From Planctomycetota bacterium (GTDB taxonomy: Bacteria > Planctomycetota > GCA-002687715 > CAIWVZ01): a stretch of 45,541 nt of DNA. Positions 1 to 45,541 of the stretch are shown here, piece after piece. A program made the position numbers and the translations under genes. Positions within the stretch are counted from its first letter, which is position 1. The number at the start of each line of letters is the position of its first letter. Where the stretch lies: positions 1-45,541 of the forward strand of contig JAFMJN010000002.1 in assembly GCA_017853435.1 (NCBI GenBank), read 5' to 3'. Below the pieces are notes generated by a model. The model had not been told where the DNA came from and did not search any database. It saw nothing but the letters and a program-made list of their open reading frames with translations.

Positions 1-19
1 CCCGCGGTCCGGAATCCCC

Positions 20-841
20 ATGAACGATCTCGTTTCCGTCATTACCCGCACGAAGGACCGTCACGCGTTTCTCGCCGATGCGGTGGGGAGCGTCGCGAAT
101 TCGACGTGGCGTCCCGTCGAGCACATCATCGTGAACGACGGTGGGGCCGACGTATCGGCCGTGGTGGCTCCCTATCGGGACCGCCTCGACATCAAGGTGA
201 TCGACACGCCCGGAGTCGGTCGTTGCAAGGCTGGGAACCTCGGACTCGCCGCGGCACGCGGTACCTACGTTCAATGGCTCGACGACGACGATCTTCTGTA
301 TCCCGACCACATCCGCTCGCTCGTGATGGAAGCGCGCAGAACCGGGCACAAGATCGTGTACTCCGACGCCGACGTGATCCACCAGACGCGGCTTCCGTCC
401 GGCGCCTATCGAGAGGTCTCGAGGACGCCCGCGCCGGTGTTCGAAGGAACGAAGATCGCGCTTTGGCGTCGCGGGGATCTGCATCTCGTCATGGTGCTTC
501 ACCACCGGGAATGCACCGACCGTCTCGGCGGTTTCGACGAGACGCTTCCCGTACTCGAAGACATGGAGATGTTCGGGCGTTTCGCTCAGGACTATCAGTT
601 CCATAGGCTCCCCGGAATCACCGCGGGGTTCCGCGTGCGGGACGACGCGACGAACGCCGTCACGGCGATGCGCACGGAATTCGCGGAGACGCGTGCCGTG
701 CTCTATCGCCGTTACGCGCACATCGTGATGCCGGAACTTCTGACGATGGTCGAATTCGGAGCGGTGGAACTCGCGGCGCTCAAGGCGCGTGTCGAGGCCC
801 TCGAAGCCGTCGTCCGCGAGTATCAGGACAAGCATCGATGA
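20..841 (+). CDS. Glycosyltransferase family 2 (GT-A fold)
   Basis: 273-aa ORF. GT2 N-terminal signature 'VSVITRTKDRHAFLADAVGSV...HIIVNDGG' and acidic DxD-type motif 'WLDDDDLLYPDH'. Short heptad-like C-terminal tail 'LAALKARVEALEAVV'. Stop overlaps the next start (ATGA, 838-841). Only 19 nt lie upstream, so the operon may start outside the window. Confidence 0.85.
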   Translation: MNDLVSVITRTKDRHAFLADAVGSVANSTWRPVEHIIVNDGGADVSAVVAPYRDRLDIKVIDTPGVGRCKAGNLGLAAARGTYVQWLDDDDLLYPDHIRSLVMEARRTGHKIVYSDADVIHQTRLPSGAYREVSRTPAPVFEGTKIALWRRGDLHLVMVLHHRECTDRLGGFDETLPVLEDMEMFGRFAQDYQFHRLPGITAGFRVRDDATNAVTAMRTEFAETRAVLYRRYAHIVMPELLTMVEFGAVELAALKARVEALEAVVREYQDKHR

Positions 842-1584
842 GTTTTCTGCGTCGCTTCGAACCCATCTACGGAGCCGATCGGTTCGTGCGCGGACCGTTG
901 ATGGTCGTGGCGCCGCATCCCGACGACGAGACCATCGGTGTCGGGGGATTGATCGCCGCGCACCGAGACGCGAATGTCCCGGTGACCGTGATCGTGCTCA
1001 CGGACGGGGCTCTCGGCATCCCGGGGACGCGGGCGGCGGAGGACTACGTGATGCTGCGCGAGCGCGAGACGCGCGCGGCCGCCGACGCTCTCGGCGGATT
1101 CGAGATGCGGTTCCTGCGATTTCCGGACGGGGGCTTGGCCGGGGCGCAGGGGGTGGACGCGGCGATCGCCGAGGCCGTTTCCGCATGTGCGCCGGCGACG
1201 ATTGCGTTCCCGTCGCCTTTCGAAGTGCATCCCGATCACGGCGCGGCGGCCTGGGCGACCTTGCGCGCCGCGCGCCTTTCGGGTTACGCGGGGCGGCTGC
1301 TCGCCTACGAGATCGGGGCCATGATGCCCGCGAACGTCCTTCTCGACATCACGCCGTGGAAAGAGCGAAAGGCACGGGCCGTCGCGGCCTACGCCTCGCA
1401 GCTCGTCCACATGGACATCGTCGGAAAGGTCGAAGGTCTGAATCGTGCGCGCACCGTGAATATTTCGGACCCCGCGGTCCGCGCCGCCGAGGCTTTCGCC
1501 GATATTCCACCCGACGGCATCGACGGTTATTGCGACGCCGTGGAACGCCTTTCACGCGACCTCGATCGCTGGATGCCGCTCTAG
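838..1584 (+). CDS. PIG-L/LmbE family N-acetylglucosaminyl deacetylase
   Basis: 248-aa ORF with the family motifs 'VVAPHPDDETIGVGG' and 'EVHPDHGAAA'. Start is translationally coupled to the upstream GT2. Confidence 0.85.
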   Translation: MSFLRRFEPIYGADRFVRGPLMVVAPHPDDETIGVGGLIAAHRDANVPVTVIVLTDGALGIPGTRAAEDYVMLRERETRAAADALGGFEMRFLRFPDGGLAGAQGVDAAIAEAVSACAPATIAFPSPFEVHPDHGAAAWATLRAARLSGYAGRLLAYEIGAMMPANVLLDITPWKERKARAVAAYASQLVHMDIVGKVEGLNRARTVNISDPAVRAAEAFADIPPDGIDGYCDAVERLSRDLDRWMPL

Positions 1585-1621
1585 GCGTCTTCGCTTCGGT
1601 TCGCGTGGTAGAGTTCCGCCG

Positions 1622-2671
1622 ATGGCGTCGGAACGTCCGGCGCCGCAACAGGTTGAGGAAGATTCCGGCATGTCCGTGACCGCACCGAGTTCAGCTCCCG
1701 GGTCATCCGTGGACGCGCCCCTTCCGCGGGGATCCTCCGGCATGGGCGAGGTCCGCGATCGTCGACTCGGCGTGACCGCGGTGATGACTTCCTTCAACAA
1801 GAAGGAGTTCGTTCGTCGCAACCTCGACGCGATCTTCGCGCAGACCGTGAAGTTCGACGCCGTCGTGGTCGTGGACAACGCGTCGACCGACGGGACCATC
1901 GACATGATCGCCGCGGACTATCCCGACGTGACGCTCGTGGTGATGCCGCACTCCGGTTACGGCGCGTGTGAGACCTTCAATCTCGGTTTCTCCACCGCGC
2001 GCACCGAACTCGTCGCGATTCTCGACGACGACGTGGAACTGCCTCCCGACTGGGTGGATCGGATGACGGCGCGCCTCGCGGCGGAGCCCGTGACGACGGC
2101 CATGGTGTCGTCGCACGTGTGGGAGCCGGGTACCCCCGATTGGTACATGACCCATCCGGAAGTTCTTCGAGAGCGTTACATGGCGACGTTCCGTGGATGC
2201 GCCACGCTCGCCCGCCGCGACGTGCTCGAAAAATGCGGCTGGTACGATCCGGACTTCTTCATCTACGGCAACGAACGCGATCTTTCGGCGCGCGTGCTGA
2301 ACCTCGGATGCAGGATTCTGCAGTTTCCGTCGGTCGTCGTGAAGCACGGCACGCCGTTCGGGATGAAACACGGCAAGCGCAGCCTCTACTACCACGTGCG
2401 TAATCTGTGGTGGTACCTCTTCAAGCACGTTCCGTGGGGGCAGGTGTTCGCCTTCCTCTTCGGTTTCCTGTGGCGTTCGGTGTTCGGTCGCAAGAAGGCG
2501 GCCGTGACGGACGCCGTGGGCACGATCGGCTTCTTTTCGACGGTGCGCGAGACCCCGGGTGGATGGTGGATCGTCGTGAAGGCCACCTTCGACGCCTTCA
2601 TGGGGCTCCCGAAGTGTCTCCGCAAGCGCGCCCCGTGTCGCGCCCCCGATTTCAGTCTCCCGTTGGGGTAA
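1622..2671 (+). CDS. Glycosyltransferase family 2, membrane-associated
   Basis: 349-aa ORF. 'VTAVMTSFNKKEFVRRNLDAIFAQT..VVVVDNASTDGT' plus DxD 'ILDDDVELP'. Hydrophobic C-terminal segments ('WWYLFKHVPWGQVFAFLFGFLW'). The first ~40 codons are low complexity, so the true start may be ATG 1670 or ATG 1742. Confidence 0.8.
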   Translation: MASERPAPQQVEEDSGMSVTAPSSAPGSSVDAPLPRGSSGMGEVRDRRLGVTAVMTSFNKKEFVRRNLDAIFAQTVKFDAVVVVDNASTDGTIDMIAADYPDVTLVVMPHSGYGACETFNLGFSTARTELVAILDDDVELPPDWVDRMTARLAAEPVTTAMVSSHVWEPGTPDWYMTHPEVLRERYMATFRGCATLARRDVLEKCGWYDPDFFIYGNERDLSARVLNLGCRILQFPSVVVKHGTPFGMKHGKRSLYYHVRNLWWYLFKHVPWGQVFAFLFGFLWRSVFGRKKAAVTDAVGTIGFFSTVRETPGGWWIVVKATFDAFMGLPKCLRKRAPCRAPDFSLPLG

Positions 2672-2673
2672 CC

Positions 2674-3744
2674 ATGACCGACGGGCCGTCCATGCACGGT
2701 GCGCGCGACGTCACGGTCGTGGTGACCACCCACAACGCGCGGGCGACGCTTCCCGCGACCGCGGCCTGCATTCGGAATCTTCGCGGAGTCGCCAAGGTCG
2801 TCGTCGTCGACAGCGGGTCCGCGGACGGGACACCTGAACTCGCGGCTTCGCTGTTTCCGGGCGCGCGGATCGAAGCGCTCGCGTCGAACGTCGGCCCGTG
2901 CGTCACTCGCAACATCGGACTCGCCGCGGCCGAAACCGCGCGCGTGCTTTTCGTCGACGACGACATGGGGTTCGAACCCGACATCGTCGAACGACTTTCG
3001 GCCGAACTCGACGCGCATCCCGACTGCGTCGCCGCCGGGCCGACGATCGTCTTCGACGACCGACCCGATGCGATCCAGTATGCGGGTGGCAGGATGCATT
3101 TCGGCGGACTTCCGCATCTCTACAGCCTCGGGGAGAAACCCGATCCGGCCGCGAAATCGCGTCGCGTCGACGTCTTGACCGCCGGGTGCCTTCTCGTCTC
3201 GCGCACGGCGGCCCTCGATGTCGGCGGATTCGACGAGCGCTTCTTCTACCTCGCCGAAGACGTCGATTTCGCGCTTCGTCTTCGCCACCGAGGCCATCAA
3301 CTTCTTCTCGTCGCGGGAGTGGTCGTTCGCAACGTCGGTGGTTCCGCCGCTCTGTCCTTGAAGGACGCCGAATATCCCGCGCGCCGTGTCGAACTGCACA
3401 GCCGCAATCGTTGGATGCTCATCGGTCGCGACTTCGATCGTTGGACCATCTTCGCGCTACTTCCCGCACTTCTCCTCTACGAGGCGGCGTGGGCGGCGTT
3501 CGCGACGATCACCGGGCATCTCGTGCCGTATCTTCGCGGCAAGGCGCGCGCGGTCGGTGCCCTGCGTGAAAAATCGGTTCTCCGCAGGCGCCGAAAAGTC
3601 GTCTCGGATCGGAAACTCATCGGGGCTCCGAAGATGACTTTTACGCGGACGGCGTTGGCGCAGGGTGGTGCGGACGCCGGTGCCGTCGCGCTCGACGGGT
3701 CGCTGCGTCTCATGTGGACGTGCCTCCGAGGACTCGTGCAGTGA
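2674..3744 (+). CDS. Glycosyltransferase family 2
   Basis: The track ORF 2407..3744 is trimmed to ATG 2674, 2 nt after the upstream stop. 'VTVVVTTHNARATL...VVVVDSGSADGT' and DxD 'LFVDDDMGFEPD'. C-terminal TM-like 'WTIFALLPALLLYEAAWAAFATI'. Confidence 0.8.
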   Translation: MTDGPSMHGARDVTVVVTTHNARATLPATAACIRNLRGVAKVVVVDSGSADGTPELAASLFPGARIEALASNVGPCVTRNIGLAAAETARVLFVDDDMGFEPDIVERLSAELDAHPDCVAAGPTIVFDDRPDAIQYAGGRMHFGGLPHLYSLGEKPDPAAKSRRVDVLTAGCLLVSRTAALDVGGFDERFFYLAEDVDFALRLRHRGHQLLLVAGVVVRNVGGSAALSLKDAEYPARRVELHSRNRWMLIGRDFDRWTIFALLPALLLYEAAWAAFATITGHLVPYLRGKARAVGALREKSVLRRRRKVVSDRKLIGAPKMTFTRTALAQGGADAGAVALDGSLRLMWTCLRGLVQ

Positions 3745-4658
3745 CGCTCCACGACGTTCACGTCGTCGTGCTGAACTGGAACGGCTACGGAGAGACGGAA
3801 GCGTGCGTCGCGGGGGTGATGGACGTCGCTCCCGACGTACGAATCCACATCGTCGACAACGGTTCGGAAGGCGACGAGGCGGGGCGACTCGCGCGTCGAT
3901 TCCCGGACGCGCGGATCGAATCCGTCGGTTTCAACGCGGGATTCGCCGGGGGCGTGAACCGCGGTATCGACGCGGCCCTCGCCGAGGGCGCGCGATTCGT
4001 GTTCCTTTTGAACAACGACGCGCGGATCGATGCGGGAACGCTTCCCGCGCTCCTCGACGCCGCCCGTCGCAGGCCGGATGTCGGCGTGTTCGGTCCGAGA
4101 ATTTGGCGCGATCGCGGGGCGGGAGTCTTGTGGTGTTGCGGCGTCGCCTTCGGGTTCGGTCCGAATCTCGGACGTCTGCGGGGTTTCGATCGTCGCGGCG
4201 ACGGTCTGTTCCTCGAGGAAGATGCCCCGGATTCGTTGACGGGCTGCGGCCTTCTCGTGCGGCGTGAGGTCTTCGATCGGATCGGCACCCTCGACGAAGC
4301 CTATTTCGTCTATCTCGAAGATGCGGACTTTTGTCTGCGCGCGCGCGAGGCCGGTTTCGGACTGCTCTACGTTCCGGGGGCGTCGATGGAACACCCGGGT
4401 GGTTGGTCGACAGGTGGGGGATACTCGCCGGGACGCAAGTACCTCACCGCGCACGGAGCCGTCCGCTTTTTGAAGCGTCACGGCACGTGGTCTCTGTGGG
4501 CGTCGTGGGTCGTCTTCGACGTGGTGCTTTGGCCCCTGTTGTTTCTTTCCGCGGGCGTCAGGGGGCGCGGGCGGGCGGCGTGGGCCAAGGCCCGCGGGAC
4601 GCTCGACGGACTTCTCGGTCGCCCTCCGAAGCCCCCCGCGTTAAAACCGCGGGCATGA
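3741..4658 (+). CDS. Glycosyltransferase family 2 (rhamnosyltransferase-like subgroup)
   Basis: The track ORF 3714..4658 probably starts at GTG 3741 (GTGA overlap with the upstream stop). 'VHVVVLNWNGYGET...IVDNGSEGDE', 'NAGFAGGVNRGI' and 'LLNNDARID'. Hydrophobic C-terminus 'WASWVVFDVVLWPLLFLSAG'. Confidence 0.8.
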   Translation: MTLHDVHVVVLNWNGYGETEACVAGVMDVAPDVRIHIVDNGSEGDEAGRLARRFPDARIESVGFNAGFAGGVNRGIDAALAEGARFVFLLNNDARIDAGTLPALLDAARRRPDVGVFGPRIWRDRGAGVLWCCGVAFGFGPNLGRLRGFDRRGDGLFLEEDAPDSLTGCGLLVRREVFDRIGTLDEAYFVYLEDADFCLRAREAGFGLLYVPGASMEHPGGWSTGGGYSPGRKYLTAHGAVRFLKRHGTWSLWASWVVFDVVLWPLLFLSAGVRGRGRAAWAKARGTLDGLLGRPPKPPALKPRA

Positions 4659-5998
4659 GGATCCTTCAGGTCGCCCACCAGTTGCCGCCCCGTTTCACGG
4701 CGGGCACCGAGGTGTACACCCTGCGACTGGCGAAGGCGCTCACCCGGCTTGGACACGACGTCCACCTGGTTTCCGGCGACGATTCCGGTGCGACACGTCC
4801 CGGAGCCCTTCGCGAGGGGACGATCGACGGCCTCCCACACACCTTCGTCGGGGTGGACCGCATCGCTTCGACCGCCGAGGAAACGCTTTTTCCGCCGGCG
4901 ACGCGGGGTGCGTTGAAGCCGCTCGTCGCCTCCTTCTCTCCCGACGTGATCCACGTGCAGCATCTGCGCCATCTCGGTCTCCACGTGTTCGACGGGGCTC
5001 CGCCCGTCCGTCGCGTCATGACGTTGCACGACCATTGGCTCGCGTGCGCGCGCGACGGGCAGCTTCTCGATGCCGCGGGGCAACCGTGTCCCGGGGCGAC
5101 CCCCGAACGGTGCCGTTCCTGTCTCGAGGGCTTTCGCTTCGGACTTGGACGCGGGGAGGCCGCCGTGGCGCGCATGCTGTCGCGCCTCGGAGTCCGTCCC
5201 GGATCCCCGGCGGCGCGCGGACTACGGTCGGGGGCGCTCGCGTTGCGTCGACTTCGGTCCACCGAATCCGGCAGGCCCTACGATCTCGAGGCGCGTCGCC
5301 GTGCGGTGTCGGACCTCGCCGCCGTGACCGATCGCTTCATCGCACCCTCGCGGCACGTCGCCGACGCCCTGACGGCGTTCGGGTTGCCCCCGGGCAAGAT
5401 GGTGGTGATTCCGCACGGGGTCGATGCCGACGTCGCCTTCCGTCCCGTTCCCGCGCCCGAGGGCGCTCCGCTGCGGATCGGTTACATGGGCACCGTCGCG
5501 CCGCCGAAGGGGCTCCATGTCCTCGTGGAGGCGTTTGCCCGTCTCGGTCGCGGGGTCGCGACGTTGCGCGTCCACGGACGCACGGATCTGCGCCCCGAGT
5601 ACGTCGCGTCGGTGGTCGGGGGAGGACTTCCCGCCGGAGTCACCATCGAAGGGGCCTTTCGCCCCGAGGAAGCCCCGCGTCGCCTCGCCGAAATCGACGT
5701 CCTCGTCGTCCCGTCGATTTGGCCGGAGAACCATCCGCTGACCATCGCCGAGGCCCTCGCCCATAGGGTCCCGGTCGTGGCGTCCGCGCTGGGCGGGATT
5801 CCCGAAATCGTGAAAGACGGCGTCAACGGTCGATTGGTGCCTCCGGGAGATCCCGAGGCCTTGGCCGAGGTTCTCCGGCGGTTGGCCCGCGACCGCGTCG
5901 AATTGGCGCGCCTCCGAGCGGGAATCACCCCCCCGGAATCGTTCTTGAGCCATGCCGCATCGGTAGTTGTGGCGTACGATACTCGCGAGGTTTCCTGA
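4655..5998 (+). CDS. Glycosyltransferase family 4 (GT-B, retaining type), Cys4-insert paralog 1
   Basis: The track ORF 4331..5998 is trimmed to ATG 4655 (ATGA overlap). 'MRILQVAHQLPPRFTAGTEVYTLRLAKAL', EX7E motif 'ENHPLTIAE', 'GGIPEIVKDGVNGRLVPPGD'. Carries 'TLHDHWLAC-x13-C-x7-CRSC'. Confidence 0.85.
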   Translation: MRILQVAHQLPPRFTAGTEVYTLRLAKALTRLGHDVHLVSGDDSGATRPGALREGTIDGLPHTFVGVDRIASTAEETLFPPATRGALKPLVASFSPDVIHVQHLRHLGLHVFDGAPPVRRVMTLHDHWLACARDGQLLDAAGQPCPGATPERCRSCLEGFRFGLGRGEAAVARMLSRLGVRPGSPAARGLRSGALALRRLRSTESGRPYDLEARRRAVSDLAAVTDRFIAPSRHVADALTAFGLPPGKMVVIPHGVDADVAFRPVPAPEGAPLRIGYMGTVAPPKGLHVLVEAFARLGRGVATLRVHGRTDLRPEYVASVVGGGLPAGVTIEGAFRPEEAPRRLAEIDVLVVPSIWPENHPLTIAEALAHRVPVVASALGGIPEIVKDGVNGRLVPPGDPEALAEVLRRLARDRVELARLRAGITPPESFLSHAASVVVAYDTREVS

Positions 5999-5999
5999 C

Positions 6000-7379
6000 A
6001 TGTCCGACGCGAGTCTCTACGACGCATCCCGCTACACGCCCGAGCAGATCGCGGCCTACAAGGCGGACAACGAGCGTCGCGTCCGAGAGGCCGCGAGCAA
6101 CGGCGACGCGTTCGTCGACGGTTTGCCCCTCAAAGTCACGCTCGAACTCACGGCGGACTGCAACCTCTATTGCCGCATGTGCGAGTTCCCGGTGCCGCGC
6201 GAACAAGGGCGTGGTCGGTACGACCTCCATATGCCCGTCGAGACCTTCCGGATGCTCGCGCCGCAAGTGTTTCCGCACGCGCGCATCGTGAACTTGACCG
6301 TGGTGGGGGAACCGTTGATGGTGCCCTATCTCGACGAGGTTCTCGAAGAGTGCGCCAAGTGGCAGACGCGCCTCGAACTCATCTCCAACGTCGTGCTGCT
6401 CGACGCTCCGATGTTGGCCAAAGTCGGTCCCCACCTCGGATGTCTGATCGTGTCCTTCGACGGCGGCACGCGCCGCACCTTCAACCGCATCCGCGTCGGC
6501 TCCGACTTCGAACAGGTTACGAGGAACATGTTGCGCTACGCGCGTTGGCGCGAATCGCTTCCGCCCGAACGTCGACCGGGGTTCCACCTCGCGGTGACCC
6601 TGATGAAGGAGAACGCGCACGAGTTGCCGACGATCATCAGGATCGCGAAGGCGCTCGGCGTCGATCTCGTTTCGGGCGCGTGGATGATCGCGTTCAACGA
6701 CAAGTTGGCCAATTCGTCGCTCTTGCGCCATCGTGCGCTCGCGAATCGCGCCTTGCGTGAAGCGCGCCGTGTCGCCGATGAGCTCGGCGTCCGCACCGCG
6801 TTGCCGGTCGATTTTCCGGACGTTTCGGACGAAGAGATCGCGGCGGTGTCCTTCGTGGAACCGTCGTTGCCGGACGGCCCACTTCCGCACCTCGCCGCGG
6901 CGTTGGCCGGAGGCCCCGTCGACGAAGCCCCCGTTGCCCTCGCGGAGGGCGACGTGCTCATCCCGCTTTCGGAGGTGGGCGGTCTCGGAGTCGACGAGCC
7001 CATCAAGGTGGCGGGGGATCCGGACGATCGCCGGGCACGATCGATGGCGTTCGCCGTCGCGCCCGCCGAACCGCCGCCTCCTTCCCTCGGACCGGACGGC
7101 AAGCCGCGCAACACGTGCAAGTTCCTCTGGAACGAATTGTTCGTGAACGTCTCCGGCGACGTCGCCCCGTGTTGCATCCAAGGGCGTCCCGTCGTCGGCA
7201 ACACTCACGCGACGAATCTTTCGGAGATTTGGAACAACGCGCCCATGCGCGAGATGCGCCAGAGGCTCCTCGACGGGGATCCGATTCCCTGTTGCAAGGA
7301 TTGCAACTACAACACGCAGCTCGGGCAGGGGAACTATCGGGAAGACACGTACTTCATCGATCTCGATCGCCGACTATGA
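6000..7379 (+). CDS. Radical SAM enzyme with C-terminal SPASM/twitch-like Cys cluster
   Basis: The track ORF 5967..7379 probably starts at ATG 6000, 1 nt after the upstream stop. CX3CX2C 'CNLYCRMC' at nt 6159-6182. 'VVGEPLM' SAM-binding-like motif. C-terminal 'CKFLWNELFVNVSGDVAPCC...PCCKDC' (nt 7116-7304) fits CX13GX4C plus CX2C. A ~100-aa Pro/Ala/Gly/Asp-rich insert (nt ~6810-7110) separates the two parts. Confidence 0.8.
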   Translation: MSDASLYDASRYTPEQIAAYKADNERRVREAASNGDAFVDGLPLKVTLELTADCNLYCRMCEFPVPREQGRGRYDLHMPVETFRMLAPQVFPHARIVNLTVVGEPLMVPYLDEVLEECAKWQTRLELISNVVLLDAPMLAKVGPHLGCLIVSFDGGTRRTFNRIRVGSDFEQVTRNMLRYARWRESLPPERRPGFHLAVTLMKENAHELPTIIRIAKALGVDLVSGAWMIAFNDKLANSSLLRHRALANRALREARRVADELGVRTALPVDFPDVSDEEIAAVSFVEPSLPDGPLPHLAAALAGGPVDEAPVALAEGDVLIPLSEVGGLGVDEPIKVAGDPDDRRARSMAFAVAPAEPPPPSLGPDGKPRNTCKFLWNELFVNVSGDVAPCCIQGRPVVGNTHATNLSEIWNNAPMREMRQRLLDGDPIPCCKDCNYNTQLGQGNYREDTYFIDLDRRL

Positions 7380-7404
7380 CGGTGCGGGGAGCGAGATGCG
7401 GTAA

Positions 7405-10400
7405 GTGAGAGCGGGAGAAGGGGTGGGGGCGAAGGGGAAGCGGAAGATCCTGCATGTCGTACACGGCTTTCCTCCGGAATGCCGTGGCGGGACGGAATCC
7501 GTGGTCGCTCGGGTCGCCGAGGCCCAAGCCGCGCGCGGGCACGCCGTCACGGTGCTCTTCGGGACGATGCAGGTCGGAGAGGCGACGACCCTCGAACGCG
7601 TGGACGGTCCGATAGCGGGAGTGACCCACCTGCGTCTACGAAAGTCCGGGCTCTTCGTCGATCAATGGGATCGATCGGACGACTCCGAAGCGCTCGATTT
7701 GATCGCACGGTCGGAAGCCGCCGACGCCGACGTCGTGCACGTCCATCAGTGGATTCGCCTGACGCGTCATTTGGTGCGCTGGGCGCGCTCGCTCGGAAAA
7801 ACCGTGTGCGTCACCCTTCACGACGCCACGGTGTCGTGTCCCATCGCGTTCCGCGTGCGCGAGGACGGACTCTGCCGCAAGGATCCTGGATCCTCGTCGT
7901 GTTTCGGTTGCGCGCCGACTCCGTTCGGGATGGACGAAACGACGTGTCGCGACGCGCTCGACGTCTTCGTCGCCGATATGCGCGCGGAAGTCGCCGCCGC
8001 GGATGCCGTCGTCGTCCCGACCCGCGCCCATGCGGCGTTTCTGGCTCCGTGGTTGCCCGCGGAAGTGCGGCCGATCGTGGTGGCGCACCCGTCGCTCGAG
8101 TCGGCGCCTCGCCGCGTGCATTCGTCGACCGTACCCGCCGACAGCCCCATCCGCGTCTTGCATTTCGGTCATCTGAACGACGTCAAGGGGGTTCCACTGC
8201 TCTACGAAGCGATGGGCCTCCTCGCGCCGTCGGTTCGTTCCGCGTTGCGCCTCGACGTTTACGGGACGGCGGCGGATCCACGGATGCGTGCGCGGCTCGA
8301 CGCTCTCAAGAGCGGATTGCCGATCTACGAGCACGGACCGTATGTGCCTTCCGAACTTGACGGCGATCGTCACGACGTCGTCGTGATCCCGTCTCGAGCT
8401 TCCGAATCGTGGAGCTTCGTCCTCGACGAAGCGTTCGCGATGAGCCTGCCCGCGATCGTCCCGGCGTGCGGGGCTCTCGAGGAACGCATCGGCGCCGCCG
8501 GCTTCGTTTATCCCCCCGATTCCGTCGAGGGGCTCGCGTCGATTCTCGAAATGCTCGTGCGTGACCGTTCGCAACTCGATCGCGCGCGCGCATCGATTCC
8601 CGGCGACCGCGGTGTCGAGACCCACGTCGATGCTCTCGACGTCGTCTACGGAGACGCGCGTCCCAAGGCGCCGATCGCCGAGCCGGGGCTTTGGGCGGGA
8701 CTCGAGCGACGCTCCCGCGCCGCGTTGCGACGTGCCTCGATGTCGATCGTCGAAGCACGAGGTCGCGTGGACGCGGAGATCGTCCGTTACGACGATTTGT
8801 TCGCGAATTTCAAAGCCGCGGAAGCGGGTGTCTCCGAAGCCCGTTCCGAAATCTCGCGCCTCGGTACGGTGCTCGACGGATTCAGGGAATCCGTCCGTCA
8901 GTACGCCGCGCGCTGCACGGAACTCGAAAAGTGGGTCGCGAGTCTGCGCGAAGGGACGGAAGACGGGGGGCGCTCCGTCGATCGGCTTCTCGAACTCGAA
9001 CGCACGTTGAATGGCGTGGAAGCCGCACTCGCGGATCGCGAGGGGGAACTCCGGATCGCGGAACGGCGTCTCGAATTCGAGACCGCGCGGGCAACCGAGT
9101 CCTCCGTCCGCGCGGAGGCCGAATCTCGCCGTGCCGAGACCGAAGTCTTCGCCCGCCATGACGTCGAAAGGACGCTCCACGCCGCCCTCGCGTCGACGGC
9201 GGATCTCGCCCGACGTTTGGTCCGTGTGGAGGCGGATGCGAGACTCGCGTCCGATGCCCTGCGCGTGGAGCGTGCGGCGCGTCGCGACGTCGGCGAACTC
9301 GTCGGCCACCTCGAAGGGGACCTCCGAGCGCTGCGTTCGGTGATCGCGAAACAGGAACGCGAAGTCGTCGAGCGCGCCGCGGACATCGAACTTCTCACGA
9401 CGTCGCAGCGCGCGTTGTCGGCGCGGCTCGAATCACTCGCTCGTGAGGCGATCGCGAAGGACGCGGATCTCGCTCGCGCTTTCCATCGCGAATCCGAATT
9501 GAAGGACGTTTTGGCGTTCTCGGAACGCCGACGGCGCGACGTTTCGGACGTTGTCGCGGCGGAGAGAGCGACGGCATCGAGTCTCCAGGCGCGCGTATCC
9601 GCCGACGCCGCACGCATCCGACACCTCGAGTCGGTCGTCCGAGAAACGAAGGCCGAGGCCGATGCGGCGCGCGCTCTGTACGACGGGCTGCGGGCCGAAA
9701 CGAACCACGAACGGGAACGCGTGATTCGTTCGGAAGAGATCCTCGGCGCCGCTTTCGATGGTGAACGTCTCGATCCGGAATCGGCGTCCGCCTGGGCGCG
9801 CAAACACGCCGAAGCGGTTGCGGAACTCGACGCCCTTCGACGCGCGATCGTCGAGGACCGGGGGGCGTCCGCGGCGCTGAAGGCCCGTGTTTCGACCACG
9901 TCGCGGCGTCCGAAGGTGTTGTTCGTCGTTCACGATTTTCTGCCGTATCACGCAGCGGGTTCGGAGATCTACACCTATCAGCTCGCGAAGGCGCTGTCGA
10001 AGCACGTCGACGTCCATTTGGCCTTCTGCGAAAATCGTCCCGAACGGCCGCAGTACGAGACGCGCGAAGGAACGTTCGACGGCCTCCCGTTCACGGAAGT
10101 CGTGCATCACGATGCGTTCCCGACGTTCGGCGCCACCTACGAAGATCCGGAAATGGATCGCGTCTTCGACGGGATTCTTCGCCGCGTACGCCCCGACGTC
10201 GTGCACGTGCAGCATCTCAAGTTCTGGGGGCTCGGTGTCCTCGGTCGAGCGCGGAAGGCGGGGTGCCGCGTCTTCTATACCCTTCACGAGTACATGGCGA
10301 TCTGTCCGCGAGACGGCCAGATGCGAAGGCCGGACGGCGAACGGTGCGAACTTCCCGTTCCGTCGACCTGCGCCGATTGCATCACGCACGTGGCGTTGTC

Positions 10401-11286
10401 GCGAAGTTCCGCGGGGCGTCTCGCAGGTTCGGTGTTGCGTCGCGCCGTCGAGGCGGCGCCCGACGCCTTGAAGGAGGTCGGTAATCGGGTCGCCCGTCGA
10501 TGGGCGATTCGTGGAGCGTCGCCCGGGTCGCATTCCGAGCGCGAAGCGGCGATTCGCAACCGTCTTTCGACCACGCAGGAGGCGTTTCGCGCGGTGGACA
10601 TGTTCTTCGCGCCGAGTCGGTTTCTTCGCGAACGATTCCTCGCCTCCGGCATCGTGCCGTCCGATCGGATCGTTTGGTCTCCCTACGGACAAGACGTCGA
10701 GCGGTTCCCGAAACATCCCAAAACCCCTTCGGAACGACTTCGCGTCGGCTACCTCGGCACCATTTCCTCCTACAAGGGGCTCGGCGTACTCATCGAGGCG
10801 CTCGAAGCGTTGTCCGCCTATCCCGTCGAAGGGCGCATTCACGGGGCCCTCGAAATTTTCCCCGACTACACGGCTCATTTGCGTGCGACGATCCGCAACC
10901 CGCGCATCGCTCTTCTCGGAAGGTTCGACAACCGCGACGTCGCGCGACTGCTCGCCGACATCGACGTGCTCGTCGTCCCGAGTCTGTGGTGGGAGAATGC
11001 TCCCTTGACCATCCACGAAGCCTTTCTTTCGAAGACGCCCGTGGTCACCTCGGACATCGGGGGCATGAAGGAATTGGTTCAGCATGGGGTGAACGGACTG
11101 CACTTCAAAGCGGGAGACGCTGCGGATCTCGCTTCGGTCCTTCGAAGCTTGGCGCTCGATCGCGCCTCGCTGCGGACCCTGGAGCCCGATCCGTCGATCG
11201 TGCGTGATATCCGTGAAGATGCACTTTCGATGCTCGCTCGGTACTCGGCCGCGGTGTCCGCATCGTCCGAGAGAGCCTTCGCATGA
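7405..11286 (+). CDS. Giant bifunctional glycosyltransferase: GT4 module - ~400-aa coiled coil - GT4 module
   Basis: Uninterrupted 1293-aa ORF (GTG 7405; GTG 7423 is an alternative start). The N-terminal module has 'KILHVVHGFPPECRGGTES' and EX7E 'ESWSFVLDE'. The C-terminal module has 'PKVLFVVHDFLPYHAAGSEIYTYQLAKAL', EX7E 'ENAPLTIHE' and 'GGMKELVQHGVNGLHFKAGD'. The central part (nt ~8700-9900) is A/R/E/L/D-rich, heptad-like, and holds a single proline. Confidence 0.85.
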   Translation: MRAGEGVGAKGKRKILHVVHGFPPECRGGTESVVARVAEAQAARGHAVTVLFGTMQVGEATTLERVDGPIAGVTHLRLRKSGLFVDQWDRSDDSEALDLIARSEAADADVVHVHQWIRLTRHLVRWARSLGKTVCVTLHDATVSCPIAFRVREDGLCRKDPGSSSCFGCAPTPFGMDETTCRDALDVFVADMRAEVAAADAVVVPTRAHAAFLAPWLPAEVRPIVVAHPSLESAPRRVHSSTVPADSPIRVLHFGHLNDVKGVPLLYEAMGLLAPSVRSALRLDVYGTAADPRMRARLDALKSGLPIYEHGPYVPSELDGDRHDVVVIPSRASESWSFVLDEAFAMSLPAIVPACGALEERIGAAGFVYPPDSVEGLASILEMLVRDRSQLDRARASIPGDRGVETHVDALDVVYGDARPKAPIAEPGLWAGLERRSRAALRRASMSIVEARGRVDAEIVRYDDLFANFKAAEAGVSEARSEISRLGTVLDGFRESVRQYAARCTELEKWVASLREGTEDGGRSVDRLLELERTLNGVEAALADREGELRIAERRLEFETARATESSVRAEAESRRAETEVFARHDVERTLHAALASTADLARRLVRVEADARLASDALRVERAARRDVGELVGHLEGDLRALRSVIAKQEREVVERAADIELLTTSQRALSARLESLAREAIAKDADLARAFHRESELKDVLAFSERRRRDVSDVVAAERATASSLQARVSADAARIRHLESVVRETKAEADAARALYDGLRAETNHERERVIRSEEILGAAFDGERLDPESASAWARKHAEAVAELDALRRAIVEDRGASAALKARVSTTSRRPKVLFVVHDFLPYHAAGSEIYTYQLAKALSKHVDVHLAFCENRPERPQYETREGTFDGLPFTEVVHHDAFPTFGATYEDPEMDRVFDGILRRVRPDVVHVQHLKFWGLGVLGRARKAGCRVFYTLHEYMAICPRDGQMRRPDGERCELPVPSTCADCITHVALSRSSAGRLAGSVLRRAVEAAPDALKEVGNRVARRWAIRGASPGSHSEREAAIRNRLSTTQEAFRAVDMFFAPSRFLRERFLASGIVPSDRIVWSPYGQDVERFPKHPKTPSERLRVGYLGTISSYKGLGVLIEALEALSAYPVEGRIHGALEIFPDYTAHLRATIRNPRIALLGRFDNRDVARLLADIDVLVVPSLWWENAPLTIHEAFLSKTPVVTSDIGGMKELVQHGVNGLHFKAGDAADLASVLRSLALDRASLRTLEPDPSIVRDIREDALSMLARYSAAVSASSERAFA

Positions 11287-13544
11287 AGGTTCTCATGCTG
11301 ACGATGGGATTGCCGCCCGCCTCTCGCGGTGGGACGGAAGTTCACGTCATGGGGCTCGCTCGGGCTCTGCGTCGACGCGGAGATCGGGTGGTGTTGGCCT
11401 GTCGCGAATCGGCGGAAGGACGGACGCCTTTCTCGGTCCGTCGGGAAGCGCTCGACGGTTTCGATGTGTATCGGATGGCCTACGACTTCCATGACGCGAC
11501 GTCGTATCGCGCCATTCATGAACATCCTTCGATCGACGCCGCTCTCGAGGGGGTGGTGGATGCCGTCGCGCCCGACGTCGTCCATATCCATCACTTCAGT
11601 TGCCTGTCGACGTCGTTCCTCGATCGACTCCATGCGCGCCGTATCCCGACGGTCGTGACGCTGCACGATCACTGGCTCCCGTGTCCGCGGGGACAGCGAA
11701 TCACCCCCGAACTCGAAATTTGTGAAACTCTCGATCGAAACCGCTGCGCCACTTGTCTCGGCGCCTTGTGGCCGCATTTCGACGTCGGGCCCAAGGTGCT
11801 CGAAGAGGCCGACACGCGTCTGTTGCGGCGTTTGAATCGTGTCGATCTCCTTATCGCACCTTCCGAGTTTCACGCGCGACGCATGATCGAATGGGGACTC
11901 GACCCCGCGTTGGTGCGCGTCGTCGTGCACGGACTCGAATCGGACGGCTACGAAGCCGTCAGGCGACGCCGGTCGGGCGTTCGCGTCGTCGGCTTTCTGG
12001 GCAGCGTCATTCCGTCGAAGGGGGTTCACGTCCTGATCGAGGCGTGGAAGCGCCTCGGGCGAACCGACATCGAACTCGTCGTTCACGGCGAAGCACCGAC
12101 GTTCCACGGGCGAGACGGGTACGTCGACGGTCTCCGTGCCGCGTGCGACGGTCTTCGGGTGCGGTTCGCGGGAGCCTACGAACCGGCGGATGTCCCGCGC
12201 CTTCTGCGGGGTATCGACGTCCTCGTCGTGCCTCCCGTGTGGTGGGAGTCGTTCTGCCTCACGGCGCGCGAAGCGTTTCTTGCCGGCGTTCCGGTGGTCG
12301 CCTCCGGACACGGGGCGTTGCTCGAAGCCTTCGAGGACGGGAACGGCGGACGGTTCTTTCCCCCCGGCGATGTGGAGGCGTTGGCGGCGACACTCGCGGA
12401 TCTCATCGACCACCCCGAGCGTCACGAGGCTCTCGCGGCTTCCGTTCCCGCCGTACGAAGCATCGCGGAGTGCGCCGACGAGACCTCGCGTCTTTACGCG
12501 TCCGTCGCGGCGGCGCGTCGTCATCGAGAGGCGCTCGATGGAAGCGACGCGCTTGGACTGCTCGGCCCCGACGCGACCGCGACGCCGTACTGCACGGTGT
12601 TCATTCCGACGTGGAACGGGTTGCCCGAACTATCGGGAGTCTTGGCGAAACTCGTCGTCCAGCGCACGCCGTTCCCGTTCGAGATCCTCGTGATCGATTC
12701 CGGTTCGACCGACGGAACTCTCGAACTTCTGGCCGAATATCCGTCGATTCGCGTGATCCGCATCCCGAATTCCGAGTTCAATCACGGTACGACGCGCAAT
12801 CGCGGCGTCGCCGAGGCACGCGGTGAGATCGTCGCCTTGTTGACGCAGGATGCGGAGCCCGTCGACGATCGATGGCTCGCCCGTCTCGTCGGGAACTTTT
12901 CCGATCCCCGAGTCGCGGGGGTCTATTGCTCGCAGCGACCGCGTCCCGACTGCGACCCTTTCGCGCGGGATCGGTTGAAGGACTGGACCGCGGAGTCCGG
13001 GCCACCCGTCGTGCAGGGGCCGGTGACGCCCGAAGCGTTCGAAAGCATGACGCCGTGGGAGCGGTATCTGGTGTCGCGCTTCGACGACGTCGCGAGTTGC
13101 GTGAGGAAATCGGCCATGGTCGAGGTTCCTTACGCGCGTCGTCAGTTCGGAGAAGACGTCGAGTGGGGGAAACGTGCCGTCCTCGCCGGATGGAAGATCG
13201 TGAACGACCCCGGCTCCGTGGTGATTCACTCGCACACGTCTCCGGTGCTCTACGAATTCAAGCGCGTTTATCTCGACCATCAAAATCTTCACGAGCTCTT
13301 CGGTCTGCACACGTTGCCGCGCTGGACCGACGTTCCTTTGTGTGCGGTGCGTTACTTCCTTCATCTGCTCCCCGTCGTTTGGCGCGACGACCGGGACGTC
13401 GCCTTCAAACTTTGGTGGACGTTGAAATTGCCGCTGTACGCGTTCACCCAAAATCTCGCGCAATGGCTCGGCGCGAAGTCCGTCGCGTGGAAGCGCGACG
13501 GTCGGCATCGTTGGGTGGACGCCTTGCTTCGGAAATCGGTGTGA
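11283..13544 (+). CDS. Bifunctional glycosyltransferase: N-terminal GT4 fused to C-terminal GT2
   Basis: 753-aa ORF with an ATGA overlap to the upstream gene. GT4 part: 'MKVLMLTMGLPPASRGGTEVHVMGLARAL', EX7E 'ESFCLTARE'. GT2 part from nt ~12585: 'YCTVFIPTWNGLPEL...ILVIDSGSTDGT', 'FNHGTTRNRG', 'LLTQDAEP'. Confidence 0.85.
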   Translation: MKVLMLTMGLPPASRGGTEVHVMGLARALRRRGDRVVLACRESAEGRTPFSVRREALDGFDVYRMAYDFHDATSYRAIHEHPSIDAALEGVVDAVAPDVVHIHHFSCLSTSFLDRLHARRIPTVVTLHDHWLPCPRGQRITPELEICETLDRNRCATCLGALWPHFDVGPKVLEEADTRLLRRLNRVDLLIAPSEFHARRMIEWGLDPALVRVVVHGLESDGYEAVRRRRSGVRVVGFLGSVIPSKGVHVLIEAWKRLGRTDIELVVHGEAPTFHGRDGYVDGLRAACDGLRVRFAGAYEPADVPRLLRGIDVLVVPPVWWESFCLTAREAFLAGVPVVASGHGALLEAFEDGNGGRFFPPGDVEALAATLADLIDHPERHEALAASVPAVRSIAECADETSRLYASVAAARRHREALDGSDALGLLGPDATATPYCTVFIPTWNGLPELSGVLAKLVVQRTPFPFEILVIDSGSTDGTLELLAEYPSIRVIRIPNSEFNHGTTRNRGVAEARGEIVALLTQDAEPVDDRWLARLVGNFSDPRVAGVYCSQRPRPDCDPFARDRLKDWTAESGPPVVQGPVTPEAFESMTPWERYLVSRFDDVASCVRKSAMVEVPYARRQFGEDVEWGKRAVLAGWKIVNDPGSVVIHSHTSPVLYEFKRVYLDHQNLHELFGLHTLPRWTDVPLCAVRYFLHLLPVVWRDDRDVAFKLWWTLKLPLYAFTQNLAQWLGAKSVAWKRDGRHRWVDALLRKSV

Positions 13545-14821
13545 GGCCGCGCGCCCTTTTTGTCGGACACGTCCCGCCCGACGCCCGTGGCGGTGGGGTC
13601 GGCAATCACATGGGCGAAGCGGCCCGCGCGGTTTCGGATCTTTTCGAGATCTCATGGTTCACGCGCGGGTCCGATGGTTCGGGTGATGATCTCGCGGTTT
13701 CGGAGGAGACCTTGTTCGAGGGTGGTCGCGCTTTCGTGTTTGCCCATCGCGGCGTGCGGGGGACGTCGTTTCGAGAACGGACGCGATTCGAGCCCGCGGA
13801 GGCGGCGTTCGATCGCGTGCTCCGCTCCGTCCGTCCCGATGTCGTTCATATTCATCATTGGTCGTGGCTGTCGTCCGGCATGGCCGCGGCGGCCCGCGCC
13901 TTCGGGGCCCGCGTCGTCCTTACGCTGCACGACCATGTCGCGACGTGCCCGCGGGGGAGGCGCTATCGACCGGACGACGTCGTTTGCGAGACGGTCGTGC
14001 CCGAGACGTGTGCGGCGTGCGTCGTTCCGCGGTGGATCGAAGCGGTGCGGAATCCCGATTCGAAGGCGCGCGCGATCGTCCGCGCCTTGTTCGGTCGAAG
14101 CGAAGATCTTCGCCTTCTCGCGGAGCGCGAACGTCGGATCTTGGACATGTTGGCGTCGGCCGATGCGATCGTTTTTCCGTCGGAGGACGCGCGTCGACGT
14201 TGTGCCGAGCGGTTCGGATCCCTTTCCGATCGGATGCGGGTGATTCCCCCCGTTTGGAAGCGCCCCCTTTCGGCTCCGCCTCGGCGTCCCGACGGAGCGG
14301 TGTTTCGCGTCGGACTTCTCGGCGATCCCGCCTTCGCGAAGGGGATCGTTCCCGCGGCACGCGCGATCGCTGGATGCGAGCGTCCGACGTCGCTGGACGT
14401 TTGGGGAGAGCCGAGCGCGCACGTCGCGGGGGTGCTCTCCGCCGCCGCGCCGGGCCACGTTCGGTGGCGGGGTCGCTACACCCCCGATACGCTCGGCGAC
14501 GTCATGGCGACGCTCGACGCGGTCGTGGTTCCGTCGCTTTGGCCCGAGACCTTCGGCATCGTCGCGCGTGAAGCGGCCGCCTACGGGCGTCCGGTGATCG
14601 TGAGCGCGATCGGGGGACTCGCCGACGCCGTGGTGCGTGGCGTGGCCGTCGGCGTCCCCCCCGGCGATGTCCATGCGCTGCGTGCGGCGATCGACGCGCT
14701 TCCTTCGGGTTCCGATCCGATCGCCGTCCCGTCCGGGGTCGATGCGGAATGGTGCGAAGGTCGCGACGGGCTTCGGGCTCTCTACGCGGACCTCGTCGTC
14801 GGTGGTAAGACGGGGGCATGA
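13541..14821 (+). CDS. Glycosyltransferase family 4, Cys4-insert paralog 5
   Basis: The track ORF 12872..14821 is trimmed to GTG 13541 (GTGA overlap). 'RALFVGHVPPDARGGGVGNHMGEAARAV', 'VVHIHHWSW', 'TLHDHVATC-x12-C-x7-CAAC', EX7E 'ETFGIVARE'. Confidence 0.8.
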   Translation: MRPRALFVGHVPPDARGGGVGNHMGEAARAVSDLFEISWFTRGSDGSGDDLAVSEETLFEGGRAFVFAHRGVRGTSFRERTRFEPAEAAFDRVLRSVRPDVVHIHHWSWLSSGMAAAARAFGARVVLTLHDHVATCPRGRRYRPDDVVCETVVPETCAACVVPRWIEAVRNPDSKARAIVRALFGRSEDLRLLAERERRILDMLASADAIVFPSEDARRRCAERFGSLSDRMRVIPPVWKRPLSAPPRRPDGAVFRVGLLGDPAFAKGIVPAARAIAGCERPTSLDVWGEPSAHVAGVLSAAAPGHVRWRGRYTPDTLGDVMATLDAVVVPSLWPETFGIVAREAAAYGRPVIVSAIGGLADAVVRGVAVGVPPGDVHALRAAIDALPSGSDPIAVPSGVDAEWCEGRDGLRALYADLVVGGKTGA

Positions 14822-16917
14822 TCTCCCGCTTCCTGTGCGTGCTTGCGTTGCTCGTCGCCGCGACGTCCGGGCAGGGAAGGGTCATCCTGATCGGGGTCGA
14901 CGGTCTCGATCCCGAATTCACGACGCGCTGGACCGACGACGGCACGCTTCCCGAACTCGCCGCGCTCCGGCGCAATGGAGGACTCGCGCCGCTTCTTCCC
15001 ACCAATCCCGCTCAGTCGCCGGTTTCGTGGGCGTCGCTCATCACGGGCCGCAATCCCGGTGAAACGGGCATCTTCGACTTTCTCGCGCGTCGCGCCAAGA
15101 ACGGGGAGATCACGGCGGAACTCGCCTTGGTCGATCGCGTACGACTTCCGCTGAGGGCGTGGGTCGTCGGCGTGCTGATGGTGGTCATTCTCGCGTTGTC
15201 CGGGTTCGTGGCGTACCGCAGGCTTCGAGCGGGAGCCGTCCTTCGAAGGGCGCCCTTCGTCGGCACGTTGCTCGGGGCCGCGTGTTTCGTCGGGGCGCTC
15301 GGAGCGTGGTTGCCCGCGTGGGTCGAGGTGCCCCGGAACGCGCGCGGCGGCGAGACACTGTTCGAGCGTCTCGACCGTGCGGGCATCGGAACGGTCAACG
15401 TGTTCGCTCCGATGTCGTTCCCCGCGCCCGATCTCAAGAACGGCTGCGTGCTCTGCGGACTCGGCGTCCCGGACGTGATGGGAACTCCGGGCACGGCGGT
15501 GGTCTACCGCGAAGAGCCGATCGCGGGGGGCGTGAGGATCACTCCGACGGGATGTCGGGAAGTGCAGATGACGGAGGTCGGCGGCGTTCTCGCCGGACCG
15601 AAGGTCGAAGGACCGCGTCGCCCCGACGGATCGCGGCCGCAAGTCCCTCTGAAAGTGATTCCCGCGCGTGGACGCAACGCGCTGATCTTCGAACTCGACT
15701 CCGGACTGTCGATCGAAGTGGCGAAGGGCGGCTGGACTCCGTGGATGGATGTCCCGATTCCTCTCGGGCCGCTCGGAGTGTTGTCGTCGTTGGCGCGCTT
15801 CCGTGTCCTTGAGGCGGGCGCCCGCACGATCATCTATCAGGAACCGTCGTGCTTCGATCCTCGGCGACCGTCTCCGGTCGCGCCCATCGTTTCGCCGAAG
15901 TCGTTCGGATCCGAGTTGGCGACCGACGGCCGTCCGTTCGGCACTCTCGGTTGGGCGTGTGCGACGAATCCGCTCCAGGACGAGATCATCGACGAGGAGA
16001 CCTTCCTCACGCAGACGCTCGATATCGATCGGGAGCGCGAGGAACTCGTGATGCGAGCCTTGGGTCGCAGCGGTTGGAAGATGTTTTTCTGCGTGTTGTC
16101 GACGCCGGATCGCGTCCAGCACCTTTTCATGCGCGATCACGACCCCGCGCATCCTCGTCACGATCCGACGGCGATCGCTCGACGCGGAGATCCGATCAAG
16201 GAGTCGTATCGCCGTATCGACGCCCTCGTCGGTCGCATCCGTCGCGAAGTCGCTTCGCGCGACGACTTGATCGTCGTTTTCTCCGATCACGGCATCGCCC
16301 CGTTCCGCCATCAAGTCAATCTCAATCGTTGGCTCGCCGAAGAGGGTTATCTCGTCGGATCCGAAGCGGGTTCCGAACGCACCATCGAAACGTCGATCGG
16401 CGGCTCCGCGTTGTTCCCCGGAATCGACTGGACGCGCACGCGTGCGTATTCGATGGGGCTCGGGAAGATCTGGCTCAATCTGCAAGGTCGCGAGCCTCGC
16501 GGCTCGGTCGATCCCGCGAAGCGTCGCGCCTTGCTCGAAGAAATTCGCACGAAGCTCCTCGCACTCGAGCATGACGGAAAGCGGATCGTGCGGTCGGTCG
16601 GCGTCCGCGAAGACCTCTATTCCGGAGATCGCGTCGAGGAGTCCGCGGATCTCGTCGTCGGATTCGAGCGCGGCTATCGGATTTCGTGGCAGGCGACGCT
16701 CGGCTCGCTCGACGAGCCCGTGATCATTCCCAATCGTCGACTTTGGTCGGGTGACCATTGCTCGGTGGACCCCGCTTTGGTGCCGGGAGTCTTCGTCGCA
16801 TCGCGTCCTTTCGCCGAAAACGAGGTCGGCGTCCTCGATCTCTTCCCGACGGTCGAAGCATGGTTCCGACTTCCCCGTACGATCGGGCTCTCGGGGCGGG
16901 TGCTCGCGTGGAAGTGA
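14818..16917 (+). CDS. Alkaline-phosphatase-superfamily enzyme (type I phosphodiesterase/nucleotide pyrophosphatase-like), membrane tethered
   Basis: 699-aa ORF with an ATGA overlap. Signal-like N-terminus 'MISRFLCVLALLVAATSGQG'. Metal-ligand and nucleophile-type motifs: 'LIGVDGLDPE', 'NPAQSPVSWASLITG', 'VFSDHGIAPF', 'WSGDHCSVD'. Two hydrophobic helices are inserted at nt ~15150-15325. Confidence 0.75.
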   Translation: MISRFLCVLALLVAATSGQGRVILIGVDGLDPEFTTRWTDDGTLPELAALRRNGGLAPLLPTNPAQSPVSWASLITGRNPGETGIFDFLARRAKNGEITAELALVDRVRLPLRAWVVGVLMVVILALSGFVAYRRLRAGAVLRRAPFVGTLLGAACFVGALGAWLPAWVEVPRNARGGETLFERLDRAGIGTVNVFAPMSFPAPDLKNGCVLCGLGVPDVMGTPGTAVVYREEPIAGGVRITPTGCREVQMTEVGGVLAGPKVEGPRRPDGSRPQVPLKVIPARGRNALIFELDSGLSIEVAKGGWTPWMDVPIPLGPLGVLSSLARFRVLEAGARTIIYQEPSCFDPRRPSPVAPIVSPKSFGSELATDGRPFGTLGWACATNPLQDEIIDEETFLTQTLDIDREREELVMRALGRSGWKMFFCVLSTPDRVQHLFMRDHDPAHPRHDPTAIARRGDPIKESYRRIDALVGRIRREVASRDDLIVVFSDHGIAPFRHQVNLNRWLAEEGYLVGSEAGSERTIETSIGGSALFPGIDWTRTRAYSMGLGKIWLNLQGREPRGSVDPAKRRALLEEIRTKLLALEHDGKRIVRSVGVREDLYSGDRVEESADLVVGFERGYRISWQATLGSLDEPVIIPNRRLWSGDHCSVDPALVPGVFVASRPFAENEVGVLDLFPTVEAWFRLPRTIGLSGRVLAWK

Positions 16918-17450
16918 CGTCGCGCGCCGAACCCTTGCGCCGGGTCGTCCACGTCGCGGTGGGCCTTCCCGCGTTCTTCCTCGATCGAAGCACGGTCACG
17001 TTCTTCATCGGCGCCTGCGTCGCGGGGGCCGTGTTCAACGCCGTGGTGCTTCGCCTCGTGCCGATCTTCCGCGAGGTCCGTGACGTGCCGCGCGGGTCGG
17101 CCGGAACCGTGCTCTATCCCGCGACACTCGCGGTGCTGCTCGTTCTCTTTCGCGACCGTCCGGAACTCGTGAAGGTCGGATGGATCATGTTGGCCTTCGG
17201 TGACGGCTTGGTTCCGTTGTTCGCGAGGCTCGGGGGTCCACGTTGGCCGACGGTTGAAGGTAAGCGTGTGATCCCTTCCGTTTTCGCCGCCGCGTGTGCC
17301 GCCCTCGTCGCATGGCCCGCGACGGATTGGAAACTTGCCTTCGCGGGTGCCGCCGCGGCCGTCTTCGCCGACGCGATCCCGCGGGTGGACGACAACATCG
17401 CGTGGCCCGTTCTCGGCGTCCTCGGTGCGTGGGGGGGCTACGCCGCGTGA
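16914..17450 (+). CDS. Small polytopic membrane protein, polyprenol (dolichol/phytol) kinase / CTP-transferase-1-like
   Basis: The track ORF 16758..17450 is trimmed to GTG 16914 (GTGA overlap). About 6 hydrophobic helices. 'MLAFGDGLVPLFARLGG...VEGK' and 'ADAIPRVDDNIAWPVLG' resemble the GDxxAxxxG and DN..P motifs of the COG0170 dolichol/phytol kinase family. The match is degenerate, so the function call is tentative. Confidence 0.5.
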   Translation: MTSRAEPLRRVVHVAVGLPAFFLDRSTVTFFIGACVAGAVFNAVVLRLVPIFREVRDVPRGSAGTVLYPATLAVLLVLFRDRPELVKVGWIMLAFGDGLVPLFARLGGPRWPTVEGKRVIPSVFAAACAALVAWPATDWKLAFAGAAAAVFADAIPRVDDNIAWPVLGVLGAWGGYAA

Positions 17451-18151
17451 GCGACCCTTTTTTTCACGAACCCCTTCGTGCGGCACTCGTCGGGGCGGCG
17501 CTCGTCGTCCCGGTGGCCGTCGCGCGTGCCGCGACGGTCGGTGGGTGTGCGGCCGGGGCCGTCGCCGCCGCGTGGCTCGCGTGGGCGGGGGGGCGTCCCG
17601 CGCTCGTCGCTTTCGCCGCCTTGGTGGTGGTCGGCACGTGGACGTCCCGACTCGGTCGCGAGCGCAAGCGTCGTGAGGGCGTCGCGCAGTCCGACGGGGG
17701 GCGTCGTGCGGCCCGCCATGTCCTCGCGAACGCCGGACCCGCGCTCCTCGCCGTCGCGCTCGGCGAAGGAGGCTACGTCGAACGGGACGTCGCGATCGCC
17801 GCGGCGTGCGGTGCCTTCGCGGGCAACCTCGCGGACACGGCTTCGGGCGAATTGGGAATGCTGTTCCCGCGGCCGCCGCGACTTCTGCTTTTCGGCCCGA
17901 TCGTGCGTCGGGGAACGAACGGCGGCATGACGTGGCCCGGATTGTGGTGTGGGGTTGTTTCGGGAAGCCTCGTCGCGGCGTTGAACGCCGACGTGGTTTC
18001 CGTGATTCCGATATGCGTCGCCGCCCTCGTCGGCACGTTGACCGACAGCCTTCTCGGAGCGTGTATCGAAGGCAAGTTCGGAATCGGCAACGAAACGGTG
18101 AATTTCACGTCCGGGGCCGTCGCCGCTTTCTGCGCCGGAGCCTGCGTATGA
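17447..18151 (+). CDS. DUF92 / TMEM19 / VTE6-like integral membrane protein (putative polyprenyl-phosphate kinase family)
   Basis: The track ORF 17294..18151 is trimmed to GTG 17447 (GTGA overlap). Polytopic protein. 'AFAGNLADTASGELGMLF' matches the DUF92 'ADT.aSE.G' signature. Also 'GGMTWPG' and a C-terminal 'NFTSGAVAA'. Confidence 0.6.
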   Translation: MSDPFFHEPLRAALVGAALVVPVAVARAATVGGCAAGAVAAAWLAWAGGRPALVAFAALVVVGTWTSRLGRERKRREGVAQSDGGRRAARHVLANAGPALLAVALGEGGYVERDVAIAAACGAFAGNLADTASGELGMLFPRPPRLLLFGPIVRRGTNGGMTWPGLWCGVVSGSLVAALNADVVSVIPICVAALVGTLTDSLLGACIEGKFGIGNETVNFTSGAVAAFCAGACV

Positions 18152-19086
18152 AAGCGCGATTCGCCTGTTGGTGGGAGGCGACGCGACCGTTCACGCTGGC
18201 GCCTCCCGCGATCGGGATGGTGTCGGGTGGTCTGAGCGCGCTCGGTGCGAATCCGTCGCTCTCCGCCGACGGACGATTTTGGACCTCCGTCGGCATCGGA
18301 GCATTGATGGCCGCCGCGCTCAACGCGGCGAGCAACGTCCTGAATCAGATCCACGATCTCGCGCTCGATCGCGTCAACAAACCGGAACGGCCGATTCCTT
18401 CGGGACGACTGTCCGTCGGCGAGGCCTACGGACTGGCCGTCGCGTGTTACGCGATCGCTCTCGTCCTCGCGTTCATTCCGCGGCCTTCGGGATTCCCGGA
18501 GACCGGCGTCATCGCGTTGGTCACGACGGTGCTCACGTGGGTCTATTCCGCTCCGCCCGTGCGCGCACGCAATTCGTGGTGGCTCGGACCTCTCGTCATC
18601 GCCGTTCCACGCGGCTTGCTTCTCAAGGTCGCCGGATGGAGTTGTATCGCGCCCGTCGGGTCGGATCGCGAGCCTTGGATTTTGGGCGCGGTGTTTTTCG
18701 TCTACGTCATCGGTGCCGCGCCCGTGAAGGATTTCGCCGATCTCGAAGGGGATCGACGCGGGGGGGCGTCGTCGCTTCCCATTCGGTTCGGACCGAAGCG
18801 TGCCGCCGACATCGTCGCGGCGTTCCTCCTCCTCCCCGGTTTGCTTCTCGCGGTGTTGCCCCGCATCGTCGTCGACGGACGTCCGCTGCTCGGCGTCTCG
18901 GCGACGGGATCGGCGATCGCGGGCCTGGTCATCTTCCTCCACGGAGCGCGGGTCGGAGCGATGATGCGTCGCGATCCCGACGCGCTCGTGGCCGGAGGGG
19001 GCACCGATGCATGGCGCCACATGTATCTCTTGATGATGGAACTGCAGATCGCCGCCGCGGGTCTGTACTTCCTGCATCACCTCTGA
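18148..19086 (+). CDS. UbiA-superfamily prenyltransferase (DGGGP-synthase/chlorophyll-synthase-like motif type)
   Basis: The track ORF 17806..19086 is trimmed to ATG 18148 (ATGA overlap). First Asp-rich motif 'NVLNQIHDLALDRVNKPERPIPSGR' (NxxxDxxxD...RPIPSG). Second motif 'VKDFADLEGDRRGG' (DxxDxxxD). Polytopic membrane protein. Confidence 0.85.
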   Translation: MKARFACWWEATRPFTLAPPAIGMVSGGLSALGANPSLSADGRFWTSVGIGALMAAALNAASNVLNQIHDLALDRVNKPERPIPSGRLSVGEAYGLAVACYAIALVLAFIPRPSGFPETGVIALVTTVLTWVYSAPPVRARNSWWLGPLVIAVPRGLLLKVAGWSCIAPVGSDREPWILGAVFFVYVIGAAPVKDFADLEGDRRGGASSLPIRFGPKRAADIVAAFLLLPGLLLAVLPRIVVDGRPLLGVSATGSAIAGLVIFLHGARVGAMMRRDPDALVAGGGTDAWRHMYLLMMELQIAAAGLYFLHHL

Positions 19087-20252
19087 GCCGTCACCCGTCG
19101 GAACGGTGCGCAGACGGCGGTTCTCCCGTCCGTTGCGACGATCGTCCAAACGAGGGCTCCGTCATGCGGCAGAAGATCTCCGGATTCCCAACGGAATTCC
19201 CGTTCTCCCGACGGATCGCGCCACGAAGGGCGCCACGCGATGCGATAGGTCCCGTCCTTCTCGCGTCGTCGTTGGACGACGTCGTTCCCGAGGCGACGTT
19301 CGACGATGCGATGGCGTCCGCGGGCGTCGGTCGCGACGCCGACGAAGGCGAGAGTCGCTTCCGCGAAAGCGGCTCCGAGGCGGGCTTCGAAAGTCGGTTC
19401 GTCGTCCGGGACGCGGAGCGCCAAGGCCGATGCGGGTGGATTTACGAGGGCGACGTCCTCGCCGACGCGCAGCGTCGTTCGCACGCGGGCTTCGATCGGT
19501 CCCGACGGCGACCCGTCCGAGGACATGCCGCCATAGGTGACGAGGGTGGCGACTCGGGCGTCGCACAGTTTTCGCGGATCGTCCGTCGCGCGCATCGGAA
19601 ACGCGTTGACGAGCGCCGCGACGTCGCGTTCGACGCCGTCCCGTTCGGGAACCACGAGCAGAAGTGCTTCGGGAACGCGGGTGACGGCTTCGGAGAGGGT
19701 CCCCACGTCGCGGGCGCGCGCATCGCGGCGCGGGGCCGCCTCGCGGGTCCGCGACAGCGTGTGCGGAATCCAAAGCACCGCGAGCAGGGCGGCGGCGACC
19801 AATGGAAGTCGGCGGAACCGAGAATGCGTGAGAGCGGCACCGACGACGGCGACCGCGACGGCGGTGCCGACGGCGACGAGACCTCCGAGTGCGGATGGGG
19901 TTCCGTCCGCGAGCGGCGTCGCCGCGTATCGGACGTGGGTCGCCGCGGCGAAACTCGAAGGATGGACGGCGATGACCGTGACGACGGACACGGTGGTCGT
20001 CGCGGATCGGGTGAGCACCGCGACGGGGAGGGCGATCGCCATTATGAGGCAGGCCACCCCCACGATCCCGACGAGGTGGAGGGCCGTCGGGGGGGTGTTC
20101 GGGCCGACGACCAGCCCCAAGGCCGCTGCGGAGGCGAGTTCCTCCGGGAGGGCGGGCAGGCTCCGGGCGGCGAGGGCGTAGCCGAGCGCCGCGAGGCACG
20201 TCGCGGCGAATGCCGCGAGGACGGGAACCTTGGGGGAGCGCGGAGCCGACAT
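19077..20252 (-). CDS. Hypothetical membrane protein: N-terminal multi-TM region plus ~200-aa C-terminal domain of unknown function
   Basis: The track ORF 19077..20393 is trimmed to ATG 20252 ('MSAPRSPKVPVLAAFAATCLAALGYALA'). Several hydrophobic helices. Third codon positions are mostly G/C in this frame. I recognise no family motif. The 3' end overlaps the UbiA gene end by 10 nt. Confidence 0.55.
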   Translation of the reverse strand: MSAPRSPKVPVLAAFAATCLAALGYALAARSLPALPEELASAAALGLVVGPNTPPTALHLVGIVGVACLIMAIALPVAVLTRSATTTVSVVTVIAVHPSSFAAATHVRYAATPLADGTPSALGGLVAVGTAVAVAVVGAALTHSRFRRLPLVAAALLAVLWIPHTLSRTREAAPRRDARARDVGTLSEAVTRVPEALLLVVPERDGVERDVAALVNAFPMRATDDPRKLCDARVATLVTYGGMSSDGSPSGPIEARVRTTLRVGEDVALVNPPASALALRVPDDEPTFEARLGAAFAEATLAFVGVATDARGRHRIVERRLGNDVVQRRREKDGTYRIAWRPSWRDPSGEREFRWESGDLLPHDGALVWTIVATDGRTAVCAPFRRVTAQR

Positions 20253-20391
20253 CCCCGTAACTATCGGCCACGCCCGCCGCCGTGGGAAAACCGGTCTCCG
20301 GAGGGGGCTTTCGGCGACGCCCGTCCGATCCCCTGCGGGAAAGCGTGCCGGTTCGTACCATGAGTCGACGCGGAGGCGCCCCAAAACACCC

Positions 20392-21105
20392 ATGTTCTTC
20401 GATCCCCTCTACCTGTTGCTCGTCGGTCCCGCGATGCTGTTCTCGCTGCTCGCGAGTTTCTGGGTCAAGTCGTCCTTCAACCGTTGGAGGGACGTCGGTA
20501 CCCGCGCCGGTTTGACGGGCGCACGCGTCGCGCAACTGATTCTCGCCCGCAACGGGATTCACGACGTCACGGTCGAGCCCTCCGAAGGATTCCTTTCGGA
20601 TCACTACGACCCGACGGCGAAAGCACTGCGCCTCTCGCCGGATGTCTACAACGGGCGATCGATCGCCTCTCTCGGAGTCGCCGCGCACGAGGTCGGCCAC
20701 GCGATCCAACACGCTCAGGGCTACAGCCCGTTGAAGTTCCGCTCGGCGTTGGTGCCCCTCGCTCAGTTCGGTTCGAACTTGAGTTGGATCTTCCTCATGG
20801 TGGGCATGCTGCTCGGTGCGGCGTCACCGCTCGGTCGCGGCGTGCTTCTCCTCGGCATCGGGCTGTTCAGCTTCGCCGTCTTGTTCTCGCTGATCACGCT
20901 GCCCGTCGAATTCGACGCGAGCCGCCGGGCGTTGGTGACGCTCGAGGAAGGCGCGTATCTTGACGCGGAGGAACTCGGCGGAGCCCGCAAGGTGCTTCGC
21001 GCGGCGGCGGCGACCTACGTCGCGGCGGCGGTCGCGGCCTTGGCCCAGCTCCTCTACTTCCTGTTGCGATCCGGATTGCTCGGAGGCGGGCGGCGGGAAG
21101 AGTAG
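20392..21105 (+). CDS. Putative neutral zinc metallopeptidase (Zn_peptidase_2 / YugP-like), membrane bound
   Basis: The track ORF 20230..21105 is trimmed to ATG 20392 ('MFFDPLYLLLVGPAMLFSL'). 'LSDHYDPTAKALRLS', HExxH 'AHEVGHAIQH', C-terminal TM helices. Confidence 0.85.
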   Translation: MFFDPLYLLLVGPAMLFSLLASFWVKSSFNRWRDVGTRAGLTGARVAQLILARNGIHDVTVEPSEGFLSDHYDPTAKALRLSPDVYNGRSIASLGVAAHEVGHAIQHAQGYSPLKFRSALVPLAQFGSNLSWIFLMVGMLLGAASPLGRGVLLLGIGLFSFAVLFSLITLPVEFDASRRALVTLEEGAYLDAEELGGARKVLRAAAATYVAAAVAALAQLLYFLLRSGLLGGGRREE

Positions 21106-21132
21106 CCCCGACCGCCTCCTTCGGAGTAACGC

Positions 21133-22665
21133 GTGGCGCGACGTCCCTTCGGTCTGATCGTTTGTGACGGATTCGGGTGTCGCGCAGAGCGCGAGGCCAA
21201 CGCGGTCGCGCTCGCCCACACGCCCGTCTTCGACCGCCTGCGTCGCGTCTATCCGCAGACGCGGATTCTCTCTCACGGCGAGTCGGTCGGCCTCCTGCCC
21301 GGCCTCATGGGCAACTCCGAAGTCGGCCACATGAACATCGGTGCGGGGCGAATCGTCGTGCAGTCGATCGACCGCATCAACAACGCGATCGGCGACGGTT
21401 CCCTCGCCGCGCATCCCGAGTTGGTCGCGCTCATCGACCGCACGCGCGAAACGGGGAAGCGCCTGCATCTTCTCGCGCTTCTGTCCGACGGCGGCGTCCA
21501 CAGCCACGAAGACCACGTGCACGCCGCGATTCGCATCGCCGCGGCCCGGGGACTTTCGGGGGATCGCGTCGTCGTTCATGCGTTCACGGACGGGCGGGAT
21601 ACCGCGCCCCGTTGCGCGTCGTCGTATTTCGAGCGTCTCGATCGCGTTTTCGCCGAAACCCGTACCGGCGTTCTCGGAACGGTGATCGGGCGTTACTGGG
21701 CGATGGATCGCGACAATCGATGGGACCGCGTGAAGCGCGCCTACGACGCGATGGTGCGCGGAGTCGGATACAAAGCGGCGAGTGGCGTGGGAGCCGTGGC
21801 CTCCGCGTACGCGCGGGACGAAGGCGACGAATTCATCGCGCCGACGTTGATCCAAGGCGGATTCACGCTCGCGCGCGGCGACGGGATTTTCTTCGTCAAC
21901 TTCCGTCCCGACCGTGCGCGCCAGTTGTCCATCGCGTTGCATGGTCTCGGCGGATTCGCCGAGTGGCCGATCGAAGCGCTCGAACTCTCTCAGGTTACGA
22001 TGACAGAGTATCGCGCGGATTTCCCGTTCCCGGTGCTTTTCAAACCGATCTCGCTGCGTGAGGTCTACGGCGAAATGATGGAGTCGGCGGGCATGCGTCA
22101 GTTGCGCATCGCCGAGACCGAGAAGTACGCCCACGTCACGTTCTTCTTGAACGGAGGTCGCGAAGAGGCGTTCCGCGGTGAGGAGCGTATTCTCGTTCCG
22201 TCTCCCAAAGTGGCGACCTACGATCTCGCTCCGGAAATGAGCGCCGCCGAGGTGACTGCCAAGACGGTGGACGCGATTCGGTCCGGTCGTCTCGACACGT
22301 TCGTCGTGAATTTCGCGAACCCCGACATGGTGGGTCACACCGGAGTGCTTCCCGCCGCAATTCGCGCGGTCGAGGTCGTGGACGCGGGTATCGGAGCGAT
22401 CGTCGACGCCGTCCTCGAGCGCGGCGGCTCGCTGGTGGTCACCGCCGACCACGGCAACTGCGAGATGATGGTCGACCCCGTCACGGGGCAGCCGCATACG
22501 TCGCACACGACCAATCCGGTGCCCTTCCATCTCGTTTCCGACGCTCACCGGGGGCGGATCCTGCGTCCCGACGGGCGCCTTTGCGACGTCATCCCGACCT
22601 TGTTGGCGACCGCAGGGCTCGCTCCGAGCCCGCTCATGACCGGTCGGAGCCTTCTCGACGTCTGA
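21133..22665 (+). CDS. gpmI: 2,3-bisphosphoglycerate-independent phosphoglycerate mutase
   Basis: 510-aa ORF with a GTG start. 'LIVCDGFG', 'GLMGNSEVGHMNIGAGRIV', 'LLSDGGVHSH', 'NFANPDMVGHTG', 'TADHGNCEMM'. Confidence 0.95.
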   Translation: MARRPFGLIVCDGFGCRAEREANAVALAHTPVFDRLRRVYPQTRILSHGESVGLLPGLMGNSEVGHMNIGAGRIVVQSIDRINNAIGDGSLAAHPELVALIDRTRETGKRLHLLALLSDGGVHSHEDHVHAAIRIAAARGLSGDRVVVHAFTDGRDTAPRCASSYFERLDRVFAETRTGVLGTVIGRYWAMDRDNRWDRVKRAYDAMVRGVGYKAASGVGAVASAYARDEGDEFIAPTLIQGGFTLARGDGIFFVNFRPDRARQLSIALHGLGGFAEWPIEALELSQVTMTEYRADFPFPVLFKPISLREVYGEMMESAGMRQLRIAETEKYAHVTFFLNGGREEAFRGEERILVPSPKVATYDLAPEMSAAEVTAKTVDAIRSGRLDTFVVNFANPDMVGHTGVLPAAIRAVEVVDAGIGAIVDAVLERGGSLVVTADHGNCEMMVDPVTGQPHTSHTTNPVPFHLVSDAHRGRILRPDGRLCDVIPTLLATAGLAPSPLMTGRSLLDV

Positions 22666-22711
22666 ATTTTCGGAATCCCCCCGAAAGAGGAAGGGACGGA
22701 GGCCGTAAGAC

Positions 22712-23281
22712 ATGGCGGATCGCATGGGACAGTCCCCCCAAACGGAAGCGGCCTTGATCTCCCGCGCCCGCGCGAAAGATCAGGAGGCCTTCGGCGCTCT
22801 CGTAGGCCGCTACGAGGTGACGCTGCTGCATGTTCTTATGCCCATCGTCGGGGAACGCGAGCGGGCTCGGGATCTCGTTCAGGAGAGCATCCTCAAAGCC
22901 TGGGAGAACCTCCACACGTACGTGGACACCCATCGATTCTCCACATGGTTCTTCCGCATCGGCGTGAACCTCGCGATCAGCCACAAGCGCCGCGCCAAGG
23001 TGGAACATCGGATCTTCGAGGAACATGCGTCGGATCCGGGAGCCGGGACCGACCCGGGTCCGTCGGCGCTCGAAGCGCTCGCTCGCGATGAAGAGGCGCG
23101 GGCGGTGCGTCTCGCCGTCGGAAGGTTGCCCGAACGATATGCCAACGTCGTGCGTATGAGATACGTCGAAGGGCTGTCGTGCGCCGAGATCGCGGATCGG
23201 CTCGACACCACTCCGAACACCGTTTCGCTCGTGCTGTTCCGTGCCAAACAGCGTTTGCGCGAGGAGCTTTCGTCGCCATGA
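22712..23281 (+). CDS. ECF-type RNA polymerase sigma-70 family factor
   Basis: 189-aa ORF. Region 2 'DLVQESILKAWENLHTY..FSTWFFRIGVNLAI'. Region 4 'YVEGLSCAEIADRLDTTPNTVSLVLFRAKQRLR'. GGAGG lies 9 nt upstream of the ATG. Confidence 0.9.
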   Translation: MADRMGQSPQTEAALISRARAKDQEAFGALVGRYEVTLLHVLMPIVGERERARDLVQESILKAWENLHTYVDTHRFSTWFFRIGVNLAISHKRRAKVEHRIFEEHASDPGAGTDPGPSALEALARDEEARAVRLAVGRLPERYANVVRMRYVEGLSCAEIADRLDTTPNTVSLVLFRAKQRLREELSSP

Positions 23282-24531
23282 CTTCCCATCTTTGCACCCG
23301 CATGCGGGTTCAAGCCGAGTTCTACTTCGACGGCGTGTTGTCGCCGCAGGAGGAAGCGGCTTTCAACGACCATCTCGCCGCGTGCACCGCGTGTGCCGCC
23401 GCGGTGGGGGAAGACTTGGCGTTGATGGACAAGTTGTCGACGTTGCCGACGGTCGCCTTCGAGCGACGGCCCGCGACGGGACGTCCGCGCATCGCCGCCG
23501 TCGCGGCGGCCGCTGCATTGTTCATCGCGGGCGGAGCGTTTTGGGCCGGACGCGCGACGTCGCCGTCGTCGTCCGTCGTTCCTTCGACCGTCGTCGCGGG
23601 AGGACCGGAATCGAAGGATCGATTCGACGACGACATCGTTCCTCTCGCGCTCGAAGTCCCAGGCGCCGAATTGGCGTTTGCCGCGCCGTCCGCGGCCGAA
23701 GCCGTTTTGGTCGAGGCCGAACGCGATCTCATCAACGTCGAACGCAGCGAACTGCGACGACGCCTCGGCGCCCTCGACATGAAGGCGGGTGCCATCGAAG
23801 TCGAACTGTCGGCGCGCGCCTTGGAACCGGAAGCGAAACTTTCCGGTGCCGCTTTGGTCGCGAGTCTGCGGGACTCGTATGCGATCTCCGGGTCCTCCGA
23901 TGCGCGTTCGGCGGGGCGCAAGGCGTTCTTCGCCTCGCGGTTTCTCCGTGAAAACGCCGACGACGCCGTCGAACCGCTGAAGACGTGGTTGCGCGAGGCG
24001 AAGACTCCGGAAGAGCGTCGCTACGTCGTCCGTATCGTCGCCCGCGCCGCGGCGCCGGCCTTCGTCGCCATGCTGGTCGAAGAAGCGACCCGCGGGACTT
24101 CGCGGGAACTCGCGATGGACGGACTCGCCAAACTTCAGGATCCGCGTTGTCTCGACGTGGCGCGTCGACTCGCGTCGGATCCGAAGTCGACGGAAGTCCT
24201 CAAGGCGCGTGCGGCGGCCGCTCTGCACCGGCTCGGCGACGCCGAAGGAACCCGTCTGCTCAAAGCCGCGATCGCTTCGAAGTCGCTCGACGCCGAACAA
24301 CGGCGTCGCCTTTTCTTCGATCTCGCCGCTCGACCGAGCCGCGACGTCCTCGATTTCGTCGAGCACGCTCCCGAAACCGCGTCGTTGCCTTGGAACGACC
24401 GCGTCGCGTTGGCCGAAATGCTCGCGAACGTTTCGGGCCCCGATGCCTTGCGCCCGGCGAAGGCGTTGTTCCGGCACGACGGCGAACGCGGCGAACGTGC
24501 GGTGAACCGCGCGTTCCACCAGTTCGACTGA
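23278..24531 (+). CDS. Anti-sigma factor (zf-HC2), single TM, extracytoplasmic HEAT-like repeat domain
   Basis: The track ORF 23179..24531 is trimmed to ATG 23278 (ATGA overlap with the sigma gene). 'FNDHLAACTACAAAV' (Hx3Cx2C). TM 'IAAVAAAAALFIAGGAFWAG'. C-terminal helical repeats ('GLAKLQDPRCLDVARRLASD', 'AALHRLGDAEGTRLL'). Confidence 0.75.
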   Translation: MTSHLCTRMRVQAEFYFDGVLSPQEEAAFNDHLAACTACAAAVGEDLALMDKLSTLPTVAFERRPATGRPRIAAVAAAAALFIAGGAFWAGRATSPSSSVVPSTVVAGGPESKDRFDDDIVPLALEVPGAELAFAAPSAAEAVLVEAERDLINVERSELRRRLGALDMKAGAIEVELSARALEPEAKLSGAALVASLRDSYAISGSSDARSAGRKAFFASRFLRENADDAVEPLKTWLREAKTPEERRYVVRIVARAAAPAFVAMLVEEATRGTSRELAMDGLAKLQDPRCLDVARRLASDPKSTEVLKARAAAALHRLGDAEGTRLLKAAIASKSLDAEQRRRLFFDLAARPSRDVLDFVEHAPETASLPWNDRVALAEMLANVSGPDALRPAKALFRHDGERGERAVNRAFHQFD

Positions 24532-24534
24532 CCC

Positions 24535-26265
24535 TCACAGAAGATCGAGCAGGTAGTCGATCGCTTCGATGCGGATGCCGGCATCGGCGTCGATCACCGC
24601 GCGTTCGTCGAGAAGGATCGGCGGTTTCGCGACCAAGAGACCGAGGGCGGCGACGAGCGCGGCATTCGTCTCTTCCTTGCCCTTCGAGGCGTCGACCGCG
24701 GCGATCAAGGGTTCGACCTGACGTCGATCGCCGAGCCGACCGACGGCGGTGGCCGTCGCCGATCGAATTTCCGGGACGCTGGTCTTGGCGAGGAGTGCGG
24801 TCAGGGCGGTGCCCGAATCCGCGGCGCCGCCGATGCCGACCGTGAGGGCCGCGGTGGCGACCACGTCCGGATCCCTCGATTCCGCCAGGAACTTCGCCGC
24901 CGTCGCGAGTCCTTCGGGATGCCGGGTCAACGCGACCCAATTCAGCAGGTGACAGGTGAGGAAGGGGTTGCCCTTCTTCTCCAGTTTCTCTTTGATCATC
25001 GGCCAAGCGTCGCGATCTCCCGCGATACCGAGCCCGACCGCCGCGGCACCACGGACGATTTCATCCCGTGCTTCGGTGAACGCGGCCCGAAGGATCGCGT
25101 GCGACCCGGCGCGCTTGGAGAGGCCGAGGGCGATCAGGGCGAACGCCCGGTGCTGACGGTCCTGTTCCTTCGACTCCTTCAAGAGGGCGGCCCATGCGGC
25201 ATCGGCTCCAGGACCGGTGCGAGCCGCCAAACGGCCGAGAGCGATGGTCATCGCGTGGCGCGGTTCGGCGGTCGGTTCCCGACCCGCCGCCGCGACGAGG
25301 AGCGTCGCGTTGGCTACGTCGTCGCCCGGTGTCGTACGTCCCAACACCGTCGCCGCGGCTCCGCGGACACCAGCGACCGGATCCTTCAAGAATCCGGCGG
25401 CGTATCCGCGCGTGGACGCGTCTCGGACTTTGGCGAGACCGAGGAAGGCGTGGACGCGGAGAATCTCGTCGCTCGCGGGAACCACCGCGTGGGCCCCCCG
25501 AATGGCTTCGGAAACGAGCGGTGCACGGGTCTCGTCGCCCAAGTCCCCACGACTCCAAAGGCCCGCGGCCAAGATTCGACAGGCGTCGGCATGCCCCGCG
25601 CGCGCCGCCGCTCCGCGATCGCGCGCGAGTTCGTCGCTCAAGCCGTCGACGAGGACCGCCTTCGCCGCCTCGCCACCGGAGAGCCCGAGGGCGAGAAGCG
25701 CCAATCCGCGTTCCTTCGCGGTTCGGCCTTCGGCGCCGAGGGCTTTGACGAGCGCCGCGTCGGCGTCGGGATGGCGGCAATAGCCGAGCCCCGTGAGGGC
25801 CGCTTCGACGACTTTGCGATCGCGGTCCTCCAACCGGGCCACGAGCAACGGAATGTCCTTCGGATCCGCGTTCCGACCGAGCGCGACGCACGCCGCGGCT
25901 CGGACGTCGGAGCCCCGATCCTCGAGGGCGGCGCGAAGGACGGGAAGAACGCGCGCCCGCGTTTCGGCGGGGGTCGGAACCCGCATCCCCGAGGCGTTCG
26001 TCGAGCCCGGTTCCGCGTCTTCCGCCAAACCGCGCGGCGGGAGGAGGTCTTCGCGGTTGTAGGCCCACCACGATTCCCAACGCGTCGCGTCGATCTTCGC
26101 CGCGACGGTCACGCCCTGTCCCGCCGGACGATTCGGGCGGCCACGAGCGGCGCCGGGCGGCAACGGTGCGGGACGCAATCCCGGGCCGAGATATTGGCCC
26201 CCTTGGGCTTCGAGGCACGGCGTCAACGTCACCGCGGCGAGGAACAACACGTGGACGGGCTTCAT
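24535..26265 (-). CDS. Secreted HEAT-repeat (PBS-lyase HEAT-like) protein
   Basis: The track ORF 24535..26340 is trimmed to ATG 26265 ('MKPVHVLFLAAVTLTPCLEAQG', a signal peptide). Repeated 'VR.AAA.ALG..GD...IPLL...L.D' units throughout. Confidence 0.75.
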   Translation of the reverse strand: MKPVHVLFLAAVTLTPCLEAQGGQYLGPGLRPAPLPPGAARGRPNRPAGQGVTVAAKIDATRWESWWAYNREDLLPPRGLAEDAEPGSTNASGMRVPTPAETRARVLPVLRAALEDRGSDVRAAACVALGRNADPKDIPLLVARLEDRDRKVVEAALTGLGYCRHPDADAALVKALGAEGRTAKERGLALLALGLSGGEAAKAVLVDGLSDELARDRGAAARAGHADACRILAAGLWSRGDLGDETRAPLVSEAIRGAHAVVPASDEILRVHAFLGLAKVRDASTRGYAAGFLKDPVAGVRGAAATVLGRTTPGDDVANATLLVAAAGREPTAEPRHAMTIALGRLAARTGPGADAAWAALLKESKEQDRQHRAFALIALGLSKRAGSHAILRAAFTEARDEIVRGAAAVGLGIAGDRDAWPMIKEKLEKKGNPFLTCHLLNWVALTRHPEGLATAAKFLAESRDPDVVATAALTVGIGGAADSGTALTALLAKTSVPEIRSATATAVGRLGDRRQVEPLIAAVDASKGKEETNAALVAALGLLVAKPPILLDERAVIDADAGIRIEAIDYLLDLL

Positions 26266-26398
26266 CGCTTCCTCCGGGCGGAATCGCTCGGCGCTCTCAT
26301 CGAACGCCTTCCGTATCCGCTCTACGGTTCCGTGATGCAAACGCCGGGCCGAAAGCGGTCGACCGAAGCGATGCGGTGCGCGACCGCCGTGCGGACGA

Positions 26399-26480
26399 TG
26401 CGAGAGGGGGGACTTGAACCCCCACGGGTCACCCCACCAGATCCTAAGTCTGGCGCGTCTGCCAATTTCGCCACTCTCGC
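26399..26480 (-). tRNA. tRNA-Leu (anticodon UAG), type II with long variable arm, no encoded CCA
   Basis: Reverse complement reads GCGAGAG-TG-GCG-AAATTGGCAGA-CGC-G-CCAGA-CTTAGGA-TCTGG-TGGGGTGACCCGTG-GGGGG-TTCAAGT-CCCCC-CTCTCGC-A. It has a 7-bp acceptor stem, GGTTCAAGT T-arm, anticodon loop CT-TAG-GA, and is 82 nt long. Confidence 0.9.
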
Positions 26481-26487
26481 GAACGTT

Positions 26488-28248
26488 TCACTTCCGCAAC
26501 GTGCCGAGCCAAGCTTTGCGGAGCCGCTTGGCCGTCGCGCCCGCCTTCGAATTCACCGAGTACGTCACCGGCGGAGCCGGATGCGCCCGCGGCGCGAAGG
26601 TGAGCGTGACGAGTCGATCCGATCGGAAGACCGTCACCGAGATCTTAGCACCCGGCTTCTTGCCCGCGATCACGCCGGAGGGATCGCCGACGATGCGGCG
26701 TCCGTCGATCGCGACCCATTCGTCGCGTGGGGAAAGCCCCGCTTCGCGGGCGGGGCCCCCCGCAAGGGCTTCGTCCACGATCCATCTTCCCGCTTCCAAG
26801 CGGTTGACGACGCCCGCCCAAGCGCCGACCGGCTTGGCGTGTTCCGCGACGACGCCGAAGGGGGCGAGGAGCGCGTCGAGGGGCGGAAGCGCACCGCCGC
26901 TGACGTAACGGGTGTGCCACTTCATCGCGCGAGGTCCCAAGATTTCGACCGCGCAGGAAAGCCACGCGGATTCGTGGAACGGCTCGCCGGCTTCGCGTCG
27001 AAGCCATAGGGCGCGCATCAGAGCGTCGACGCTCCCCGTCCCCGAAGCGCGGGCTTCGAGATCGAGAGCGGCGGCGCACAAAGCGCCTTGTGCGTAATAG
27101 GAGACCGACGCCGAGCGCCACTCGTCGTTCTTCTTGTAGAACTTGATCCAGGCGTCGATGGATGCGTCATGGAGCGATTGTGCCGAGGCGCCCGGCATCG
27201 CCGACAACGTGTTGCGGAGATCGGCGAGGATGGAGAGATACGCGGTTTCGGAGATGACTCCGGAACGGACGAGGAGAAGGTCGTCGTAGTACGACGTGAA
27301 CCCTTCGTGGAACCAGAGCATCGACGTGGACGCTTCGCGCGTGAGATCGGGCGCGTCGATCGTTGCATCGGTCAGACGCTTGACGTTCCACGCGTGGAAG
27401 TGTTCGTGGGCGACGAGACCCGCGAAGGCCGCGCGGCGCTCGGGCGTGACGGTCGCATCCGTCGGGATCTGCAGCGCGCATCCGTCGCGATGCTCGAGCC
27501 CTCCCATGCCCTCCTGAGGCGGTGCGGTGTAGCCGAGGAAGGTGTACTGCGCGTAGGGAAGTCCGCCGAACAACGTCGAGGCTTCCGCGACGGCTTTCGC
27601 GGCATCCTCGGCGACCGCATCGAGATCGACGCGATCGGCGTCGGGGCCGCCGACGACGAATCGGTGGGGCTTGCCGCCCGCGCGGAACGCCTTCGTCCGT
27701 AGGCTTCCGGCGAGGAACGCGCCGTCCACCAAGGTTTCGTAGGTCGCCGCGACGAACGCGGAACGACCGACGGCCTCCGCTCCTTCGGAGCCGACGACGC
27801 CTTCGACCGTCCAACCCTTCGGAAGTCGGAACTCGACGCGATGGGGACGATTCAGGCGCCGATGAAGATCCCCGAAGGAGGCGACTTCGTCCAGAAACAA
27901 CGCGGCGGGAGCGATGAACGCGTGCGTGTCCGAAAGCCAATTCGTGCGGACGGAACGTTCGTAGGCGAAGGCTTCGTAGGTGATGCGGATGACGCCGTTC
28001 TTCGGAACGCGGACGCGCCAACGATCCTTGCCGATTTTCTCGGCGTCCGAATTCGCGAAGTCGACCGAAGTCAACTGACGGGCGTAGTCGCGGATCATGT
28101 ACGAGCCGGGAGTCCACGACGGAAGTCCGATCTCCGCGCTTCCGTCGGGCAGCGGACAGAGGATCGGAAGATCCACGCTCACGCGGATCCGATGCCCCGT
28201 CGTATCGGTGAGATCGACGCGGTGGACGACGACGTTCGAGGTCTTCAT
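26488..28248 (-). CDS. M61 family glycyl aminopeptidase-like metalloprotease with C-terminal PDZ domain
   Basis: The track ORF 26488..28614 is trimmed to ATG 28248 (ATGA overlap with purN). 'LVAHEHFHAWNVKRL' (HExxH plus WNVKR). C-terminal PDZ-like 'AREAGLSPRDEWVAIDGRRI'. Confidence 0.85.
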   Translation of the reverse strand: MKTSNVVVHRVDLTDTTGHRIRVSVDLPILCPLPDGSAEIGLPSWTPGSYMIRDYARQLTSVDFANSDAEKIGKDRWRVRVPKNGVIRITYEAFAYERSVRTNWLSDTHAFIAPAALFLDEVASFGDLHRRLNRPHRVEFRLPKGWTVEGVVGSEGAEAVGRSAFVAATYETLVDGAFLAGSLRTKAFRAGGKPHRFVVGGPDADRVDLDAVAEDAAKAVAEASTLFGGLPYAQYTFLGYTAPPQEGMGGLEHRDGCALQIPTDATVTPERRAAFAGLVAHEHFHAWNVKRLTDATIDAPDLTREASTSMLWFHEGFTSYYDDLLLVRSGVISETAYLSILADLRNTLSAMPGASAQSLHDASIDAWIKFYKKNDEWRSASVSYYAQGALCAAALDLEARASGTGSVDALMRALWLRREAGEPFHESAWLSCAVEILGPRAMKWHTRYVSGGALPPLDALLAPFGVVAEHAKPVGAWAGVVNRLEAGRWIVDEALAGGPAREAGLSPRDEWVAIDGRRIVGDPSGVIAGKKPGAKISVTVFRSDRLVTLTFAPRAHPAPPVTYSVNSKAGATAKRLRKAWLGTLRK

Positions 28249-28838
28249 GGGAGATATTCCGTCTTGCCCCCGACGAGGCGAGCGCGTCCTTCGACGAGCA
28301 GGCGGACCGCTTCGGGAAGCGCGGACATTTCTTCGGCGAAGACCCGTGCCGCGAGTGTCGTCGCATCGTCGTGGGGGAGGACGGGGCATGCGCGCTGAAC
28401 GATCACGGGACCCGCGTCGTAGTCGCGCGTGACGAAGTGCACGGTGCATCCCGAGACGCGCATGCCCGAGGCGATCACGGCTTCGTGGACGTGGCGTCCG
28501 AAGAAGCCCTTTCCGCCGAACAAGGGGAGCAGGGAAGGGTGGATGTTCACCGCACGCCCGACCCAAGCGTCGGGGATGTCCCACTTGCGCAGCCAACCCG
28601 CCAGCACGGCCCAATCGGCACCGGAGGCGTCGAGAGCGGGGGTCGGGCCTTCGGGGCCGACGACGTCGACGGGGACTCCGAACGCCTTCGCATGCGCGAC
28701 GGCGCCGATGTCCGGTTTCGACGCGAGGACGCGGACGATCTCGATCGGCAACTCTCCGGCGGCGGACCTTTCGAGAAGGTTGCGGAGGTGGCGACCACCA
28801 CCGGAGACGAGCACCGCGACTTTCGCCCGAGCCGTCAC
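28245..28838 (-). CDS. purN: Phosphoribosylglycinamide formyltransferase
   Basis: The track ORF 28245..29168 is trimmed to GTG 28838 (GTGA overlap with the ileS stop). 'KVAVLVSGGGRHLRNLL', 'LAGWLRKW', 'AVNIHPSLLPLFGGKG', 'SGCTVHFVTRDYDAGPVI'. Confidence 0.9.
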   Translation of the reverse strand: MTARAKVAVLVSGGGRHLRNLLERSAAGELPIEIVRVLASKPDIGAVAHAKAFGVPVDVVGPEGPTPALDASGADWAVLAGWLRKWDIPDAWVGRAVNIHPSLLPLFGGKGFFGRHVHEAVIASGMRVSGCTVHFVTRDYDAGPVIVQRACPVLPHDDATTLAARVFAEEMSALPEAVRLLVEGRARLVGGKTEYLP

Positions 28839-31800
28839 GCGCGCGTCACCTTGACGACGAGGCGGCGCCCATCGACGTCGAGGACCGTCCCGTCGAGCGC
28901 GGGCACCACGTCGAGGGAGAGACCGAGCGCTTCGCCGAGAAGAAGCCCGCGGAAAGCCGTCGCGGCTTCGACGACGTCGGCGTCTCCGTCGATCTCGAGA
29001 CGGATGCGATCGGCGACGTCGAGAGCCGCGTCCTTCCGGCAGCCTTGCACGCGATTCAGCACTTCGCGGGCGAGTCCTTCGCGCTGAAGATCCGGGGTGA
29101 CGGTCGTGTCGAGCGCGACCATCCATCCTCGTTCGGCGGACGCGACGAACGCTCCGCGACCGCGACATTCGACGAGAACATCCTTCGGCTCGATCGTGAA
29201 GGACGTGCCGTCGACGAGGAGTTCGCCCGAGCGTCCGTCCAGCAACGCGTCGAGGAGTTCCTTCGGCGGCGCCGCGAGTGCGGATTTGGCGGCACCGAGC
29301 TTCTTGCCGAGGCGCGGGCCGAGAGAGGGCAGATTGGGCTTCAACGTGAAATCCGCGACGTCCGTGCGTGCGTCCGCGACTTCGAGCACCTTCACGTTGA
29401 GCTCTTCTTTGATCGCCTCGACGACGTCACGGTCGGCGAGAGCCGCCTTCGCGGCGGCCGTCGGACCCGCCGCGACGATGCGGGCGAGGGGTTGACGGAC
29501 GCGAAGGTTCGACGTGGTGCGGACCGATCGCCCGAGCGCCACGATTTCGAGCGCCGCATCCATTCGGGAAAGCAGCGCGTCGTCGATCAAGCTCGAATCG
29601 ACGTCGGGAAGATCCGACAGGAATACCGAAGCATCGGCGTCGTCGGGATGAAGGGCGCGCCACAACTCGTCGGCCGAGAACGGCGCGACCGGGCCCATCA
29701 TGAGCGCGGTCAGGCGTAGTGCTTCGTGGAGCGTGGAGAAGGCGGATTTCTTGTCGTCGGCGTCGGTCGACTTCCAGAAGCGCGCCCGATTGCGGCGGAT
29801 GTACCAGTTCGAGATCTTGTCCACGAGTTCGCCGAGCGCGCGCACGGCCCGCTGCGGGTCGTACGCTTCCATCGACGCGCGGTAGTCCCGCAACGTCGCG
29901 TGGGCCGTGGCCAAGAGCCATCGGTCGAGGGTGGGGCGGCGTTCCGGCGACGGGGCGCCGTCGGACGGCTTCCATCCGTCGAGATTCGCATACATCGCGA
30001 AGAAGGCGTACGACGGCCAAAGCGTTCCGAAAACTTTGCGCCCCGTCTCGGCCACACCGTCCGGGTCGAACGACTTGGCGACGTGCGGCGGCGTCGTGGC
30101 GAGCAGATACCAACGGAGCGGGTCGGCCCCGTGCGCGTCGAGGATCGTCCACGGATCGATCGTGTTGCCGAGCGACTTGGACATCTTCTTGCCGTGCTTG
30201 TCGTTGATGTGTCCGTTGACGAGCACGTGCTTGTACGGAGCTTGGTCGAACAACAGCGTCGAAATCGCGAGAAGGCTGTAGAACCAACCGCGCGTTTGAT
30301 CGATGCCTTCGCAGATGAAGTCCGCCGGGAAGGTCGATTCGAAGGTTTCGGAGCCGGGTCGCGGCCAACCGCGTTGCGCGAACGGCATCGCTCCGGAATC
30401 GAACCAGCAGTCGAGGACTTCCGGAACGCGTCGCCACACGCCCGGTTCTCCCGGCTTCGTCCAGGTGACGTGGTCGATCCACGGTTTGTGCACGCGGAGA
30501 TGGAGCGGCATCGACGGATCCTTCGCGCGGGCGGCGTCGAACGCGTCGAAGGCGGAGGGGTTGCGTGCGAGGATGTCTTCCACGGATTCGACGACGTCCG
30601 CCGCTCCGGTGACGTCGTTGATCCAGATCGGAAGCGGCGTTCCCCAGAAGCGTTCGCGCGACACGGCCCAGTCGACGTTGTGACGCAGGAAGTCGCCGAA
30701 ACGGCCTTCACCGATCGTGGGCGGATGCCATGCGACTTCGGCGTTCAGGGCGAGCATCCGATCCTTGACGACCGTGGTCTTCACGTACCACGACTTGCGG
30801 GCGTACTGGATCAGCGGGTCGTCCATCTTGCGCCAACAGAACGGATACGCGTGGCGCACGCGCTCGGAGGCGAACAAGAGTCCGGCGGTCTTCAGTTCCT
30901 TGACGAGAAGCGGATCCGCCTTCTTGCAGAACACTCCCGCGACCGGAGTGACGCACGCGGCCATCGTTCCGTCGGGGGCGACGAGTTGCAGGAAACCGAG
31001 TCCCGCTTCCTTTGCCGCCCGCATGTCGTCTTCGCCGAACGCCGGTGCGAGGTGAACGATTCCGGTGCCTCCGTCGAATGTGACGAAGTCCGCGGCGATG
31101 ATCTCGTGGGCGCGTCCGCCTTCGGGCGTCGCGAAGGCGAAGGGGGGCACGTACTTCTTGCCGACCAAGTCGGCACCCTTCATCGTCGCGACGATCTCGT
31201 GCGCCCGGTTCTTGACCACCGACGCGAGCAGGGCTTCTCCGACGACGACGCGTTCCTCGGGATCCGTGTCGGTCGCGGCGAGTCGGACGTCGACGTAGGT
31301 GCCTTCGGCGGAAACGGCGAGCCCGACGTTGGACGGCAAGGTCCACGGGGTGGTCGTCCACGCGAGGAACGCGCGATCGCCGCCGACTTCCTTGAAACGC
31401 ACGGTGACGGATGGGTCTTCCACGTCCTTGTAGCCGTCGCCGACTTCACCCGCCGACAACGCGGTGCCACCGCCCGGCCACCACCACACCACCTTGTGGC
31501 CTTGGTGGAGGAGCCCCTTCTTCCAAAGCGACGCCACGGCCCACCACACGGATTCGACGTACGGTTCGTGACAGGTGACGTAAGCCGACTCGAGATCGAG
31601 CCAGTACCCGATGCGATCGGTCAGAGCTTCCCAGTCGGCGGTGTAGCGGAACACCGAATCGATGCACTTCTTGGTGAACGGCTCGAGACCGTACGCCTCG
31701 ATGTCCGCCTTCCCGTGGATCCCGAGTTCCTTTTCCACCTGCACTTCGACGGGAAGCCCGTGGGTGTCCCATCCGGCTTTGCGATCGACGCGACGGCCCG

Positions 31801-32032
31801 CGAGATCGTGGTAGCGGCAGACGACGTCCTTCAGCGTGCGCGCGAGCACGTGATGAATGCCCGGCTTGCCGTTGGCGGTCGGAGGACCTTCGTAGAAGGT
31901 GAATGTCGGTGCATCCTTGCGACGTGCCTGCGAACGCGCGAAGAGACCGGTCGCCTTCCATCGGGCGAGCACGGCGTTTTCGGTCGCGACCTGCGCGCGC
32001 GCACCGCCGAGTTCGGGGAAACCTCCGCTCAC
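28835..32032 (-). CDS. ileS: Isoleucine--tRNA ligase, type 2
   Basis: The track ORF 28835..32593 is trimmed to GTG 32032 (GTGA overlap with the upstream stop), giving ~1066 aa. '[26 protein letters not shown]' is the type-2 HIGH region. KMSKS '[10 protein letters not shown]'. Confidence 0.95.
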
Positions 32033-32868
32033 GACGGCATCCTTTCGAGAACGTTGACGACGATCGACGCGAGTTTGGGTTCGGCGACTTCGGCCACCTT
32101 CAGGATCTCGGAGAGTTCGGTCGGGTGCAGAGCGTCGGGCAGGCAACGATCGGTGATGACCGACAGTCCGAGGACGCGCGTTCCTTGGTGGCGCGCCACG
32201 ATCACTTCGGGAACCGTGCTCATCCCGACGACGTCGGCCCCCATCGCGCGCAGCATGCGGTATTCGGCGCGGGTTTCGAGATTGGGGCCGCCGACCGCGA
32301 CGTACACGCCCTTCTGCATCCGGATGCCGAGATCGAGCGCGGCGGATTGGGCGAGCGCCGAAAGTGCATGGTCGTACGGCGCCGACATGTCGGGAAACCG
32401 CGGGCCCAACGCGTCGTCGTTGTCGCCGCGGAGCGGATTGTCGCCCATCATGTTGATGTGATCGTCGATCACCATGAGATCGCCGACGTCCCAGTTGGGA
32501 TTCATGCCGCCGCACGCGTTGGAGACGATCAAGGTTTCGATCCCGAGGGCTTTCATCACGCGCACGGGGAACGTCACCTCCGCGAGCGACCAACCTTCGT
32601 ACCAGTGGTAGCGACCCTGCATCGCGACGACGGGTTTGCCGCCGAGTTCTCCGAGCAACAGGTTGCCCGCGTGCGATTGAACCTTCGAGACTCCGAATCC
32701 GGGGATGGACTTGAAGGGGATCGACTTCGTCTTCTTGATGGAACCCGCCAGCGATCCGAGGCCCGTCCCGAGAATGAGGCCGACCTTCGGACGGAACCCC
32801 TTCGCGTGCTTACGGATCGCTTTTTCGGCCGCCGTGATCTTCGACTTCAACGTGCTCATTCCGCGTCT
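32029..32868 (-). CDS. punA: Purine nucleoside phosphorylase (trimeric PNP/PunA type)
   Basis: The track ORF 32029..33267 is trimmed to ATG 32868 ('[18 protein letters not shown]'). 'GLILGTGLG', '[10 protein letters not shown]', 'VSNACGGMN', '[15 protein letters not shown]'. Confidence 0.9.
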
Positions 32869-33173
32869 CCCCGTCGCTCGAACGCGAGCTGGAATCTCGC
32901 TTCGGCGTCCGCCTTTGTGATACCCGAAATCCGAAGGCTTTTCTCGCGGGACGACGCTCCGGCCGAGATGGAAATCGACGCGCGAGGAAGCCCGAGCGTC
33001 TTCGCCAACCAGCGGATCAGCGCGTCGTTGGCCGCACCGTCTTCGGGAGGGGCGGCGACGTCGACGCGCAAGGCGCCGTCGTGCAGGCCGCGTTCCCGCG
33101 TCGACGGCGAACCGGGACGGCACTTCACACGGAAGGCCACACCGTCCGACGTCGTCGTCAGCGCGGGCGTCAC
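32856..33173 (-). CDS. DUF167 (YggU-like) protein
   Basis: The track ORF 32856..33605 is trimmed to GTG 33173 (GTGA overlap with the kinase stop). '[12 protein letters not shown]...[52 protein letters not shown]' is a typical DUF167 layout. Confidence 0.7.
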
Positions 33174-35515
33174 TTCGCGGGCTTCGGAGGATCCCGTCGG
33201 TTGAGGAGCGCCGCCCGTGTCGAGGCGAGGTCGCCGAGCAGACGCGACGAGGCGCGTTCGAGCCCACCGAGTGCGGCGTCGTCTCCCGCGGTGGCGCGCG
33301 GCACGAGTTCGCGCACGCGGGTCCATATTTCCCAAGCCTCGGCTTCGCGGCGCAGCACCGCGACCAACGCCTCGCGTTCCGCGGCGTCCGGAAGGAGGGC
33401 CACCAGATCGAGCGCCTTTTCGGGGCGACCCGACCACACGTGGAACGCGACGAGATCTCGGATGGCTTCGGGCGTGCGATCGGGAACGGCGGAGAAGAAA
33501 CCGTCGAAGGCTTCGGCCGCTCCGCCCGCCGAGAAGGCGAAGGCGGATTCGTTCGAGCCGCGCTTCGCGGTGACGCCGGTCGGAGTCGCCGCGACCACCG
33601 TCCAATCGAGAGTCTTCCGGCGATCCTGCGGATTCGGCAGTTTGAGTTTCAGGTCGGGCGTGGCCTTGCAGTAGGCGACGAAGCGGTCGCGCACGCGGCG
33701 TACCGATTCCACGAGTCGGACGTCGGCTGCGAGATCGTCGGCCCCGATGCCGAGTCGGAGGCTTTTCGCGGCACCCTGCAAAATCTCCAAGGCGCGATCA
33801 GGGTCGAACGCGGCGGCGAGACGCCCCGACGTGCGTCGCGCGTCGAAGGCGACGACGACGTCGGCTTCCGTGTCGGCGGCACGTTTCTCCACCACCCGTC
33901 GGCGGATCGCCGCCGATTCGTCGAACAACGCCTTCACGAGGGGTTCGAGACGACGCGCGGCGACGGGCGGGGCGCCACCTCCGAAGTGCGCGGCCAACTC
34001 TTCGAGTTGGGCGCTCGCCTTGTCGGTCGCACCGGCCGCTTCGGATGCCTTCGCCTTCGCGAGCGCGTCTTTCGCGGTGCCTTCGGCGACCTTGAGGATT
34101 TTCTCGACGGCGACGTCGACTTCCGTCGTCTCGCCCGCGTTGGACGCGAGGGGACGCACGGGCGAAAACGCCGCGGTGGCTTCTCCGAATCGCAACGTCG
34201 CCGCGAGACCGTCGGCTTTTTCCGACGCCTTCACGAGCGCGTCGCGGAAGGCCGCGGCGCGCGATTCCGCGGATCGGTTCACCGCCTGCTCGCGCTCGCG
34301 TGCGGCGGCGATGAGTTCCGCCAATGCCGCGGCACGGTTCGCGGCGAGGTCCGCCGACGTCGTCCCGGGGAACTCCAAGGCGACGCGGTCGTAGAGGCGC
34401 TTGACCGGTTCCCAGTCGGGCTTCTCGGACTTCGCGGCGTCGTTGTCGGCGGCCTGAGCCGCGACGAACGCCGCCTTCGCGGTGCTTTCGCGCGATTCCC
34501 GTTCGGCGGCCGCGCGTTCACGGGCCGCTTTTTCCTCGGCGGTTTCCCCTTCGCGGATGACGATGGGAGCGACCGGGTCCGCGGGTTTCGGAGACTCGCG
34601 TGTCGCCATGATCCAACCGCCGCCCGCGAGCGCGGCGAGGGCGAGGAACAACGCGACTTTGAGTCCGGCTCCGGACTTCGGAGCGCTCCAACGCTCGAGT
34701 TCCGTGAGCAACGCTTCCGCGGATGCGGGGCGCGCCGACGGCTCCTTCGCGAGGAGCTTTTCGATGAGTTCTGCGACCGGTGCCGGAACATCGCGGTTGA
34801 TGTCGCGGACCGCGGGTGCGGCCTCTTCGATTTGACGACGGACGATTTCCTTCACGTCGGTCGCGTCGAACACCGTGCGTCCCGTCACGAGTCGGAACCA
34901 CGTCGCACCGAGCGAGTAGAGATCGCTGCGCGAATCGACGTCGAGTCCCTGCGCCTGTTCGGGGGAGATGTAGTGGGGCGTTCCGAGAATGCGATCCACC
35001 GCGTCGCCGCGACCCGGATCGAGCGCGAGACCCAAGTCCGCGATCTTGACCACGCCTTCGGCGTTGATCATCAGGTTGTCCGGCTTGATGTCGCGGTGAA
35101 CGATCGATTTCTTCTCGGCGTACACCAATCCGCGCGCGGCGTCGGTGACGATCGCGAGGGCGAGATCGAGATCGAGCGGCCCCGGCTTCGCGTCGAGAAG
35201 CGCCTGCACGCTTCCCTTCTCGATGAACTCCATCGAGTAGAAGTGGTGGGTCCCGTCGTGGCCGACGTCGTAGACCTGCACGATGTTCGGGTGGTTCAGT
35301 CGACCGGCGGCCTGCGCCTCGTCGGAGAACTTGCGAACGAAGGCCGGGTCGGCGGCGAGTTTCGGCGACAGGACTTTCAGGGCGACCGTGCGGTCGAGGC
35401 TTTGCTGGTTCGCTTTATAGACGACGCCCATCCCGCCCTTGCCGAGGCGCTCGATGATCTTGTAGCCGCCGATCGTCGTACCGATCAGGGGATCCGTGGA
35501 TGAGGGGCGCGTCAT
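33170..35515 (-). CDS. Hanks-type Ser/Thr protein kinase with one TM and ~470-aa extracytoplasmic helical domain
   Basis: 781-aa ORF. '[12 protein letters not shown]', 'VALKVL', '[11 protein letters not shown]', 'DLGLA', '[10 protein letters not shown]'. TM '[20 protein letters not shown]'. Confidence 0.9.
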
Positions 35516-35578
35516 GGGAGGGACATTTCGTGGTCGAGCGGGGAGCCGAATCCTAGACGGTCGCGCGCGCGGAGAAAA

Positions 35579-36280
35579 CTACCGCGCGTCGGCGAAAAGG
35601 GCGGTGCCGATTCGAACGTGCGTCGCACCTTCGGCGATCGCGATTTCGAAGTCGCCCGACATCCCCATCGACAGCGACGGGAGAGGGCGCTCCGTCGTGG
35701 CGAAACGGTCCCTCAGCCGACGCGTGTCCGCGAAGACCCGATGCAGCGTCGCGTCGTCGGCGTCGAGCGGCGCCATGGTCATGAGACCTTCGATGCGGAG
35801 GTGGGCGCAGGCGAGCAACGCGGGCCAGGCGGCGTCGAGGGCGTCCGGCGAGAACCCCTGCTTCGACGCTTCCCCGGAGACGTTGACTTGAACGAAGGCC
35901 GTGACGGTGCGTCCGAGGGCCGCCGCGCGCTGCGACACGGTGGTCGCCAAATCGGTCCCGTCGAGGGCGTGGAGGACGTCGACATGCGCCAACGTGTCCC
36001 GGACCTTGCGACGCTGGTAGGTGCCGATCAGGTGCCACACGGCCCCCGCGAGGAGGGGGTCCGCGGCACGCTCGGCGAGTTGTTCGGGACGGTTCTCGCC
36101 GAGGTGGAGACACCCCGCCCGAAGGAGGGCGGCTGCGGCGGGGACCGACGCCGTCTTGGTCACCCCGACGAGGGTGACGGATCCCTCCGGACGACCCGCC
36201 CGGGACTCGGCCCGACGCACCCTCGCGAGCACGCCGTCGAGGTTGCGCGAAACGACGGCGGAAATATCGGAGGAATCCAT
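35579..36280 (-). CDS. yggS: YggS-family pyridoxal-phosphate homeostasis protein
   Basis: The track ORF 35579..36322 is trimmed to ATG 36280. 'VTLVGVTKTASV', 'HLGENRPQ-like GENRPEQL', 'WHLIGTYQRRKV', 'LSMGMSGDFEIAIAEGATHVRIGTALF'. Confidence 0.9.
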   Translation of the reverse strand: MDSSDISAVVSRNLDGVLARVRRAESRAGRPEGSVTLVGVTKTASVPAAAALLRAGCLHLGENRPEQLAERAADPLLAGAVWHLIGTYQRRKVRDTLAHVDVLHALDGTDLATTVSQRAAALGRTVTAFVQVNVSGEASKQGFSPDALDAAWPALLACAHLRIEGLMTMAPLDADDATLHRVFADTRRLRDRFATTERPLPSLSMGMSGDFEIAIAEGATHVRIGTALFADAR

Positions 36281-36331
36281 GGTTCTAGGATCCGCCGGGG
36301 GGGGAGCCGGGTCAAGCCCCAAGCCCTTTGC

Positions 36332-36359
36332 TTGACGTACCGTTACGGAGGCCTATAGT
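36332..36359 (+). promoter_or_regulatory. Sigma70-like promoter candidate for the BamB-like lipoprotein gene
   Basis: TTGACG (36332-36337), a 16-nt spacer, then TATAGT (36354-36359). It sits in the 141-nt divergent intergenic region, ~70 nt upstream of ATG 36428. This is a pattern match only. Confidence 0.35.
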
Positions 36360-36427
36360 GACGCCTTCTTACGTTCGTCCGCTGATGGATCGTTAGGAGG
36401 CCCTCCGAGGCCTCGGAGACGTTGGAC

Positions 36428-37654
36428 ATGCTCGAGCGGATCAGCCTGACCGCATTTCTTTGCCTGGGGCTCGCCCTTTCGGGGTGCGCTTCGACCGACA
36501 GCTGCTGTGGTGACAGCTGCACGGACACCTGCTCTCCCTCCGCCGAAGCCGCGGCGCCGAGCCGTCTCGACGGTCTCGAGGCCGAGATGGCGGGCGTCGC
36601 TCAAAAGCGCGCATGGTCCGGGCAGTACCTGAACGGCGGCACCTGCGTCAACGCGTGGGTGTGCGGCACCGACCTCTACCTCGAATCGCGCCGCGGTTCG
36701 GAGTCGGAAATCGTCGCGGTCGACGCGAAGGACGGCACCTACAAGTGGGTGGCGTCGCTCGGCGCCAACCCGACCCGTGAAGCGCCCCGCGCGGGCGACC
36801 GTTTCGTGGTGTTCCTCACCGCGAACGACGGCGGCATGATCGTTCTCGATCGCAACACCGGCGCCCGCCCGTATTCGATGCGCGCGTCGCTCGGCGTGGC
36901 GACCGCCGCGCCCGCGGTCTCGTCCGACACCACGGTGTACGTGACGGGCCTCGCCTCGAATCAGGTCGTCGCCGTGTCTCCGGCCGACGCCAACGTCGGC
37001 TGGCGCTTCCGCGCGGGCTCTCCGCTCGTCGCCGGTCCGGTCACGACGCCGCGCCTCCCGCGCCGTCTCGTGATCGCGGGCTGCGCCGATGGCACCGTGT
37101 TCGCCGTTCCCGCCGCCGGCTGGAACGAATCGGGTCCGACCAACGCGTCGTGGAGCCGCAAACTCCTCGGTGCCGTGAACGAAGACCCCTGTGTCGCCGA
37201 ATACACCGACGGAGCCCGTAAGGGCGTCATGGTCATCGTACCCGCGTCGGACAACGGTCTGCACGGCCTCGAAGCGACTTCCGGAACGGTGCGTTGGAGC
37301 GTGCGTCGCGAATCTCCGTTCGCCGGCGAACCCTTCGCCTGCAACGGTCGCGTCTTCGCGCGCTGCTCGGACCGCATGGTCGTCGCCGACATCGCGACGG
37401 GCAAGGAGCCGTGGTCGGCGTCGGATGCGAACGCCGCGCCGAAGGGCTTCGAACTCGCGACGAAGGCTTTCGCCTCGGATGCCAATCGTGCTTACCTCGG
37501 CGCGGGCGACAACACCGTGATGCGTGTCGACGGGCGTTCGGGCGCCGTGATGGCGACGAAGACTCTGTCGAGCTTCTGCTGCGTCATCCCCGGCGGTGAC
37601 TCGAATCTGCTCATCGGCGTGACCAAGGACGGTCACGTCGTCGCGATGCGCTGA
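36428..37654 (+). CDS. PQQ-like beta-propeller lipoprotein (BamB-like)
   Basis: The track ORF starts at TTG 36422; ATG 36428 is more likely. Lipobox 'LALSGC'. Recurrent '..DG.V.A.d..tG...W' blade-like repeats ('AVDAKDGTYKW', 'VLDRNTGARPY', 'LEATSGTVRW', 'ADIATGKEPW', 'VDGRSGAVM'). Confidence 0.7.
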   Translation: MLERISLTAFLCLGLALSGCASTDSCCGDSCTDTCSPSAEAAAPSRLDGLEAEMAGVAQKRAWSGQYLNGGTCVNAWVCGTDLYLESRRGSESEIVAVDAKDGTYKWVASLGANPTREAPRAGDRFVVFLTANDGGMIVLDRNTGARPYSMRASLGVATAAPAVSSDTTVYVTGLASNQVVAVSPADANVGWRFRAGSPLVAGPVTTPRLPRRLVIAGCADGTVFAVPAAGWNESGPTNASWSRKLLGAVNEDPCVAEYTDGARKGVMVIVPASDNGLHGLEATSGTVRWSVRRESPFAGEPFACNGRVFARCSDRMVVADIATGKEPWSASDANAAPKGFELATKAFASDANRAYLGAGDNTVMRVDGRSGAVMATKTLSSFCCVIPGGDSNLLIGVTKDGHVVAMR

Positions 37655-37655
37655 T

Positions 37656-38948
37656 TCAGCCCTTCGGACGACTTCGCGAACCCTCGGTGGCGACATACGC
37701 TTCCGGGGGTTCGGTCGTTTTCGGAGACATTCCCGCGAACCACACGACGCCGCGCGGTGTGGTCAAGATGGGCGTGCGCGCACGAAGGAACGGCGGGATG
37801 CCGCGACGACGCAGAACGTCGACGAGGCGCGTTCCGTCGACCATGCGAAGGCCGGGAGTCGGAAGTGCGAATTCCGCATCGGTCACGTCGCCGTAGACGG
37901 GATCTCCGCCGGGGTGTCGTTCGAGTCGCAGGGTCGTCCATCCGAAGATGCCGTGAACACCCATGTCCCGAGGATCGGCGAGTGTCGCGACGCGAAGGGG
38001 GCGGCATTCCCAAAAAAGGACATCTCCGACGCGTTCGATGCGCTCGCCGTGGGGAACCCCTTTCGGTCCGTCGACATCCGCGATGGCCCGTTCGATCAGA
38101 TCGGATCGCACATGGTCGAATGCGGCCCGCGCGTCGGAGGCGGCCCGTTCGAGAGCGACGTGGCGCGCGGGGCGCGAAAGCCGGGCGAATGCCGGGATGT
38201 CGATCGCGACAAGTCCGTCGTCGACGACCGTGACGGGGGTGGGGACCGCGAGCTCACGCGCGATGCCGTGGGAAAGCGCGTCGGCCGCCTCGGTGAACGC
38301 CGCGATCGCGTTGGAAAGTCGTTCCGCGTCGAAGCGCGGGATCACGGCGCATCGGAGCGCGTTGCGTGGGTGACGCAGGTCGTCGTTGGTCGGATCGTGG
38401 AGCGCCGCCTCGGGAGCGAAACGACGCAACTCATCGCGAGGGACGCCGAGGAACGGCCGCACGAGCGTGACATCGACGTCGAGAGGGCGCGATGCGCGGA
38501 TTCCCCGGAACGCTTCGGGACGACTCAATCGCAGAAGAGCGACGAGACGCGTTTCGAGTTGATCGTCGGCGTGGTGGGCGGTCACCACCGTCGCGACGGC
38601 GTGAGCGCGCGCCAATTCGGTGAGCGCGGCGTAACGCGCCGATCGGGCTTCCGACTCCGAGTGTCGATGCGGCGACGGAGCGAGATGAACCGCATCCACC
38701 TGGACGTTCAGCGAAGTCGCGACGCGACGGACCGCTTCGAGATCGACGGCGGCGGCTTCCGCGCCGCGCCAACCGTGGTCGACGTGAAACACCCGCAGCG
38801 CGTTCGCTCGACGGTTCGGAGATCCCGCCAACAGGGTCAAAGCGGCGAGGCTGTCCGGTCCCGCGGAGCAGGCGACCGCCAGCGTTCCCGTGGTCGTCCG
38901 CCAGCAAGCGGCCGCGGCTTCGACGGGGTCTACGACGGTCCGGTCCAT
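37656..38948 (-). CDS. tilS: tRNA(Ile)-lysidine synthetase
   Basis: The track ORF 37656..39131 is trimmed to ATG 38948. PP-loop 'LAVACSAGPDSLAAL', 'VFHVDHGWRG', 'VVTAHHADDQLET'. C-terminal 'RRRGIPPFLRARTPILT..GVVWFAG'. Confidence 0.8.
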   Translation of the reverse strand: MDRTVVDPVEAAAACWRTTTGTLAVACSAGPDSLAALTLLAGSPNRRANALRVFHVDHGWRGAEAAAVDLEAVRRVATSLNVQVDAVHLAPSPHRHSESEARSARYAALTELARAHAVATVVTAHHADDQLETRLVALLRLSRPEAFRGIRASRPLDVDVTLVRPFLGVPRDELRRFAPEAALHDPTNDDLRHPRNALRCAVIPRFDAERLSNAIAAFTEAADALSHGIARELAVPTPVTVVDDGLVAIDIPAFARLSRPARHVALERAASDARAAFDHVRSDLIERAIADVDGPKGVPHGERIERVGDVLFWECRPLRVATLADPRDMGVHGIFGWTTLRLERHPGGDPVYGDVTDAEFALPTPGLRMVDGTRLVDVLRRRGIPPFLRARTPILTTPRGVVWFAGMSPKTTEPPEAYVATEGSRSRPKG

Positions 38949-39003
38949 GGCCGTGATCGTACTGCGTAAAGTTGCTAGGAAAGGGCTCAACGGAGTCGAT
39001 GCC

Positions 39004-40182
39004 ATGGAAAAAGCCACCGTTCGGGACGTCGATGTCGCGGGCAAAACGGTCCTCGTGCGGGCCGATCTCAACGTGCCGATGAAAAACGGCGTCGTCGGCG
39101 ACGCGACGCGGATCACCGAAAGCCTCCCCACGGTCCGCTATCTGCTTTCGAAGGGAGCGACCGTGGTGCTCATGTCGCACCTCGGACGTCCCGACGGCGA
39201 ACGCTTGCCCGGAGCGTCGCTCGCGCCGGTCGCGGAGCGCATGGCGAAGGAACTCGGTGTCGGCGTCGCGCTCATCGACCCGATCGACACGCCGGAATCC
39301 GTCGCGCGCGTTCGTGCTCTCCCGCGCGGAAGCGTCGCCATGCTCGAAAACGTGCGCTTCTGGCCCGGCGAGACGAAGAACGCTCCGGCGTTCGCGGAAG
39401 CCCTCTCGCGCTACGGCGATGTATTCGTCAACGACGCGTTCGGCGCGTCTCATCGCGCCCATGCATCCGTCAGCGGGGTCGCCGCCCATCTGCCCGCGTA
39501 CGCGGGGTTCCTCGTCGAAAAGGAACTCGCCGCGTTCGACAAGGTGCTCGCGTCGCCGGACCGTCCGTTCGTCGCGATCGTTGGGGGGTCGAAGGTGTCG
39601 GACAAAATTCTCGTCCTCGAAAGCCTCATCGCGAAGGTCGACGCGCTGATTGTCGGAGGCGGCATGGCCTACACGTTCCTCGCCGCCATGGGGACGCCGA
39701 TCGGAAAGAGCAAGGTTGAACTCGACAAGTTGGATTTGGCGCGGGCGTTGCTCGACAAAGCCAAGGCGCGCAACGTCGCTGTCCACTTGCCGGTCGATCA
39801 CGTGTGTGCGGACGCGTTTTCCGAGACGGCTGCGACGCAGGTCGCCGCGACGGTTCCGGACGGATGGATGGGTCTCGACATCGGTCCCGCCACGATCGCC
39901 CGTTTCACGGAAGTGATCGCCGGAGCCCGTACGGTTCTTTGGAACGGCCCGGTCGGCGTGTTCGAGATGAAGCCGTTCGCGGAGGGCACCCGACGCGTGG
40001 CCGAGGCTTGCGCGGCGTCCACGGGGACGACCATCATCGGTGGGGGAGATTCGGCCGCCGCCGTCAATCTCTTCGGCGTGGCGGCCCGAATGTCCCACGT
40101 TTCCACGGGCGGCGGCGCCAGTCTCGAACTTCTCGAAGGGAAGGTCCTGCCCGGGGTCGCCTGCCTCAGGGCCCGTGGTTAG
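39004..40182 (+). CDS. pgk: Phosphoglycerate kinase
   Basis: The track ORF 38890..40182 is trimmed to ATG 39004. 'VLVRADLNVPM', 'LMSHLGRPDG', 'FVNDAFGASHRAHAS', 'IVGGSKVSDKI', 'IIGGGDSAAAV', 'HVSTGGGASLELLEGK'. Confidence 0.95.
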   Translation: MEKATVRDVDVAGKTVLVRADLNVPMKNGVVGDATRITESLPTVRYLLSKGATVVLMSHLGRPDGERLPGASLAPVAERMAKELGVGVALIDPIDTPESVARVRALPRGSVAMLENVRFWPGETKNAPAFAEALSRYGDVFVNDAFGASHRAHASVSGVAAHLPAYAGFLVEKELAAFDKVLASPDRPFVAIVGGSKVSDKILVLESLIAKVDALIVGGGMAYTFLAAMGTPIGKSKVELDKLDLARALLDKAKARNVAVHLPVDHVCADAFSETAATQVAATVPDGWMGLDIGPATIARFTEVIAGARTVLWNGPVGVFEMKPFAEGTRRVAEACAASTGTTIIGGGDSAAAVNLFGVAARMSHVSTGGGASLELLEGKVLPGVACLRARG

Positions 40183-40194
40183 GATGGCCGTGCG

Positions 40195-40872
40195 ATGACG
40201 CCCTACGCACCAACGATCGCTCCGTCGCTTCTCTCGGCCGACTTCACCCGCCTCGCCTCCGAAGTGGCGGCGGTCGAGCAGGCCGGGGTGTCCGTGTTGC
40301 ACCTCGACGTGATGGACGGCCATTTCGTGCCCAACATCACCTTCGGACCACCGCTCGTCGCGTCGCTGCGGCCGGTCTCGAAGATGGTGTTCGATACGCA
40401 TCTCATGGTGACGGATCCGCTCAAGTACGCCGAGCCCTTCGCGAAGGCGGGCTCCGACTGGATCTCCTTCCATCTCGAAGCGCCGTGTGATCCGTCGGCC
40501 GTCATCGACCGTATCGTCGCCTGCGGTGCGAAGCCCGGTATGGTGGTCAACCCGGACACGCCCGTGTCCGGATTGCGTCCCTACCTCTCGCGGCTGCACC
40601 ACGTTCTCGTGATGTCCGTCTTCCCGGGATTCGGGGGACAGAAATTCATCGGCGGCGTGTGCGCGAAGTTCGCCGAGCTCCGGGACATGGGCTTCGAAGG
40701 TCGCCTCGAAATCGACGGCGGCATCAACGTCGAGACCGCGGCGGAAGCCGCGCGTGCCGGAGCGGATCTTCTCGTCGCCGGGAATTCGGTGTACGGGGCG
40801 AAGGATCGGACGAAGGCGGTGCGCGACATTCTCGCTTCGGCCGCTTCGGCGGCCGTCGCTTCGGGAGGCTGA
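40195..40872 (+). CDS. rpe: Ribulose-phosphate 3-epimerase
   Basis: 225-aa ORF. 'IAPSLLSADF', 'LHLDVMDGHFVPNITFGP', 'DTHLMV', 'VMSVFPGFGGQKFI', 'IDGGIN'. Confidence 0.95.
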   Translation: MTPYAPTIAPSLLSADFTRLASEVAAVEQAGVSVLHLDVMDGHFVPNITFGPPLVASLRPVSKMVFDTHLMVTDPLKYAEPFAKAGSDWISFHLEAPCDPSAVIDRIVACGAKPGMVVNPDTPVSGLRPYLSRLHHVLVMSVFPGFGGQKFIGGVCAKFAELRDMGFEGRLEIDGGINVETAAEAARAGADLLVAGNSVYGAKDRTKAVRDILASAASAAVASGG

Positions 40873-40874
40873 TC

Positions 40875-41705
40875 ATGCCGTGGAGATTCCGAACGAAGCG
40901 CGAGATGCCGGAAGGCGTCTGGATCAAGTGCAAGAGTTGCAACGCCACGTTGTTCCAAAAGGACTTCGAAGCGAATTTGGCGGTTTGCAGCCAGTGCGGA
41001 TGGCACGGACCCATCGGAGCGCGACGCCGCATCGCGTTGTTGACCGACGACGGTTCGTTCGACGAGCGTTGGAGCGAACTTCATCCGAAGGACTGGCTCG
41101 GATTCAACGACAAGGAACGCTACCCCGACAAGCTGAAGAAGTCGGTGGCGCGTACGGGTTCTCTCGAAGCGGCCGTCGCGGGGACGGCGAAAATCGACGG
41201 TCACCCCATCACGCTTTGCGTCCTCGACTTCGCCTTCATGGGCGGATCGATGGGTTCGGTCGTGGGTGAGAAGGTGACGCGGACGATCGAAGCGGCCACC
41301 GATGCCGGTGTGCCCGCCATCGTCGTCAGCCAGTCGGGCGGAGCCCGTATGCACGAGGGCGCGGTTTCCTTGATGCAGATGGCGAAGACGTCCGCCGCGA
41401 TCGAACGTCACGGTCGCAAGGGACTTCTCTTCATCTCGATCCTCACCGATCCGACGACCGGCGGCGTGACGGCCTCCTTCGCCGCTCTCGGCGACGTCAT
41501 CATCGCGGAGCCGGGCGCCCTGATCGGATTCGCCGGTCCGCGCGTCATCCAGGAAACGATCCGTGCGACGTTGCCGGAAGGCTTCCAACGCTCCGAATTC
41601 CTCCTCGATCACGGTTTCATCGACCGCATCGTCGAGCGCAAGGACATGAAGTCGGAACTGGCCCGGATCATCGGGATCGCGTCTCCGTCGCGCAAGGAAG
41701 CCTGA
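40875..41705 (+). CDS. accD: Acetyl-CoA carboxylase carboxyltransferase subunit beta
   Basis: The track ORF 40659..41705 is trimmed to ATG 40875. Zn ribbon 'WIKCKSCNATLF...VCSQCGWH', 'FAFMGGSMGSVVGEK', 'SGGARMHEG'. Confidence 0.95.
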   Translation: MPWRFRTKREMPEGVWIKCKSCNATLFQKDFEANLAVCSQCGWHGPIGARRRIALLTDDGSFDERWSELHPKDWLGFNDKERYPDKLKKSVARTGSLEAAVAGTAKIDGHPITLCVLDFAFMGGSMGSVVGEKVTRTIEAATDAGVPAIVVSQSGGARMHEGAVSLMQMAKTSAAIERHGRKGLLFISILTDPTTGGVTASFAALGDVIIAEPGALIGFAGPRVIQETIRATLPEGFQRSEFLLDHGFIDRIVERKDMKSELARIIGIASPSRKEA

Positions 41706-41706
41706 T

Positions 41707-43089
41707 ATGTCGCGACGCGTCTTCGGTTGGTTCCTGCTTTGCCTCGGCGCTTGTGCGCTTCCGGACGCGTTGACGACGTCTTCGGGTCAGGGGCCTTCCG
41801 CCGAATCGCGTGCCGCCCTGACGGCTCCGTTGGCGAACGCGCCCCTTCCGGCTCCCACGGACGCCGTCGGTCTCGACGTGCTTTTGCGCGGCGTCGACGG
41901 TGGAAGCGTCGATCTCGACATCGTGCGTCGCCAAGTGCTCGCGGCGTCGGCCCGGGTGGATCAGGCCCGCGCGTCGCTCCTCCCGAATCTCGACGCGTCG
42001 CTCGACGTGGTCGCGGTCGCGAAGCGGACGGGACAGTCCTTCTTCAAGGGAGACCAAGCCACGCTCCGGTGGTCCATCGGACTGTCGTTCCCGCTCGATC
42101 TTTCGGGCGAACTCGCCGAACGGGTGCGCGCCGCCCAGGCGCGTTACCGCGCCGCCTCCGCCGCCGAAGAATCCACGCGTCGGGAACAACGCGCCGCGGT
42201 CGTGCTCGCGTATTTCAACGCTCTCGAAGCGGAAGCCTTGCTCGCCGTCAACGCGTCGACCATCAAGTCGCTCGAGCGCGAACTCGTCGACGTACGTGCG
42301 CGCCGAGAGGCGGGCACGGTGCGGGAAAGCGACGTATTGACGGTGGACGTCGCCGTCAACGAGGCGCGGCAGCGCTCCTTCGAACTTGAAACCGTCCGGC
42401 AGGAAGCGGTCCGAGCCTTGAATCTTGCCGCGGGTTTCCCGATCGAACATCCCACCCGTCTCGCGGCGTGGAATGTGACCGTCGCCGTCGCACCCGACCC
42501 CGTCGCCGAGCTCGACCTCGCGCGGACGGCGAATCCCGAAGTCGACGTTCTGGTGGAAACCTTGTTCGCCTTGCGCTCCGATCGGAGCGCCGCCGAGCGC
42601 TCGACCCTGCCGAGCGTTTCGGTCGGGCCGCGTGCCACGTTCGACTCGACGTCGCAACTCGACCCCAATTTGAACGGCAACGCCTTCCTTTCCCTGTCGT
42701 GGAATCCCGATCTGAACGGTCGCGTCGAAGCGGCCGTCAAGGAAATCGACGCGACCACCGGAGAAACGGAGTCGAGGATTCGTGCGCTCCTGCGATCCTT
42801 GCAGGAGCGGATCCTCGCGGCACACCGGCGCGCGGTGGAAGCGAAGGCCGCCGCCGAGGTGGCGGGGCGTTCGTTGGGTTCGGCACGCGAAAATCTTCGG
42901 GTGATCGAAGAACAATTGCGGGCGGGCACCGCGACCGGACGCGAGGTCCTCGAGGCGCAAGTGTCCGTGGCGCGGACGCAGGCGACGCTCGGAACTTCGG
43001 GGTACCGCATCGCGTTGGCGTATTTCCAAATGAAGTTCGCGGCGGGTGAAGATCCCTTGGCGACTCTCGAGCGTGTGACGACTCGATGA
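41707..43089 (+). CDS. TolC-family outer-membrane efflux protein (lipoprotein-type signal)
   Basis: 460-aa ORF starting 1 nt after the accD stop. Signal/lipobox 'WFLLCLGAC'. Two tandem OEP-like helical repeats with long heptad segments. 'LPSVSVGP', and a typical C-terminal 'ALAYFQMKFAAGE'. Confidence 0.75.
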   Translation: MSRRVFGWFLLCLGACALPDALTTSSGQGPSAESRAALTAPLANAPLPAPTDAVGLDVLLRGVDGGSVDLDIVRRQVLAASARVDQARASLLPNLDASLDVVAVAKRTGQSFFKGDQATLRWSIGLSFPLDLSGELAERVRAAQARYRAASAAEESTRREQRAAVVLAYFNALEAEALLAVNASTIKSLERELVDVRARREAGTVRESDVLTVDVAVNEARQRSFELETVRQEAVRALNLAAGFPIEHPTRLAAWNVTVAVAPDPVAELDLARTANPEVDVLVETLFALRSDRSAAERSTLPSVSVGPRATFDSTSQLDPNLNGNAFLSLSWNPDLNGRVEAAVKEIDATTGETESRIRALLRSLQERILAAHRRAVEAKAAAEVAGRSLGSARENLRVIEEQLRAGTATGREVLEAQVSVARTQATLGTSGYRIALAYFQMKFAAGEDPLATLERVTTR

Positions 43090-45152
43090 GCCGCGTCCGT
43101 CTCGTTACCCGGGACGGCATTCCTCGGATCGAGCGGGACGGTCGAAGCGAGCCCGCTTGGATGGCGACGGCCCCGGCTCCGGATCCGGAGTGGATGGAGC
43201 GAATGGCGCGGGCGGGTTTCCGCGCCTTTTCATTTTCCGCGACAGCGAACTTTCATCTCTACGGACTTGCCGCACCCGTTTGGACGGGTCCGGGACGTTA
43301 CGACTGGTCGGAGTTCGACGATCGGATGGAAACGGTTCTCGCGCGTGTCCCCGACGCGGTCGTGGTGCCGAGGTTGCATCTCGCGTCGCCGCCTTGGTGG
43401 GACAGGGATCACCCCGATGAACTCGTGGGCTTCGGCGTTCCGTGGGAATCGGCCCCTCCGGGGCATGGTGCGCTGAGTGCGACGCAGGCGTCCTGGGCGT
43501 CTTCGGCTTGGAAGTCCGCGGTTTCCGAGAACCTCGAGCGTTGGGTCGCACACGTCGAAAGCCGTCCGTGGGCGGATCGCGTCGTCGGCGTCCTCCTCTG
43601 CGGCGGAGACACCGAAGAGTGGAATCACGTCGGGTCGATGCGCGGGCTGTTTCCGGACGTCGGTCGTCGTTCCGTGGAAGGATTCCGTGCGTGGTTGCGG
43701 CACCGTTACGGAGACGACTCGGAACTCTCGCGTGCGTGGGGGCGCGGCGCTTCGTGCGCGTCGGTGATGCCGCCGTCGGTCGAGCGACGGCGGGGCGATC
43801 CCGCGGAACCATGGATCGACGTTCGCAAGGATCGCGACGTCGTGGACTTTCATCGTTGGCTTTCGTCGATCCCGGCGACGTTCGTGGGCGAGGCCGCGGC
43901 GTCGCTTCACGCGCGATCGAACCACGACGTGAAGGTGGGAGCCTGGTGCGGTTATCTCGCTGAAATGACGTTTCACCCCGATGCATTGCGCTTCGGGGGG
44001 ACCCTCGCGTTCGAAACGCTTCTGAAGCATCCGGCGTTGGATTTTTTCGCGGCACCGTCGAGCTACGCGCTTCGTGACCTTCGACGCGGAGCGACGGTCG
44101 GCATGCTCCCGAGGGGATCGTTGCGCGTGCATGGAAAGTCCGGATTTCACGAGAGCGACATCCGGACCCACGTGCTGCGCGACGACGCCGGGTACGGACG
44201 GACGGAGACGTTGGCGGATTCGTTGTCCATGCTCGAACGCGAGGCCGCGTTCGCTTCCGGATCCGGGCTCGGGATGTGGTGGTTCGACATGACCGGAACG
44301 TTCCACGACGAGCCCTCGGTGCTCGAACGCTTATGCGCTCTCGGGCGGCGAGCGGCGAGCGACCGACCCATCGCGCCGCGCGGCGCCGTCGTCGTCGATG
44401 AATCGGTATTGGAAGCGTGGAACGGCTACCCCGACCGATTGACGGACGCACTTCCGCGGTTGCTGATCGAACTCGGACGGACGGGAATCGACTTTGAAAC
44501 CGTTCGACTCGCGGATCTCTCGGACGCGACGCCGTACGACGTGCTCGTGTTTCCCGCATTCGAGCGCGTCGAACCCGGCGTCCTCGATCGTATCGACGCG
44601 TGCCGCCGTCGTGCTCGTCTCACGGTGTTCACCGGCCGCGTCGGACTCGCTCCGACGATGGACGGCGACCCGCCCGGGCCCGCCCGGGTCACGGGCCTCC
44701 CGCTGACCGTCGGTCCGTCGGCCGTTCCGGTGGATTCGATCGACGGGGAATGTCGCCATCTCGGTCGAGGATTCTGGTCGTCGCACGACGTGCGGCCGAA
44801 CTCCGCGTCGGGCGTGAACGTCGCGGCGCGCCGCGTTGCGGACGACGTCCCAAGCGCCTGTTGGAGCGAGGCGAACGGACGATTCGTGGCGTGGATTCTG
44901 GACCATTTTTTCGACGCCCGCGCGTGGCGCACGCTGTTCGACGCGACGGGGATCGTGTCGACGATCGTCGGCGAGGCTGCGGTGCGCCATCTTCACGACG
45001 GTCTCTGCGTCACGTCGGGGGCGGACGTCGTGACGTTGCGTTCGGATCGTGCTTACGTCGATGCCCACTCGGGAGAGGTCTTCACGCCGCGCGACGGTCG
45101 GGTCGTGGTTCCCACCGCGCGCGGGGAAACGCGGCGACTCCGCCGTCAGTAG
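43086..45152 (+). CDS. Hypothetical protein, glycoside-hydrolase-like (GH42-like architecture suspected)
   Basis: 688-aa ORF with an ATGA overlap to the TolC-like gene. The N-terminal half looks like a TIM-barrel glycosidase ('GPGRYDWSEFDDRMETV', 'HLASPPWWDRDHPDE', 'GGDTEEWNH', 'MWWFDM'). A later 'YDVLVFPAFERVEPGVLDRI...LTVFTG' resembles the GATase1-like middle domain of GH42 enzymes. The family assignment is not secure. Confidence 0.45.
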   Translation: MSRVRLVTRDGIPRIERDGRSEPAWMATAPAPDPEWMERMARAGFRAFSFSATANFHLYGLAAPVWTGPGRYDWSEFDDRMETVLARVPDAVVVPRLHLASPPWWDRDHPDELVGFGVPWESAPPGHGALSATQASWASSAWKSAVSENLERWVAHVESRPWADRVVGVLLCGGDTEEWNHVGSMRGLFPDVGRRSVEGFRAWLRHRYGDDSELSRAWGRGASCASVMPPSVERRRGDPAEPWIDVRKDRDVVDFHRWLSSIPATFVGEAAASLHARSNHDVKVGAWCGYLAEMTFHPDALRFGGTLAFETLLKHPALDFFAAPSSYALRDLRRGATVGMLPRGSLRVHGKSGFHESDIRTHVLRDDAGYGRTETLADSLSMLEREAAFASGSGLGMWWFDMTGTFHDEPSVLERLCALGRRAASDRPIAPRGAVVVDESVLEAWNGYPDRLTDALPRLLIELGRTGIDFETVRLADLSDATPYDVLVFPAFERVEPGVLDRIDACRRRARLTVFTGRVGLAPTMDGDPPGPARVTGLPLTVGPSAVPVDSIDGECRHLGRGFWSSHDVRPNSASGVNVAARRVADDVPSACWSEANGRFVAWILDHFFDARAWRTLFDATGIVSTIVGEAAVRHLHDGLCVTSGADVVTLRSDRAYVDAHSGEVFTPRDGRVVVPTARGETRRLRRQ

Positions 45153-45541
45153 ACGCGCACCGCGATTCCGAGTTCGGCCGCTTCGCGCGCCAACGCATCT
45201 TTGTGTCGTCCCGGGAAGCGGGCGGCTCGGTCGGACGGCCAGTTCGCGATCCACCCGACGTCCTCGTCGGGTTCGCGTTCCTTCACCGCCAACGTCCAAC
45301 CGGACGGATGGCGAACGAGACGTGCCAAGGTGTCGTGCTCCGTCGGCCGTACGACGAGTTCGGGCGTCGTCAGCGTCCCGGGGAGGGGGGCCGTTCCTCG
45401 GCGTCCCTCGGCGTGGAACGCGAGAGGGCGAAGCGGCGTCGTCGCTCGTTGAACCAAAAGGGACGTCAGGGCCCCCGGGTCGTCGCCGTCCAAGCCGAAG
45501 GGGAGACGATCCTCGGCCGATGCGAAAGCCGATCGGAGCGC
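45146..45541 (-). CDS. Hypothetical protein, 5'-truncated by window edge
   Basis: The minus-strand frame stays open from the listed TTG (45493) to the window end, so the gene probably continues outside. I recognise no motif. The 3' end overlaps the convergent gene by 7 nt. Confidence 0.3.
   Translation of the reverse strand, partial: ALRSAFASAEDRLPFGLDGDDPGALTSLLVQRATTPLRPLAFHAEGRRGTAPLPGTLTTPELVVRPTEHDTLARLVRHPSGWTLAVKEREPDEDVGWIANWPSDRAARFPGRHKDALAREAAELGIAVRVY

Follow-up and report, generated by a model that had tools for sequence, protein, structure and literature searches.

A conserved operon of glycosyltransferase, radical SAM and isoprenoid-lipid genes in uncultured Planctomycetota and its possible role in lipoglycan assembly

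Gene content and limits of the operon

The window analysed here, the first 45,541 nucleotides of contig JAFMJN010000002.1 from a Planctomycetota bacterium, contains 14 open reading frames on the + strand (g1–g14; positions 20–19086), all of which translate without internal stops, together with the end of an upstream gene (uC) and a convergent gene (conv):

1–23, + strand: uC, 3′ end of a GT4 gene (final residues GPESP, then stop), overlapping g1 by 4 nt (ATGA)
20–841, + strand: g1, GT2, 273 aa (PF00535, 65.7 bits); DDDD motif at residues 92–95
838–1584, + strand: g2, PIG-L/LmbE-type de-N-acetylase, 248 aa (PF02585, 92.1 bits)
1622–2671, + strand: g3, GT2, 349 aa (PF00535, 76.6 bits); start uncertain, hydrophobic C-terminal tail
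2674–3744, + strand: g4, GT2, 356 aa (PF00535, 66.3 bits)
3741–4658, + strand: g5, GT2, 305 aa (Pfam)
4655–5998, + strand: g6, GT4, 447 aa (Pfam); EX7E intact, four-Cys insert
6000–7379, + strand: g7, radical SAM enzyme with SPASM/twitch-type auxiliary-cluster domain, 459 aa (Pfam Radical_SAM and SPASM)
7405–11286, + strand: g8, GT4–coiled coil (about 390 residues)–GT4, 1293 aa (two GT4 modules by Pfam)
11283–13544, + strand: g9, GT4–GT2 fusion, 753 aa (Pfam)
13541–14821, + strand: g10, GT4, 426 aa (Pfam)
14818–16917, + strand: g11, alkaline-phosphatase-superfamily enzyme, 699 aa (PF01663 Phosphodiest, 114 bits)
16914–17450, + strand: g12, small polytopic membrane protein, 178 aa; candidate polyprenol (dolichol/phytol/farnesol-type) kinase
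17447–18151, + strand: g13, DUF92/TMEM19/VTE6-family membrane protein, 234 aa (PF01940, 117 bits)
18148–19086, + strand: g14, UbiA-superfamily prenyltransferase, ChlG/DGGGPS/HPT group, 312 aa (PF01040, 114.7 bits)
19077–20393, − strand: conv, convergent, sharing 10 nt with the end of g14 (no Pfam match)

Spacings from g1 to g14 are −4, +37, +2, −4, −4, +1, +25 and then six times −4 nt, with ATGA or GTGA overlaps at nine junctions; ORF translation and Pfam reproduced exactly the genes, spacings and domain content given in a preliminary description of this DNA. The gap between g2 and g3 amounts to 37–157 nt depending on the g3 start chosen, because the JGI and ENA gene callers pick later starts. 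The genes are real, to judge from orthologues that are arranged alike in 11 or more other genomes (34–86 % protein identity). Promoter and terminator scans of the operon interior gave no enrichment, which is compatible with a single transcript but is no proof of one.

The unit of 14 genes originally described is cut by the window edge. The presence of the uC 3′ end at bases 1–23 means that the operon extends past the window start, and in the metagenome contigs L001 and L002, almost identical to the window, a GT4-type ORF ends (ARGPESP, then stop) 4 nt into g1. Three further co-directional upstream genes are found in relatives: uA, a degenerate, Cys-less radical-SAM-like protein; another PIG-L deacetylase; and uC itself, a sixth GT4 of 434–438 aa, which is fused to g1 in L013, L015 and L017. 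The full operon comprises 16–17 genes, of which the window holds the last 14, and has two PIG-L genes, g2 being the second.

Conservation and genomic context

Recurrence of the gene order in other genomes was proposed earlier as a check, and no fewer than 11 distinct metagenome-assembled genomes of Planctomycetota share it (carriers L005, L006, L007, L011, L013, L014, L015, L017, L019–L022 and L023–L026). The common order is uA, PIG-L, GT4, GT2, PIG-L, three GT2, GT4, radical SAM, GT4–coiled coil–GT4, GT4/GT2, alkaline phosphatase superfamily, g12, DUF92 and UbiA. The GC content of the locus ranges from 58 to 72 % across carriers, and the housekeeping neighbourhood is syntenic, with a downstream Zn peptidase, ECF sigma factor and HEAT protein kept. 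Whilst g11 and the g12/DUF92/UbiA triad are constant members in relatives, g10 is present only in L011 and L014 and missing from L005–L007, L013, L015, L017, L019, L021 and L022; on this distribution it is an accessory of the window's own lineage and no part of the operon core. Two relatives have an HpnA/3-beta-HSD-like SDR gene directly after UbiA.

As first reported for the 14 genes, there is no recognisable WbaP/WecA, Wzx/Wzy or Wzm/Wzt, either among them, in the 26 kb downstream or in about 4 kb upstream in relatives. An ordinary O-antigen or EPS locus completed by upstream DNA was the alternative raised at the outset; we looked for it in relatives, and since their upstream genes include no initiating transferase, Wzx/Wzy or Wzm/Wzt, the upstream DNA does not complete such a locus. 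The view that the cluster matches no characterised locus also stands, as none of the operon proteins reaches an NCBIfam family or equivalog cut-off and literature searches found no description of the locus. Because no equivalog cut-off was reached, all functions discussed below are assigned at superfamily level.

The operon is flanked by two conserved polytopic membrane proteins without known family, ‘div’ and ‘conv’. The latter combines a polytopic N-terminal half (4–5 hydrophobic segments) with a conserved C-terminal domain, and homologues of 506–561 aa are found at this point of the locus in L023, L024/L025 and L026, with 30–36 % identity in the C-terminal domain. PDB profile searches with the flanking membrane proteins, conv included, returned nothing, and the structure model of conv was poor (pLDDT 42.6); conv is a speculative candidate for a membrane partner of the system. 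A MacB-type ABC transporter, a DUF3299 gene and another GT2 lie directly upstream in two relatives, i.e. in both of those in which that DNA was readable. No flippase or nucleotide-sugar genes are identifiable in the operon core. With flanking polytopic proteins and the ABC transporter of these two relatives in place, the earlier claim that export and polymerisation genes are lacking cannot be asserted.

Enzyme families encoded by the operon

The ten glycosyltransferase modules counted previously were found again by Pfam, as five GT2 and five GT4: g1, g3, g4 and g5 each contribute one GT2, g6 and g10 each one GT4, and g8 a GT4 at either end, and g9 joins an N-terminal GT4 half to a C-terminal GT2 half. 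EX7E is intact in every GT4 module of the window and a DxD-type pattern occurs in four of the five GT2 modules (in g5 as NND), the GT2 half of g9 being unmatched; with catalytic motifs intact, the glycosyltransferases are presumed to be active. The six GT4 modules, five in the window plus uC, are mutual paralogues (27–35 % identity) that all carry a four-Cys insert, g6 sharing 35 % identity with the C-terminal GT4 of g8 and having MshA as its closest solved GT4 (E 2.7e-15). C-terminal membrane-association helices are indicated in g4 by hydrophobic segments at residues 210–228 and 258–276. The best NCBIfam match of g5 is the rhamnosyltransferase TIGR01556 (63.7 bits, below the cut-off of 200.6), and g2 scores about 80 bits against BshB1/BshB2, under cut-offs of 182–195. 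Orthologues of g9 (732–754 aa) are found in all relatives.

The spacer of g8 (residues ~435–830) is poor in Pro and Gly and rich in A, E, L and R, residues 465–777 match SMC models, and g8 orthologues match PF24161 (CCDC39); composition and model matches together suggest a coiled coil. Fifteen orthologues retain this spacer, the length of which differs by about 25 % among genomes. Extended coiled coils are described as marking ruler-controlled, ABC-transporter-dependent glycan assembly, and in ruler proteins terminator and polymerase sit at opposite ends of the coiled coil (PMC11231755). The build of g8 resembles that of the WbbB/WbdD-type chain-length rulers (terminator–coiled coil–polymerase), making it a candidate polymerase and terminator that carries its own length ruler, and the statement that no chain-length regulator is present was probably wrong.

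The signature gene of the operon is g7, whose orthologues are confined to Planctomycetota records. Its invariant cysteines are C54/C58/C61 plus C373, C391, C392, C432 and C435, and its only sequence matches among solved structures are BtrN (2.5e-5) and the decarboxylase BlsE (3e-3), both carbohydrate-modifying enzymes. Remodelling of lipid-bound (amino)sugars by radical SAM enzymes has precedents in HpnI/HpnK/HpnJ, where GlcNAc transfer and deacetylation come before the radical SAM step, and in calditol synthase, the substrate of which is a lipid-bound hexose (PMC13459092).

In g11 the metal ligands and Ser nucleophile are invariant (D28, S67, D431/H435, D490/H491 and H647). All orthologues have a signal-peptide-like N-terminus, ending ..AQG|R, and, as an insertion, a membrane hairpin of two helices whose loop is rich in Arg; a sequence search for solved relatives found none. 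The catalytic domain is predicted from these topology signals to be periplasmic, so that the product or its lipid would have to cross the membrane.

Of the isoprenoid-lipid genes, g13 and g14 exceed Pfam cut-offs. The former, a candidate polyprenyl-phosphate kinase, scores 88 bits against TIGR00297 (cut-off 206). The latter, with an NQIHDLALD motif, scores 110.6 bits against ChlG (cut-off 313), 84.7 against DGGGPS (296), 79.7 against HPT (226) and 55.9 against EboC (250), and matches the solved structures of ChlG (2.9e-17) and DGGGPS (1.3e-16), enzymes that use C20 prenyl diphosphates. No gene for a UbiA acceptor is identifiable in the operon core. Support for the description of g12 as kinase-like comes from its relatives, which JGI names dolichol, farnesol or phytol kinase and one of which (P0086) is a fusion of a g12-like protein with DUF92; Pfam gave no match even at E = 10, and PDB searches gave no fold match. 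Its structure model is confident (8 helices, pLDDT 94) and GD(G), K117 and D160-N161 are invariant; the relatives' names, the fusion and the neighbouring genes make it a candidate kinase. VTE5/FOLK-type polyprenol kinases and then VTE6 (COG1836, i.e. DUF92) act in series to give prenyl diphosphates (PMC9782597).

A possible assembly pathway

Because the isoprenoid triad is always in the operon, an isoprenoid-linked glycan, as first suggested, is a reasonable reading. Our current working hypothesis, to which we give slightly less than an even chance, is that a length-controlled, GlcN-containing lipoglycan is assembled in the cytoplasm, its anchor being supplied by polyprenol salvage together with prenyl transfer through UbiA; its substrates, order of steps and type of anchor are all what we infer from gene content. 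A free C20-type polyprenol would be phosphorylated once by g12 and again by g13, acting as a DUF92/VTE6-type polyprenyl-phosphate kinase, and g14 would use this diphosphate to prenylate a polar acceptor, forming the membrane anchor. Priming would follow the logic of MshA/MshB, PIG-A/PIG-L and BtrM/BtrD, with GlcNAc added by GT4 enzymes and acetyl groups removed by the two PIG-L enzymes. One sugar would then be remodelled by g7, perhaps together with uA, through oxidation, epimerisation or ring contraction, in the manner of BtrN, HpnJ and calditol synthase. Elongation of the glycan at the cytoplasmic face would fall to bifunctional g9 and to four GT2 enzymes that carry membrane-association tails, and g8, with its two separated GT4 modules, would polymerise and terminate it, acting as a molecular ruler of chain length in the way of WbbB/WbdD. 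Export, for which div, conv and, in some genomes, the neighbouring MacB-type transporter are candidates, would be followed by cleavage or transfer of a phosphoester-linked group in the periplasm by membrane-anchored g11. The product would be a lipid-linked, glucosamine-containing heteroglycan, either a lipoglycan or a large glycolipid, made by a route with no match among characterised pathways. The operon, every carrier of which is a metagenome-assembled genome, is proposed to be vertically inherited within an uncultured clade of Planctomycetota.

Organization and conservation of the operon

The preliminary description had proposed that fourteen tightly packed genes occupy positions 20-19086 of the forward strand, and all fourteen ORFs (g1 to g14) do translate cleanly, with spacings of -4, +37, +2, -4, -4, +1 and +25 nt followed by six of -4 nt. 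Its count of ten glycosyltransferase modules was upheld by Pfam, which assigned five to GT2 (g1, g3, g4, g5 and the C-terminal part of g9) and five to GT4 (g6, both ends of g8, the N-terminal part of g9 and g10); the same searches agreed with it on a PIG-L deacetylase (g2), a Radical_SAM plus SPASM protein (g7), a PF01663 enzyme of the alkaline phosphatase superfamily (g11), a DUF92 protein (g13) and a UbiA protein (g14). Consensus scans found no enrichment of promoters or terminators within the 14-gene block, and Rfam and tRNA scans gave no match inside the operon. The GC content of the window is approximately 66%, and its remaining part, from 19 to 45 kb, is occupied by housekeeping genes on both strands, encoding a Zn peptidase, iPGM, ECF sigma and anti-sigma factors, HEAT proteins, an M61 peptidase, IleRS, PNP, a Ser/Thr kinase, YggS, a BamB-like protein, TilS, PGK, Rpe, AccD and an outer-membrane efflux protein. 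Those that mark the neighbourhood of the operon are as follows.

20230-21105: Zn_peptidase_2 gene
22712-23281, + strand: ECF sigma factor gene, preceding the zf-HC2 anti-sigma gene
23179-24531, + strand: gene for a zf-HC2 anti-sigma protein with HEAT repeats
24535-26340, - strand: HEAT-repeat protein gene, convergent to the zf-HC2 anti-sigma gene
26399-26480, - strand: tRNA-Leu, flanked by the genes for the HEAT-repeat protein and the M61 peptidase; the sole Rfam/ARAGORN match in the window

The efflux gene, which is OEP/TolC-like (41707-43089, + strand), overlaps by 4 nt an ORF of 688 aa with no Pfam match (43086-45152, + strand), and the two could be part of an export system.

The operon starts outside the window. 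Its first 23 bases hold the final codons (..GPESP*) of a preceding gene, which overlaps g1 by ATGA, and nearly identical metagenome contigs identify that gene as one more member of the operon's group of GT4 paralogues. The true start lies approximately 4 kb upstream, as seen in two relatives, L014 (CAIWVZ010000010.1; 98% identical) and L005 (a 2.26-Mb contig of a Planctomycetota MAG; 66% identical), in both of which g1 is preceded by uA (404-416 aa, no Pfam match), uB (a second PIG-L protein) and uC (the GT4). A divergently transcribed gene, div, encoding a polytopic protein of 394-470 aa with no Pfam match, precedes uA. In these relatives the upstream DNA does not complete an ordinary O-antigen or exopolysaccharide locus, the outcome that would have refuted the preliminary description; uA, uB, uC and div are found there instead. 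Pfam and NCBIfam searches detected no WbaP/WecA-type initiating transferase in the fourteen genes, in the 26 kb downstream, in the relatives' three upstream operon genes or in approximately 5 kb further upstream in the relatives L027 and L029. Neither Wzm (ABC-2 permease) nor Wzt (ATPase) occurs in any stretch read, and there was no Pfam match to Wzx, Wzy or Wzz; three polytopic proteins, div, conv (encoded by an ORF convergent to g14) and x513 (an insert in L005), are without a family assignment.

Homologues of g7 with at least 49% identity were found solely in Planctomycetota records or unnamed metagenome contigs, and this group was used as the marker of the system; a more distant radical SAM homologue (P0049, approximately 37% identity) stands alone, in an unrelated context with no such operon. 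With each GTDB species represented by one genome, a scan that used two peptide patterns only gave 12 loci, all from Planctomycetota MAGs, and this count is a lower bound. All carriers are uncultured and metagenome-assembled. One of them, L011 (CAMARR010000001.1), carries the operon at 58% GC with a radical SAM protein 86% identical to that of the window; its submitter label, 'Candidatus Kuenenia stuttgartiensis', looks doubtful, and the Singulisphaera and Isosphaeraceae labels found elsewhere are MAG-level guesses. In gene-by-gene comparison a single gene order was seen wherever the DNA reaches, namely uA, PIG-L, GT4, GT2, PIG-L, GT2, GT2, GT2, GT4, radical SAM, GT4-coiled coil-GT4, GT4/GT2, the alkaline phosphatase-superfamily enzyme, g12, DUF92 and UbiA, with protein identities among relatives of 34-86% and a locus GC content of 58-72%. 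In L023 and L026 the operon is likewise followed by the Zn_peptidase_2, ECF sigma and HEAT genes, and with this syntenic neighbourhood the locus looks chromosomal and vertically inherited rather than like a mobile island.

Several variations on this order were seen. The GT4 gene g10 is restricted to the close lineage of the window (L011 and L014); in L005 its place before the gene for the alkaline phosphatase-superfamily enzyme is taken by a gene for a secreted DUF1080 (3-keto-disaccharide-hydrolase-like) protein (19435-20790, + strand), and a further gene inserted after the radical SAM gene (11396-12937, + strand) encodes x513, a polytopic protein of 513 aa with a soluble C-terminal part and no Pfam or NCBIfam match. 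A 139-aa protein resembling the tRNA-Thr_ED editing domain is encoded between g9 and the phosphatase-superfamily gene in L026 (7445-7864, + strand). Two genomes carry an extra SDR gene directly after UbiA (L023, 12182-13159, + strand; L026, 12223-13254, + strand), the best match of which is HpnA, a 'hopanoid-associated sugar epimerase' (188-192 bits, below the cut-off of 368), followed by OleD and the sterol enzyme SdmB, which are lipid-acting reductases of the 3-beta-HSD type. In three genomes (L013, 2575-4752; L015, 2244-4457; L017, 2206-4431) uC and g1 form a single ORF, a natural fusion suggesting that their products act at consecutive steps. The g1 gene of L014 is split (3907-4266 and 4270-4839; 82 and 190 aa) by a frameshift or assembly error, the copy in the window being intact.

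Enzymes acting on the glycan

All GT4 modules of the window keep the EX7E motif, and all six GT4 modules considered (those of the window together with uC) share an H(D/E)..C..C..CxxC insert in the N-terminal domain, the four cysteines of which would suit a zinc site. These modules are 27-35% identical to one another, the nearest solved GT4 being MshA (59.8 bits); they are thus far closer to each other than to any solved GT4, indicating that the operon grew by internal duplication. Among the GT2 modules, DxD motifs are present in g1, g3 and g4 and an NND motif in g5, the motif of the C-terminal module of g9 not being picked up by the scan. Hydrophobic C-terminal helices were scored in g4 and g5 and a hydrophobic tail is visible by eye in g3, which suggests that these three enzymes work at the membrane. 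The match of g10 to PF20706, 'GT4 in conflict systems' (37.9 against a cut-off of 26), raised a role in defence; this was rejected, as it lies under stronger general GT4 matches.

The g8 protein consists of an N-terminal GT4 module (residues ~15-430), a coiled-coil-like stretch of approximately 390 residues (~435-830) and a second GT4 module (~838-1290), a build that is conserved in 15 orthologues. The spacer is nearly devoid of Pro and Gly, rich in A, E, L and R, and matches SMC models, and that of the orthologues matches PF24161 (CCDC39). Across the 15 orthologues the two four-Cys inserts stand 713-942 residues apart, corresponding to a spacer of roughly 290-515 residues. An extended coiled coil between terminating and polymerizing modules is a marker of ruler-controlled, ABC-transporter-dependent O-polysaccharide assembly, as in WbdD and WbbB (PMC11231755). 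Since g8 shares this terminator-coiled coil-polymerase build of a ruler, the earlier statement that the locus has no regulator of chain length probably does not hold.

The deacetylase g2 is a PF02585 member (92 bits), and its counterpart uB adjoins the uC GT4 gene upstream. Equivalog level was not reached for any of the thiol-cofactor enzymes compared, whether deacetylases (BshB1/BshB2, 78-80 bits against 182-195; MshB, 22.7 against 224) or glycosyltransferases (MshA, 44 against 462; BshA, 45 against 274). The radical SAM cysteines of g7, C54, C58 and C61 (CxxxCxxC), and a further five (C373, C391, C392, C432 and C435) are kept by all 23 orthologues compared, and the protein has the features of a SPASM/twitch radical SAM enzyme (PF13186, 50.1 against 21.5; PF04055, 31.7 against 29.5), with no NCBIfam model reached. 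Only two solved structures were matched by its sequence: BtrN (E 2.5e-5, over the auxiliary-cluster domain), a 2-deoxy-scyllo-inosamine dehydrogenase, and BlsE (E 3e-3, over the core), a decarboxylase. Both act on carbohydrates, and this similarity, weak as it is, points to a sugar rather than a peptide as the likely substrate of g7. A role in coupling lipid tails, as in tetraether synthase, was also considered and lacks support, no match to such enzymes having been found among solved structures at E <= 0.01.

The upstream protein uA gave sub-threshold Radical_SAM matches in five of nine orthologues, over the distal half of the barrel and including a G(L/V)PGE(T) motif, and in a profile search of the PDB seven of the ten matches, including the top seven, were radical SAM enzymes (E 0.03-1.4), among them NocN, HemN, ELP3, AprD4 and RimO. 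It has no conserved cysteine. We consider, with moderate confidence, that uA is a degenerate protein of predicted radical SAM fold that carries no cluster.

Lipid module, periplasmic enzyme and flanking membrane proteins

The last three genes of the operon appear to form a lipid module. Of these, g13 is a clear DUF92 member (PF01940, 117 bits against 27.5) that does not reach TIGR00297 (88 against 206), and g14 belongs to the UbiA superfamily (114.7 bits against 34.2) and carries an NxxxDxxxD motif (NQIHDLALD). It is closest to ChlG (110.6 against 313), DGGGPS (84.7 against 296) and HPT (79.7 against 226), with no family cut-off reached, and ChlG (2.9e-17) and DGGGPS (1.3e-16) are also its matches among solved structures. 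The g12 protein had no Pfam match, either in nine orthologues at E = 10 or in distant relatives at E = 1, and no link to CTP_transf_1; a profile search of the PDB returned nothing meaningful. Its AlphaFold model (pLDDT 94, eight helices) had no match in the PDB at E <= 0.001; no relative appears to have been solved. A search with its profile found 29 relatives, seven of which are named by JGI as dolichol, farnesol or phytol kinase, and the family shows little or no variation at GD(G), K117 and D160-N161. The contigs of its distant relatives P0085 and P0091 are too short for informative context. In one protein, P0086 (297 aa), a g12-like domain is fused to the N-terminal part of DUF92, which supports a functional link between the two families.

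In the phytol and geranylgeraniol salvage of plants and cyanobacteria, polyprenol kinases of the VTE5/FOLK type resemble dolichol kinase, the second phosphorylation is carried out by VTE6 (COG1836, equivalent to DUF92), and UbiA-type enzymes then use the prenyl diphosphates so formed (PMC9782597). The adjacent g12, g13 and g14 would mirror this three-step logic as counterparts, in series, of VTE5/FOLK, VTE6 and VTE2/ChlG, with g12 as the candidate kinase; the affinity of g14 for ChlG and DGGGPS together with the VTE5/VTE6 parallel suggests a C20-type chain. However, the host is not known to be photosynthetic and shows no sign of a pathway to homogentisate or chlorophyllide in the DNA seen, g12 falls well short of the usual length of family members and is not recognized by Pfam, and the triad is welded to a glycan-assembly operon.

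The phosphatase-superfamily enzyme g11 is a firm PF01663 member (114 against a cut-off of 23). Residues D28, S67 (in NPAQSPxxW), D431/H435, D490/H491 and H647 are invariant in 10 orthologues, and by motif comparison we take them to be the metal ligands and Ser nucleophile of the NPP/alkaline phosphatase type; a search of the PDB with the single sequence gave no match. Every orthologue has a hydrophobic, signal-peptide-like N-terminus ending in ..AQG|R and a two-helix hairpin with an Arg-rich connecting loop. Given this loop and the positive-inside rule, the catalytic domain is predicted to face the periplasm, consistently across ten sequences, which would place some product of the system on the outer face of the inner membrane.

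Two membrane proteins of no Pfam family, div and conv, flank the operon, and beyond div the two relatives readable there carry a further block of genes.

19077-20393: conv, convergent to g14 and overlapping it by 10 nt; 438 aa with 4-5 hydrophobic segments
L029, 4663-8522, + strand: block upstream of div
L027, 1135-5091, + strand: block upstream of div

Homologues of conv (506-561 aa, 5-9 hydrophobic segments) occupy the same position in four other loci and share a conserved C-terminal domain (WRPSIR..RELLWE..DL), and div is likewise conserved among relatives. Profile searches of the PDB gave nothing meaningful for either protein, and a structure model of conv, built from 5 sequences (the homologue search gave 4 matches), was unusable (mean pLDDT 42.6). 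The block in L029 and L027, whose proteins are 49-60% identical between the two, encodes an ABC ATPase with best matches to LolD, YbbA and DevA, an FtsX/MacB_PCD permease, a DUF3299 protein and one more GT2. The block is a candidate exporter, and its transporter is of the FtsX/MacB_PCD plus LolD/DevA-like type, unlike Wzm/Wzt. The idea that the upstream GT2 and div are a GtrB/GtrC-like pair (a polyprenyl-phosphate-sugar synthase with a GT-C) is not supported, because this GT2 resembles soluble enzymes such as g5, MftF and rhamnosyltransferase-like GT2 proteins.

Relation to known systems and possible products

Each protein of the operon falls in a well-known superfamily and none reaches a curated NCBIfam family threshold. 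Searches of open-access full text on DUF92 with UbiA, on Planctomycetes glycolipid or radical SAM clusters and on COG1836/TIGR00297 yielded no description of the locus, and the operon lies outside all of the systems with which it was compared, as defining features of these were looked for and not found. We read it as a glycoconjugate locus with an unusual lipid module, in which no step needs unprecedented chemistry. By analogy, it would work like an ABC-transporter-dependent, ruler-controlled glycan assembly line that also takes a GT4/PIG-L step from the pathways to thiol cofactors, GPI anchors and aminoglycosides and, from tocopherol and chlorophyll metabolism, the logic of polyprenol salvage followed by UbiA.

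Our current working hypothesis, held tentatively and at a little under an even chance, is that the operon directs synthesis of a length-controlled, lipid-linked, GlcN-containing glycan whose anchor derives from polyprenol salvage and UbiA. The glycan would be assembled at the cytoplasmic face by Leloir enzymes, which have no signal peptides and several of which have membrane-association tails. Two GT4/PIG-L pairs would each transfer GlcNAc and then de-N-acetylate it to GlcN, after the paradigm of MshA/MshB, PIG-A/PIG-L and BtrM/BtrD, and g7 may then remodel a sugar. The GT2 enzymes and g9 would extend the chain, and g8, judging by its architecture, would polymerize it and terminate it at a distance set by the coiled coil. 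In the putative lipid branch, g12, g13 and g14 would convert free polyprenol to the diphosphate, from which the prenyl group would pass to an acceptor to form the lipid anchor. Export may proceed via unrecognized components, candidates being div, conv and the MacB-type transporter, and g11 could cleave or transfer a phosphoester in the periplasm.

Several of these steps have precedents. A retaining GT4 beside a PIG-L de-N-acetylase, found twice in the full operon, recalls MshA/MshB, BshA/BshB, PIG-A/PIG-L and BtrM/BtrD, with MshA the nearest solved GT4 and BshB1, BshB2 and MshB the best NCBIfam matches of the deacetylases. As in GPI synthesis, where PIG-N, PIG-O and PIG-G carry a PF01663 domain, the set includes a PF01663-family enzyme. 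The operon differs from thiol-cofactor and GPI pathways in having no inositol, malate or cysteine-ligase genes, from the former also in some ten more glycosyltransferase modules, so that its product would be much larger, and from the latter in having no GT-C mannosyltransferases or transamidase. Radical SAM remodelling of lipid-bound sugars is represented by HpnI/HpnK/HpnJ and by calditol synthase (Cds), and the operon would share with the former the succession of glycosyl transfer, deacetylation and radical SAM chemistry on an isoprenoid lipid. GlcNAc transfer, deacetylation and radical SAM ring contraction form the proposed HpnI/K/J route to bacteriohopanetetrol cyclitol ether, and calditol synthase is a second precedent for radical SAM chemistry on a lipid-bound sugar (PMC13459092). 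The weak resemblance of uA to B12-/HemN-type radical SAM barrels and the HpnA-like SDR in the operons of two genomes extend this likeness, but g7 is of the SPASM/twitch type and not an orthologue, uA is without cluster cysteines and there are no hopanoid core genes nearby; the resemblance is one of logic, not orthology.

An extreme form of the working hypothesis, which we regard as quite unlikely, is that the product is a prenyl-ether-anchored, ruler-sized lipoglycan made from a salvaged C20 alcohol without an Und-PP carrier. Geranylgeraniol, or phytol scavenged from algal chlorophyll, would be activated by two dedicated kinases, and g14 would ether-link the prenyl anchor to a glucosamine- or cyclitol-containing primer remodelled by the radical SAM enzyme; the polysaccharide would be built on this anchor, and its export would fall to membrane proteins that belong to no recognized family.

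The alternative that survives best, though we still judge it unlikely, is an Und-PP-linked O-antigen or exopolysaccharide of the ABC-transporter-dependent kind, with WecA-type initiation and the exporter encoded elsewhere and g12-g14 servicing the carrier-lipid pool. The wecA gene often lies outside O-antigen loci, and a MacB-type ABC transporter adjoins the locus in two relatives. As in the WbdA-WbdD systems of E. coli O9a and Klebsiella O3 and in WbbB of Klebsiella O12, there are only cytoplasmic Leloir glycosyltransferases, several of them multi-module, with no Pfam match to Wzy or Wzz, and g8, like the terminator-coiled coil-polymerase WbbB, has a long putative coiled coil with a glycosyltransferase module on either side; exclusive use of Leloir-type GT2/GT4 enzymes, multi-module glycosyltransferases and a coiled-coil protein are hallmarks of ABC-transporter-dependent assembly (PMC11231755). 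However, the modules of the operon are GT4, as against GT99, GT102 and GT103 in those systems, and no Wzm/Wzt of the ABC-2 type, carbohydrate-binding module or WecA is found in the stretches read, the adjacent transporter being of the FtsX/MacB type. The additional proteins, namely the radical SAM enzyme, two PIG-L proteins and the periplasmic PF01663 enzyme, are not standard in such loci. The carrier cycle moreover needs a monophosphate, and the DUF92/VTE6 kinase and UbiA, which join the candidate polyprenol kinase among the extras, are constant members of the operon yet have no place in that cycle.

It is very unlikely that the lipid genes instead make a polyprenyl-phosphate-sugar donor, comparable to mycobacterial decaprenyl-phosphoribose and -arabinose, with which flanking proteins of GT-C type decorate the glycan in the periplasm. 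The mycobacterial route comprises a UbiA-type DPPR synthase, a phosphatase and an SDR. The UbiA family does include a member that uses a prenyl phosphate (PMC5133447), UbiA, the phosphoesterase g11 and, in two genomes, the SDR are adjacent, and the operon contains or adjoins three distinct polytopic proteins (div, conv and the x513 insert of L005) that belong to no family and have a soluble domain at the C-terminus. Against this, the best matches of g14 are ChlG, DGGGPS and HPT, with no DPPR-synthase model among them, a GT-C fold of div and conv could not be shown, DUF92 would be left without a role and there is no DprE1-like oxidase; moreover, DPPR loses its phosphate in the cytoplasm, and g11 has a predicted periplasmic location.

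We assign similarly little probability to a secondary-metabolite cluster making a diffusible, prenylated and heavily glycosylated compound of aminocyclitol or aminoglycoside type. A GT4, a PIG-L deacetylase and a BtrN-like radical SAM enzyme constitute the core logic of 2-deoxystreptamine aminoglycoside pathways, and BtrN is the best solved-structure match of g7. The ebo cluster (eboA-F), which occurs in cyanobacteria, Bacteroidota and eustigmatophyte plastids and is thought to make a prenylated polar carrier reaching the periplasm, has, like our operon, a UbiA-superfamily protein and a PF01663 enzyme in one conserved operon. The ebo cluster has been linked to a prenylated cyclitol-type metabolite (PMC5133447, PMC6282210). 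The ebo cluster, however, has no glycosyltransferases, the match of g14 to EboC (NF035940) reaches 55.9 against 250, equivalents of EboA, EboB, EboD and EboE are absent, and Pfam found no TatD, sugar-phosphate-cyclase or xylose-isomerase-like domain in the operon. Nor are there a sugar-phosphate cyclase, an aminotransferase, a resistance gene or a regulator of the kind expected of a metabolite cluster; ten to eleven glycosyltransferase modules, together with the coiled-coil spacer, suggest a polymeric product, and syntenic, vertical inheritance in a housekeeping neighbourhood (GC content 58-72%) is unlike that of a mobile cluster.

Most unlikely, finally, is a role of g7 as a peptide or protein maturase, acting in mycofactocin-like peptide glycosylation or, like an anaerobic sulfatase-maturing enzyme, on the active site of g11: most SPASM enzymes are such maturases, g7 has a SPASM domain, always co-occurs with g11 and has the 'putative metalloenzyme maturase' TIGR04311 among its sub-threshold NCBIfam matches, and MftF is the best sub-threshold match of several GT2 enzymes, but junctions of -4 to +37 nt leave no space for a precursor-peptide gene, Pfam matched no chaperone (MftB/PqqD-type), peptidase or oligosaccharyltransferase domain, the mycofactocin models all stay far below their cut-offs (MftC, 26.7 against 265; MftF, at most 88.6 against 280) with no MftA, MftB, MftD or MftE genes, and the solved-structure matches of g7 are sugar-modifying enzymes, not anSME or peptide maturases. 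Formylglycine formation on the g11 nucleophile was rejected, since g11 has QSPVSW and not the (C/S)xPxR motif that this modification needs.

The envelopes of Planctomycetota are poorly understood and their surface glycoconjugates almost uncharted, and the operon offers a well-defined, conserved and experimentally tractable unit in which three features not known together would be combined, namely ruler-type polymerization, sugar chemistry by GlcNAc deacetylation and radical SAM, and a polyprenol-salvage/UbiA lipid module. Conserved proteins that belong to no family (uA, div, conv and g12) gain a clear genomic context, and g8, as a self-contained GT4-coiled coil-GT4 enzyme, is suited to tests of the ruler mechanism. 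Should the locus prove to be a variant O-antigen pathway, the gain would be smaller, if still useful for genome annotation. If, as our working hypothesis has it, the lipid module makes the anchor, the operon would represent a route to a lipid-linked glycan that bypasses the universal polyprenyl-phosphate carrier logic, and would assign to DUF92 proteins, and to short proteins resembling polyprenol kinases, a specific function in bacteria that are not photosynthetic; in its extreme form, the hypothesis would have a bacterium make a lipoglycan anchored by an isoprenoid and analogous in function to GPI anchors or to the glycolipid anchors of archaea.

Follow-up and report, generated by a model that had tools for sequence, protein, structure and literature searches.

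A radical SAM/twitch enzyme encoded in a conserved Planctomycetota glycosyltransferase operon, with a proposed role in carbohydrate tailoring

The radical SAM enzymes BlsE, BtrN and DesII act on sugars or sugar-like small molecules. BtrN acts on a sugar-like amine, in a pathway that includes a GT4 glycosyltransferase and a PIG-L-type deacetylase. To our knowledge, almost all characterised sugar-acting radical SAM enzymes come from antibiotic pathways.

Two types of C-terminal domain are relevant for comparison. A twitch domain has three or four conserved cysteines and one auxiliary [4Fe-4S] cluster, whereas a full SPASM domain has seven or eight, including a CX2CX5CX3C motif, and two auxiliary clusters (PMC9477430). 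The SPASM/twitch maturases SkfB, SuiB, CteB, PqqE and anSME fall in SFLD subgroup 17 within Megacluster-1-1 (PMC9477430), the superfamily branch to which the enzyme described here also belongs.

The DNA analysed here, referred to as the window, is a stretch of 45,541 nucleotides from a Planctomycetota bacterium. It encodes a predicted twitch-type enzyme that is a fixed component of a large glycosyltransferase operon and comes from a family of thousands of sequence clusters; its members turn up in polysaccharide loci of several phyla, and some are glycosyltransferase fusions. No study of this radical SAM family was found in the literature on polysaccharide, O-antigen or Planctomycetes glycan clusters. 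Overall, the outcome is a well-supported annotation and a testable hypothesis, with no demonstrated new mechanism.

The radical SAM gene and its core

The gene and the features of its core are as follows.

6000 to 7379, forward strand: radical SAM/twitch enzyme gene, 459 aa (translation, Pfam Radical_SAM and SPASM, homologs, AF2 model)
6126 to 6809, forward strand: radical SAM partial-barrel core, aa 43-270, including G103-E104-P105, S152, D154 and R165 (invariant columns, AF2, alignment with the BlsE core at E 6.8e-17)
6159 to 6182, forward strand: CX3CX2C motif (CNLYCRMC; C54, C58, C61), SAM-binding [4Fe-4S] site (read from the sequence)

The reading frame starts at ATG 6000, in agreement with the N-termini of orthologs. 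Homolog searches returned 64 proteins, one of them at 98% identity, and the AF2 model has a pLDDT of 86 and a pTM of 0.87. An antisense ORF at the same place (5925-7208, 427 aa) was taken as a high-GC artefact, with all homolog and domain support on the forward-strand frame.

C54, C58 and C61 lie exactly where an earlier, sequence-only reading of this DNA had placed the CX3CX2C motif. They show no variation in 62 homologs and occur in about 150 of 150 aligned units of the family. The Pfam Radical_SAM (PF04055) score of the window protein is marginal, at 31.7 bits against a gathering score of 29.5. In the AF2 core, strands and helices alternate in a manner that fits a partial (beta/alpha)6 barrel, and a Foldseek search with the model gave 92 matches at E ≤ 0.001; among the matches listed, all are radical SAM enzymes. 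Taken together, motif, profile score and fold confirm at the level of sequence and model that the protein belongs to the radical SAM superfamily, and cleavage of SAM is predicted.

Searches against solved structures were then compared. A PDB profile search placed BlsE first (6.8e-17) and BtrN second (1.9e-16), and Foldseek placed DesII at the top (7.5e-11), followed by BlsE (3.6e-09). The solved enzymes share 11-18% identity with the window protein, with TM-scores of 0.42-0.5, and SkfB, SuiB and CteB fall only slightly below the sugar enzymes in Foldseek (RiPP and protein maturases at E 1e-08 to 4e-06).

Linker and twitch domain

Downstream of the core, the following features were assigned.

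6810 to 6929, forward strand: aa 271-310, N-terminal part of the "insert", folded and conserved, GPLPHL at nt 6876-6893 (ortholog conservation, AF2)
6930 to 7094, forward strand: variable linker, probably disordered, aa 311-365, P/A/G/D-rich (pLDDT, ortholog variation, composition)
7110 to 7346, forward strand: twitch domain, aa 371-449 (Pfam SPASM, BtrN alignment, conservation counts)
7116-7118, 7170-7172, 7293-7295 and 7302-7304, forward strand: putative auxiliary-cluster ligands C373, C391, C432 and C435, respectively (BtrN register)
7173-7175, forward strand: C392, an extra invariant cysteine (conservation counts)
7290-7292, forward strand: C431, not conserved

An atypical, probably disordered insert of about 100 aa, rich in Pro, Ala, Gly and Asp, had been proposed to split the core from the cysteine-rich tail. 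The composition was borne out, with P, A, D or G at 53 of the 100 residues encoded at nt 6810-7110. The extent of disorder was overstated: aa 271-310 have block-mean pLDDT values of 89-97, and pLDDT falls below 50 for aa 314-350 only, staying low to about aa 370. Nor is the insert unusual: orthologs as a group carry it, with linkers of 103-169 aa that vary in both sequence and length; at 113 aa, that of the window protein is near the short end. Judged from the model, the disordered insert is some 50 aa long and the linker is typical of its group.

The cysteine tail reads C373-x12-G386-x4-C391-C392 ... C431-C432-x2-C435 (nt 7116-7304), with the coordinates as first claimed, and the Pfam SPASM model matches aa 373-436 with 50.1 bits (E 3.4e-13). 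The sequence-only reading had treated loss of the auxiliary cysteines in orthologs as grounds for abandoning its proposal; instead, C373, C391, C432, C435 and also C392 are each invariant across 62 homologs. In the wider family, the SAM-motif cysteines and the five twitch cysteines are 85-100% conserved (164 units), the four twitch cysteines are kept in 146-151 of about 150 family units, and only these five are conserved within the domain. Of the two CC pairs in the tail, the first holds, C392 being invariant, and the second does not: relatives have V, Y or A in place of C431, and only 37 of 164 family units have a cysteine there.

The domain had been described as a partial SPASM/twitch domain. 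It is indeed truncated and of the twitch kind, but because no cysteine lies downstream of C435 in the protein and the second SPASM cluster motif, CX2CX5CX3C, is missing, it is a twitch rather than a partial SPASM domain. By sequence, the C-terminal domain is therefore of twitch type, with one auxiliary cluster predicted, and not a full SPASM.

Glycosyltransferase operon, wider family and class of substrate

The portion of the operon lying within the window, with its members, is listed here.

20 to 19086, forward strand: conserved operon, portion within the window (Pfam, tblastn synteny in 12 species loci, UbiA and TM checks)
20-841, forward strand: GT2 (Pfam)
838-1584, forward strand: PIG-L deacetylase (Pfam)
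1622-2671, forward strand: GT2 (Pfam)
ending at 3744, forward strand: GT2 (Pfam)
3714-4658, forward strand: GT2 (Pfam)
4655 to 5998, forward strand: upstream GT4 glycosyltransferase, probable start ATG 4655, Cys4 insert at nt 5027-5122 (Pfam, start-codon check, motif scan)
7405 to 11286, forward strand: downstream 1293-aa double GT4 with a long helical spacer and Cys4 inserts at nt 7819-7911 and 10285-10380 (Pfam, translation, motif scan)
11283-13544, forward strand: GT4-GT2 (Pfam)
13541-14821, forward strand: GT4 (Pfam)
14818-16917, forward strand: PF01663 alkaline-phosphatase-family membrane protein (Pfam)
16914-17450, forward strand: small protein with 4 TM segments (TM check)
ending at 18151, forward strand: DUF92 (Pfam)
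18148-19086, forward strand: UbiA, operon member

As had been read from the sequence, the flanking GT4 genes are 1 nt and 25 nt away: the upstream stop codon ends at 5998, and the double-GT4 gene starts at GTG 7405. The upstream GT4 gene shares 4 nt with the start of the radical SAM gene in ortholog loci L001 and L002. Each of the 12 species-level Planctomycetota genomes with an ortholog has it within the same ~19-kb operon, with a GT4 gene immediately upstream in 12 of 12 loci and the double GT4 and GT4-GT2 genes downstream in the 11 of 11 loci with enough sequence. The position of the radical SAM gene after GT4 is fixed and translationally coupled. The operon extends beyond the upstream edge of the window in L001, L002 and L010. 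A 731-aa ORF at 18168-20363 was rejected as a spurious Arg-rich frame, the real gene there being UbiA.

Every GT4 module of the window operon carries a Cys4 insert. Co-occurrence of the Cys4-GT4 family with the radical SAM gene, a check put forward in the sequence-only reading, was found in 12 of 12 ortholog loci. Outside the phylum, it was also found in two loci in which the homolog lies inside a GT4 run: L040 (Bacteroidota-like) and L041 (Omnitrophota, an ABC-transporter O-antigen-type locus). Homologs are also present in L042-L044 and L006, with neither Cys4-GT4 nor a PF01663 gene, and in L043 the homolog adjoins an epimerase and a cytidylyltransferase. This context sample beyond the ortholog group comprises 8 loci and is not random.

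The wider family comprises 4774 clusters at E ≤ 1e-30; a second, word-indexed homolog search, made with the broad alignment, returned almost only the same Planctomycetota set. No curated NCBIfam model came near its cut-off for the window protein or 98 sampled family members. Among relatives, P0080 is a GT4 followed by a radical SAM/twitch unit, matching the gene order of the window operon, and P0113 joins a radical SAM/twitch unit to two GT2 modules (31% identity over aa 36-441). Further relatives carry sulfotransferase, methyltransferase or class III aminotransferase modules. The nearest Planctomycetota paralog clade, at 33-40% identity (17 loci), showed no operon homologs within 10 kb by tblastn, even at E 1e-4, and an adjacent sugar gene in 0 of the 2 loci with Pfam-labelled neighbours.

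The sequence-only reading had started from the premise that enzymes of this kind usually mature peptides or proteins, which does not apply to this branch. A RiPP maturase whose precursor is encoded elsewhere in the genome, with the operon position reflecting glycosylation of that peptide, would be consistent with the Pfam SPASM match and with a possible peptide context in the distant homologs P0231 and P0232, which have two GT2-PqqD fusion genes and a 37-aa ORF nearby. Against it, no precursor ORF of at least 20 aa fits in either flanking gap, as had been claimed, the listed small ORFs all being inside or antisense to large genes. The search also covered the neighbourhood just beyond the window, another check proposed at the outset: no precursor gene was found in 12 syntenic loci extending 10 kb on each side, nor any called small gene in the 20-kb syntenic stretches of L001 and L002. 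The window protein gave no PqqD or RRE Pfam match, and with only 44 aa ahead of the first core strand, modelled as a long helix and a short one, there is no room for an RRE. None of the known peptide-modifying subfamilies fits, with NCBIfam scores far below their cut-offs (StsB 38.5 against 625, PqqE 29.2 against 381, mycofactocin 26.7 against 265, AlbA 17.1 against 850), and only one auxiliary cluster is predicted. We regard a RiPP role as highly improbable.

Many SPASM/twitch enzymes mature proteins, and the operon's own proteins could be targets, either through crosslinking or oxidation at the GT4 Cys4 loops or through anSME-like maturation of the PF01663 protein. The Foldseek matches include anSME and the twitch thioether synthase SkfB (1.2e-08, the lowest rmsd of the full-length matches), and Cys4-GT4 modules accompany the radical SAM gene in every ortholog locus as well as in L040 and L041. 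The anSME-like variant was rejected: the C/S-x-P-x-R formylglycine motif is absent from the PF01663 protein, which reads QSPVSW at the nucleophile region, and anSME requires the full 7-Cys SPASM that is missing here. As for the Cys4 loops, the GT4 module of P0080 has no Cys4 insert, and the homologs in L042-L044 and L006 occur apart from both supposed targets; the absence of a peptide-binding RRE also argues against protein maturation, to which we give only a small chance.

The end of the operon, with UbiA, DUF92 and membrane proteins, raises a further alternative, namely that the enzyme modifies the lipid carrier, polyprenyl or other, on which the UbiA, DUF92 and 4-TM proteins would act; the profile search also gave a weak match to an archaeal tetraether synthase, 7tol (5.9e-4). 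The gene, however, is 11 kb away from UbiA and surrounded by genes for soluble GT4 enzymes, and no TM segment was found in its product. In other phyla, GT genes still neighbour the homologs while UbiA and DUF92 do not, and the fusion partners are GT and sulfotransferase modules, with no lipid enzymes. We consider action on a lipid very unlikely.

A sugar or glycan substrate, by comparison, is indirectly supported by the conserved synteny, by the GT4 and GT2 fusions and by the sugar-acting nature of the closest solved structures. We lean towards the view that the enzyme tailors a carbohydrate and not a peptide, most likely a sugar residue of an intermediate built by the neighbouring GT4 enzymes.

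Proposed chemistry and comparison with known systems

The substrate sugar may be lipid- or nucleotide-linked, possibly carrying GlcN produced by the PIG-L deacetylases of the operon. The SAM cluster would cleave SAM to give the 5'-deoxyadenosyl radical, which would abstract hydrogen from a carbon of the sugar. In the route that we prefer, C392 would donate a hydrogen back to the opposite face, so that the epimer forms in the manner of HygY and NeoN; the twitch cluster would re-reduce the resulting thiyl radical. The role of C392 as hydrogen donor is inferred by analogy, and epimerisation, though preferred over BtrN-like oxidation, is put forward tentatively, as a possible but doubtful outcome.

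Alternatively, the radical could pass an electron to the twitch cluster and give a keto-sugar, as in BtrN. The substrate class would be the same, and C392 would then be a structural residue or an alternative cluster ligand. The twitch aligns with that of BtrN, and class III aminotransferases, to which some relatives are fused, require a keto substrate. However, the aminotransferase-adjacent unit of the tandem proteins P0070 and P0071 lacks the second cysteine (PCS, SCG), like BtrN (PCF), while the other unit keeps PCC; the window protein, too, keeps the second cysteine. This correlation has two or three examples. By Pfam, the operon also contains no aminotransferase or ketoreductase, and we consider the dehydrogenase outcome unlikely. 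Other sugar chemistry, such as dehydration, decarboxylation or deamination, appears less likely again. C-methylation, one of the options originally listed, is improbable, with no B12-binding domain (PF02310, no match at E ≤ 0.01) or other methylase module. Finally, the enzyme might be a physical partner of Cys4-GT4 and perform radical chemistry on the growing glycan, at the level of the polymer or the lipid-linked intermediate, either stereoinversion of an incorporated residue or formation of a non-glycosidic C-C or ether bond joining sugars; we judge this rather improbable.

If a sugar were epimerised or oxidised during glycan assembly, radical chemistry would join the toolkit for diversification of bacterial surface glycans, and could account for unusual sugars where the usual nucleotide-sugar enzymes are absent. 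The residues after the twitch hairpin, PCC as opposed to PC(F/S/G), might then predict epimerase or dehydrogenase activity. Should the chemistry take place on the growing glycan itself, it would represent a widespread "radical glycan tailoring" module in Planctomycetota, Omnitrophota, Bacteroidota and others.

Several described systems can be set beside the window enzyme. Both BlsE (cytosylglucuronate decarboxylase, 7vob) and DesII (TDP-4-amino-4,6-dideoxyglucose deaminase, 8hzv) use radical SAM chemistry on nucleotide or nucleoside sugars. They share 15-17% identity with the window protein, at TM-scores of 0.42-0.58; the BlsE sequence match covers the core only (aa 45-177), and with the BlsE model TIGR04466 the protein reaches 27.6 bits, where the cut-off is 400. 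The SPASM/twitch maturases work on RRE-bound or defined protein-motif substrates and most have two auxiliary clusters, whereas the window enzyme has no RRE and no precursor, with one cluster predicted. The uncharacterised NCBIfam family NF033640 (N_Twi_rSAM) resembles it in the twitch, where window aa 371-449 match model positions 3-83 with 83.6 bits, below the cut-off of 170, and 98 of 98 sampled family members match this model; the twitch is N-terminal to the core in NF033640 but C-terminal in the window protein.

HygY (hygromycin B) and NeoN (neomycin) are twitch sugar epimerases that act on amino-sugar units with a cysteine thiol as hydrogen donor, and are likened here by description, not by sequence. 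NeoN uses Cys249 (PMC10991966), and loss of the donor cysteine turns HygY into a dehydrogenase, going by a title cited in the same paper. The invariant extra cysteine of the window protein may be comparable to these donors; the substrates of HygY and NeoN are small pseudo-oligosaccharide antibiotics.

In BtrN (2-deoxy-scyllo-inosamine dehydrogenase of the butirosin pathway, PDB 4m7t), the core is likewise followed by a C-terminal, one-cluster twitch, with its four twitch cysteines in register with the CX17C...CX2C of the window protein. BtrN has 250 aa and no long linker, compared with 459 aa here (13% identity by Foldseek), and a Phe (PCF) at the site of the family's invariant C392. It belongs to an antibiotic pathway, whereas the window enzyme is encoded in a glycosyltransferase operon.

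The radical SAM gene and its twitch domain

The gene, both of its cysteine motifs and its spacing to the flanking glycosyltransferase genes were all found where the sequence-only reading had placed them:

6000-7379, + strand: radical SAM/twitch gene, 459 aa, ORF from ATG 6000
6159-6182, + strand: CNLYCRMC (C54/C58/C61), read in the sequence
7116-7304, + strand: C-terminal C373-x12-G-x4-C391-C392 ... C431-C432-x2-C435, read in the sequence

A longer start at TTG 5967 is disfavoured, as ortholog N-termini disagree with it. The Pfam match to Radical_SAM, at 31.7 bits, narrowly clears its gathering threshold (29.5); SPASM scored 50.1 bits (E = 3.4e-13). With the GT4 stop on the 5' side at 5998 and the double-GT4 start on the 3' side at 7405, the gaps are 1 and 25 nt; as had been claimed of precursor-like genes, no ORF of at least 20 aa fits in either. 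An AlphaFold2 model (pLDDT 86, pTM 0.87; 62-sequence alignment as input) places only 44 aa, one long and one short helix, before the first core strand, too short a stretch to hold a RiPP recognition element. A RiPP maturase with its precursor encoded far away is considered very improbable.

Across 62 homologs, C54, C58, C61, C373, C391, C392, C432 and C435 are invariant and C431 varies. From the wider family, 146 representative clusters supplied a sample of 164 radical SAM units, with residues present per column as denominators; Cys was found at C373 in 151/153 units, C391 in 150/154, C392 in 130/153, C432 in 150/150 and C435 in 146/148, and at the C431 position in only 37 units of the 164-unit set. 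The auxiliary cysteines on which the sequence-only reading depended are thus conserved in both sets. No Cys lies downstream of C435 in the window protein, and the second SPASM cluster motif is therefore absent. The family profile aligned the C-terminal domain with the twitch domain of BtrN, a sugar-acting radical SAM enzyme (stretch E = 9.3e-9), where C373, C391 and the C432-x2-C435 pair match BtrN Cys positions; BtrN has Phe in place of C392. A twitch domain is defined by 3-4 Cys and one auxiliary cluster (PMC9477430), and by that definition the C-terminal domain is, from its sequence, a twitch domain with one predicted auxiliary cluster. Of the proposed radical SAM enzyme with a partial SPASM/twitch domain, the radical SAM and twitch parts stand and SPASM is dropped.

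The Pro/Ala/Gly/Asp-rich disordered insert of ~100 aa, described as atypical, was examined on the A259-C373 stretch. Its presence and composition hold (P/A/D/G, 53/100 residues), but predicted disorder covers only ~50 aa: pLDDT <50 is confined to aa 314-350, low confidence extends to ~aa 370, and aa 271-310, conserved in orthologs and containing GPLPHL, fold with high confidence. The stretch measures 113 aa in the window protein versus 103-169 aa across the ortholog group, so the insert is a hallmark of that group, not a peculiarity of the window gene. In the wider family the median is 55 aa, and 14/149 units have at least 113 aa.

Tight, conserved coupling to GT4 genes

The operon runs from the 5' edge of the window to ~nt 19086, with mostly tight junctions (short overlaps or gaps <40 nt):

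5' part, + strand (Pfam): GT2, PIG-L deacetylase, three GT2, GT4, then the radical SAM gene
After the radical SAM gene: double GT4, GT4-GT2 fusion, GT4
14818-19086, tail: PF01663 alkaline-phosphatase-family protein (3 TM), 4-TM 178-aa protein, DUF92, UbiA
18148-19086: UbiA prenyltransferase, from its ATG
5027-5122, 7819-7911, 10285-10380, 11664-11756, 13928-14020: Cys4 inserts, each after a 'TLHD' strand

A 731-aa ORF at 18168-20363 was rejected as a spurious Arg-rich frame overlying the UbiA gene. Within the 1293-aa double GT4 (7405-11286), translation revealed a ~400-aa A/R/E-rich spacer (~aa 430-830) between the GT4 modules, probably a coiled coil, which recalls the 'molecular ruler' spacers of some polysaccharide-assembly enzymes.

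With each species represented by one genome, the scan for orthologs gave 12 Planctomycetota loci (50-98% identity), all from MAGs, whose labels are unreliable. A GT4 gene lies directly upstream of the radical SAM gene in 12/12 loci, overlapping it by 4 nt in L001 and L002, and the double GT4 and GT4-GT2 genes follow in all 11 with enough sequence; the complete gene order is preserved as far as contigs reach. Locus L007 (CAMARR010000001.1; locus GC 58%) holds the whole operon, with a radical SAM gene 86% identical; its MAG label, 'Candidatus Kuenenia stuttgartiensis', looks unreliable, and the same may apply to those of L025 ('Singulisphaera sp.') and L027 ('Luminiphilus sp.'). In L001 and L002 the operon reaches past the window's 5' edge, with a ~400-aa unknown protein, PIG-L and GT4. 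The ~400-aa protein, product of the operon's first gene (L001:556-1806, L002:716-1909, L010:412-1971; L001 and L010 copies 40% identical), matches Radical_SAM weakly (23 bits), contains 'VVGLPGE', lacks CX3CX2C and matched no PDB sequence; from its sequence it looks radical-SAM-like, with the cluster lost.

The Cys4 insert HD..W..CPRGQ...C...CxxC, probably a zinc ribbon, is present in all GT4 modules of the operon. The suggested co-occurrence of enzyme and Cys4-GT4 was borne out in three phyla, since the GT4 genes adjoining the radical SAM gene in the distant loci L040 (Bacteroidota-like; inserts at 1271 and 2599) and L041 (Omnitrophota; 9951) share the insert, and their E-values against the window double GT4 are 8e-64 and 8e-72. 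It is not universal: the insert is absent from the GT4 module of the fusion protein P0080 and from loci L042-L044. That the enzyme matures one of the operon's proteins is unlikely, as relatives of it exist without Cys4-GT4 and the PF01663 protein lacks a formylglycine motif. The operon tail suggests a lipid-phosphate-linked donor or carrier and loosely resembles polyprenyl-phosphoribose systems (PMC11127046). Modification of a lipid carrier, tied to UbiA and DUF92, is likewise held to be improbable, because relatives retain GT genes, not UbiA.

Wider family and its glycan contexts

An exhaustive HMM search at E<=1e-30 returned 4774 clusters (50% identity), with full-length members 26-38% identical to the window protein. 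The sequence-only interpretation is partly supported and made more precise: the protein is a radical SAM enzyme of the twitch type, from a widespread, uncharacterised family associated with glycan gene clusters. Fusions and loci in the wider family include:

P0080: GT4, then a radical SAM/twitch unit, in the order of the window genes
P0113: radical SAM/twitch unit, two GT2 modules, TPR
P0087: TPR, two radical SAM/twitch units, sulfotransferase
P0125: sulfotransferase, two radical SAM/twitch units, methyltransferase
P0070, P0071: two radical SAM/twitch units, class III aminotransferase
L040: GT4-GT4-rSAM-GT4-GT4-GT2, then DegT, NeuB
L041: ABC2/Wzt transporter, GT2, three group-1 GTs (one bearing a GT4 N-domain), rSAM (4-nt overlap), GT4, Wzy_C
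L043: rSAM, NAD-epimerase, cytidylyltransferase
L044: GT2/GT4 block, with rSAM in divergent orientation
L006: epimerase, GT2, methyltransferase, rSAM, PMT_2
L042: tandem rSAM units near GT4, two GT2-PqqD fusions, 37-aa ORF

In a small, non-random sample with Pfam-labelled neighbours, selected on the length of the contigs, 6/8 non-ortholog contexts were sugar-related. A second Planctomycetota (paralog) clade (33-40% identity, 17 loci) had no operon-gene homologs within 10 kb at any of the 17, and an adjacent sugar gene in 0/2 loci with Pfam-labelled neighbours. Tandem repeats of 2-3 radical SAM/twitch units are common (P0067, P0070, P0071, P0073, P0084, P0088, P0094, P0100, P0130), some with a class III aminotransferase or B12-binding radical SAM module. 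Two tandem distant homologs with two GT4 genes nearby occupy L042:8001-16922, on an Omnitrophota metagenome contig, a possible glycosylated-RiPP locus.

Candidate substrate and chemistry

The PDB profile search ranked BlsE (6.8e-17) and BtrN (1.9e-16) ahead of CteB, PqqE, viperins, SuiB and SkfB; Foldseek with the model gave DesII (7.5e-11) and BlsE (3.6e-09), then SkfB, SuiB, CteB, viperin, PqqE, anSME and BtrN. Sugar- or sugar-nucleotide-acting enzymes head both rankings, a mild lean to carbohydrate substrates; at 11-18% identity and TM-scores of 0.42-0.5, these relatives support placement in a branch and do not give a functional assignment. No NCBIfam family came near its cut-off for the window protein or 98 sampled family members. 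On balance, a carbohydrate substrate of some kind is rather probable. Glycan tailoring is a clear hypothesis open to an accessible assay.

Judged by its residues, the protein has all that SAM cleavage and one auxiliary cluster would require, and an invariant extra Cys (C392) beside the predicted cluster ligand C391. The 5'-deoxyadenosyl radical would take hydrogen from a sugar carbon of an operon intermediate. In an epimerisation of the HygY and NeoN kind, C392 would give hydrogen back on the opposite face; by a title cited in PMC10991966, mutation of its single Cys makes HygY a dehydrogenase, and according to PMC10991966 itself NeoN uses Cys249. In an oxidation, the sugar radical would instead lose an electron via the twitch cluster to yield a keto-sugar, as in BtrN. 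The P0070 and P0071 units adjacent to the aminotransferase lack the second Cys (PCS, SCG) and the other unit is PCC, a weak hint at an epimerase/dehydrogenase split. By this analogy an epimerase is a tentative possibility and a dehydrogenase a more doubtful one, because the window protein keeps PCC, like the other unit, whereas BtrN, with PCF, resembles the aminotransferase-adjacent units in lacking the second Cys.

Follow-up and report, generated by a model that had tools for sequence, protein, structure and literature searches.

The closest described systems are the coiled-coil rulers of bacterial glycan assembly, WbdD, WbbB and ORF6 of Klebsiella pneumoniae O7 (ORF6-O7), in which an N-terminal catalytic module is followed by a coiled coil and the C-terminal glycosyltransferase (GT) modules are fused, separate or absent (PMC11231755). 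In WbbB, a single chain carries a beta-Kdo terminator GT, a coiled coil and a pair of polymerising GT modules (PMC11231755), and WbdD is a trimeric coiled-coil ruler with a kinase-methyltransferase terminator, which recruits the dual-GT4 polymerase WbdA (PMC3482155, PMC11231755). ORF7-O4 is counted in this group of ruler proteins as well. In the known ruler proteins the terminator is always at the N-terminal, distal end (PMC11231755), and a Wzm/Wzt ABC transporter is the system-defining partner.

The window analysed here, a 45,541-nucleotide stretch of DNA from an uncultured planctomycete, contains a single open reading frame of 1293 codons with a GTG start at position 7405, which encodes two GT4 modules separated by a long coiled-coil spacer. 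A sequence-only reading of this DNA had described one uninterrupted ORF, and indeed neither a stop codon nor a frameshift was found. The true start is probably GTG 7423, 6 codons downstream, giving a product of 1287 aa (P0001); the database protein begins at this codon, and GGAG at 7413-7416 precedes it. By a Kyte-Doolittle window scan the protein has no TM-like hydrophobic stretch, which indicates that it is soluble, and the product is presumably a cytoplasmic, bifunctional retaining glycosyltransferase. The features of the gene and its neighbours are:

4331..5998, forward strand: upstream GT4, another member of the Cys4 subfamily (34% identity to the C module in the L001 ortholog)
5967..7379, forward strand: radical SAM/SPASM gene upstream of the target, conserved in the syntenic loci
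7405..11286, forward strand: GT4 - coiled coil - GT4 gene, 1293 codons (ORF; conserved full-length homologs)
7405..8679, forward strand: N-type GT4 module, residues 1-425, predicted GT-B fold (Pfam; AF2 pLDDT ~85-95; Foldseek)
7837..7911, forward strand: Cys4 insert of the N module, CPIAFRVREDGLCRKDPGSSSCFGC (C145, C157, C166, C169), invariant in 17 homologs
8404..8430, forward strand: EX7E motif of the N module, ESWSFVLDE (residues 334-342; E334, E342), invariant in 17 homologs
8689..9897, forward strand: predicted segmented coiled-coil stalk, residues 429-831 (heptad periodicity, AF2)
9151..9243, forward strand: weak-heptad, low-confidence zone, residues 583-613 (AF2, register trace)
9754..9783, forward strand: helix break FDGERLDPES, which holds the only interior proline, P791 (AF2, register trace)
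9913..11283, forward strand: C-type GT4 module, residues 837-1293, predicted GT-B fold (Pfam; AF2 pLDDT ~85-97; Foldseek)
10303..10380, forward strand: Cys4 insert of the C module, CPRDGQMRRPDGERCELPVPSTCADC (C967, C981, C989, C992), invariant in 17 homologs
10993..11019, forward strand: EX7E motif of the C module, ENAPLTIHE (residues 1197-1205; E1197, E1205), invariant in 17 homologs
11283..13544, forward strand: GT4-GT2 fusion gene with a Cys4 insert in its GT4, partner in every syntenic locus

The two modules, bounded at approximately residues 14-420 and 837-1293 by AF2 models and sequence alignment, each contain a complete Glyco_transf_4 and Glycos_transf_1 Pfam pair far above gathering score (PF13439 at 92 bits vs a cutoff of 28.5, PF00534 at 111 vs 26.4 and PF13692 at 132, two stretches each). 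The best Foldseek matches of the N module were BshA, MshA and glycogen synthase (E about 1e-15), those of the C module were MshA, sucrose-phosphate synthase, GlgM and HepE (E about 1e-19), and for the GT-B fold of both modules the matches comprised MshA, BshA, GlgA, sucrose-phosphate synthase, PimA and PglA, with target TM-scores of 0.7-0.78. Next to EX7E, a phosphate-binding lysine (K261 in the N module, K1124 in the C module) is invariant in 17 homologs, and on alignment neither module lacks its catalytic residues. The Pfam pair, the predicted two-Rossmann GT-B fold and the combination of EX7E and lysine are the sequence and fold criteria of CAZy family GT4, to which both modules are predicted to belong. 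The modules are paralogs, 24% identical when compared over their full length (E=2e-7) and with their Cys4 motifs aligned; the earlier description of two paralogous GT4 modules with EX7E and Cys4 stands.

The spacer (approximately residues 426-836, about 400 residues; A19, R16, E13, L10 %) has no Pfam domain match, nor was a folded domain seen in the AF2 models. Its heptad periodicity is far above chance (z=8.7 against 200 shuffles; the GT4 domains score z=1.7-1.9), and 27 homolog spacers give z=3.5-11.7. DSSP assigns an all-helical spacer in both AF2 models, one of which contains a continuous helix of 262 residues; the helices cover 429-519, 525-582/786, 614-723, 731-785 and 791-831. In the models and the register trace the coil is interrupted around 520-524 and 786-790 and weakens at 583-613 and 724-730, and the heptad register is unchanged from 615 to 836 (about 220 residues). 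Residues 583-613, broken in one model and helical at low pLDDT in the second, coincide with the indel-rich region of the homologs and are a candidate joint or hinge. By heptad statistics and models the spacer is a genuine coiled coil with canonical heptads, neither disordered nor globular, and 2-4 breaks divide it into segments, so that it does not form a single rigid helix. The sequence-only reading was right about the heptad-like, A/R/E/L-rich character and about the length of ~400 residues, with ~60 nm as a maximum, but not about an uninterrupted helix, and its single proline (P791, in 'GERLDPES') is the only one between residues 428 and 835, while four other spacer prolines lie at the edges.

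We compared this architecture across 1.84 billion representative sequences, in which the fused form makes up about 26 clusters at 50% identity, and is thus as unusual as had been suggested; 17/18 fused genome loci are labelled Planctomycetota. Spacer length was not conserved, ranging from 183 to 563 aa among homologs (median 416), and sequence conservation in the spacer is limited to its two junctions. All 18 fused loci nevertheless keep a coil of at least ~180 aa, and ~400 aa is found across lineages down to 34% identity. Orthologs that lack the spacer had been named as a potential objection, and such relatives do exist: P0018 has a linker of only ~55 aa between its GT4 modules, directly linked GT4-GT4 modules of the same subfamily also occur in some loci (L039, L048, L056, L065), and in split forms an N-type GT4 with a coil tail of 40-444 aa precedes, at a spacing of -1 to +46 bp, a separate C-type GT4 or double C-type GT4. 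N-type GT4-coil proteins were also found alone. Since N-type GT4s keep the C-terminal coil with the C-type GT4 fused, adjacent or absent, the coil, judged by these sequences, belongs evolutionarily to the N-type module, and the ~400-aa coil is an insertion specific to a planctomycete clade.

The gene lies in a conserved cluster of at least ten GT modules, extending from the left window edge to about 19 kb, with synteny conserved in five loci, and this is probably a glycan or glycolipid cluster. The ATG of the downstream GT4-GT2 gene overlaps the TGA of the target gene (ATGA), which indicates translational coupling, while the radical SAM/SPASM gene is immediately upstream in 4/5 syntenic loci, a 513-aa gene intervening in L082. 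PIG-L deacetylases, an AlkP-type transferase, DUF92 and UbiA are also encoded in the cluster. Searches for an ABC ATPase (Walker A plus signature-motif regex) were negative in the 45-kb window and within ±10 kb of the 18 fused loci, as were those for ABC or Wzm Pfam families among the called genes of L081, L082, L088 and L089; a transporter gene may still lie further upstream, as the cluster may extend beyond the DNA covered. No flippase, carbohydrate-binding-module protein or polyprenyl-phosphate glycosyl-1-phosphate transferase, the usual initiating enzyme, was seen within ±10 kb in the 18 fused loci.

A parallel coil with its chains in register is favoured by three features of the sequence. 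The core positions are asymmetric, with a rich in beta-branched residues (V14, I9 %) and d rich in leucine (L37, V6 %); among 265 g to e'(i+5) pairs, 63% are oppositely charged, compared with approximately 50% for other i+5 pairs; and the changes in spacer length stem from single-site tandem duplications, mostly with heptad-multiple periods (21, 28, 42, 56 aa), next to 11/22/33-aa repeats in two homologs. We infer a homo-oligomeric stalk of parallel, in-register coils, which would place the N-type and C-type GT4 at opposite tips, up to ~55-60 nm apart. The monomer AF2 models would also allow an antiparallel or hairpin geometry. Our main reading, to which we give a probability of roughly 40%, is that of a coiled-coil ruler, with elongation at the C-terminal end, capping by the N module and a product size set by coil length. 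On the model of WbbB, WbdD-WbdA and ORF6-O7, elongation of the glycan would take place at the C-terminal base, probably also the location of the coupled GT4-GT2 and other cluster GTs, and only a glycan long enough to span the stalk would reach the N-type module, which would then add a distinct alpha-linked sugar and so cap or modify the chain. Lineage-specific coils would in this way give lineage-specific glycan lengths. The natural length range of 183-563 aa is compatible with a length-setting role, albeit non-diagnostic.

The ruler function is plausible from these analogies, but several observations speak against it. The neighbourhood lacks Wzm/Wzt, an initiating transferase, a flippase and a carbohydrate-binding-module protein within ±10 kb in the 18 fused loci, and the N module, a paralog of the C module and a canonical GT4 by Pfam and Foldseek, is not of known terminator chemistry (methyltransferase, kinase-methyltransferase, or Kdo transferase of GT99/GT137). 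The P0018 linker and the split forms with 40-80-aa tails indicate that the module pair can function without wide separation, and the clustering of indels in mid-spacer, together with the AF2 break at 583-613, would also fit the tip of a hairpin.

Such a hairpin is the core of one alternative, in which the spacer doubles back on itself within one chain as an antiparallel arm (like those of SMC proteins or seryl-tRNA synthetase) or forms an antiparallel homodimer, so that the adjacent GT4s act as a two-activity polymerase and a ~30-nm arm serves oligomerisation, scaffolding of other cluster GTs or localisation. The direct fusion in P0018 and the adjacent coupled genes with short tails suggest a close pair, indels between close homologs are found mostly in the middle third of the spacer, and the AF2 model that breaks at 583-613 leaves two roughly similar arms (429-582 and 614-785). 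The second model, however, passes this zone within its 262-residue helix, and the charge complementarity and a/d asymmetry are parallel in-register signatures. In addition, the tandem duplications are one-sided, at 12-70% of the spacer, with no compensating insertion in the putative partner arm, and N-GT4-coil proteins exist without a C module to be brought alongside. Weak compositional matches to SMC-arm models would fit the hairpin, but their scores lie far below cutoff (TIGR02168 at 19.8 bits vs a cutoff of 567, TIGR02169 at 17.0 vs 729). We regard a side-by-side arrangement as rather unlikely.

Doubtful to a similar degree is that the parallel dimeric or trimeric stalk is a generic tether, which multimerises the protein, holds the two GT activities loosely together to raise their local concentration, and drifts in length by repeat expansion while measuring nothing. 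This would agree with the three-fold variation in spacer length, the conservation confined to the junctions, the frequent tandem duplications, the spacer-less and split relatives, and with there being no recognisable terminator chemistry or export checkpoint. However, the long coils characterised so far on glycan-assembly enzymes have all proved to be rulers (PMC11231755), and a coil of at least ~180 aa in 18/18 fused loci, with ~400 aa kept across lineages, also speaks against a mere tether. The detected duplications also mostly keep the heptad phase, the coil in the window holds one register for ~220 residues, and 1.2 kb of coding sequence would be costly merely for dimerisation. That the spacer is instead a disordered low-complexity linker, or the gene an annotation artefact fusing two others, is very improbable, as the spacer pLDDT of only 50-75 and the A-, R- and E-rich composition that would fit it are outweighed by the heptad score, the canonical a/d/e/g composition, the helicity in both models, the intact reading frame and the conservation of the fused ORF in >25 sequence clusters, and moderate pLDDT is usual for oligomeric coils modelled as monomers.

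Returning to the ruler, the protein matches the layout of the known systems in architecture only, as an N-type GT4 and coil with the C-type GT4 fused, next door or absent. It resembles WbbB of K. pneumoniae O12 and Raoultella terrigena, also a cytoplasmic, soluble or peripheral enzyme within a multi-GT glycan cluster. The terminator of WbbB is a Kdo transferase of GT99 and is unrelated to its polymerase modules, whereas here both ends are predicted paralogous GT4s sharing the Cys4 insert; WbbB is from Proteobacteria, this protein from Planctomycetota; and in the WbbB system a Wzm/Wzt transporter with a carbohydrate-binding module reads the cap, while neither is found here within ±10 kb. WbbB shares the single chain of N-terminal GT, coil and C-terminal GT module(s) (PMC11231755). 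The split relatives resemble WbdD-WbdA (Escherichia coli O9a, K. pneumoniae O3) in having an N-type enzyme with a coil tail followed by a separate GT4 or double GT4, with a recruited polymerase GT4 in both and the coil C-terminal to the distal enzyme (PMC3482155, PMC11231755). The catalytic part of WbdD is a methyltransferase-kinase and not a GT, the system depends on an ABC transporter, and WbdD has a membrane-binding amphipathic helix (PMC11231755); in the present protein the scan covered TM-like hydrophobic segments. At 418 aa, and up to 563 in relatives, the planctomycete coil exceeds the entire C-terminal part of WbdD in which its coil lies (249 residues, 460-708 of 708; PMC3482155). The N-type GT4-coil proteins share the modular pattern of ORF6-O7 and its orthologs, although ORF6-O7 combines a methyltransferase-kinase, coil and GT2-GT2 instead of two GT4s, and its locus contains wzm and wzt. 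Coil-less polymerases of the WbdA type, like P0018, have two (or three) GT4s in one chain for an alternating-linkage polymer, with no long spacer. SMC and Rad50 arms likewise place several hundred heptad residues between globular modules at the chain termini, but these termini are halves of one ATPase in an antiparallel coil, as opposed to two complete enzymes with parallel-favouring signatures; an SMC-like arm protein was rejected on scores far below cutoff and the lack of a hinge or zinc-hook domain.

The fullest version of the ruler, which we consider unlikely as a whole, would be an independently evolved, GT4-capped parallel ruler of ~30-80 nm in Planctomycetota, setting glycan length on an isoprenoid or GPI-like lipid (a carrier suggested by the PIG-L, AlkP-type, DUF92 and UbiA genes) and operating without an ABC-transporter/carbohydrate-binding-module checkpoint. 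If true, it would be a much longer ruler, with its length tuned by heptad-preserving tandem duplications, and one that works without the checkpoint that defines all known ruler systems. In terms of architecture, the protein appears to join the known ruler-like systems in a different form, with no ABC transporter found within ±10 kb and with paralogous GT4 modules at both ends of the coil.

The gene for the GT4-coiled coil-GT4 protein lies in a stretch of ~66% G+C, with the following features in and around it:

5045-5122: Cys4 insert of the upstream GT4 (residues 239-264)
5967-7379: radical SAM/SPASM gene (twitch-type)
7405-11286, + strand: the GT4-coiled coil-GT4 gene, a single open frame of 1293 codons
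7837-7911: Cys4 insert of its N-terminal GT4 module
10303-10380: Cys4 insert of its C-terminal GT4 module
11682-11756: Cys4 insert in the GT4 of the GT4-GT2 fusion (residues 134-158)
~13547-14821, + strand: extra GT4 (Pfam E=5e-19), whose end overlaps the AlkP-like gene as ATGA and which has a counterpart at the same position in the syntenic locus L081

The database copy of the protein (P0001, 1287 aa) is 100% identical and begins at GTG 7423, downstream of GGAG at 7413-7416, which is probably the true start. Pfam recognised two complete GT4 modules and, at E<=0.1, nothing between them; AF2 models and alignments place the N-terminal (N-type) module at residues ~14-420 and the C-terminal (C-type) module at ~837-1293. 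The two are paralogs, since they share 24% identity over their full length (E=2e-7) with aligned cysteine motifs. In the alignment of 17 full-length homologs, the EX7E glutamates (E334/E342 and E1197/E1205), the GxxxxxKG lysines (K261 and K1124) and the Cys4 inserts (C145/157/166/169 and C967/981/989/992) are invariant, and both modules were modelled with a pLDDT of ~85-97. Neither looks degenerate, and the fusion of two paralogous, EX7E- and Cys4-containing GT4 modules in one frame, as claimed by the sequence-only reading, is borne out. Foldseek searches with the AF2 models returned GT4 matches only, both modules grouping with MshA, BshA, glycogen synthase, sucrose-phosphate synthase, PimA and PglA, while all NCBIfam matches were far under cutoff (best EpsE, 85 bits vs 400), so that no equivalog name fits. 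No TM-like segment was found in the protein. The Cys4 insert (C-P-R-x-G-Q...C...C-x2-C) follows beta-5 in the N-terminal Rossmann domain and does not vary among homologs. It is present in 4/4 GT4 modules checked (upstream GT4, the N- and C-type modules and the GT4 of the GT4-GT2 fusion) and is probably a metal-binding zinc ribbon. No characterised GT4 is known to have such an insert, and the gene points to a GT4 subfamily in which it is conserved.

The spacer (residues ~426-836) is rich in A, R, E and L, and its heptad a/d score is z=8.7 (200 shuffles) vs z=1.7 and 1.9 in the GT4 domains, with z=3.5-11.7 across 27 homologous spacers. The heptad register is unchanged from residue 615 to 836 (~220 residues), shifts in the first third of the spacer and is weak at residues 552-614. 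AF2 monomer models, built from an 18-sequence alignment for residues 1-860 and 400-1293 separately, were both helical throughout the spacer (pLDDT 50-75), one with helices at 429-519, 525-582, 614-723, 731-785 and 791-830, the other at 430-519, 525-786 (unbroken) and 791-831; they differ on internal breaks and do not tell an extended coil from a hairpin. Breaks are firm at GTEDGG (520-524) and GERLDP (786-791), with two softer zones, which leaves ~395-400 helical residues and a span of at most ~58-60 nm (0.1485 nm per residue). The spacer is a real, though segmented, coiled coil. The earlier description of a heptad-like spacer with a single proline holds (P791 is the only one between residues 428 and 835), and of the proposed continuous ~60 nm helix the helicity and approximate maximum length stand, but the continuity does not. 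Searches with the spacer sequence gave only weak matches to coiled-coil proteins and SMC arms, and PDB sequence searches with the whole protein and the spacer alone gave generic GT4 matches and weak coiled-coil matches (reovirus sigma-1 at 5.5e-5, tektin, occludin), none an informative structural relative of the spacer.

A word-indexed search identified 17 full-length homologs (1139-1398 aa), with the 16 others spanning 86-32% identity, and an exhaustive search of 1.84 billion representatives with residues 201-1293 showed ~26 clusters of proteins built this way, with both modules and a long spacer; C-type relatives in that search were mostly stand-alone proteins of 450-480 aa. With one genome per species and 80 loci retained, the fused gene was found in 18, of which 17 are labelled Planctomycetota MAGs; the nearest is from the uncultured planctomycete LaPlata_bin-2350 (85% identity), while L005, L015 and L019 come from Isosphaeraceae/Singulisphaera-like lineages. 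The literature search found no description of a planctomycete GT4-coil-GT4 protein. All 18 fused loci have the spacer, although its length is not conserved (183 aa in L015 to 563 aa in L032, median 416) and sequence conservation is limited to its first ~60 and last ~30 residues; in the 897-aa relative P0018 the modules are linked by only ~55 aa. Split arrangements occur in at least 10 loci, where the N-type GT4 ends in a C-terminal coil tail of 40-229 aa and the gene for a C-type GT4, or for a double one, begins at -1 to +46 bp. Some other N-type GT4-coil proteins, whose tails measure 300-444 aa, lack a C-type gene behind them. These fused, split and C-less arrangements thus make the coil a property of the N-type module; the C-type module may or may not be attached at the coil's far end. 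Some N-type relatives have an N-terminal glycoside hydrolase: L011:7016-11941, L016:6635-11917 and P0019 encode proteins of 1640-1760 aa with a GH63/GDE-like glycoside hydrolase (MGH1-like_GH, GDE_C) ahead of the N-type GT4, a ~226-aa coil tail and a coupled C-type GT4 gene next, so that a hydrolase and a transferase share one stalk. Four pairs of loci (L007+L022, L028+L032, L005+L019, L002+L036) each represent two paralogous GT4-coil-GT4 genes in one MAG, with different neighbourhoods and coil lengths (e.g. 425 vs 563 aa in SIAO01). P0013, a distant homolog, has only unrelated genes around it.

The gene is part of a cluster that is strictly conserved between the window and four syntenic loci (L081, L082, L088, L089), in the order PIG-L, GT4, GT2, PIG-L, GT2, GT2, GT2, GT4, radical SAM/SPASM and the GT4-coil-GT4 gene, followed by GT4-GT2 (its start overlapping the preceding stop as ATGA), sometimes an extra GT4, an AlkP/Phosphodiest-family protein (700 aa, N-terminal TM segments), a ~180-aa protein, DUF92 and a UbiA prenyltransferase. 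This amounts to two PIG-L deacetylases and at least 10 GT2/GT4 modules (window 2-19086 plus the four loci); the second PIG-L lies upstream of the window and was seen in L081, L088 and L089, and an upstream walk from the window's PIG-L protein matched only 1-4-kb contigs. PF01663 is the family of GPI ethanolamine-phosphate transferases and DUF92 that of the phytyl-phosphate kinase VTE6, so the gene set resembles a pathway for a GPI-like or isoprenoid-anchored glycolipid. The gene also points to a large planctomycete glycan/glycolipid cluster, so far uncharacterised. The radical SAM/SPASM gene is upstream in 5/5 syntenic loci, directly so in four and with a 513-aa gene between in L082; in NCBIfam it comes closest to metalloenzyme/cofactor maturases, far under cutoff. 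A role as formylglycine maturase of the AlkP-like neighbour was considered, with S-T-P-D-R at residue 428 as the sole candidate motif found. The Arg-rich minus-strand ORF at 13652-14674, which has no family match, is probably spurious. No ABC transporter, initiating glycosyl-1-phosphate transferase or flippase family was found within ±10 kb, and a Walker A plus signature-motif screen found no ABC ATPase in the window or in 18/18 fused loci; regex candidates came only from L013, L040, L046 and L059, all lacking the fused gene. Elsewhere in the window, the isoleucyl-tRNA synthetase ORF (28835-32593, minus strand) is 1252 aa from its first start codon with the catalytic domain beginning at ~residue 208, either an over-extended call or an unusual N-terminal extension.

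Three sequence signatures point to a parallel, in-register homo-oligomer. In the pooled residues of 27 spacers, a positions hold L (34%), V (14%) and I (9%) and d positions L (37%) and V (6%), and R and E are abundant at e and g. Of the 265 charged g to e'(i+5) pairs, 63% combine opposite charges vs ~50% in all other i+5 classes, the nominal z of ~4 being an upper bound because the sequences are related. Finally, spacer length changes are local tandem duplications at single sites (12% to 70% along the spacer), with periods of mostly 21, 28, 42 or 56 residues and no matching insertion elsewhere, which fits a parallel in-register coil and would not be tolerated by fixed antiparallel pairing. The L009 and L022 spacers have hendecad-like tandem repeats of 11/22/33 residues, not multiples of 7, a hint that the stalk supercoils differently in places.

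The sequence-only reading is partly supported. The architecture, the real coil and these signatures fit the ruler that it proposed by analogy, to which we assign a tentative probability of about 0.4: a parallel stalk would keep the N-type GT4, acting on chain ends, as much as ~55-60 nm away from a C-type GT4 that works with the coupled GT4-GT2, and coil length would set glycan size. An antiparallel or hairpin arm holding both GT4 modules together would suit the clustering of indels between close homologs in the middle third of the spacer and the break at 583-613 in one AF2 model, both as expected of a hairpin tip, but is less likely in view of the parallel signatures. A length-neutral oligomerisation tether has the same lower probability; in that case the protein would be an unusual yet ordinary multidomain glycosyltransferase. 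A disordered linker or artefact is highly improbable for a spacer this helical and heptad-rich. As a ruler, the protein would bring the coil-measuring principle to a new phylum, with a new pairing of enzymes that has a GT4 at each end, coils longer than WbdD's whole coil-containing C-terminal region and a pathway without a recognisable ABC-transporter checkpoint, a mechanism broader than the O-antigen paradigm. The 183-563 aa coil series, with its spacer-less and split relatives, is a natural test set for coil vs glycan length.

PMC11231755 calls an extended coiled coil "a characteristic marker" of ABC-transporter-dependent O-antigen assembly, with the terminating enzyme at the distal, N-terminal end of the coil and polymerase GT modules either fused C-terminally (WbbB, ORF6-O7) or recruited to the C-terminus (WbdD-WbdA), and ruler orthologs are known with and without C-terminal GT modules. 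WbdD, a trimer, has 708 residues, and its C-terminal domain (460-708) contains the coil (PMC3482155). The planctomycete protein has the same architecture and the same modular variation as WbbB, ORF6-O7 and WbdD, with a coil exceeding the whole 249-residue C-terminal region of WbdD. Unlike in the known rulers, its distal module is a GT4, with no known terminator chemistry, and no Wzm/Wzt transporter is found within ±10 kb. These two differences count against the ruler and concern defining features, and we therefore do not place the protein in the ABC-dependent ruler system, though it may work alike.

Follow-up and report, generated by a model that had tools for sequence, protein, structure and literature searches.

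A widespread polyprenol-kinase-like/DUF92/UbiA gene module at the 3' end of a planctomycete glycan operon and its possible role in isoprenoid activation and transfer

Why would a glycosyltransferase operon end in three genes for polytopic membrane proteins that resemble enzymes of isoprenoid metabolism? The question is raised by a 45,541-nucleotide stretch of DNA from a Planctomycetota genome (contig JAFMJN010000002.1; hereafter the window). Its initial annotation proposed that a degenerate polyprenol kinase, a DUF92 protein, and a UbiA prenyltransferase convert an isoprenoid alcohol to its diphosphate and transfer the prenyl group to an acceptor. We asked whether these genes form a real set, to which families they belong, and which reading of their function fits them best.

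Results

The three genes are the translationally coupled 3' end of a glycosyltransferase operon of ~19 kb, whose features are as follows.

20..14821, + strand: glycan operon, by Pfam scans GT2, PIG-L deacetylase, GT2, GT2, GT4, radical-SAM/SPASM, double GT4 (1293 aa), GT4-GT2 fusion (753 aa), and GT4
14818..16917, + strand: PF01663 protein (type I phosphodiesterase / nucleotide pyrophosphatase, alkaline-phosphatase superfamily), 699 aa, E 1.3e-32
16908..17450, + strand: P1, putative divergent Sec59/VTE5-type polyprenol-kinase-like membrane protein, 178-180 aa, polytopic
17447..18151, + strand: DUF92/COG1836 (VTE6-family) membrane protein, putative polyprenyl-phosphate kinase, GTG start
18148..19086, + strand: UbiA-superfamily intramembrane prenyltransferase of an unnamed clade nearest ChlG/DGGGPS/HPT, ATG start

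The Pfam scans thus confirmed the glycosyltransferase genes upstream of the triad, and reading the sequence confirmed three plus-strand open reading frames joined by GTGA and ATGA overlaps. In the window, a 4-nt start/stop overlap occurs at every junction of the triad: GTGA 16914-16917, where a P1 start GTG (16914) overlaps the stop TGA 16915-16917 of the upstream phosphodiesterase gene; GTGA 17447-17450, where the DUF92 start overlaps the P1 stop; and ATGA 18148-18151, where the UbiA start overlaps the DUF92 stop. The UbiA gene ends with TGA 19084-19086. While the P1 start at GTG 16914 given initially is possible, we prefer GTG 16908, two codons upstream, as more likely because three close homologs start MEVT..., with a length of 180 aa. 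All of the motifs quoted for the triad were found, namely AFGDGLVPLFARLGG and DDNIAWP in P1, ADTASGELG in the DUF92 protein, and PERPIPSG and KDFADLEGD in the UbiA protein.

P1 was the hardest of the three to place. Direct scans of the window protein gave no Pfam or NCBIfam match at E <= 0.1, and neither a P1 profile search of PDB sequences nor a Foldseek search of the PDB with the AF2 model (pLDDT 85, 8 helices) gave a match. A profile from six P1 homologs retrieves 1431 proteins, and the P1 family profile (A3) reaches proteins labeled "dolichol kinase" by JGI and, in a search of 5.8 billion sequences, an NCBI "diacylglycerol/polyprenol kinase family protein" (E 1.4e-10); it also recovers proteins above the PF01148 gathering score. 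Among the top 149 of the 1431 relatives, 8 have weak PF01148 matches, and one relative (P0317) weakly matches E. coli-type CdsA (5.6e-5). An hhalign comparison of P1 with DUF92 points to distant homology (probability 46%, E 2e-4). P1 keeps the family invariants R9, H13, Y68, P69, W90, G96, D97, K117, D160, and N161, and the window subclade differs from the wider-family consensus four times, with V100 in place of A, A104 in place of G, T113 in place of W, and D153 in place of E. These matches support placing P1, as a highly diverged member, in the CdsA/dolichol-kinase superfamily (COG0170, PF01148 superfamily). The degenerate kinase motifs described initially were therefore recovered through family-profile searches and not by direct Pfam and NCBIfam scans. 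Because kinases and cytidylyltransferases share this superfamily, the chemistry is beyond what sequence alone can settle.

The second protein belongs to DUF92/COG1836, the VTE6 family, as originally named, matching PF01940 at E 1.1e-33 (117 bits; cut-off, 27.5); its score to TIGR00297 (88 bits) is under that model's cut-off of 205.85. It keeps the family-invariant residues K74, R87, D130, T131, E135, G156, G159, and N219, and the residues kept in P1 and DUF92 include invariant Asp and Lys positions. A C-terminal DUF92 domain is fused to P1 in 72 of the 149 top P1 relatives, about half, and the window holds the split form. These fusions, together with the shared position upstream of UbiA, support a functional link between P1 and DUF92 much stronger than was apparent initially.

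The third protein is a clear UbiA-superfamily member (PF01040 E 5.7e-33; 115 bits, cut-off 34.2) that scores far under all curated cut-offs. Its best NCBIfam models are ChlG (110 bits, cut-off 313), PRK12884 (101, cut-off 269), and DGGGPS (85, cut-off 296); across the ChlG/BchG models it scores 98-110 bits (cut-offs 212-313), and with the UbiA, MenA, MqnP, and CyoE models it reaches 20-30 bits (cut-offs 210-430). When 41 members of its clade were tested, the best E value to any curated model was 5.4e-40. In searches of the PDB, the clade profile (A4) matched ChlG 9sau at 1.4e-28 and DGGGPS 6m31 at 1.7e-26, and the window protein alone matched them at 2.9e-17 and 1.3e-16. The clade shares with these nearest solved and curated relatives the motif types NxxxDxxxD...RPxPSG and KDxxDxxGD, but its scores come to about one-third of what the equivalog cut-offs require, it has an invariant Gln in the first motif (NQxxDxxxD) where ChlG has Asp, and no GGGPS or chlorophyll genes lie nearby. 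Its invariant motifs are NxxNQxxDxxxDRxNKPxRPxPSG, YSxPPxR, KDFxDxxGD, and PRGxLLKVxGW, the last being its own with respect to DGGGPS and ChlG. The curated-model and profile scores thus support the initial assignment to the ChlG/DGGGPS type and place the clade apart from quinone and (bacterio)chlorophyll synthases; the clustering with those synthases that would have spoken against the salvage route did not arise.

This UbiA clade occurs in at least 585 species-level genomes, and we counted neighborhoods at 75 species-level loci that carry it, from Acidobacteriota, Planctomycetota, Gemmatimonadota, Glassbacteria, and Acidimicrobiia. The three-gene block proved to be conserved: DUF92 lies directly upstream of UbiA (<500 bp) in 56 of the 75 loci, in several phyla, and a P1-DUF92 fusion is present at 43. 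Triad gene order is kept in relatives with 50-84% UbiA identity and also across phyla, a recurrence that puts the arrangement far from chance, and P1-DUF92-UbiA is a real module, widespread across many bacterial phyla. The kinases are not obligatory neighbors of UbiA, because 16 of the 75 loci have neither nearby, some of them with just a PF01663 gene beside UbiA.

The synteny with GT4 genes claimed for the triad holds within Planctomycetota, where six relatives (L003, L004, L008, L009, L012, and L087) keep the last three or four glycosyltransferase genes in synteny with the module, and does not extend elsewhere. Outside this phylum, the module has other neighbors: genes for LPS, EPS, or sugar nucleotides, SDRs of lipid type, or a PF01663 phosphodiesterase anchored in the membrane. 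RmlB-like SDR genes recur at 57 loci. In an acidobacterial locus (L014), the module adjoins an LptD-like gene, RmlB, and an SDR; in an LPS/EPS cluster of one further lineage (L086 and L088), GT9, Wza, and Wzz genes lie near the module, and the genes next to UbiA encode a DAO-type FAD oxidoreductase, an aldo-keto reductase (AKR), Bac_transf, and a GT-C-like protein of 516-524 aa with a weak STT3 match. The link to envelope or glycan genes is therefore seen in three independent forms: the GT4 operon with PF01663 in Planctomycetota, the LptD-like/RmlB/SDR locus, and the LPS/EPS cluster.

The PF01663 protein, overlooked initially, probably belongs to the same functional neighborhood. It has hydrophobic segments at residues 7-25, 114-132, and 145-163; its N terminus is signal-like, and further in, two helices form a membrane hairpin whose loop is positively charged. 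Homologs stand beside the UbiA clade in 14 of the 75 loci, including kinase-less Eisenbacteria and Binatia loci, and 61 have none within 10 kb. A single PF01663-P1 fusion (P0186) was found, which could be a gene-calling artifact.

Discussion

The best-supported route for the triad, which we infer, would lead from prenol through prenyl phosphate and prenyl diphosphate to prenyl transfer. In plants and cyanobacteria, VTE5 and then VTE6 convert phytol to phytyl diphosphate for UbiA-family enzymes (PMC9782597, PMC10849223), and VTE6, the only characterized DUF92 member, is a kinase (PMC9782597). P1, as a diverged Sec59/VTE5-type, CTP-dependent polyprenol kinase, would phosphorylate a free isoprenoid alcohol, and the VTE6-type DUF92 protein would add the second phosphate. 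The UbiA enzyme, with both Asp-rich motifs of ChlG/DGGGPS type, would then take the prenyl diphosphate and prenylate an oxygen nucleophile of an acceptor; its closest solved or curated relatives (ChlG, DGGGPS, and HPT) use prenyl diphosphate donors and O- or C-nucleophile acceptors. The triad thus resembles phytol salvage by VTE5, VTE6, and HPT (VTE2)/ChlG in having the same three families in the same logical order. It differs in that its hosts are nonphototrophic bacteria with no obvious phytol source, that P1 is too diverged for curated models and the UbiA clade falls under every ChlG/HPT cut-off, and that its genes, whose activities are predicted from sequence, are adjacent or fused and lie in envelope-glycan contexts. 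Points against the proposed route are that the source of free prenol in a nonphototroph is unexplained, that P1 matches no curated model, and that the GT4 synteny is confined to one phylum.

Other readings have to be weighed against this route. It is highly improbable that the third gene encodes a standard prenyltransferase of quinone, chlorophyll, or tocopherol type, placed at the operon end by chance: JGI automatically annotates clade members as "4-hydroxybenzoate polyprenyltransferase" and one as "chlorophyll/bacteriochlorophyll a synthase," but the low scores of the window protein to the UbiA, MenA, MqnP, CyoE, ChlG, and BchG models, the lack of any E value better than 5.4e-40 to a curated model among the 41 clade members, and the invariant motifs of the clade argue otherwise. 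To our knowledge, moreover, its Planctomycetota, Vicinamibacterales, and other hosts are not phototrophs. A more serious, though still unlikely, reading is that the UbiA enzyme resembles decaprenyl-phosphate phosphoribosyltransferase (DPPR synthase, Rv3806c, which uses PRPP) and uses a polyprenyl monophosphate, made by P1 from prenol or by the PF01663 enzyme from prenyl diphosphate, as acceptor of a phospho-sugar, giving a lipid-linked sugar donor for periplasmic GT-C enzymes to use after its dephosphorylation or epimerization. The gene set of the LPS/EPS cluster recalls the arrangement of UbiA, oxidoreductase, and GT-C enzyme in arabinan synthesis, the Rv3806c pathway likewise joins a UbiA-family enzyme to an envelope glycan, a phosphatase, and oxidoreductases, and PF01663 directly beside UbiA in the kinase-less Eisenbacteria and Binatia loci fits a kinase or phosphatase that supplies prenyl phosphate. 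The same idea has been put forward for EboC/EboF (PMC5133447). No specific similarity to Rv3806c was detectable, however: no DPPR-synthase model appears in either of two lists of 25 NCBIfam families, one for the window UbiA protein (for which 27 families match at E <= 0.001 and 32 at E <= 0.1) and one of the families that clade members match most often, and the family profile scores ChlG at 1e-28 and DGGGPS at 2e-26. The DAO and AKR genes, found in one lineage only, are not DprE1/DprE2 homologs, the associated enzymes being nonhomologous, and the two kinases have no counterpart in the Rv3806c pathway. DUF92, fused to P1 in most genomes, would be left without a role.

We give a similarly small chance to recycling of a carrier lipid, in which the glycan would be built on a polyprenyl carrier and released or transferred by PF01663, P1 and DUF92 would rephosphorylate the prenol or prenyl phosphate left after this periplasmic step, and UbiA would make or modify the carrier and not the final anchor. 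Carrier recycling is a task of polyprenol kinases in eukaryotes (dolichol kinase) and Gram-positive bacteria, the module is found in glycan, LPS, or EPS settings, and the signal-like N terminus and charged hairpin loop of PF01663 fit a catalytic domain that lies in the periplasm, close against the membrane. The PF01663-P1 fusion also fits, but it is a lone case and possibly artifactual, most loci (61 of 75) lack a nearby PF01663 homolog, and a prenyl ether or ester from a ChlG/DGGGPS-type enzyme is not releasable by a phosphodiesterase. Less probable again is a pathway like that of archaeal phospholipids, in which UbiA would prenylate a phosphorylated alcohol, as DGGGPS does, and P1 or DUF92 would next act as a CdsA/CarS-type cytidylyltransferase, yielding a CDP-activated isoprenoid lipid for head-group attachment. 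P1 and DUF92 are both in the cytidylyltransferase superfamily (PMC5898192), P0317 has its weak CdsA match, and UbiA is about equally close to DGGGPS and ChlG; against this, the named P1 relatives are kinases, as is VTE6 (PMC9782597), and no annotated neighborhood holds a gene for GGGPS/PcrB, glycerol-1-phosphate dehydrogenase, or a CDP-alcohol phosphatidyltransferase.

The ebo cluster offers a further comparison, as it likewise pairs a nonquinone UbiA-like protein (EboC) with a PF01663 enzyme (EboF), and its pathway is thought to yield a prenylated carrier or anchor that acts at the periplasm (PMC5133447, PMC6282210). Unlike the triad, it has no kinases; the window UbiA protein reaches 55.9 bits with the EboC model (cut-off 250), and the window showed no homolog of EboA, EboB, EboD, or EboE (TatD, sugar-phosphate cyclase, TIM barrel).

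Coupling of isoprenoid salvage kinases to a glycan operon had been thought undescribed in bacteria, a view that needs qualification, as the kinase pair is not new. Archaeal fusions of an N-terminal dolichol-kinase-like (Sec59-like) domain to a C-terminal DUF92 domain (arCOG02245), such as Mbar_A3310, have the same two-domain architecture as bacterial P1-DUF92, and Makarova, Galperin and Koonin already predicted a kinase role for them in isoprenoid metabolism in 2015 (PMC5898192). Their reported conserved context is uppS (PMC5898192), whereas the bacterial pair accompanies a UbiA clade of its own, in many cases together with PF01663 or SDR genes, and this dedicated UbiA partner appears to be undescribed so far.

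We see about an even chance that the triad, as a single conserved module, both provides an activated isoprenoid and consumes it, by VTE5/VTE6-like steps followed by prenyl transfer. The product would most likely be a prenylated envelope lipid or glycolipid anchor, made in the planctomycete along with the glycan from the upstream GT2/GT4/PIG-L enzymes, for which it might serve as the ether- or ester-linked anchor originally suggested, and the PF01663 phospho-hydrolase or transferase, anchored in the membrane and probably facing the periplasm, may then process it.

The operon and its terminal three genes

The window has a G+C content of about 66% and carries a co-directional operon whose last three genes encode a polytopic membrane protein, which we call P1, a DUF92 protein, and a UbiA-family protein. 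Its main features and the open reading frames that overlap or adjoin it are listed below.

Features of the operon and adjoining open reading frames
20-19086, plus strand: operon, in the order GT2, PIG-L deacetylase, GT2, GT2, GT4, radical-SAM/SPASM protein, double GT4, GT4-GT2 fusion, GT4, PF01663 protein, P1, DUF92, UbiA
838-1584, plus strand: PIG-L deacetylase
2389-3399, minus strand, and 2404-3741, plus strand: long open reading frames overlapping on both strands, between the second and third GT2 genes
4331-5998, plus strand: GT4
5967-7379, plus strand: radical-SAM/SPASM protein (PF04055 and PF13186)
7405-14821, plus strand: block of GT4 genes
7405-11286, plus strand: double GT4, 1293 aa, with two complete modules (a tandem Glyco_transf_4 plus Glycos_transf_1 pair)
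14818-16917, plus strand: 699-aa PF01663 protein (type I phosphodiesterase/alkaline-phosphatase superfamily)
16908 or 16914-17450, plus strand: P1, 180 or 178 aa
17447-18151, plus strand: DUF92 protein
18148-19086, plus strand: UbiA-family protein
19077-20393, minus strand: convergent 438-aa open reading frame with at least four hydrophobic segments, overlapping the UbiA stop by 10 nt

The initial annotation had described the last three genes as chained by overlapping starts and stops, and this observation is confirmed and strengthened, with every motif that it quoted present in the sequence. Read directly from the sequence, the PF01663 stop (TGA, 16915-16917) overlaps a GTG at 16914, P1 and DUF92 share GTGA (17447-17450), and DUF92 and UbiA share ATGA (18148-18151). 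One correction is probably needed, since three close homologs of P1 are 180 aa long and begin with MEVT, which points to the GTG at 16908, two codons 5' of 16914, as the start of P1.

The double-GT4 protein is kept at 1284 to 1398 aa in three related loci (L003, L004, and L087) and is followed in the window by a 753-aa GT4-GT2 fusion. A SPASM enzyme would not usually be expected in the middle of a glycosyltransferase operon, and a radical-SAM/SPASM homolog also lies 5' of the double GT4 in locus L008. One plus-strand frame in the region between the second and third GT2 genes is weakly similar to the GT2 genes of the window and may be a degraded or misframed GT2 copy. The convergent open reading frame has no Pfam or other family match, and unannotated frames of 391 to 393 aa occupy the same position in the close relatives L001 and L003. 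The window UbiA protein shares 95% identity with a UbiA fragment on an "uncultured planctomycete" MAG contig (L006), which places the window in a Planctomycetota genome. The rest of the window, from 20 to 45 kb, holds housekeeping genes only, and isoprenoid genes were not found there.

Conservation of the module across phyla

When a single genome of each GTDB species was scanned with patterns that single out the UbiA clade, at least 585 loci were returned. The best 80 of these belong to Acidobacteriota (mostly Vicinamibacterales and Thermoanaerobaculia), Planctomycetota, Eisenbacteria, Gemmatimonadales, Glassbacteria, Binatia, Nitrospinota, Omnitrophota, Acidimicrobiia, and Wallbacteria. Loci were translated in six frames and searched with HMMs for the three proteins, and counts were made on the 75 loci in which the sequence 5' of UbiA extends for 1.5 kb or more. 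DUF92 lies within 500 bp 5' of UbiA on the same strand in 56 of the 75, P1 lies within 1.5 kb in 55, and the two kinase-like domains are fused in 43, while 16 loci have neither within 10 kb. The fusion was likewise found from the P1 side, where 72 of the 149 best relatives are proteins of about 450 aa that end in a DUF92 domain; one natural fusion is the L014 gene at 8622-9998. Gene fusion together with adjacency across phyla argues strongly for a single pathway in which all three proteins take part.

A different arrangement occurs in loci L086 and L088, in the order UbiA, AcpS, P1-like, HpnA-like SDR, and DUF92, with the AcpS (holo-ACP synthase) gene at 9932-10315 and 9898-10281, respectively; the P1 of this lineage has more canonical GDxxAxxxG...RSLEGS...DN motifs. 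In the acidobacterial locus L005, a second, shorter UbiA paralog of 283 aa (11583-12434) lies 0.6 kb 3' of the clade member.

Family assignments of the two predicted kinases

The second protein unambiguously belongs to the DUF92/COG1836/VTE6 family, as the initial annotation had proposed. It passes PF01940 with 117.1 bits against a gathering score of 27.5 (E = 1.1e-33, profile positions 4 to 211 of 251), and K74, R87, D130, T131, E135, G137, G156, G159, and N219 agree with alignment columns showing at least 96% conservation among 50 DUF92 domains. It scores 88.1 bits with the hypothetical-equivalog model TIGR00297, below the cut-off of 205.85, and a fused acidobacterial homolog likewise falls short of it with 172.8 bits.

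The assignment of P1 is less direct. P1 (16914-17450) has no Pfam or NCBIfam match at an E value of 0.1 or better, hence no direct match to PF01148, and only five close relatives. An exhaustive HMMER search with the resulting six-sequence profile nevertheless retrieved 1,431 proteins at an E value of 0.001 or better. A profile of the broader family then retrieved three proteins scoring above the PF01148 gathering threshold (P0317 at 8e-25, P0318 at 6e-24, and P0364 at 4e-5), a protein named by NCBI as a "diacylglycerol/polyprenol kinase family protein" (P0342, 1.4e-10), and more than 10 named "dolichol kinase" by JGI, these kinase names being automatic annotations. Weak PF01148 matches occur in 8 of 149 P1 relatives. 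G96, D97, K117, D160, and N161, which vary little or not at all across the family, are all present in the window protein, whose subclade departs from the family at V100 (from A), A104 (from G), T113 (from W), and D153 (from E). The GD..A...G, Lys, and DN/DDN motifs of the C-terminal half correspond to the two metal-binding Asp residues described by Makarova, Galperin, and Koonin (PMC5898192), who also identified DUF92 as a distant PF01148 member by HHpred and noted archaeal DUF92 proteins with an N-terminal Sec59-like domain. In agreement with that relationship, P1 and DUF92 align weakly to each other (hhalign E = 2e-4), with GDG placed over ADT and ES over ES.

Other comparisons returned little. 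Foldseek of an AF2 model of P1 (pLDDT 85) against the PDB gave a best E value of 1.3 and no CdsA or CarS match, a null that is uninformative for an all-helical membrane protein and does not count against homology. The sole match of the P1 family profile among PDB sequences, cytochrome b561 (E = 0.41), is spurious, and an NCBIfam scan of the kinase-named P1 relatives found no polyprenol-kinase model and one weak CdsA match only. The initial annotation's reading of P1 as polyprenol-kinase-like thus stands at the profile level: transitive homology and automatic names support a protein of the Sec59/DOLK/VTE5/FOLK group (COG0170, PF01148 superfamily), while a direct Pfam or NCBIfam match is absent.

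An unnamed branch of the UbiA superfamily

The third protein is a UbiA-family member that passes PF01040 with 114.7 bits against 34.2 (E = 5.7e-33), and both Asp-rich motifs that had been pointed out, N66-Q67-x-x-D70-x-x-x-D74 and K194-D195-x-x-D198-x-x-G201-D202, are invariant in 41 clade members. The clade has signatures of its own, namely NQxxDxxxDRxNKPxRPxPSG, YSxPPxR, PRGxLLKVxGW, and KDFxDxxGD. Its placement was judged by ranking its scores with curated HMMs and PDB sequences.

Scores of the window UbiA protein against curated models (bits, with model cut-off)
NF005742 (ChlG): 110.6, cut-off 313; best E value over 41 clade members, 7.9e-39
"PRK12884 prenyltransferase" (uncharacterised): 101, cut-off 269
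TIGR01476 (ChlG/BchG): 98.1, cut-off 212.3; best clade E value, 1.4e-35
NF009521 (DGGGP synthase): 84.7, cut-off 296
HPT: 80, cut-off 226
TIGR02056 (ChlG/BchG): 72.7, cut-off 436; best clade E value, 2e-25
NF009522 (DGGGP synthase): 66, cut-off 353
Quinone and heme models (UbiA, MenA, MqnP, CyoE): 20 to 30, cut-offs 210 to 430

All of these scores lie below the respective cut-offs, and the best E values over the clade for the ChlG/BchG models are comparable in magnitude to the sub-cut-off scores of the window protein. The best curated-model match among the 41 members has an E value of 5.4e-40; no member seems to attain an equivalog cut-off. Searched with the 41-member profile, the PDB ranks ChlG (1.4e-28) ahead of DGGGPS (1.7e-26), AfUbiA (9e-10), ApUbiA (3e-5), and UBIAD1 (2e-3). 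The DGGGPS partner genes for GGGPS and G1P dehydrogenase do not occur in the annotated neighbourhoods. DPPR synthase (Rv3806c type) does not appear among the listed NCBIfam families of the protein and its clade or the PDB matches at E values up to 10, libraries that may not include such a model or structure. By the sub-cut-off scores, the PDB ranking, and the invariant signatures, the clade is an unnamed branch in the ChlG/DGGGPS/HPT part of the superfamily, apart from the quinone and chlorophyll enzymes. An ordinary quinone or chlorophyll function is ruled out by the scores in relation to the cut-offs and by the biology of the hosts.

Neighbouring genes

Homologs of the PF01663 protein are present in 14 of the 75 UbiA loci. 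In three Eisenbacteria (L040, L043, and L082) and one Binatia (L059), the homolog lies directly 5' of UbiA, and the available sequence of these four loci, short in L040 and L043, contains no kinase genes; in a Gemmatimonadales locus, it lies 3' of UbiA instead, and P0186 is a fusion of PF01663 with P1. The window protein has a signal-like N terminus and a two-helix membrane hairpin (about residues 114 to 163, with the loop RRLRAGAVLRR) inserted into its alkaline-phosphatase-type domain. By the positive-inside rule applied to this loop, the catalytic domain probably faces the periplasm.

HpnA-like extended SDRs adjoin the module in L087 (9933-10955) and L088 (10949-11998) and are taken as lipid type because their nearest models are HpnA, SdmB, and OleD. 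The window itself contains no extended SDR of this kind. These genes are better candidates for a fourth component than the RmlB-like SDR ("epimerase") genes that recur in 57 loci, mostly of Acidobacteriota. The latter were rejected as part of the module and count as weak context, since their recurrence seems to reflect lineage-specific synteny with LPS genes (accD, folC, LptD-like, and RmlB); locus L014 (Acidobacteriota), for example, has accD, folC, an LptD-like gene, RmlB, and an SDR as neighbours. A partial PF01370 domain is fused to the P1 domain in P0237, and a PF01370/GDP_Man_Dehyd fragment lies just 5' of a P1 gene in L002 (8-319); with the SDRs of L087 and L088, these two make up the candidate fourth component.

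The proposed synteny of the three genes with glycosyltransferase genes holds in part. Homologs of the window GT4 and GT4-GT2 proteins accompany the module only in Planctomycetota (L003, L004, L008, L009, L012, and L087). In L086 and L088, its surroundings are GT9 heptosyltransferases, GT2, Bac_transf, a GT-C-like protein, Wza, and Wzz. Taking the planctomycete, L014, and L086/L088 contexts together, a link to envelope glycans recurs in three unrelated forms and not as one fixed operon.

Discussion

To our knowledge, very few enzymes of the route from prenol through prenyl monophosphate to prenyl diphosphate are known in any organism, and statements on DUF92/COG1836 beyond plants and cyanobacteria are computational predictions only. 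In those phototrophs, a CTP-dependent prenol kinase (VTE5/FOLK) and the DUF92 protein VTE6 turn a prenol into the diphosphate used by a UbiA-family enzyme, and Arabidopsis VTE6 is the only DUF92 member with known prenyl-monophosphate kinase activity (PMC9782597, PMC10849223); COG1836 was tied to phytol-phosphate metabolism as early as 2011 (PMC3223725). By analogy, a route of this type is the best-supported reading of the module. The predicted kinase P1 would phosphorylate a free prenol, DUF92 would convert the prenyl monophosphate to the diphosphate, and the ChlG/DGGGPS-like UbiA protein would move the prenyl group onto an oxygen nucleophile of an acceptor, giving a prenylated envelope lipid or glycolipid anchor. 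Of the salvage route put forward in the initial annotation, the families and their coupling are borne out by family membership, residue conservation, gene fusion, and synteny, while we infer the kinase and transfer activities, their direction, the donor, acceptor, and chain length, and the connection with the upstream glycan.

As for a source of free prenol in nonphototrophs, the adjacent lipid-type SDRs and PF01663 proteins suggest either an obligatory free-alcohol stage, in which the isoprenoid would be dephosphorylated, modified, and reactivated, or a recycling loop. That the module as a whole serves carrier recycling has, in our view, a small chance of being right. The UbiA protein might also use a prenyl monophosphate in the manner of DPPR synthase, which would fit the loci that have PF01663 without kinases as well as the L086/L088 context; it is at odds with the sequence affinities of the UbiA protein and leaves the second kinase without a fitting role, and we consider it unlikely. 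A CDP-activation step of the CdsA/CarS type following prenyl transfer appears very improbable. The sequential kinase-and-transfer route is the one that we prefer.

The operon's combination of GT4, PIG-L de-N-acetylase, and PF01663 is that of GPI-anchor synthesis (PIG-A, PIG-L, and PIG-N/O/G), and the first two of these families are used by MshA/MshB and BshA/BshB. By this likeness, the mix suggests a step in which GlcNAc is added to a lipid or small-molecule acceptor and then deacetylated. We speculate, as a proposal quite unlikely to hold, that the module and the upstream GT4, PIG-L, and PF01663 proteins build a previously unknown class of bacterial isoprenoid-anchored glycolipid, with an ether- or ester-linked prenyl anchor and a GlcN-containing glycan decorated at the periplasmic face, a counterpart of GPI or of archaeal glucosaminyl-archaetidylinositol. 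Its isoprenoid would necessarily become a free alcohol, perhaps be modified by the HpnA-like SDR of relatives, and then be reactivated by both kinases, and prenyl lipids of a related kind would be products of the same core in hundreds of soil and sediment bacteria, among them Acidobacteriota and Gemmatimonadota.

The initial annotation considered such a coupling undescribed in bacteria. The kinase pair is already known from the phytol route of plants and cyanobacteria, and a 2015 study of archaea had described the fused architecture and offered an interpretation of it (PMC5898192). The ebo cluster, too, pairs a UbiA protein with a PF01663 protein (EboC and EboF; PMC5133447), but the window UbiA protein is not EboC (NF035940, 55.9 bits against 250), and the window has no ebo-type partner genes except the PF01663 protein, which matches no EboF model. 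In a literature search with subscription journals outside its coverage, we found no paper on a DUF92-UbiA or dolichol-kinase-UbiA module in bacteria, on a dedicated UbiA clade coupled to the kinase pair across bacterial phyla, or on its placement in a glycan operon. What appears to be undescribed is the module, its distribution, and its probable product, and the proposed chemistry is conventional.

Our analysis defines a tight module, which consists of three genes or, with fused kinases, of two and is present in at least several hundred species-level genomes, including those of Acidobacteriota, Planctomycetota, Gemmatimonadota, and Eisenbacteria, phyla that are abundant but poorly cultured. 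It couples a predicted kinase pair to a UbiA clade unrecognised by any curated model, gives three uncharacterised membrane-protein families one testable hypothesis together, and points to a prenylated envelope lipid. Should its role be limited to carrier-lipid recycling, the module would still rank as the first two-step polyprenol salvage system to be genetically defined in these bacteria. If the product proves to be an isoprenoid lipid or glycolipid anchor with an ether or ester linkage, the finding would bear on how far isoprenoid membrane lipids reach into Bacteria and on how the envelopes of planctomycetes and acidobacteria are built.
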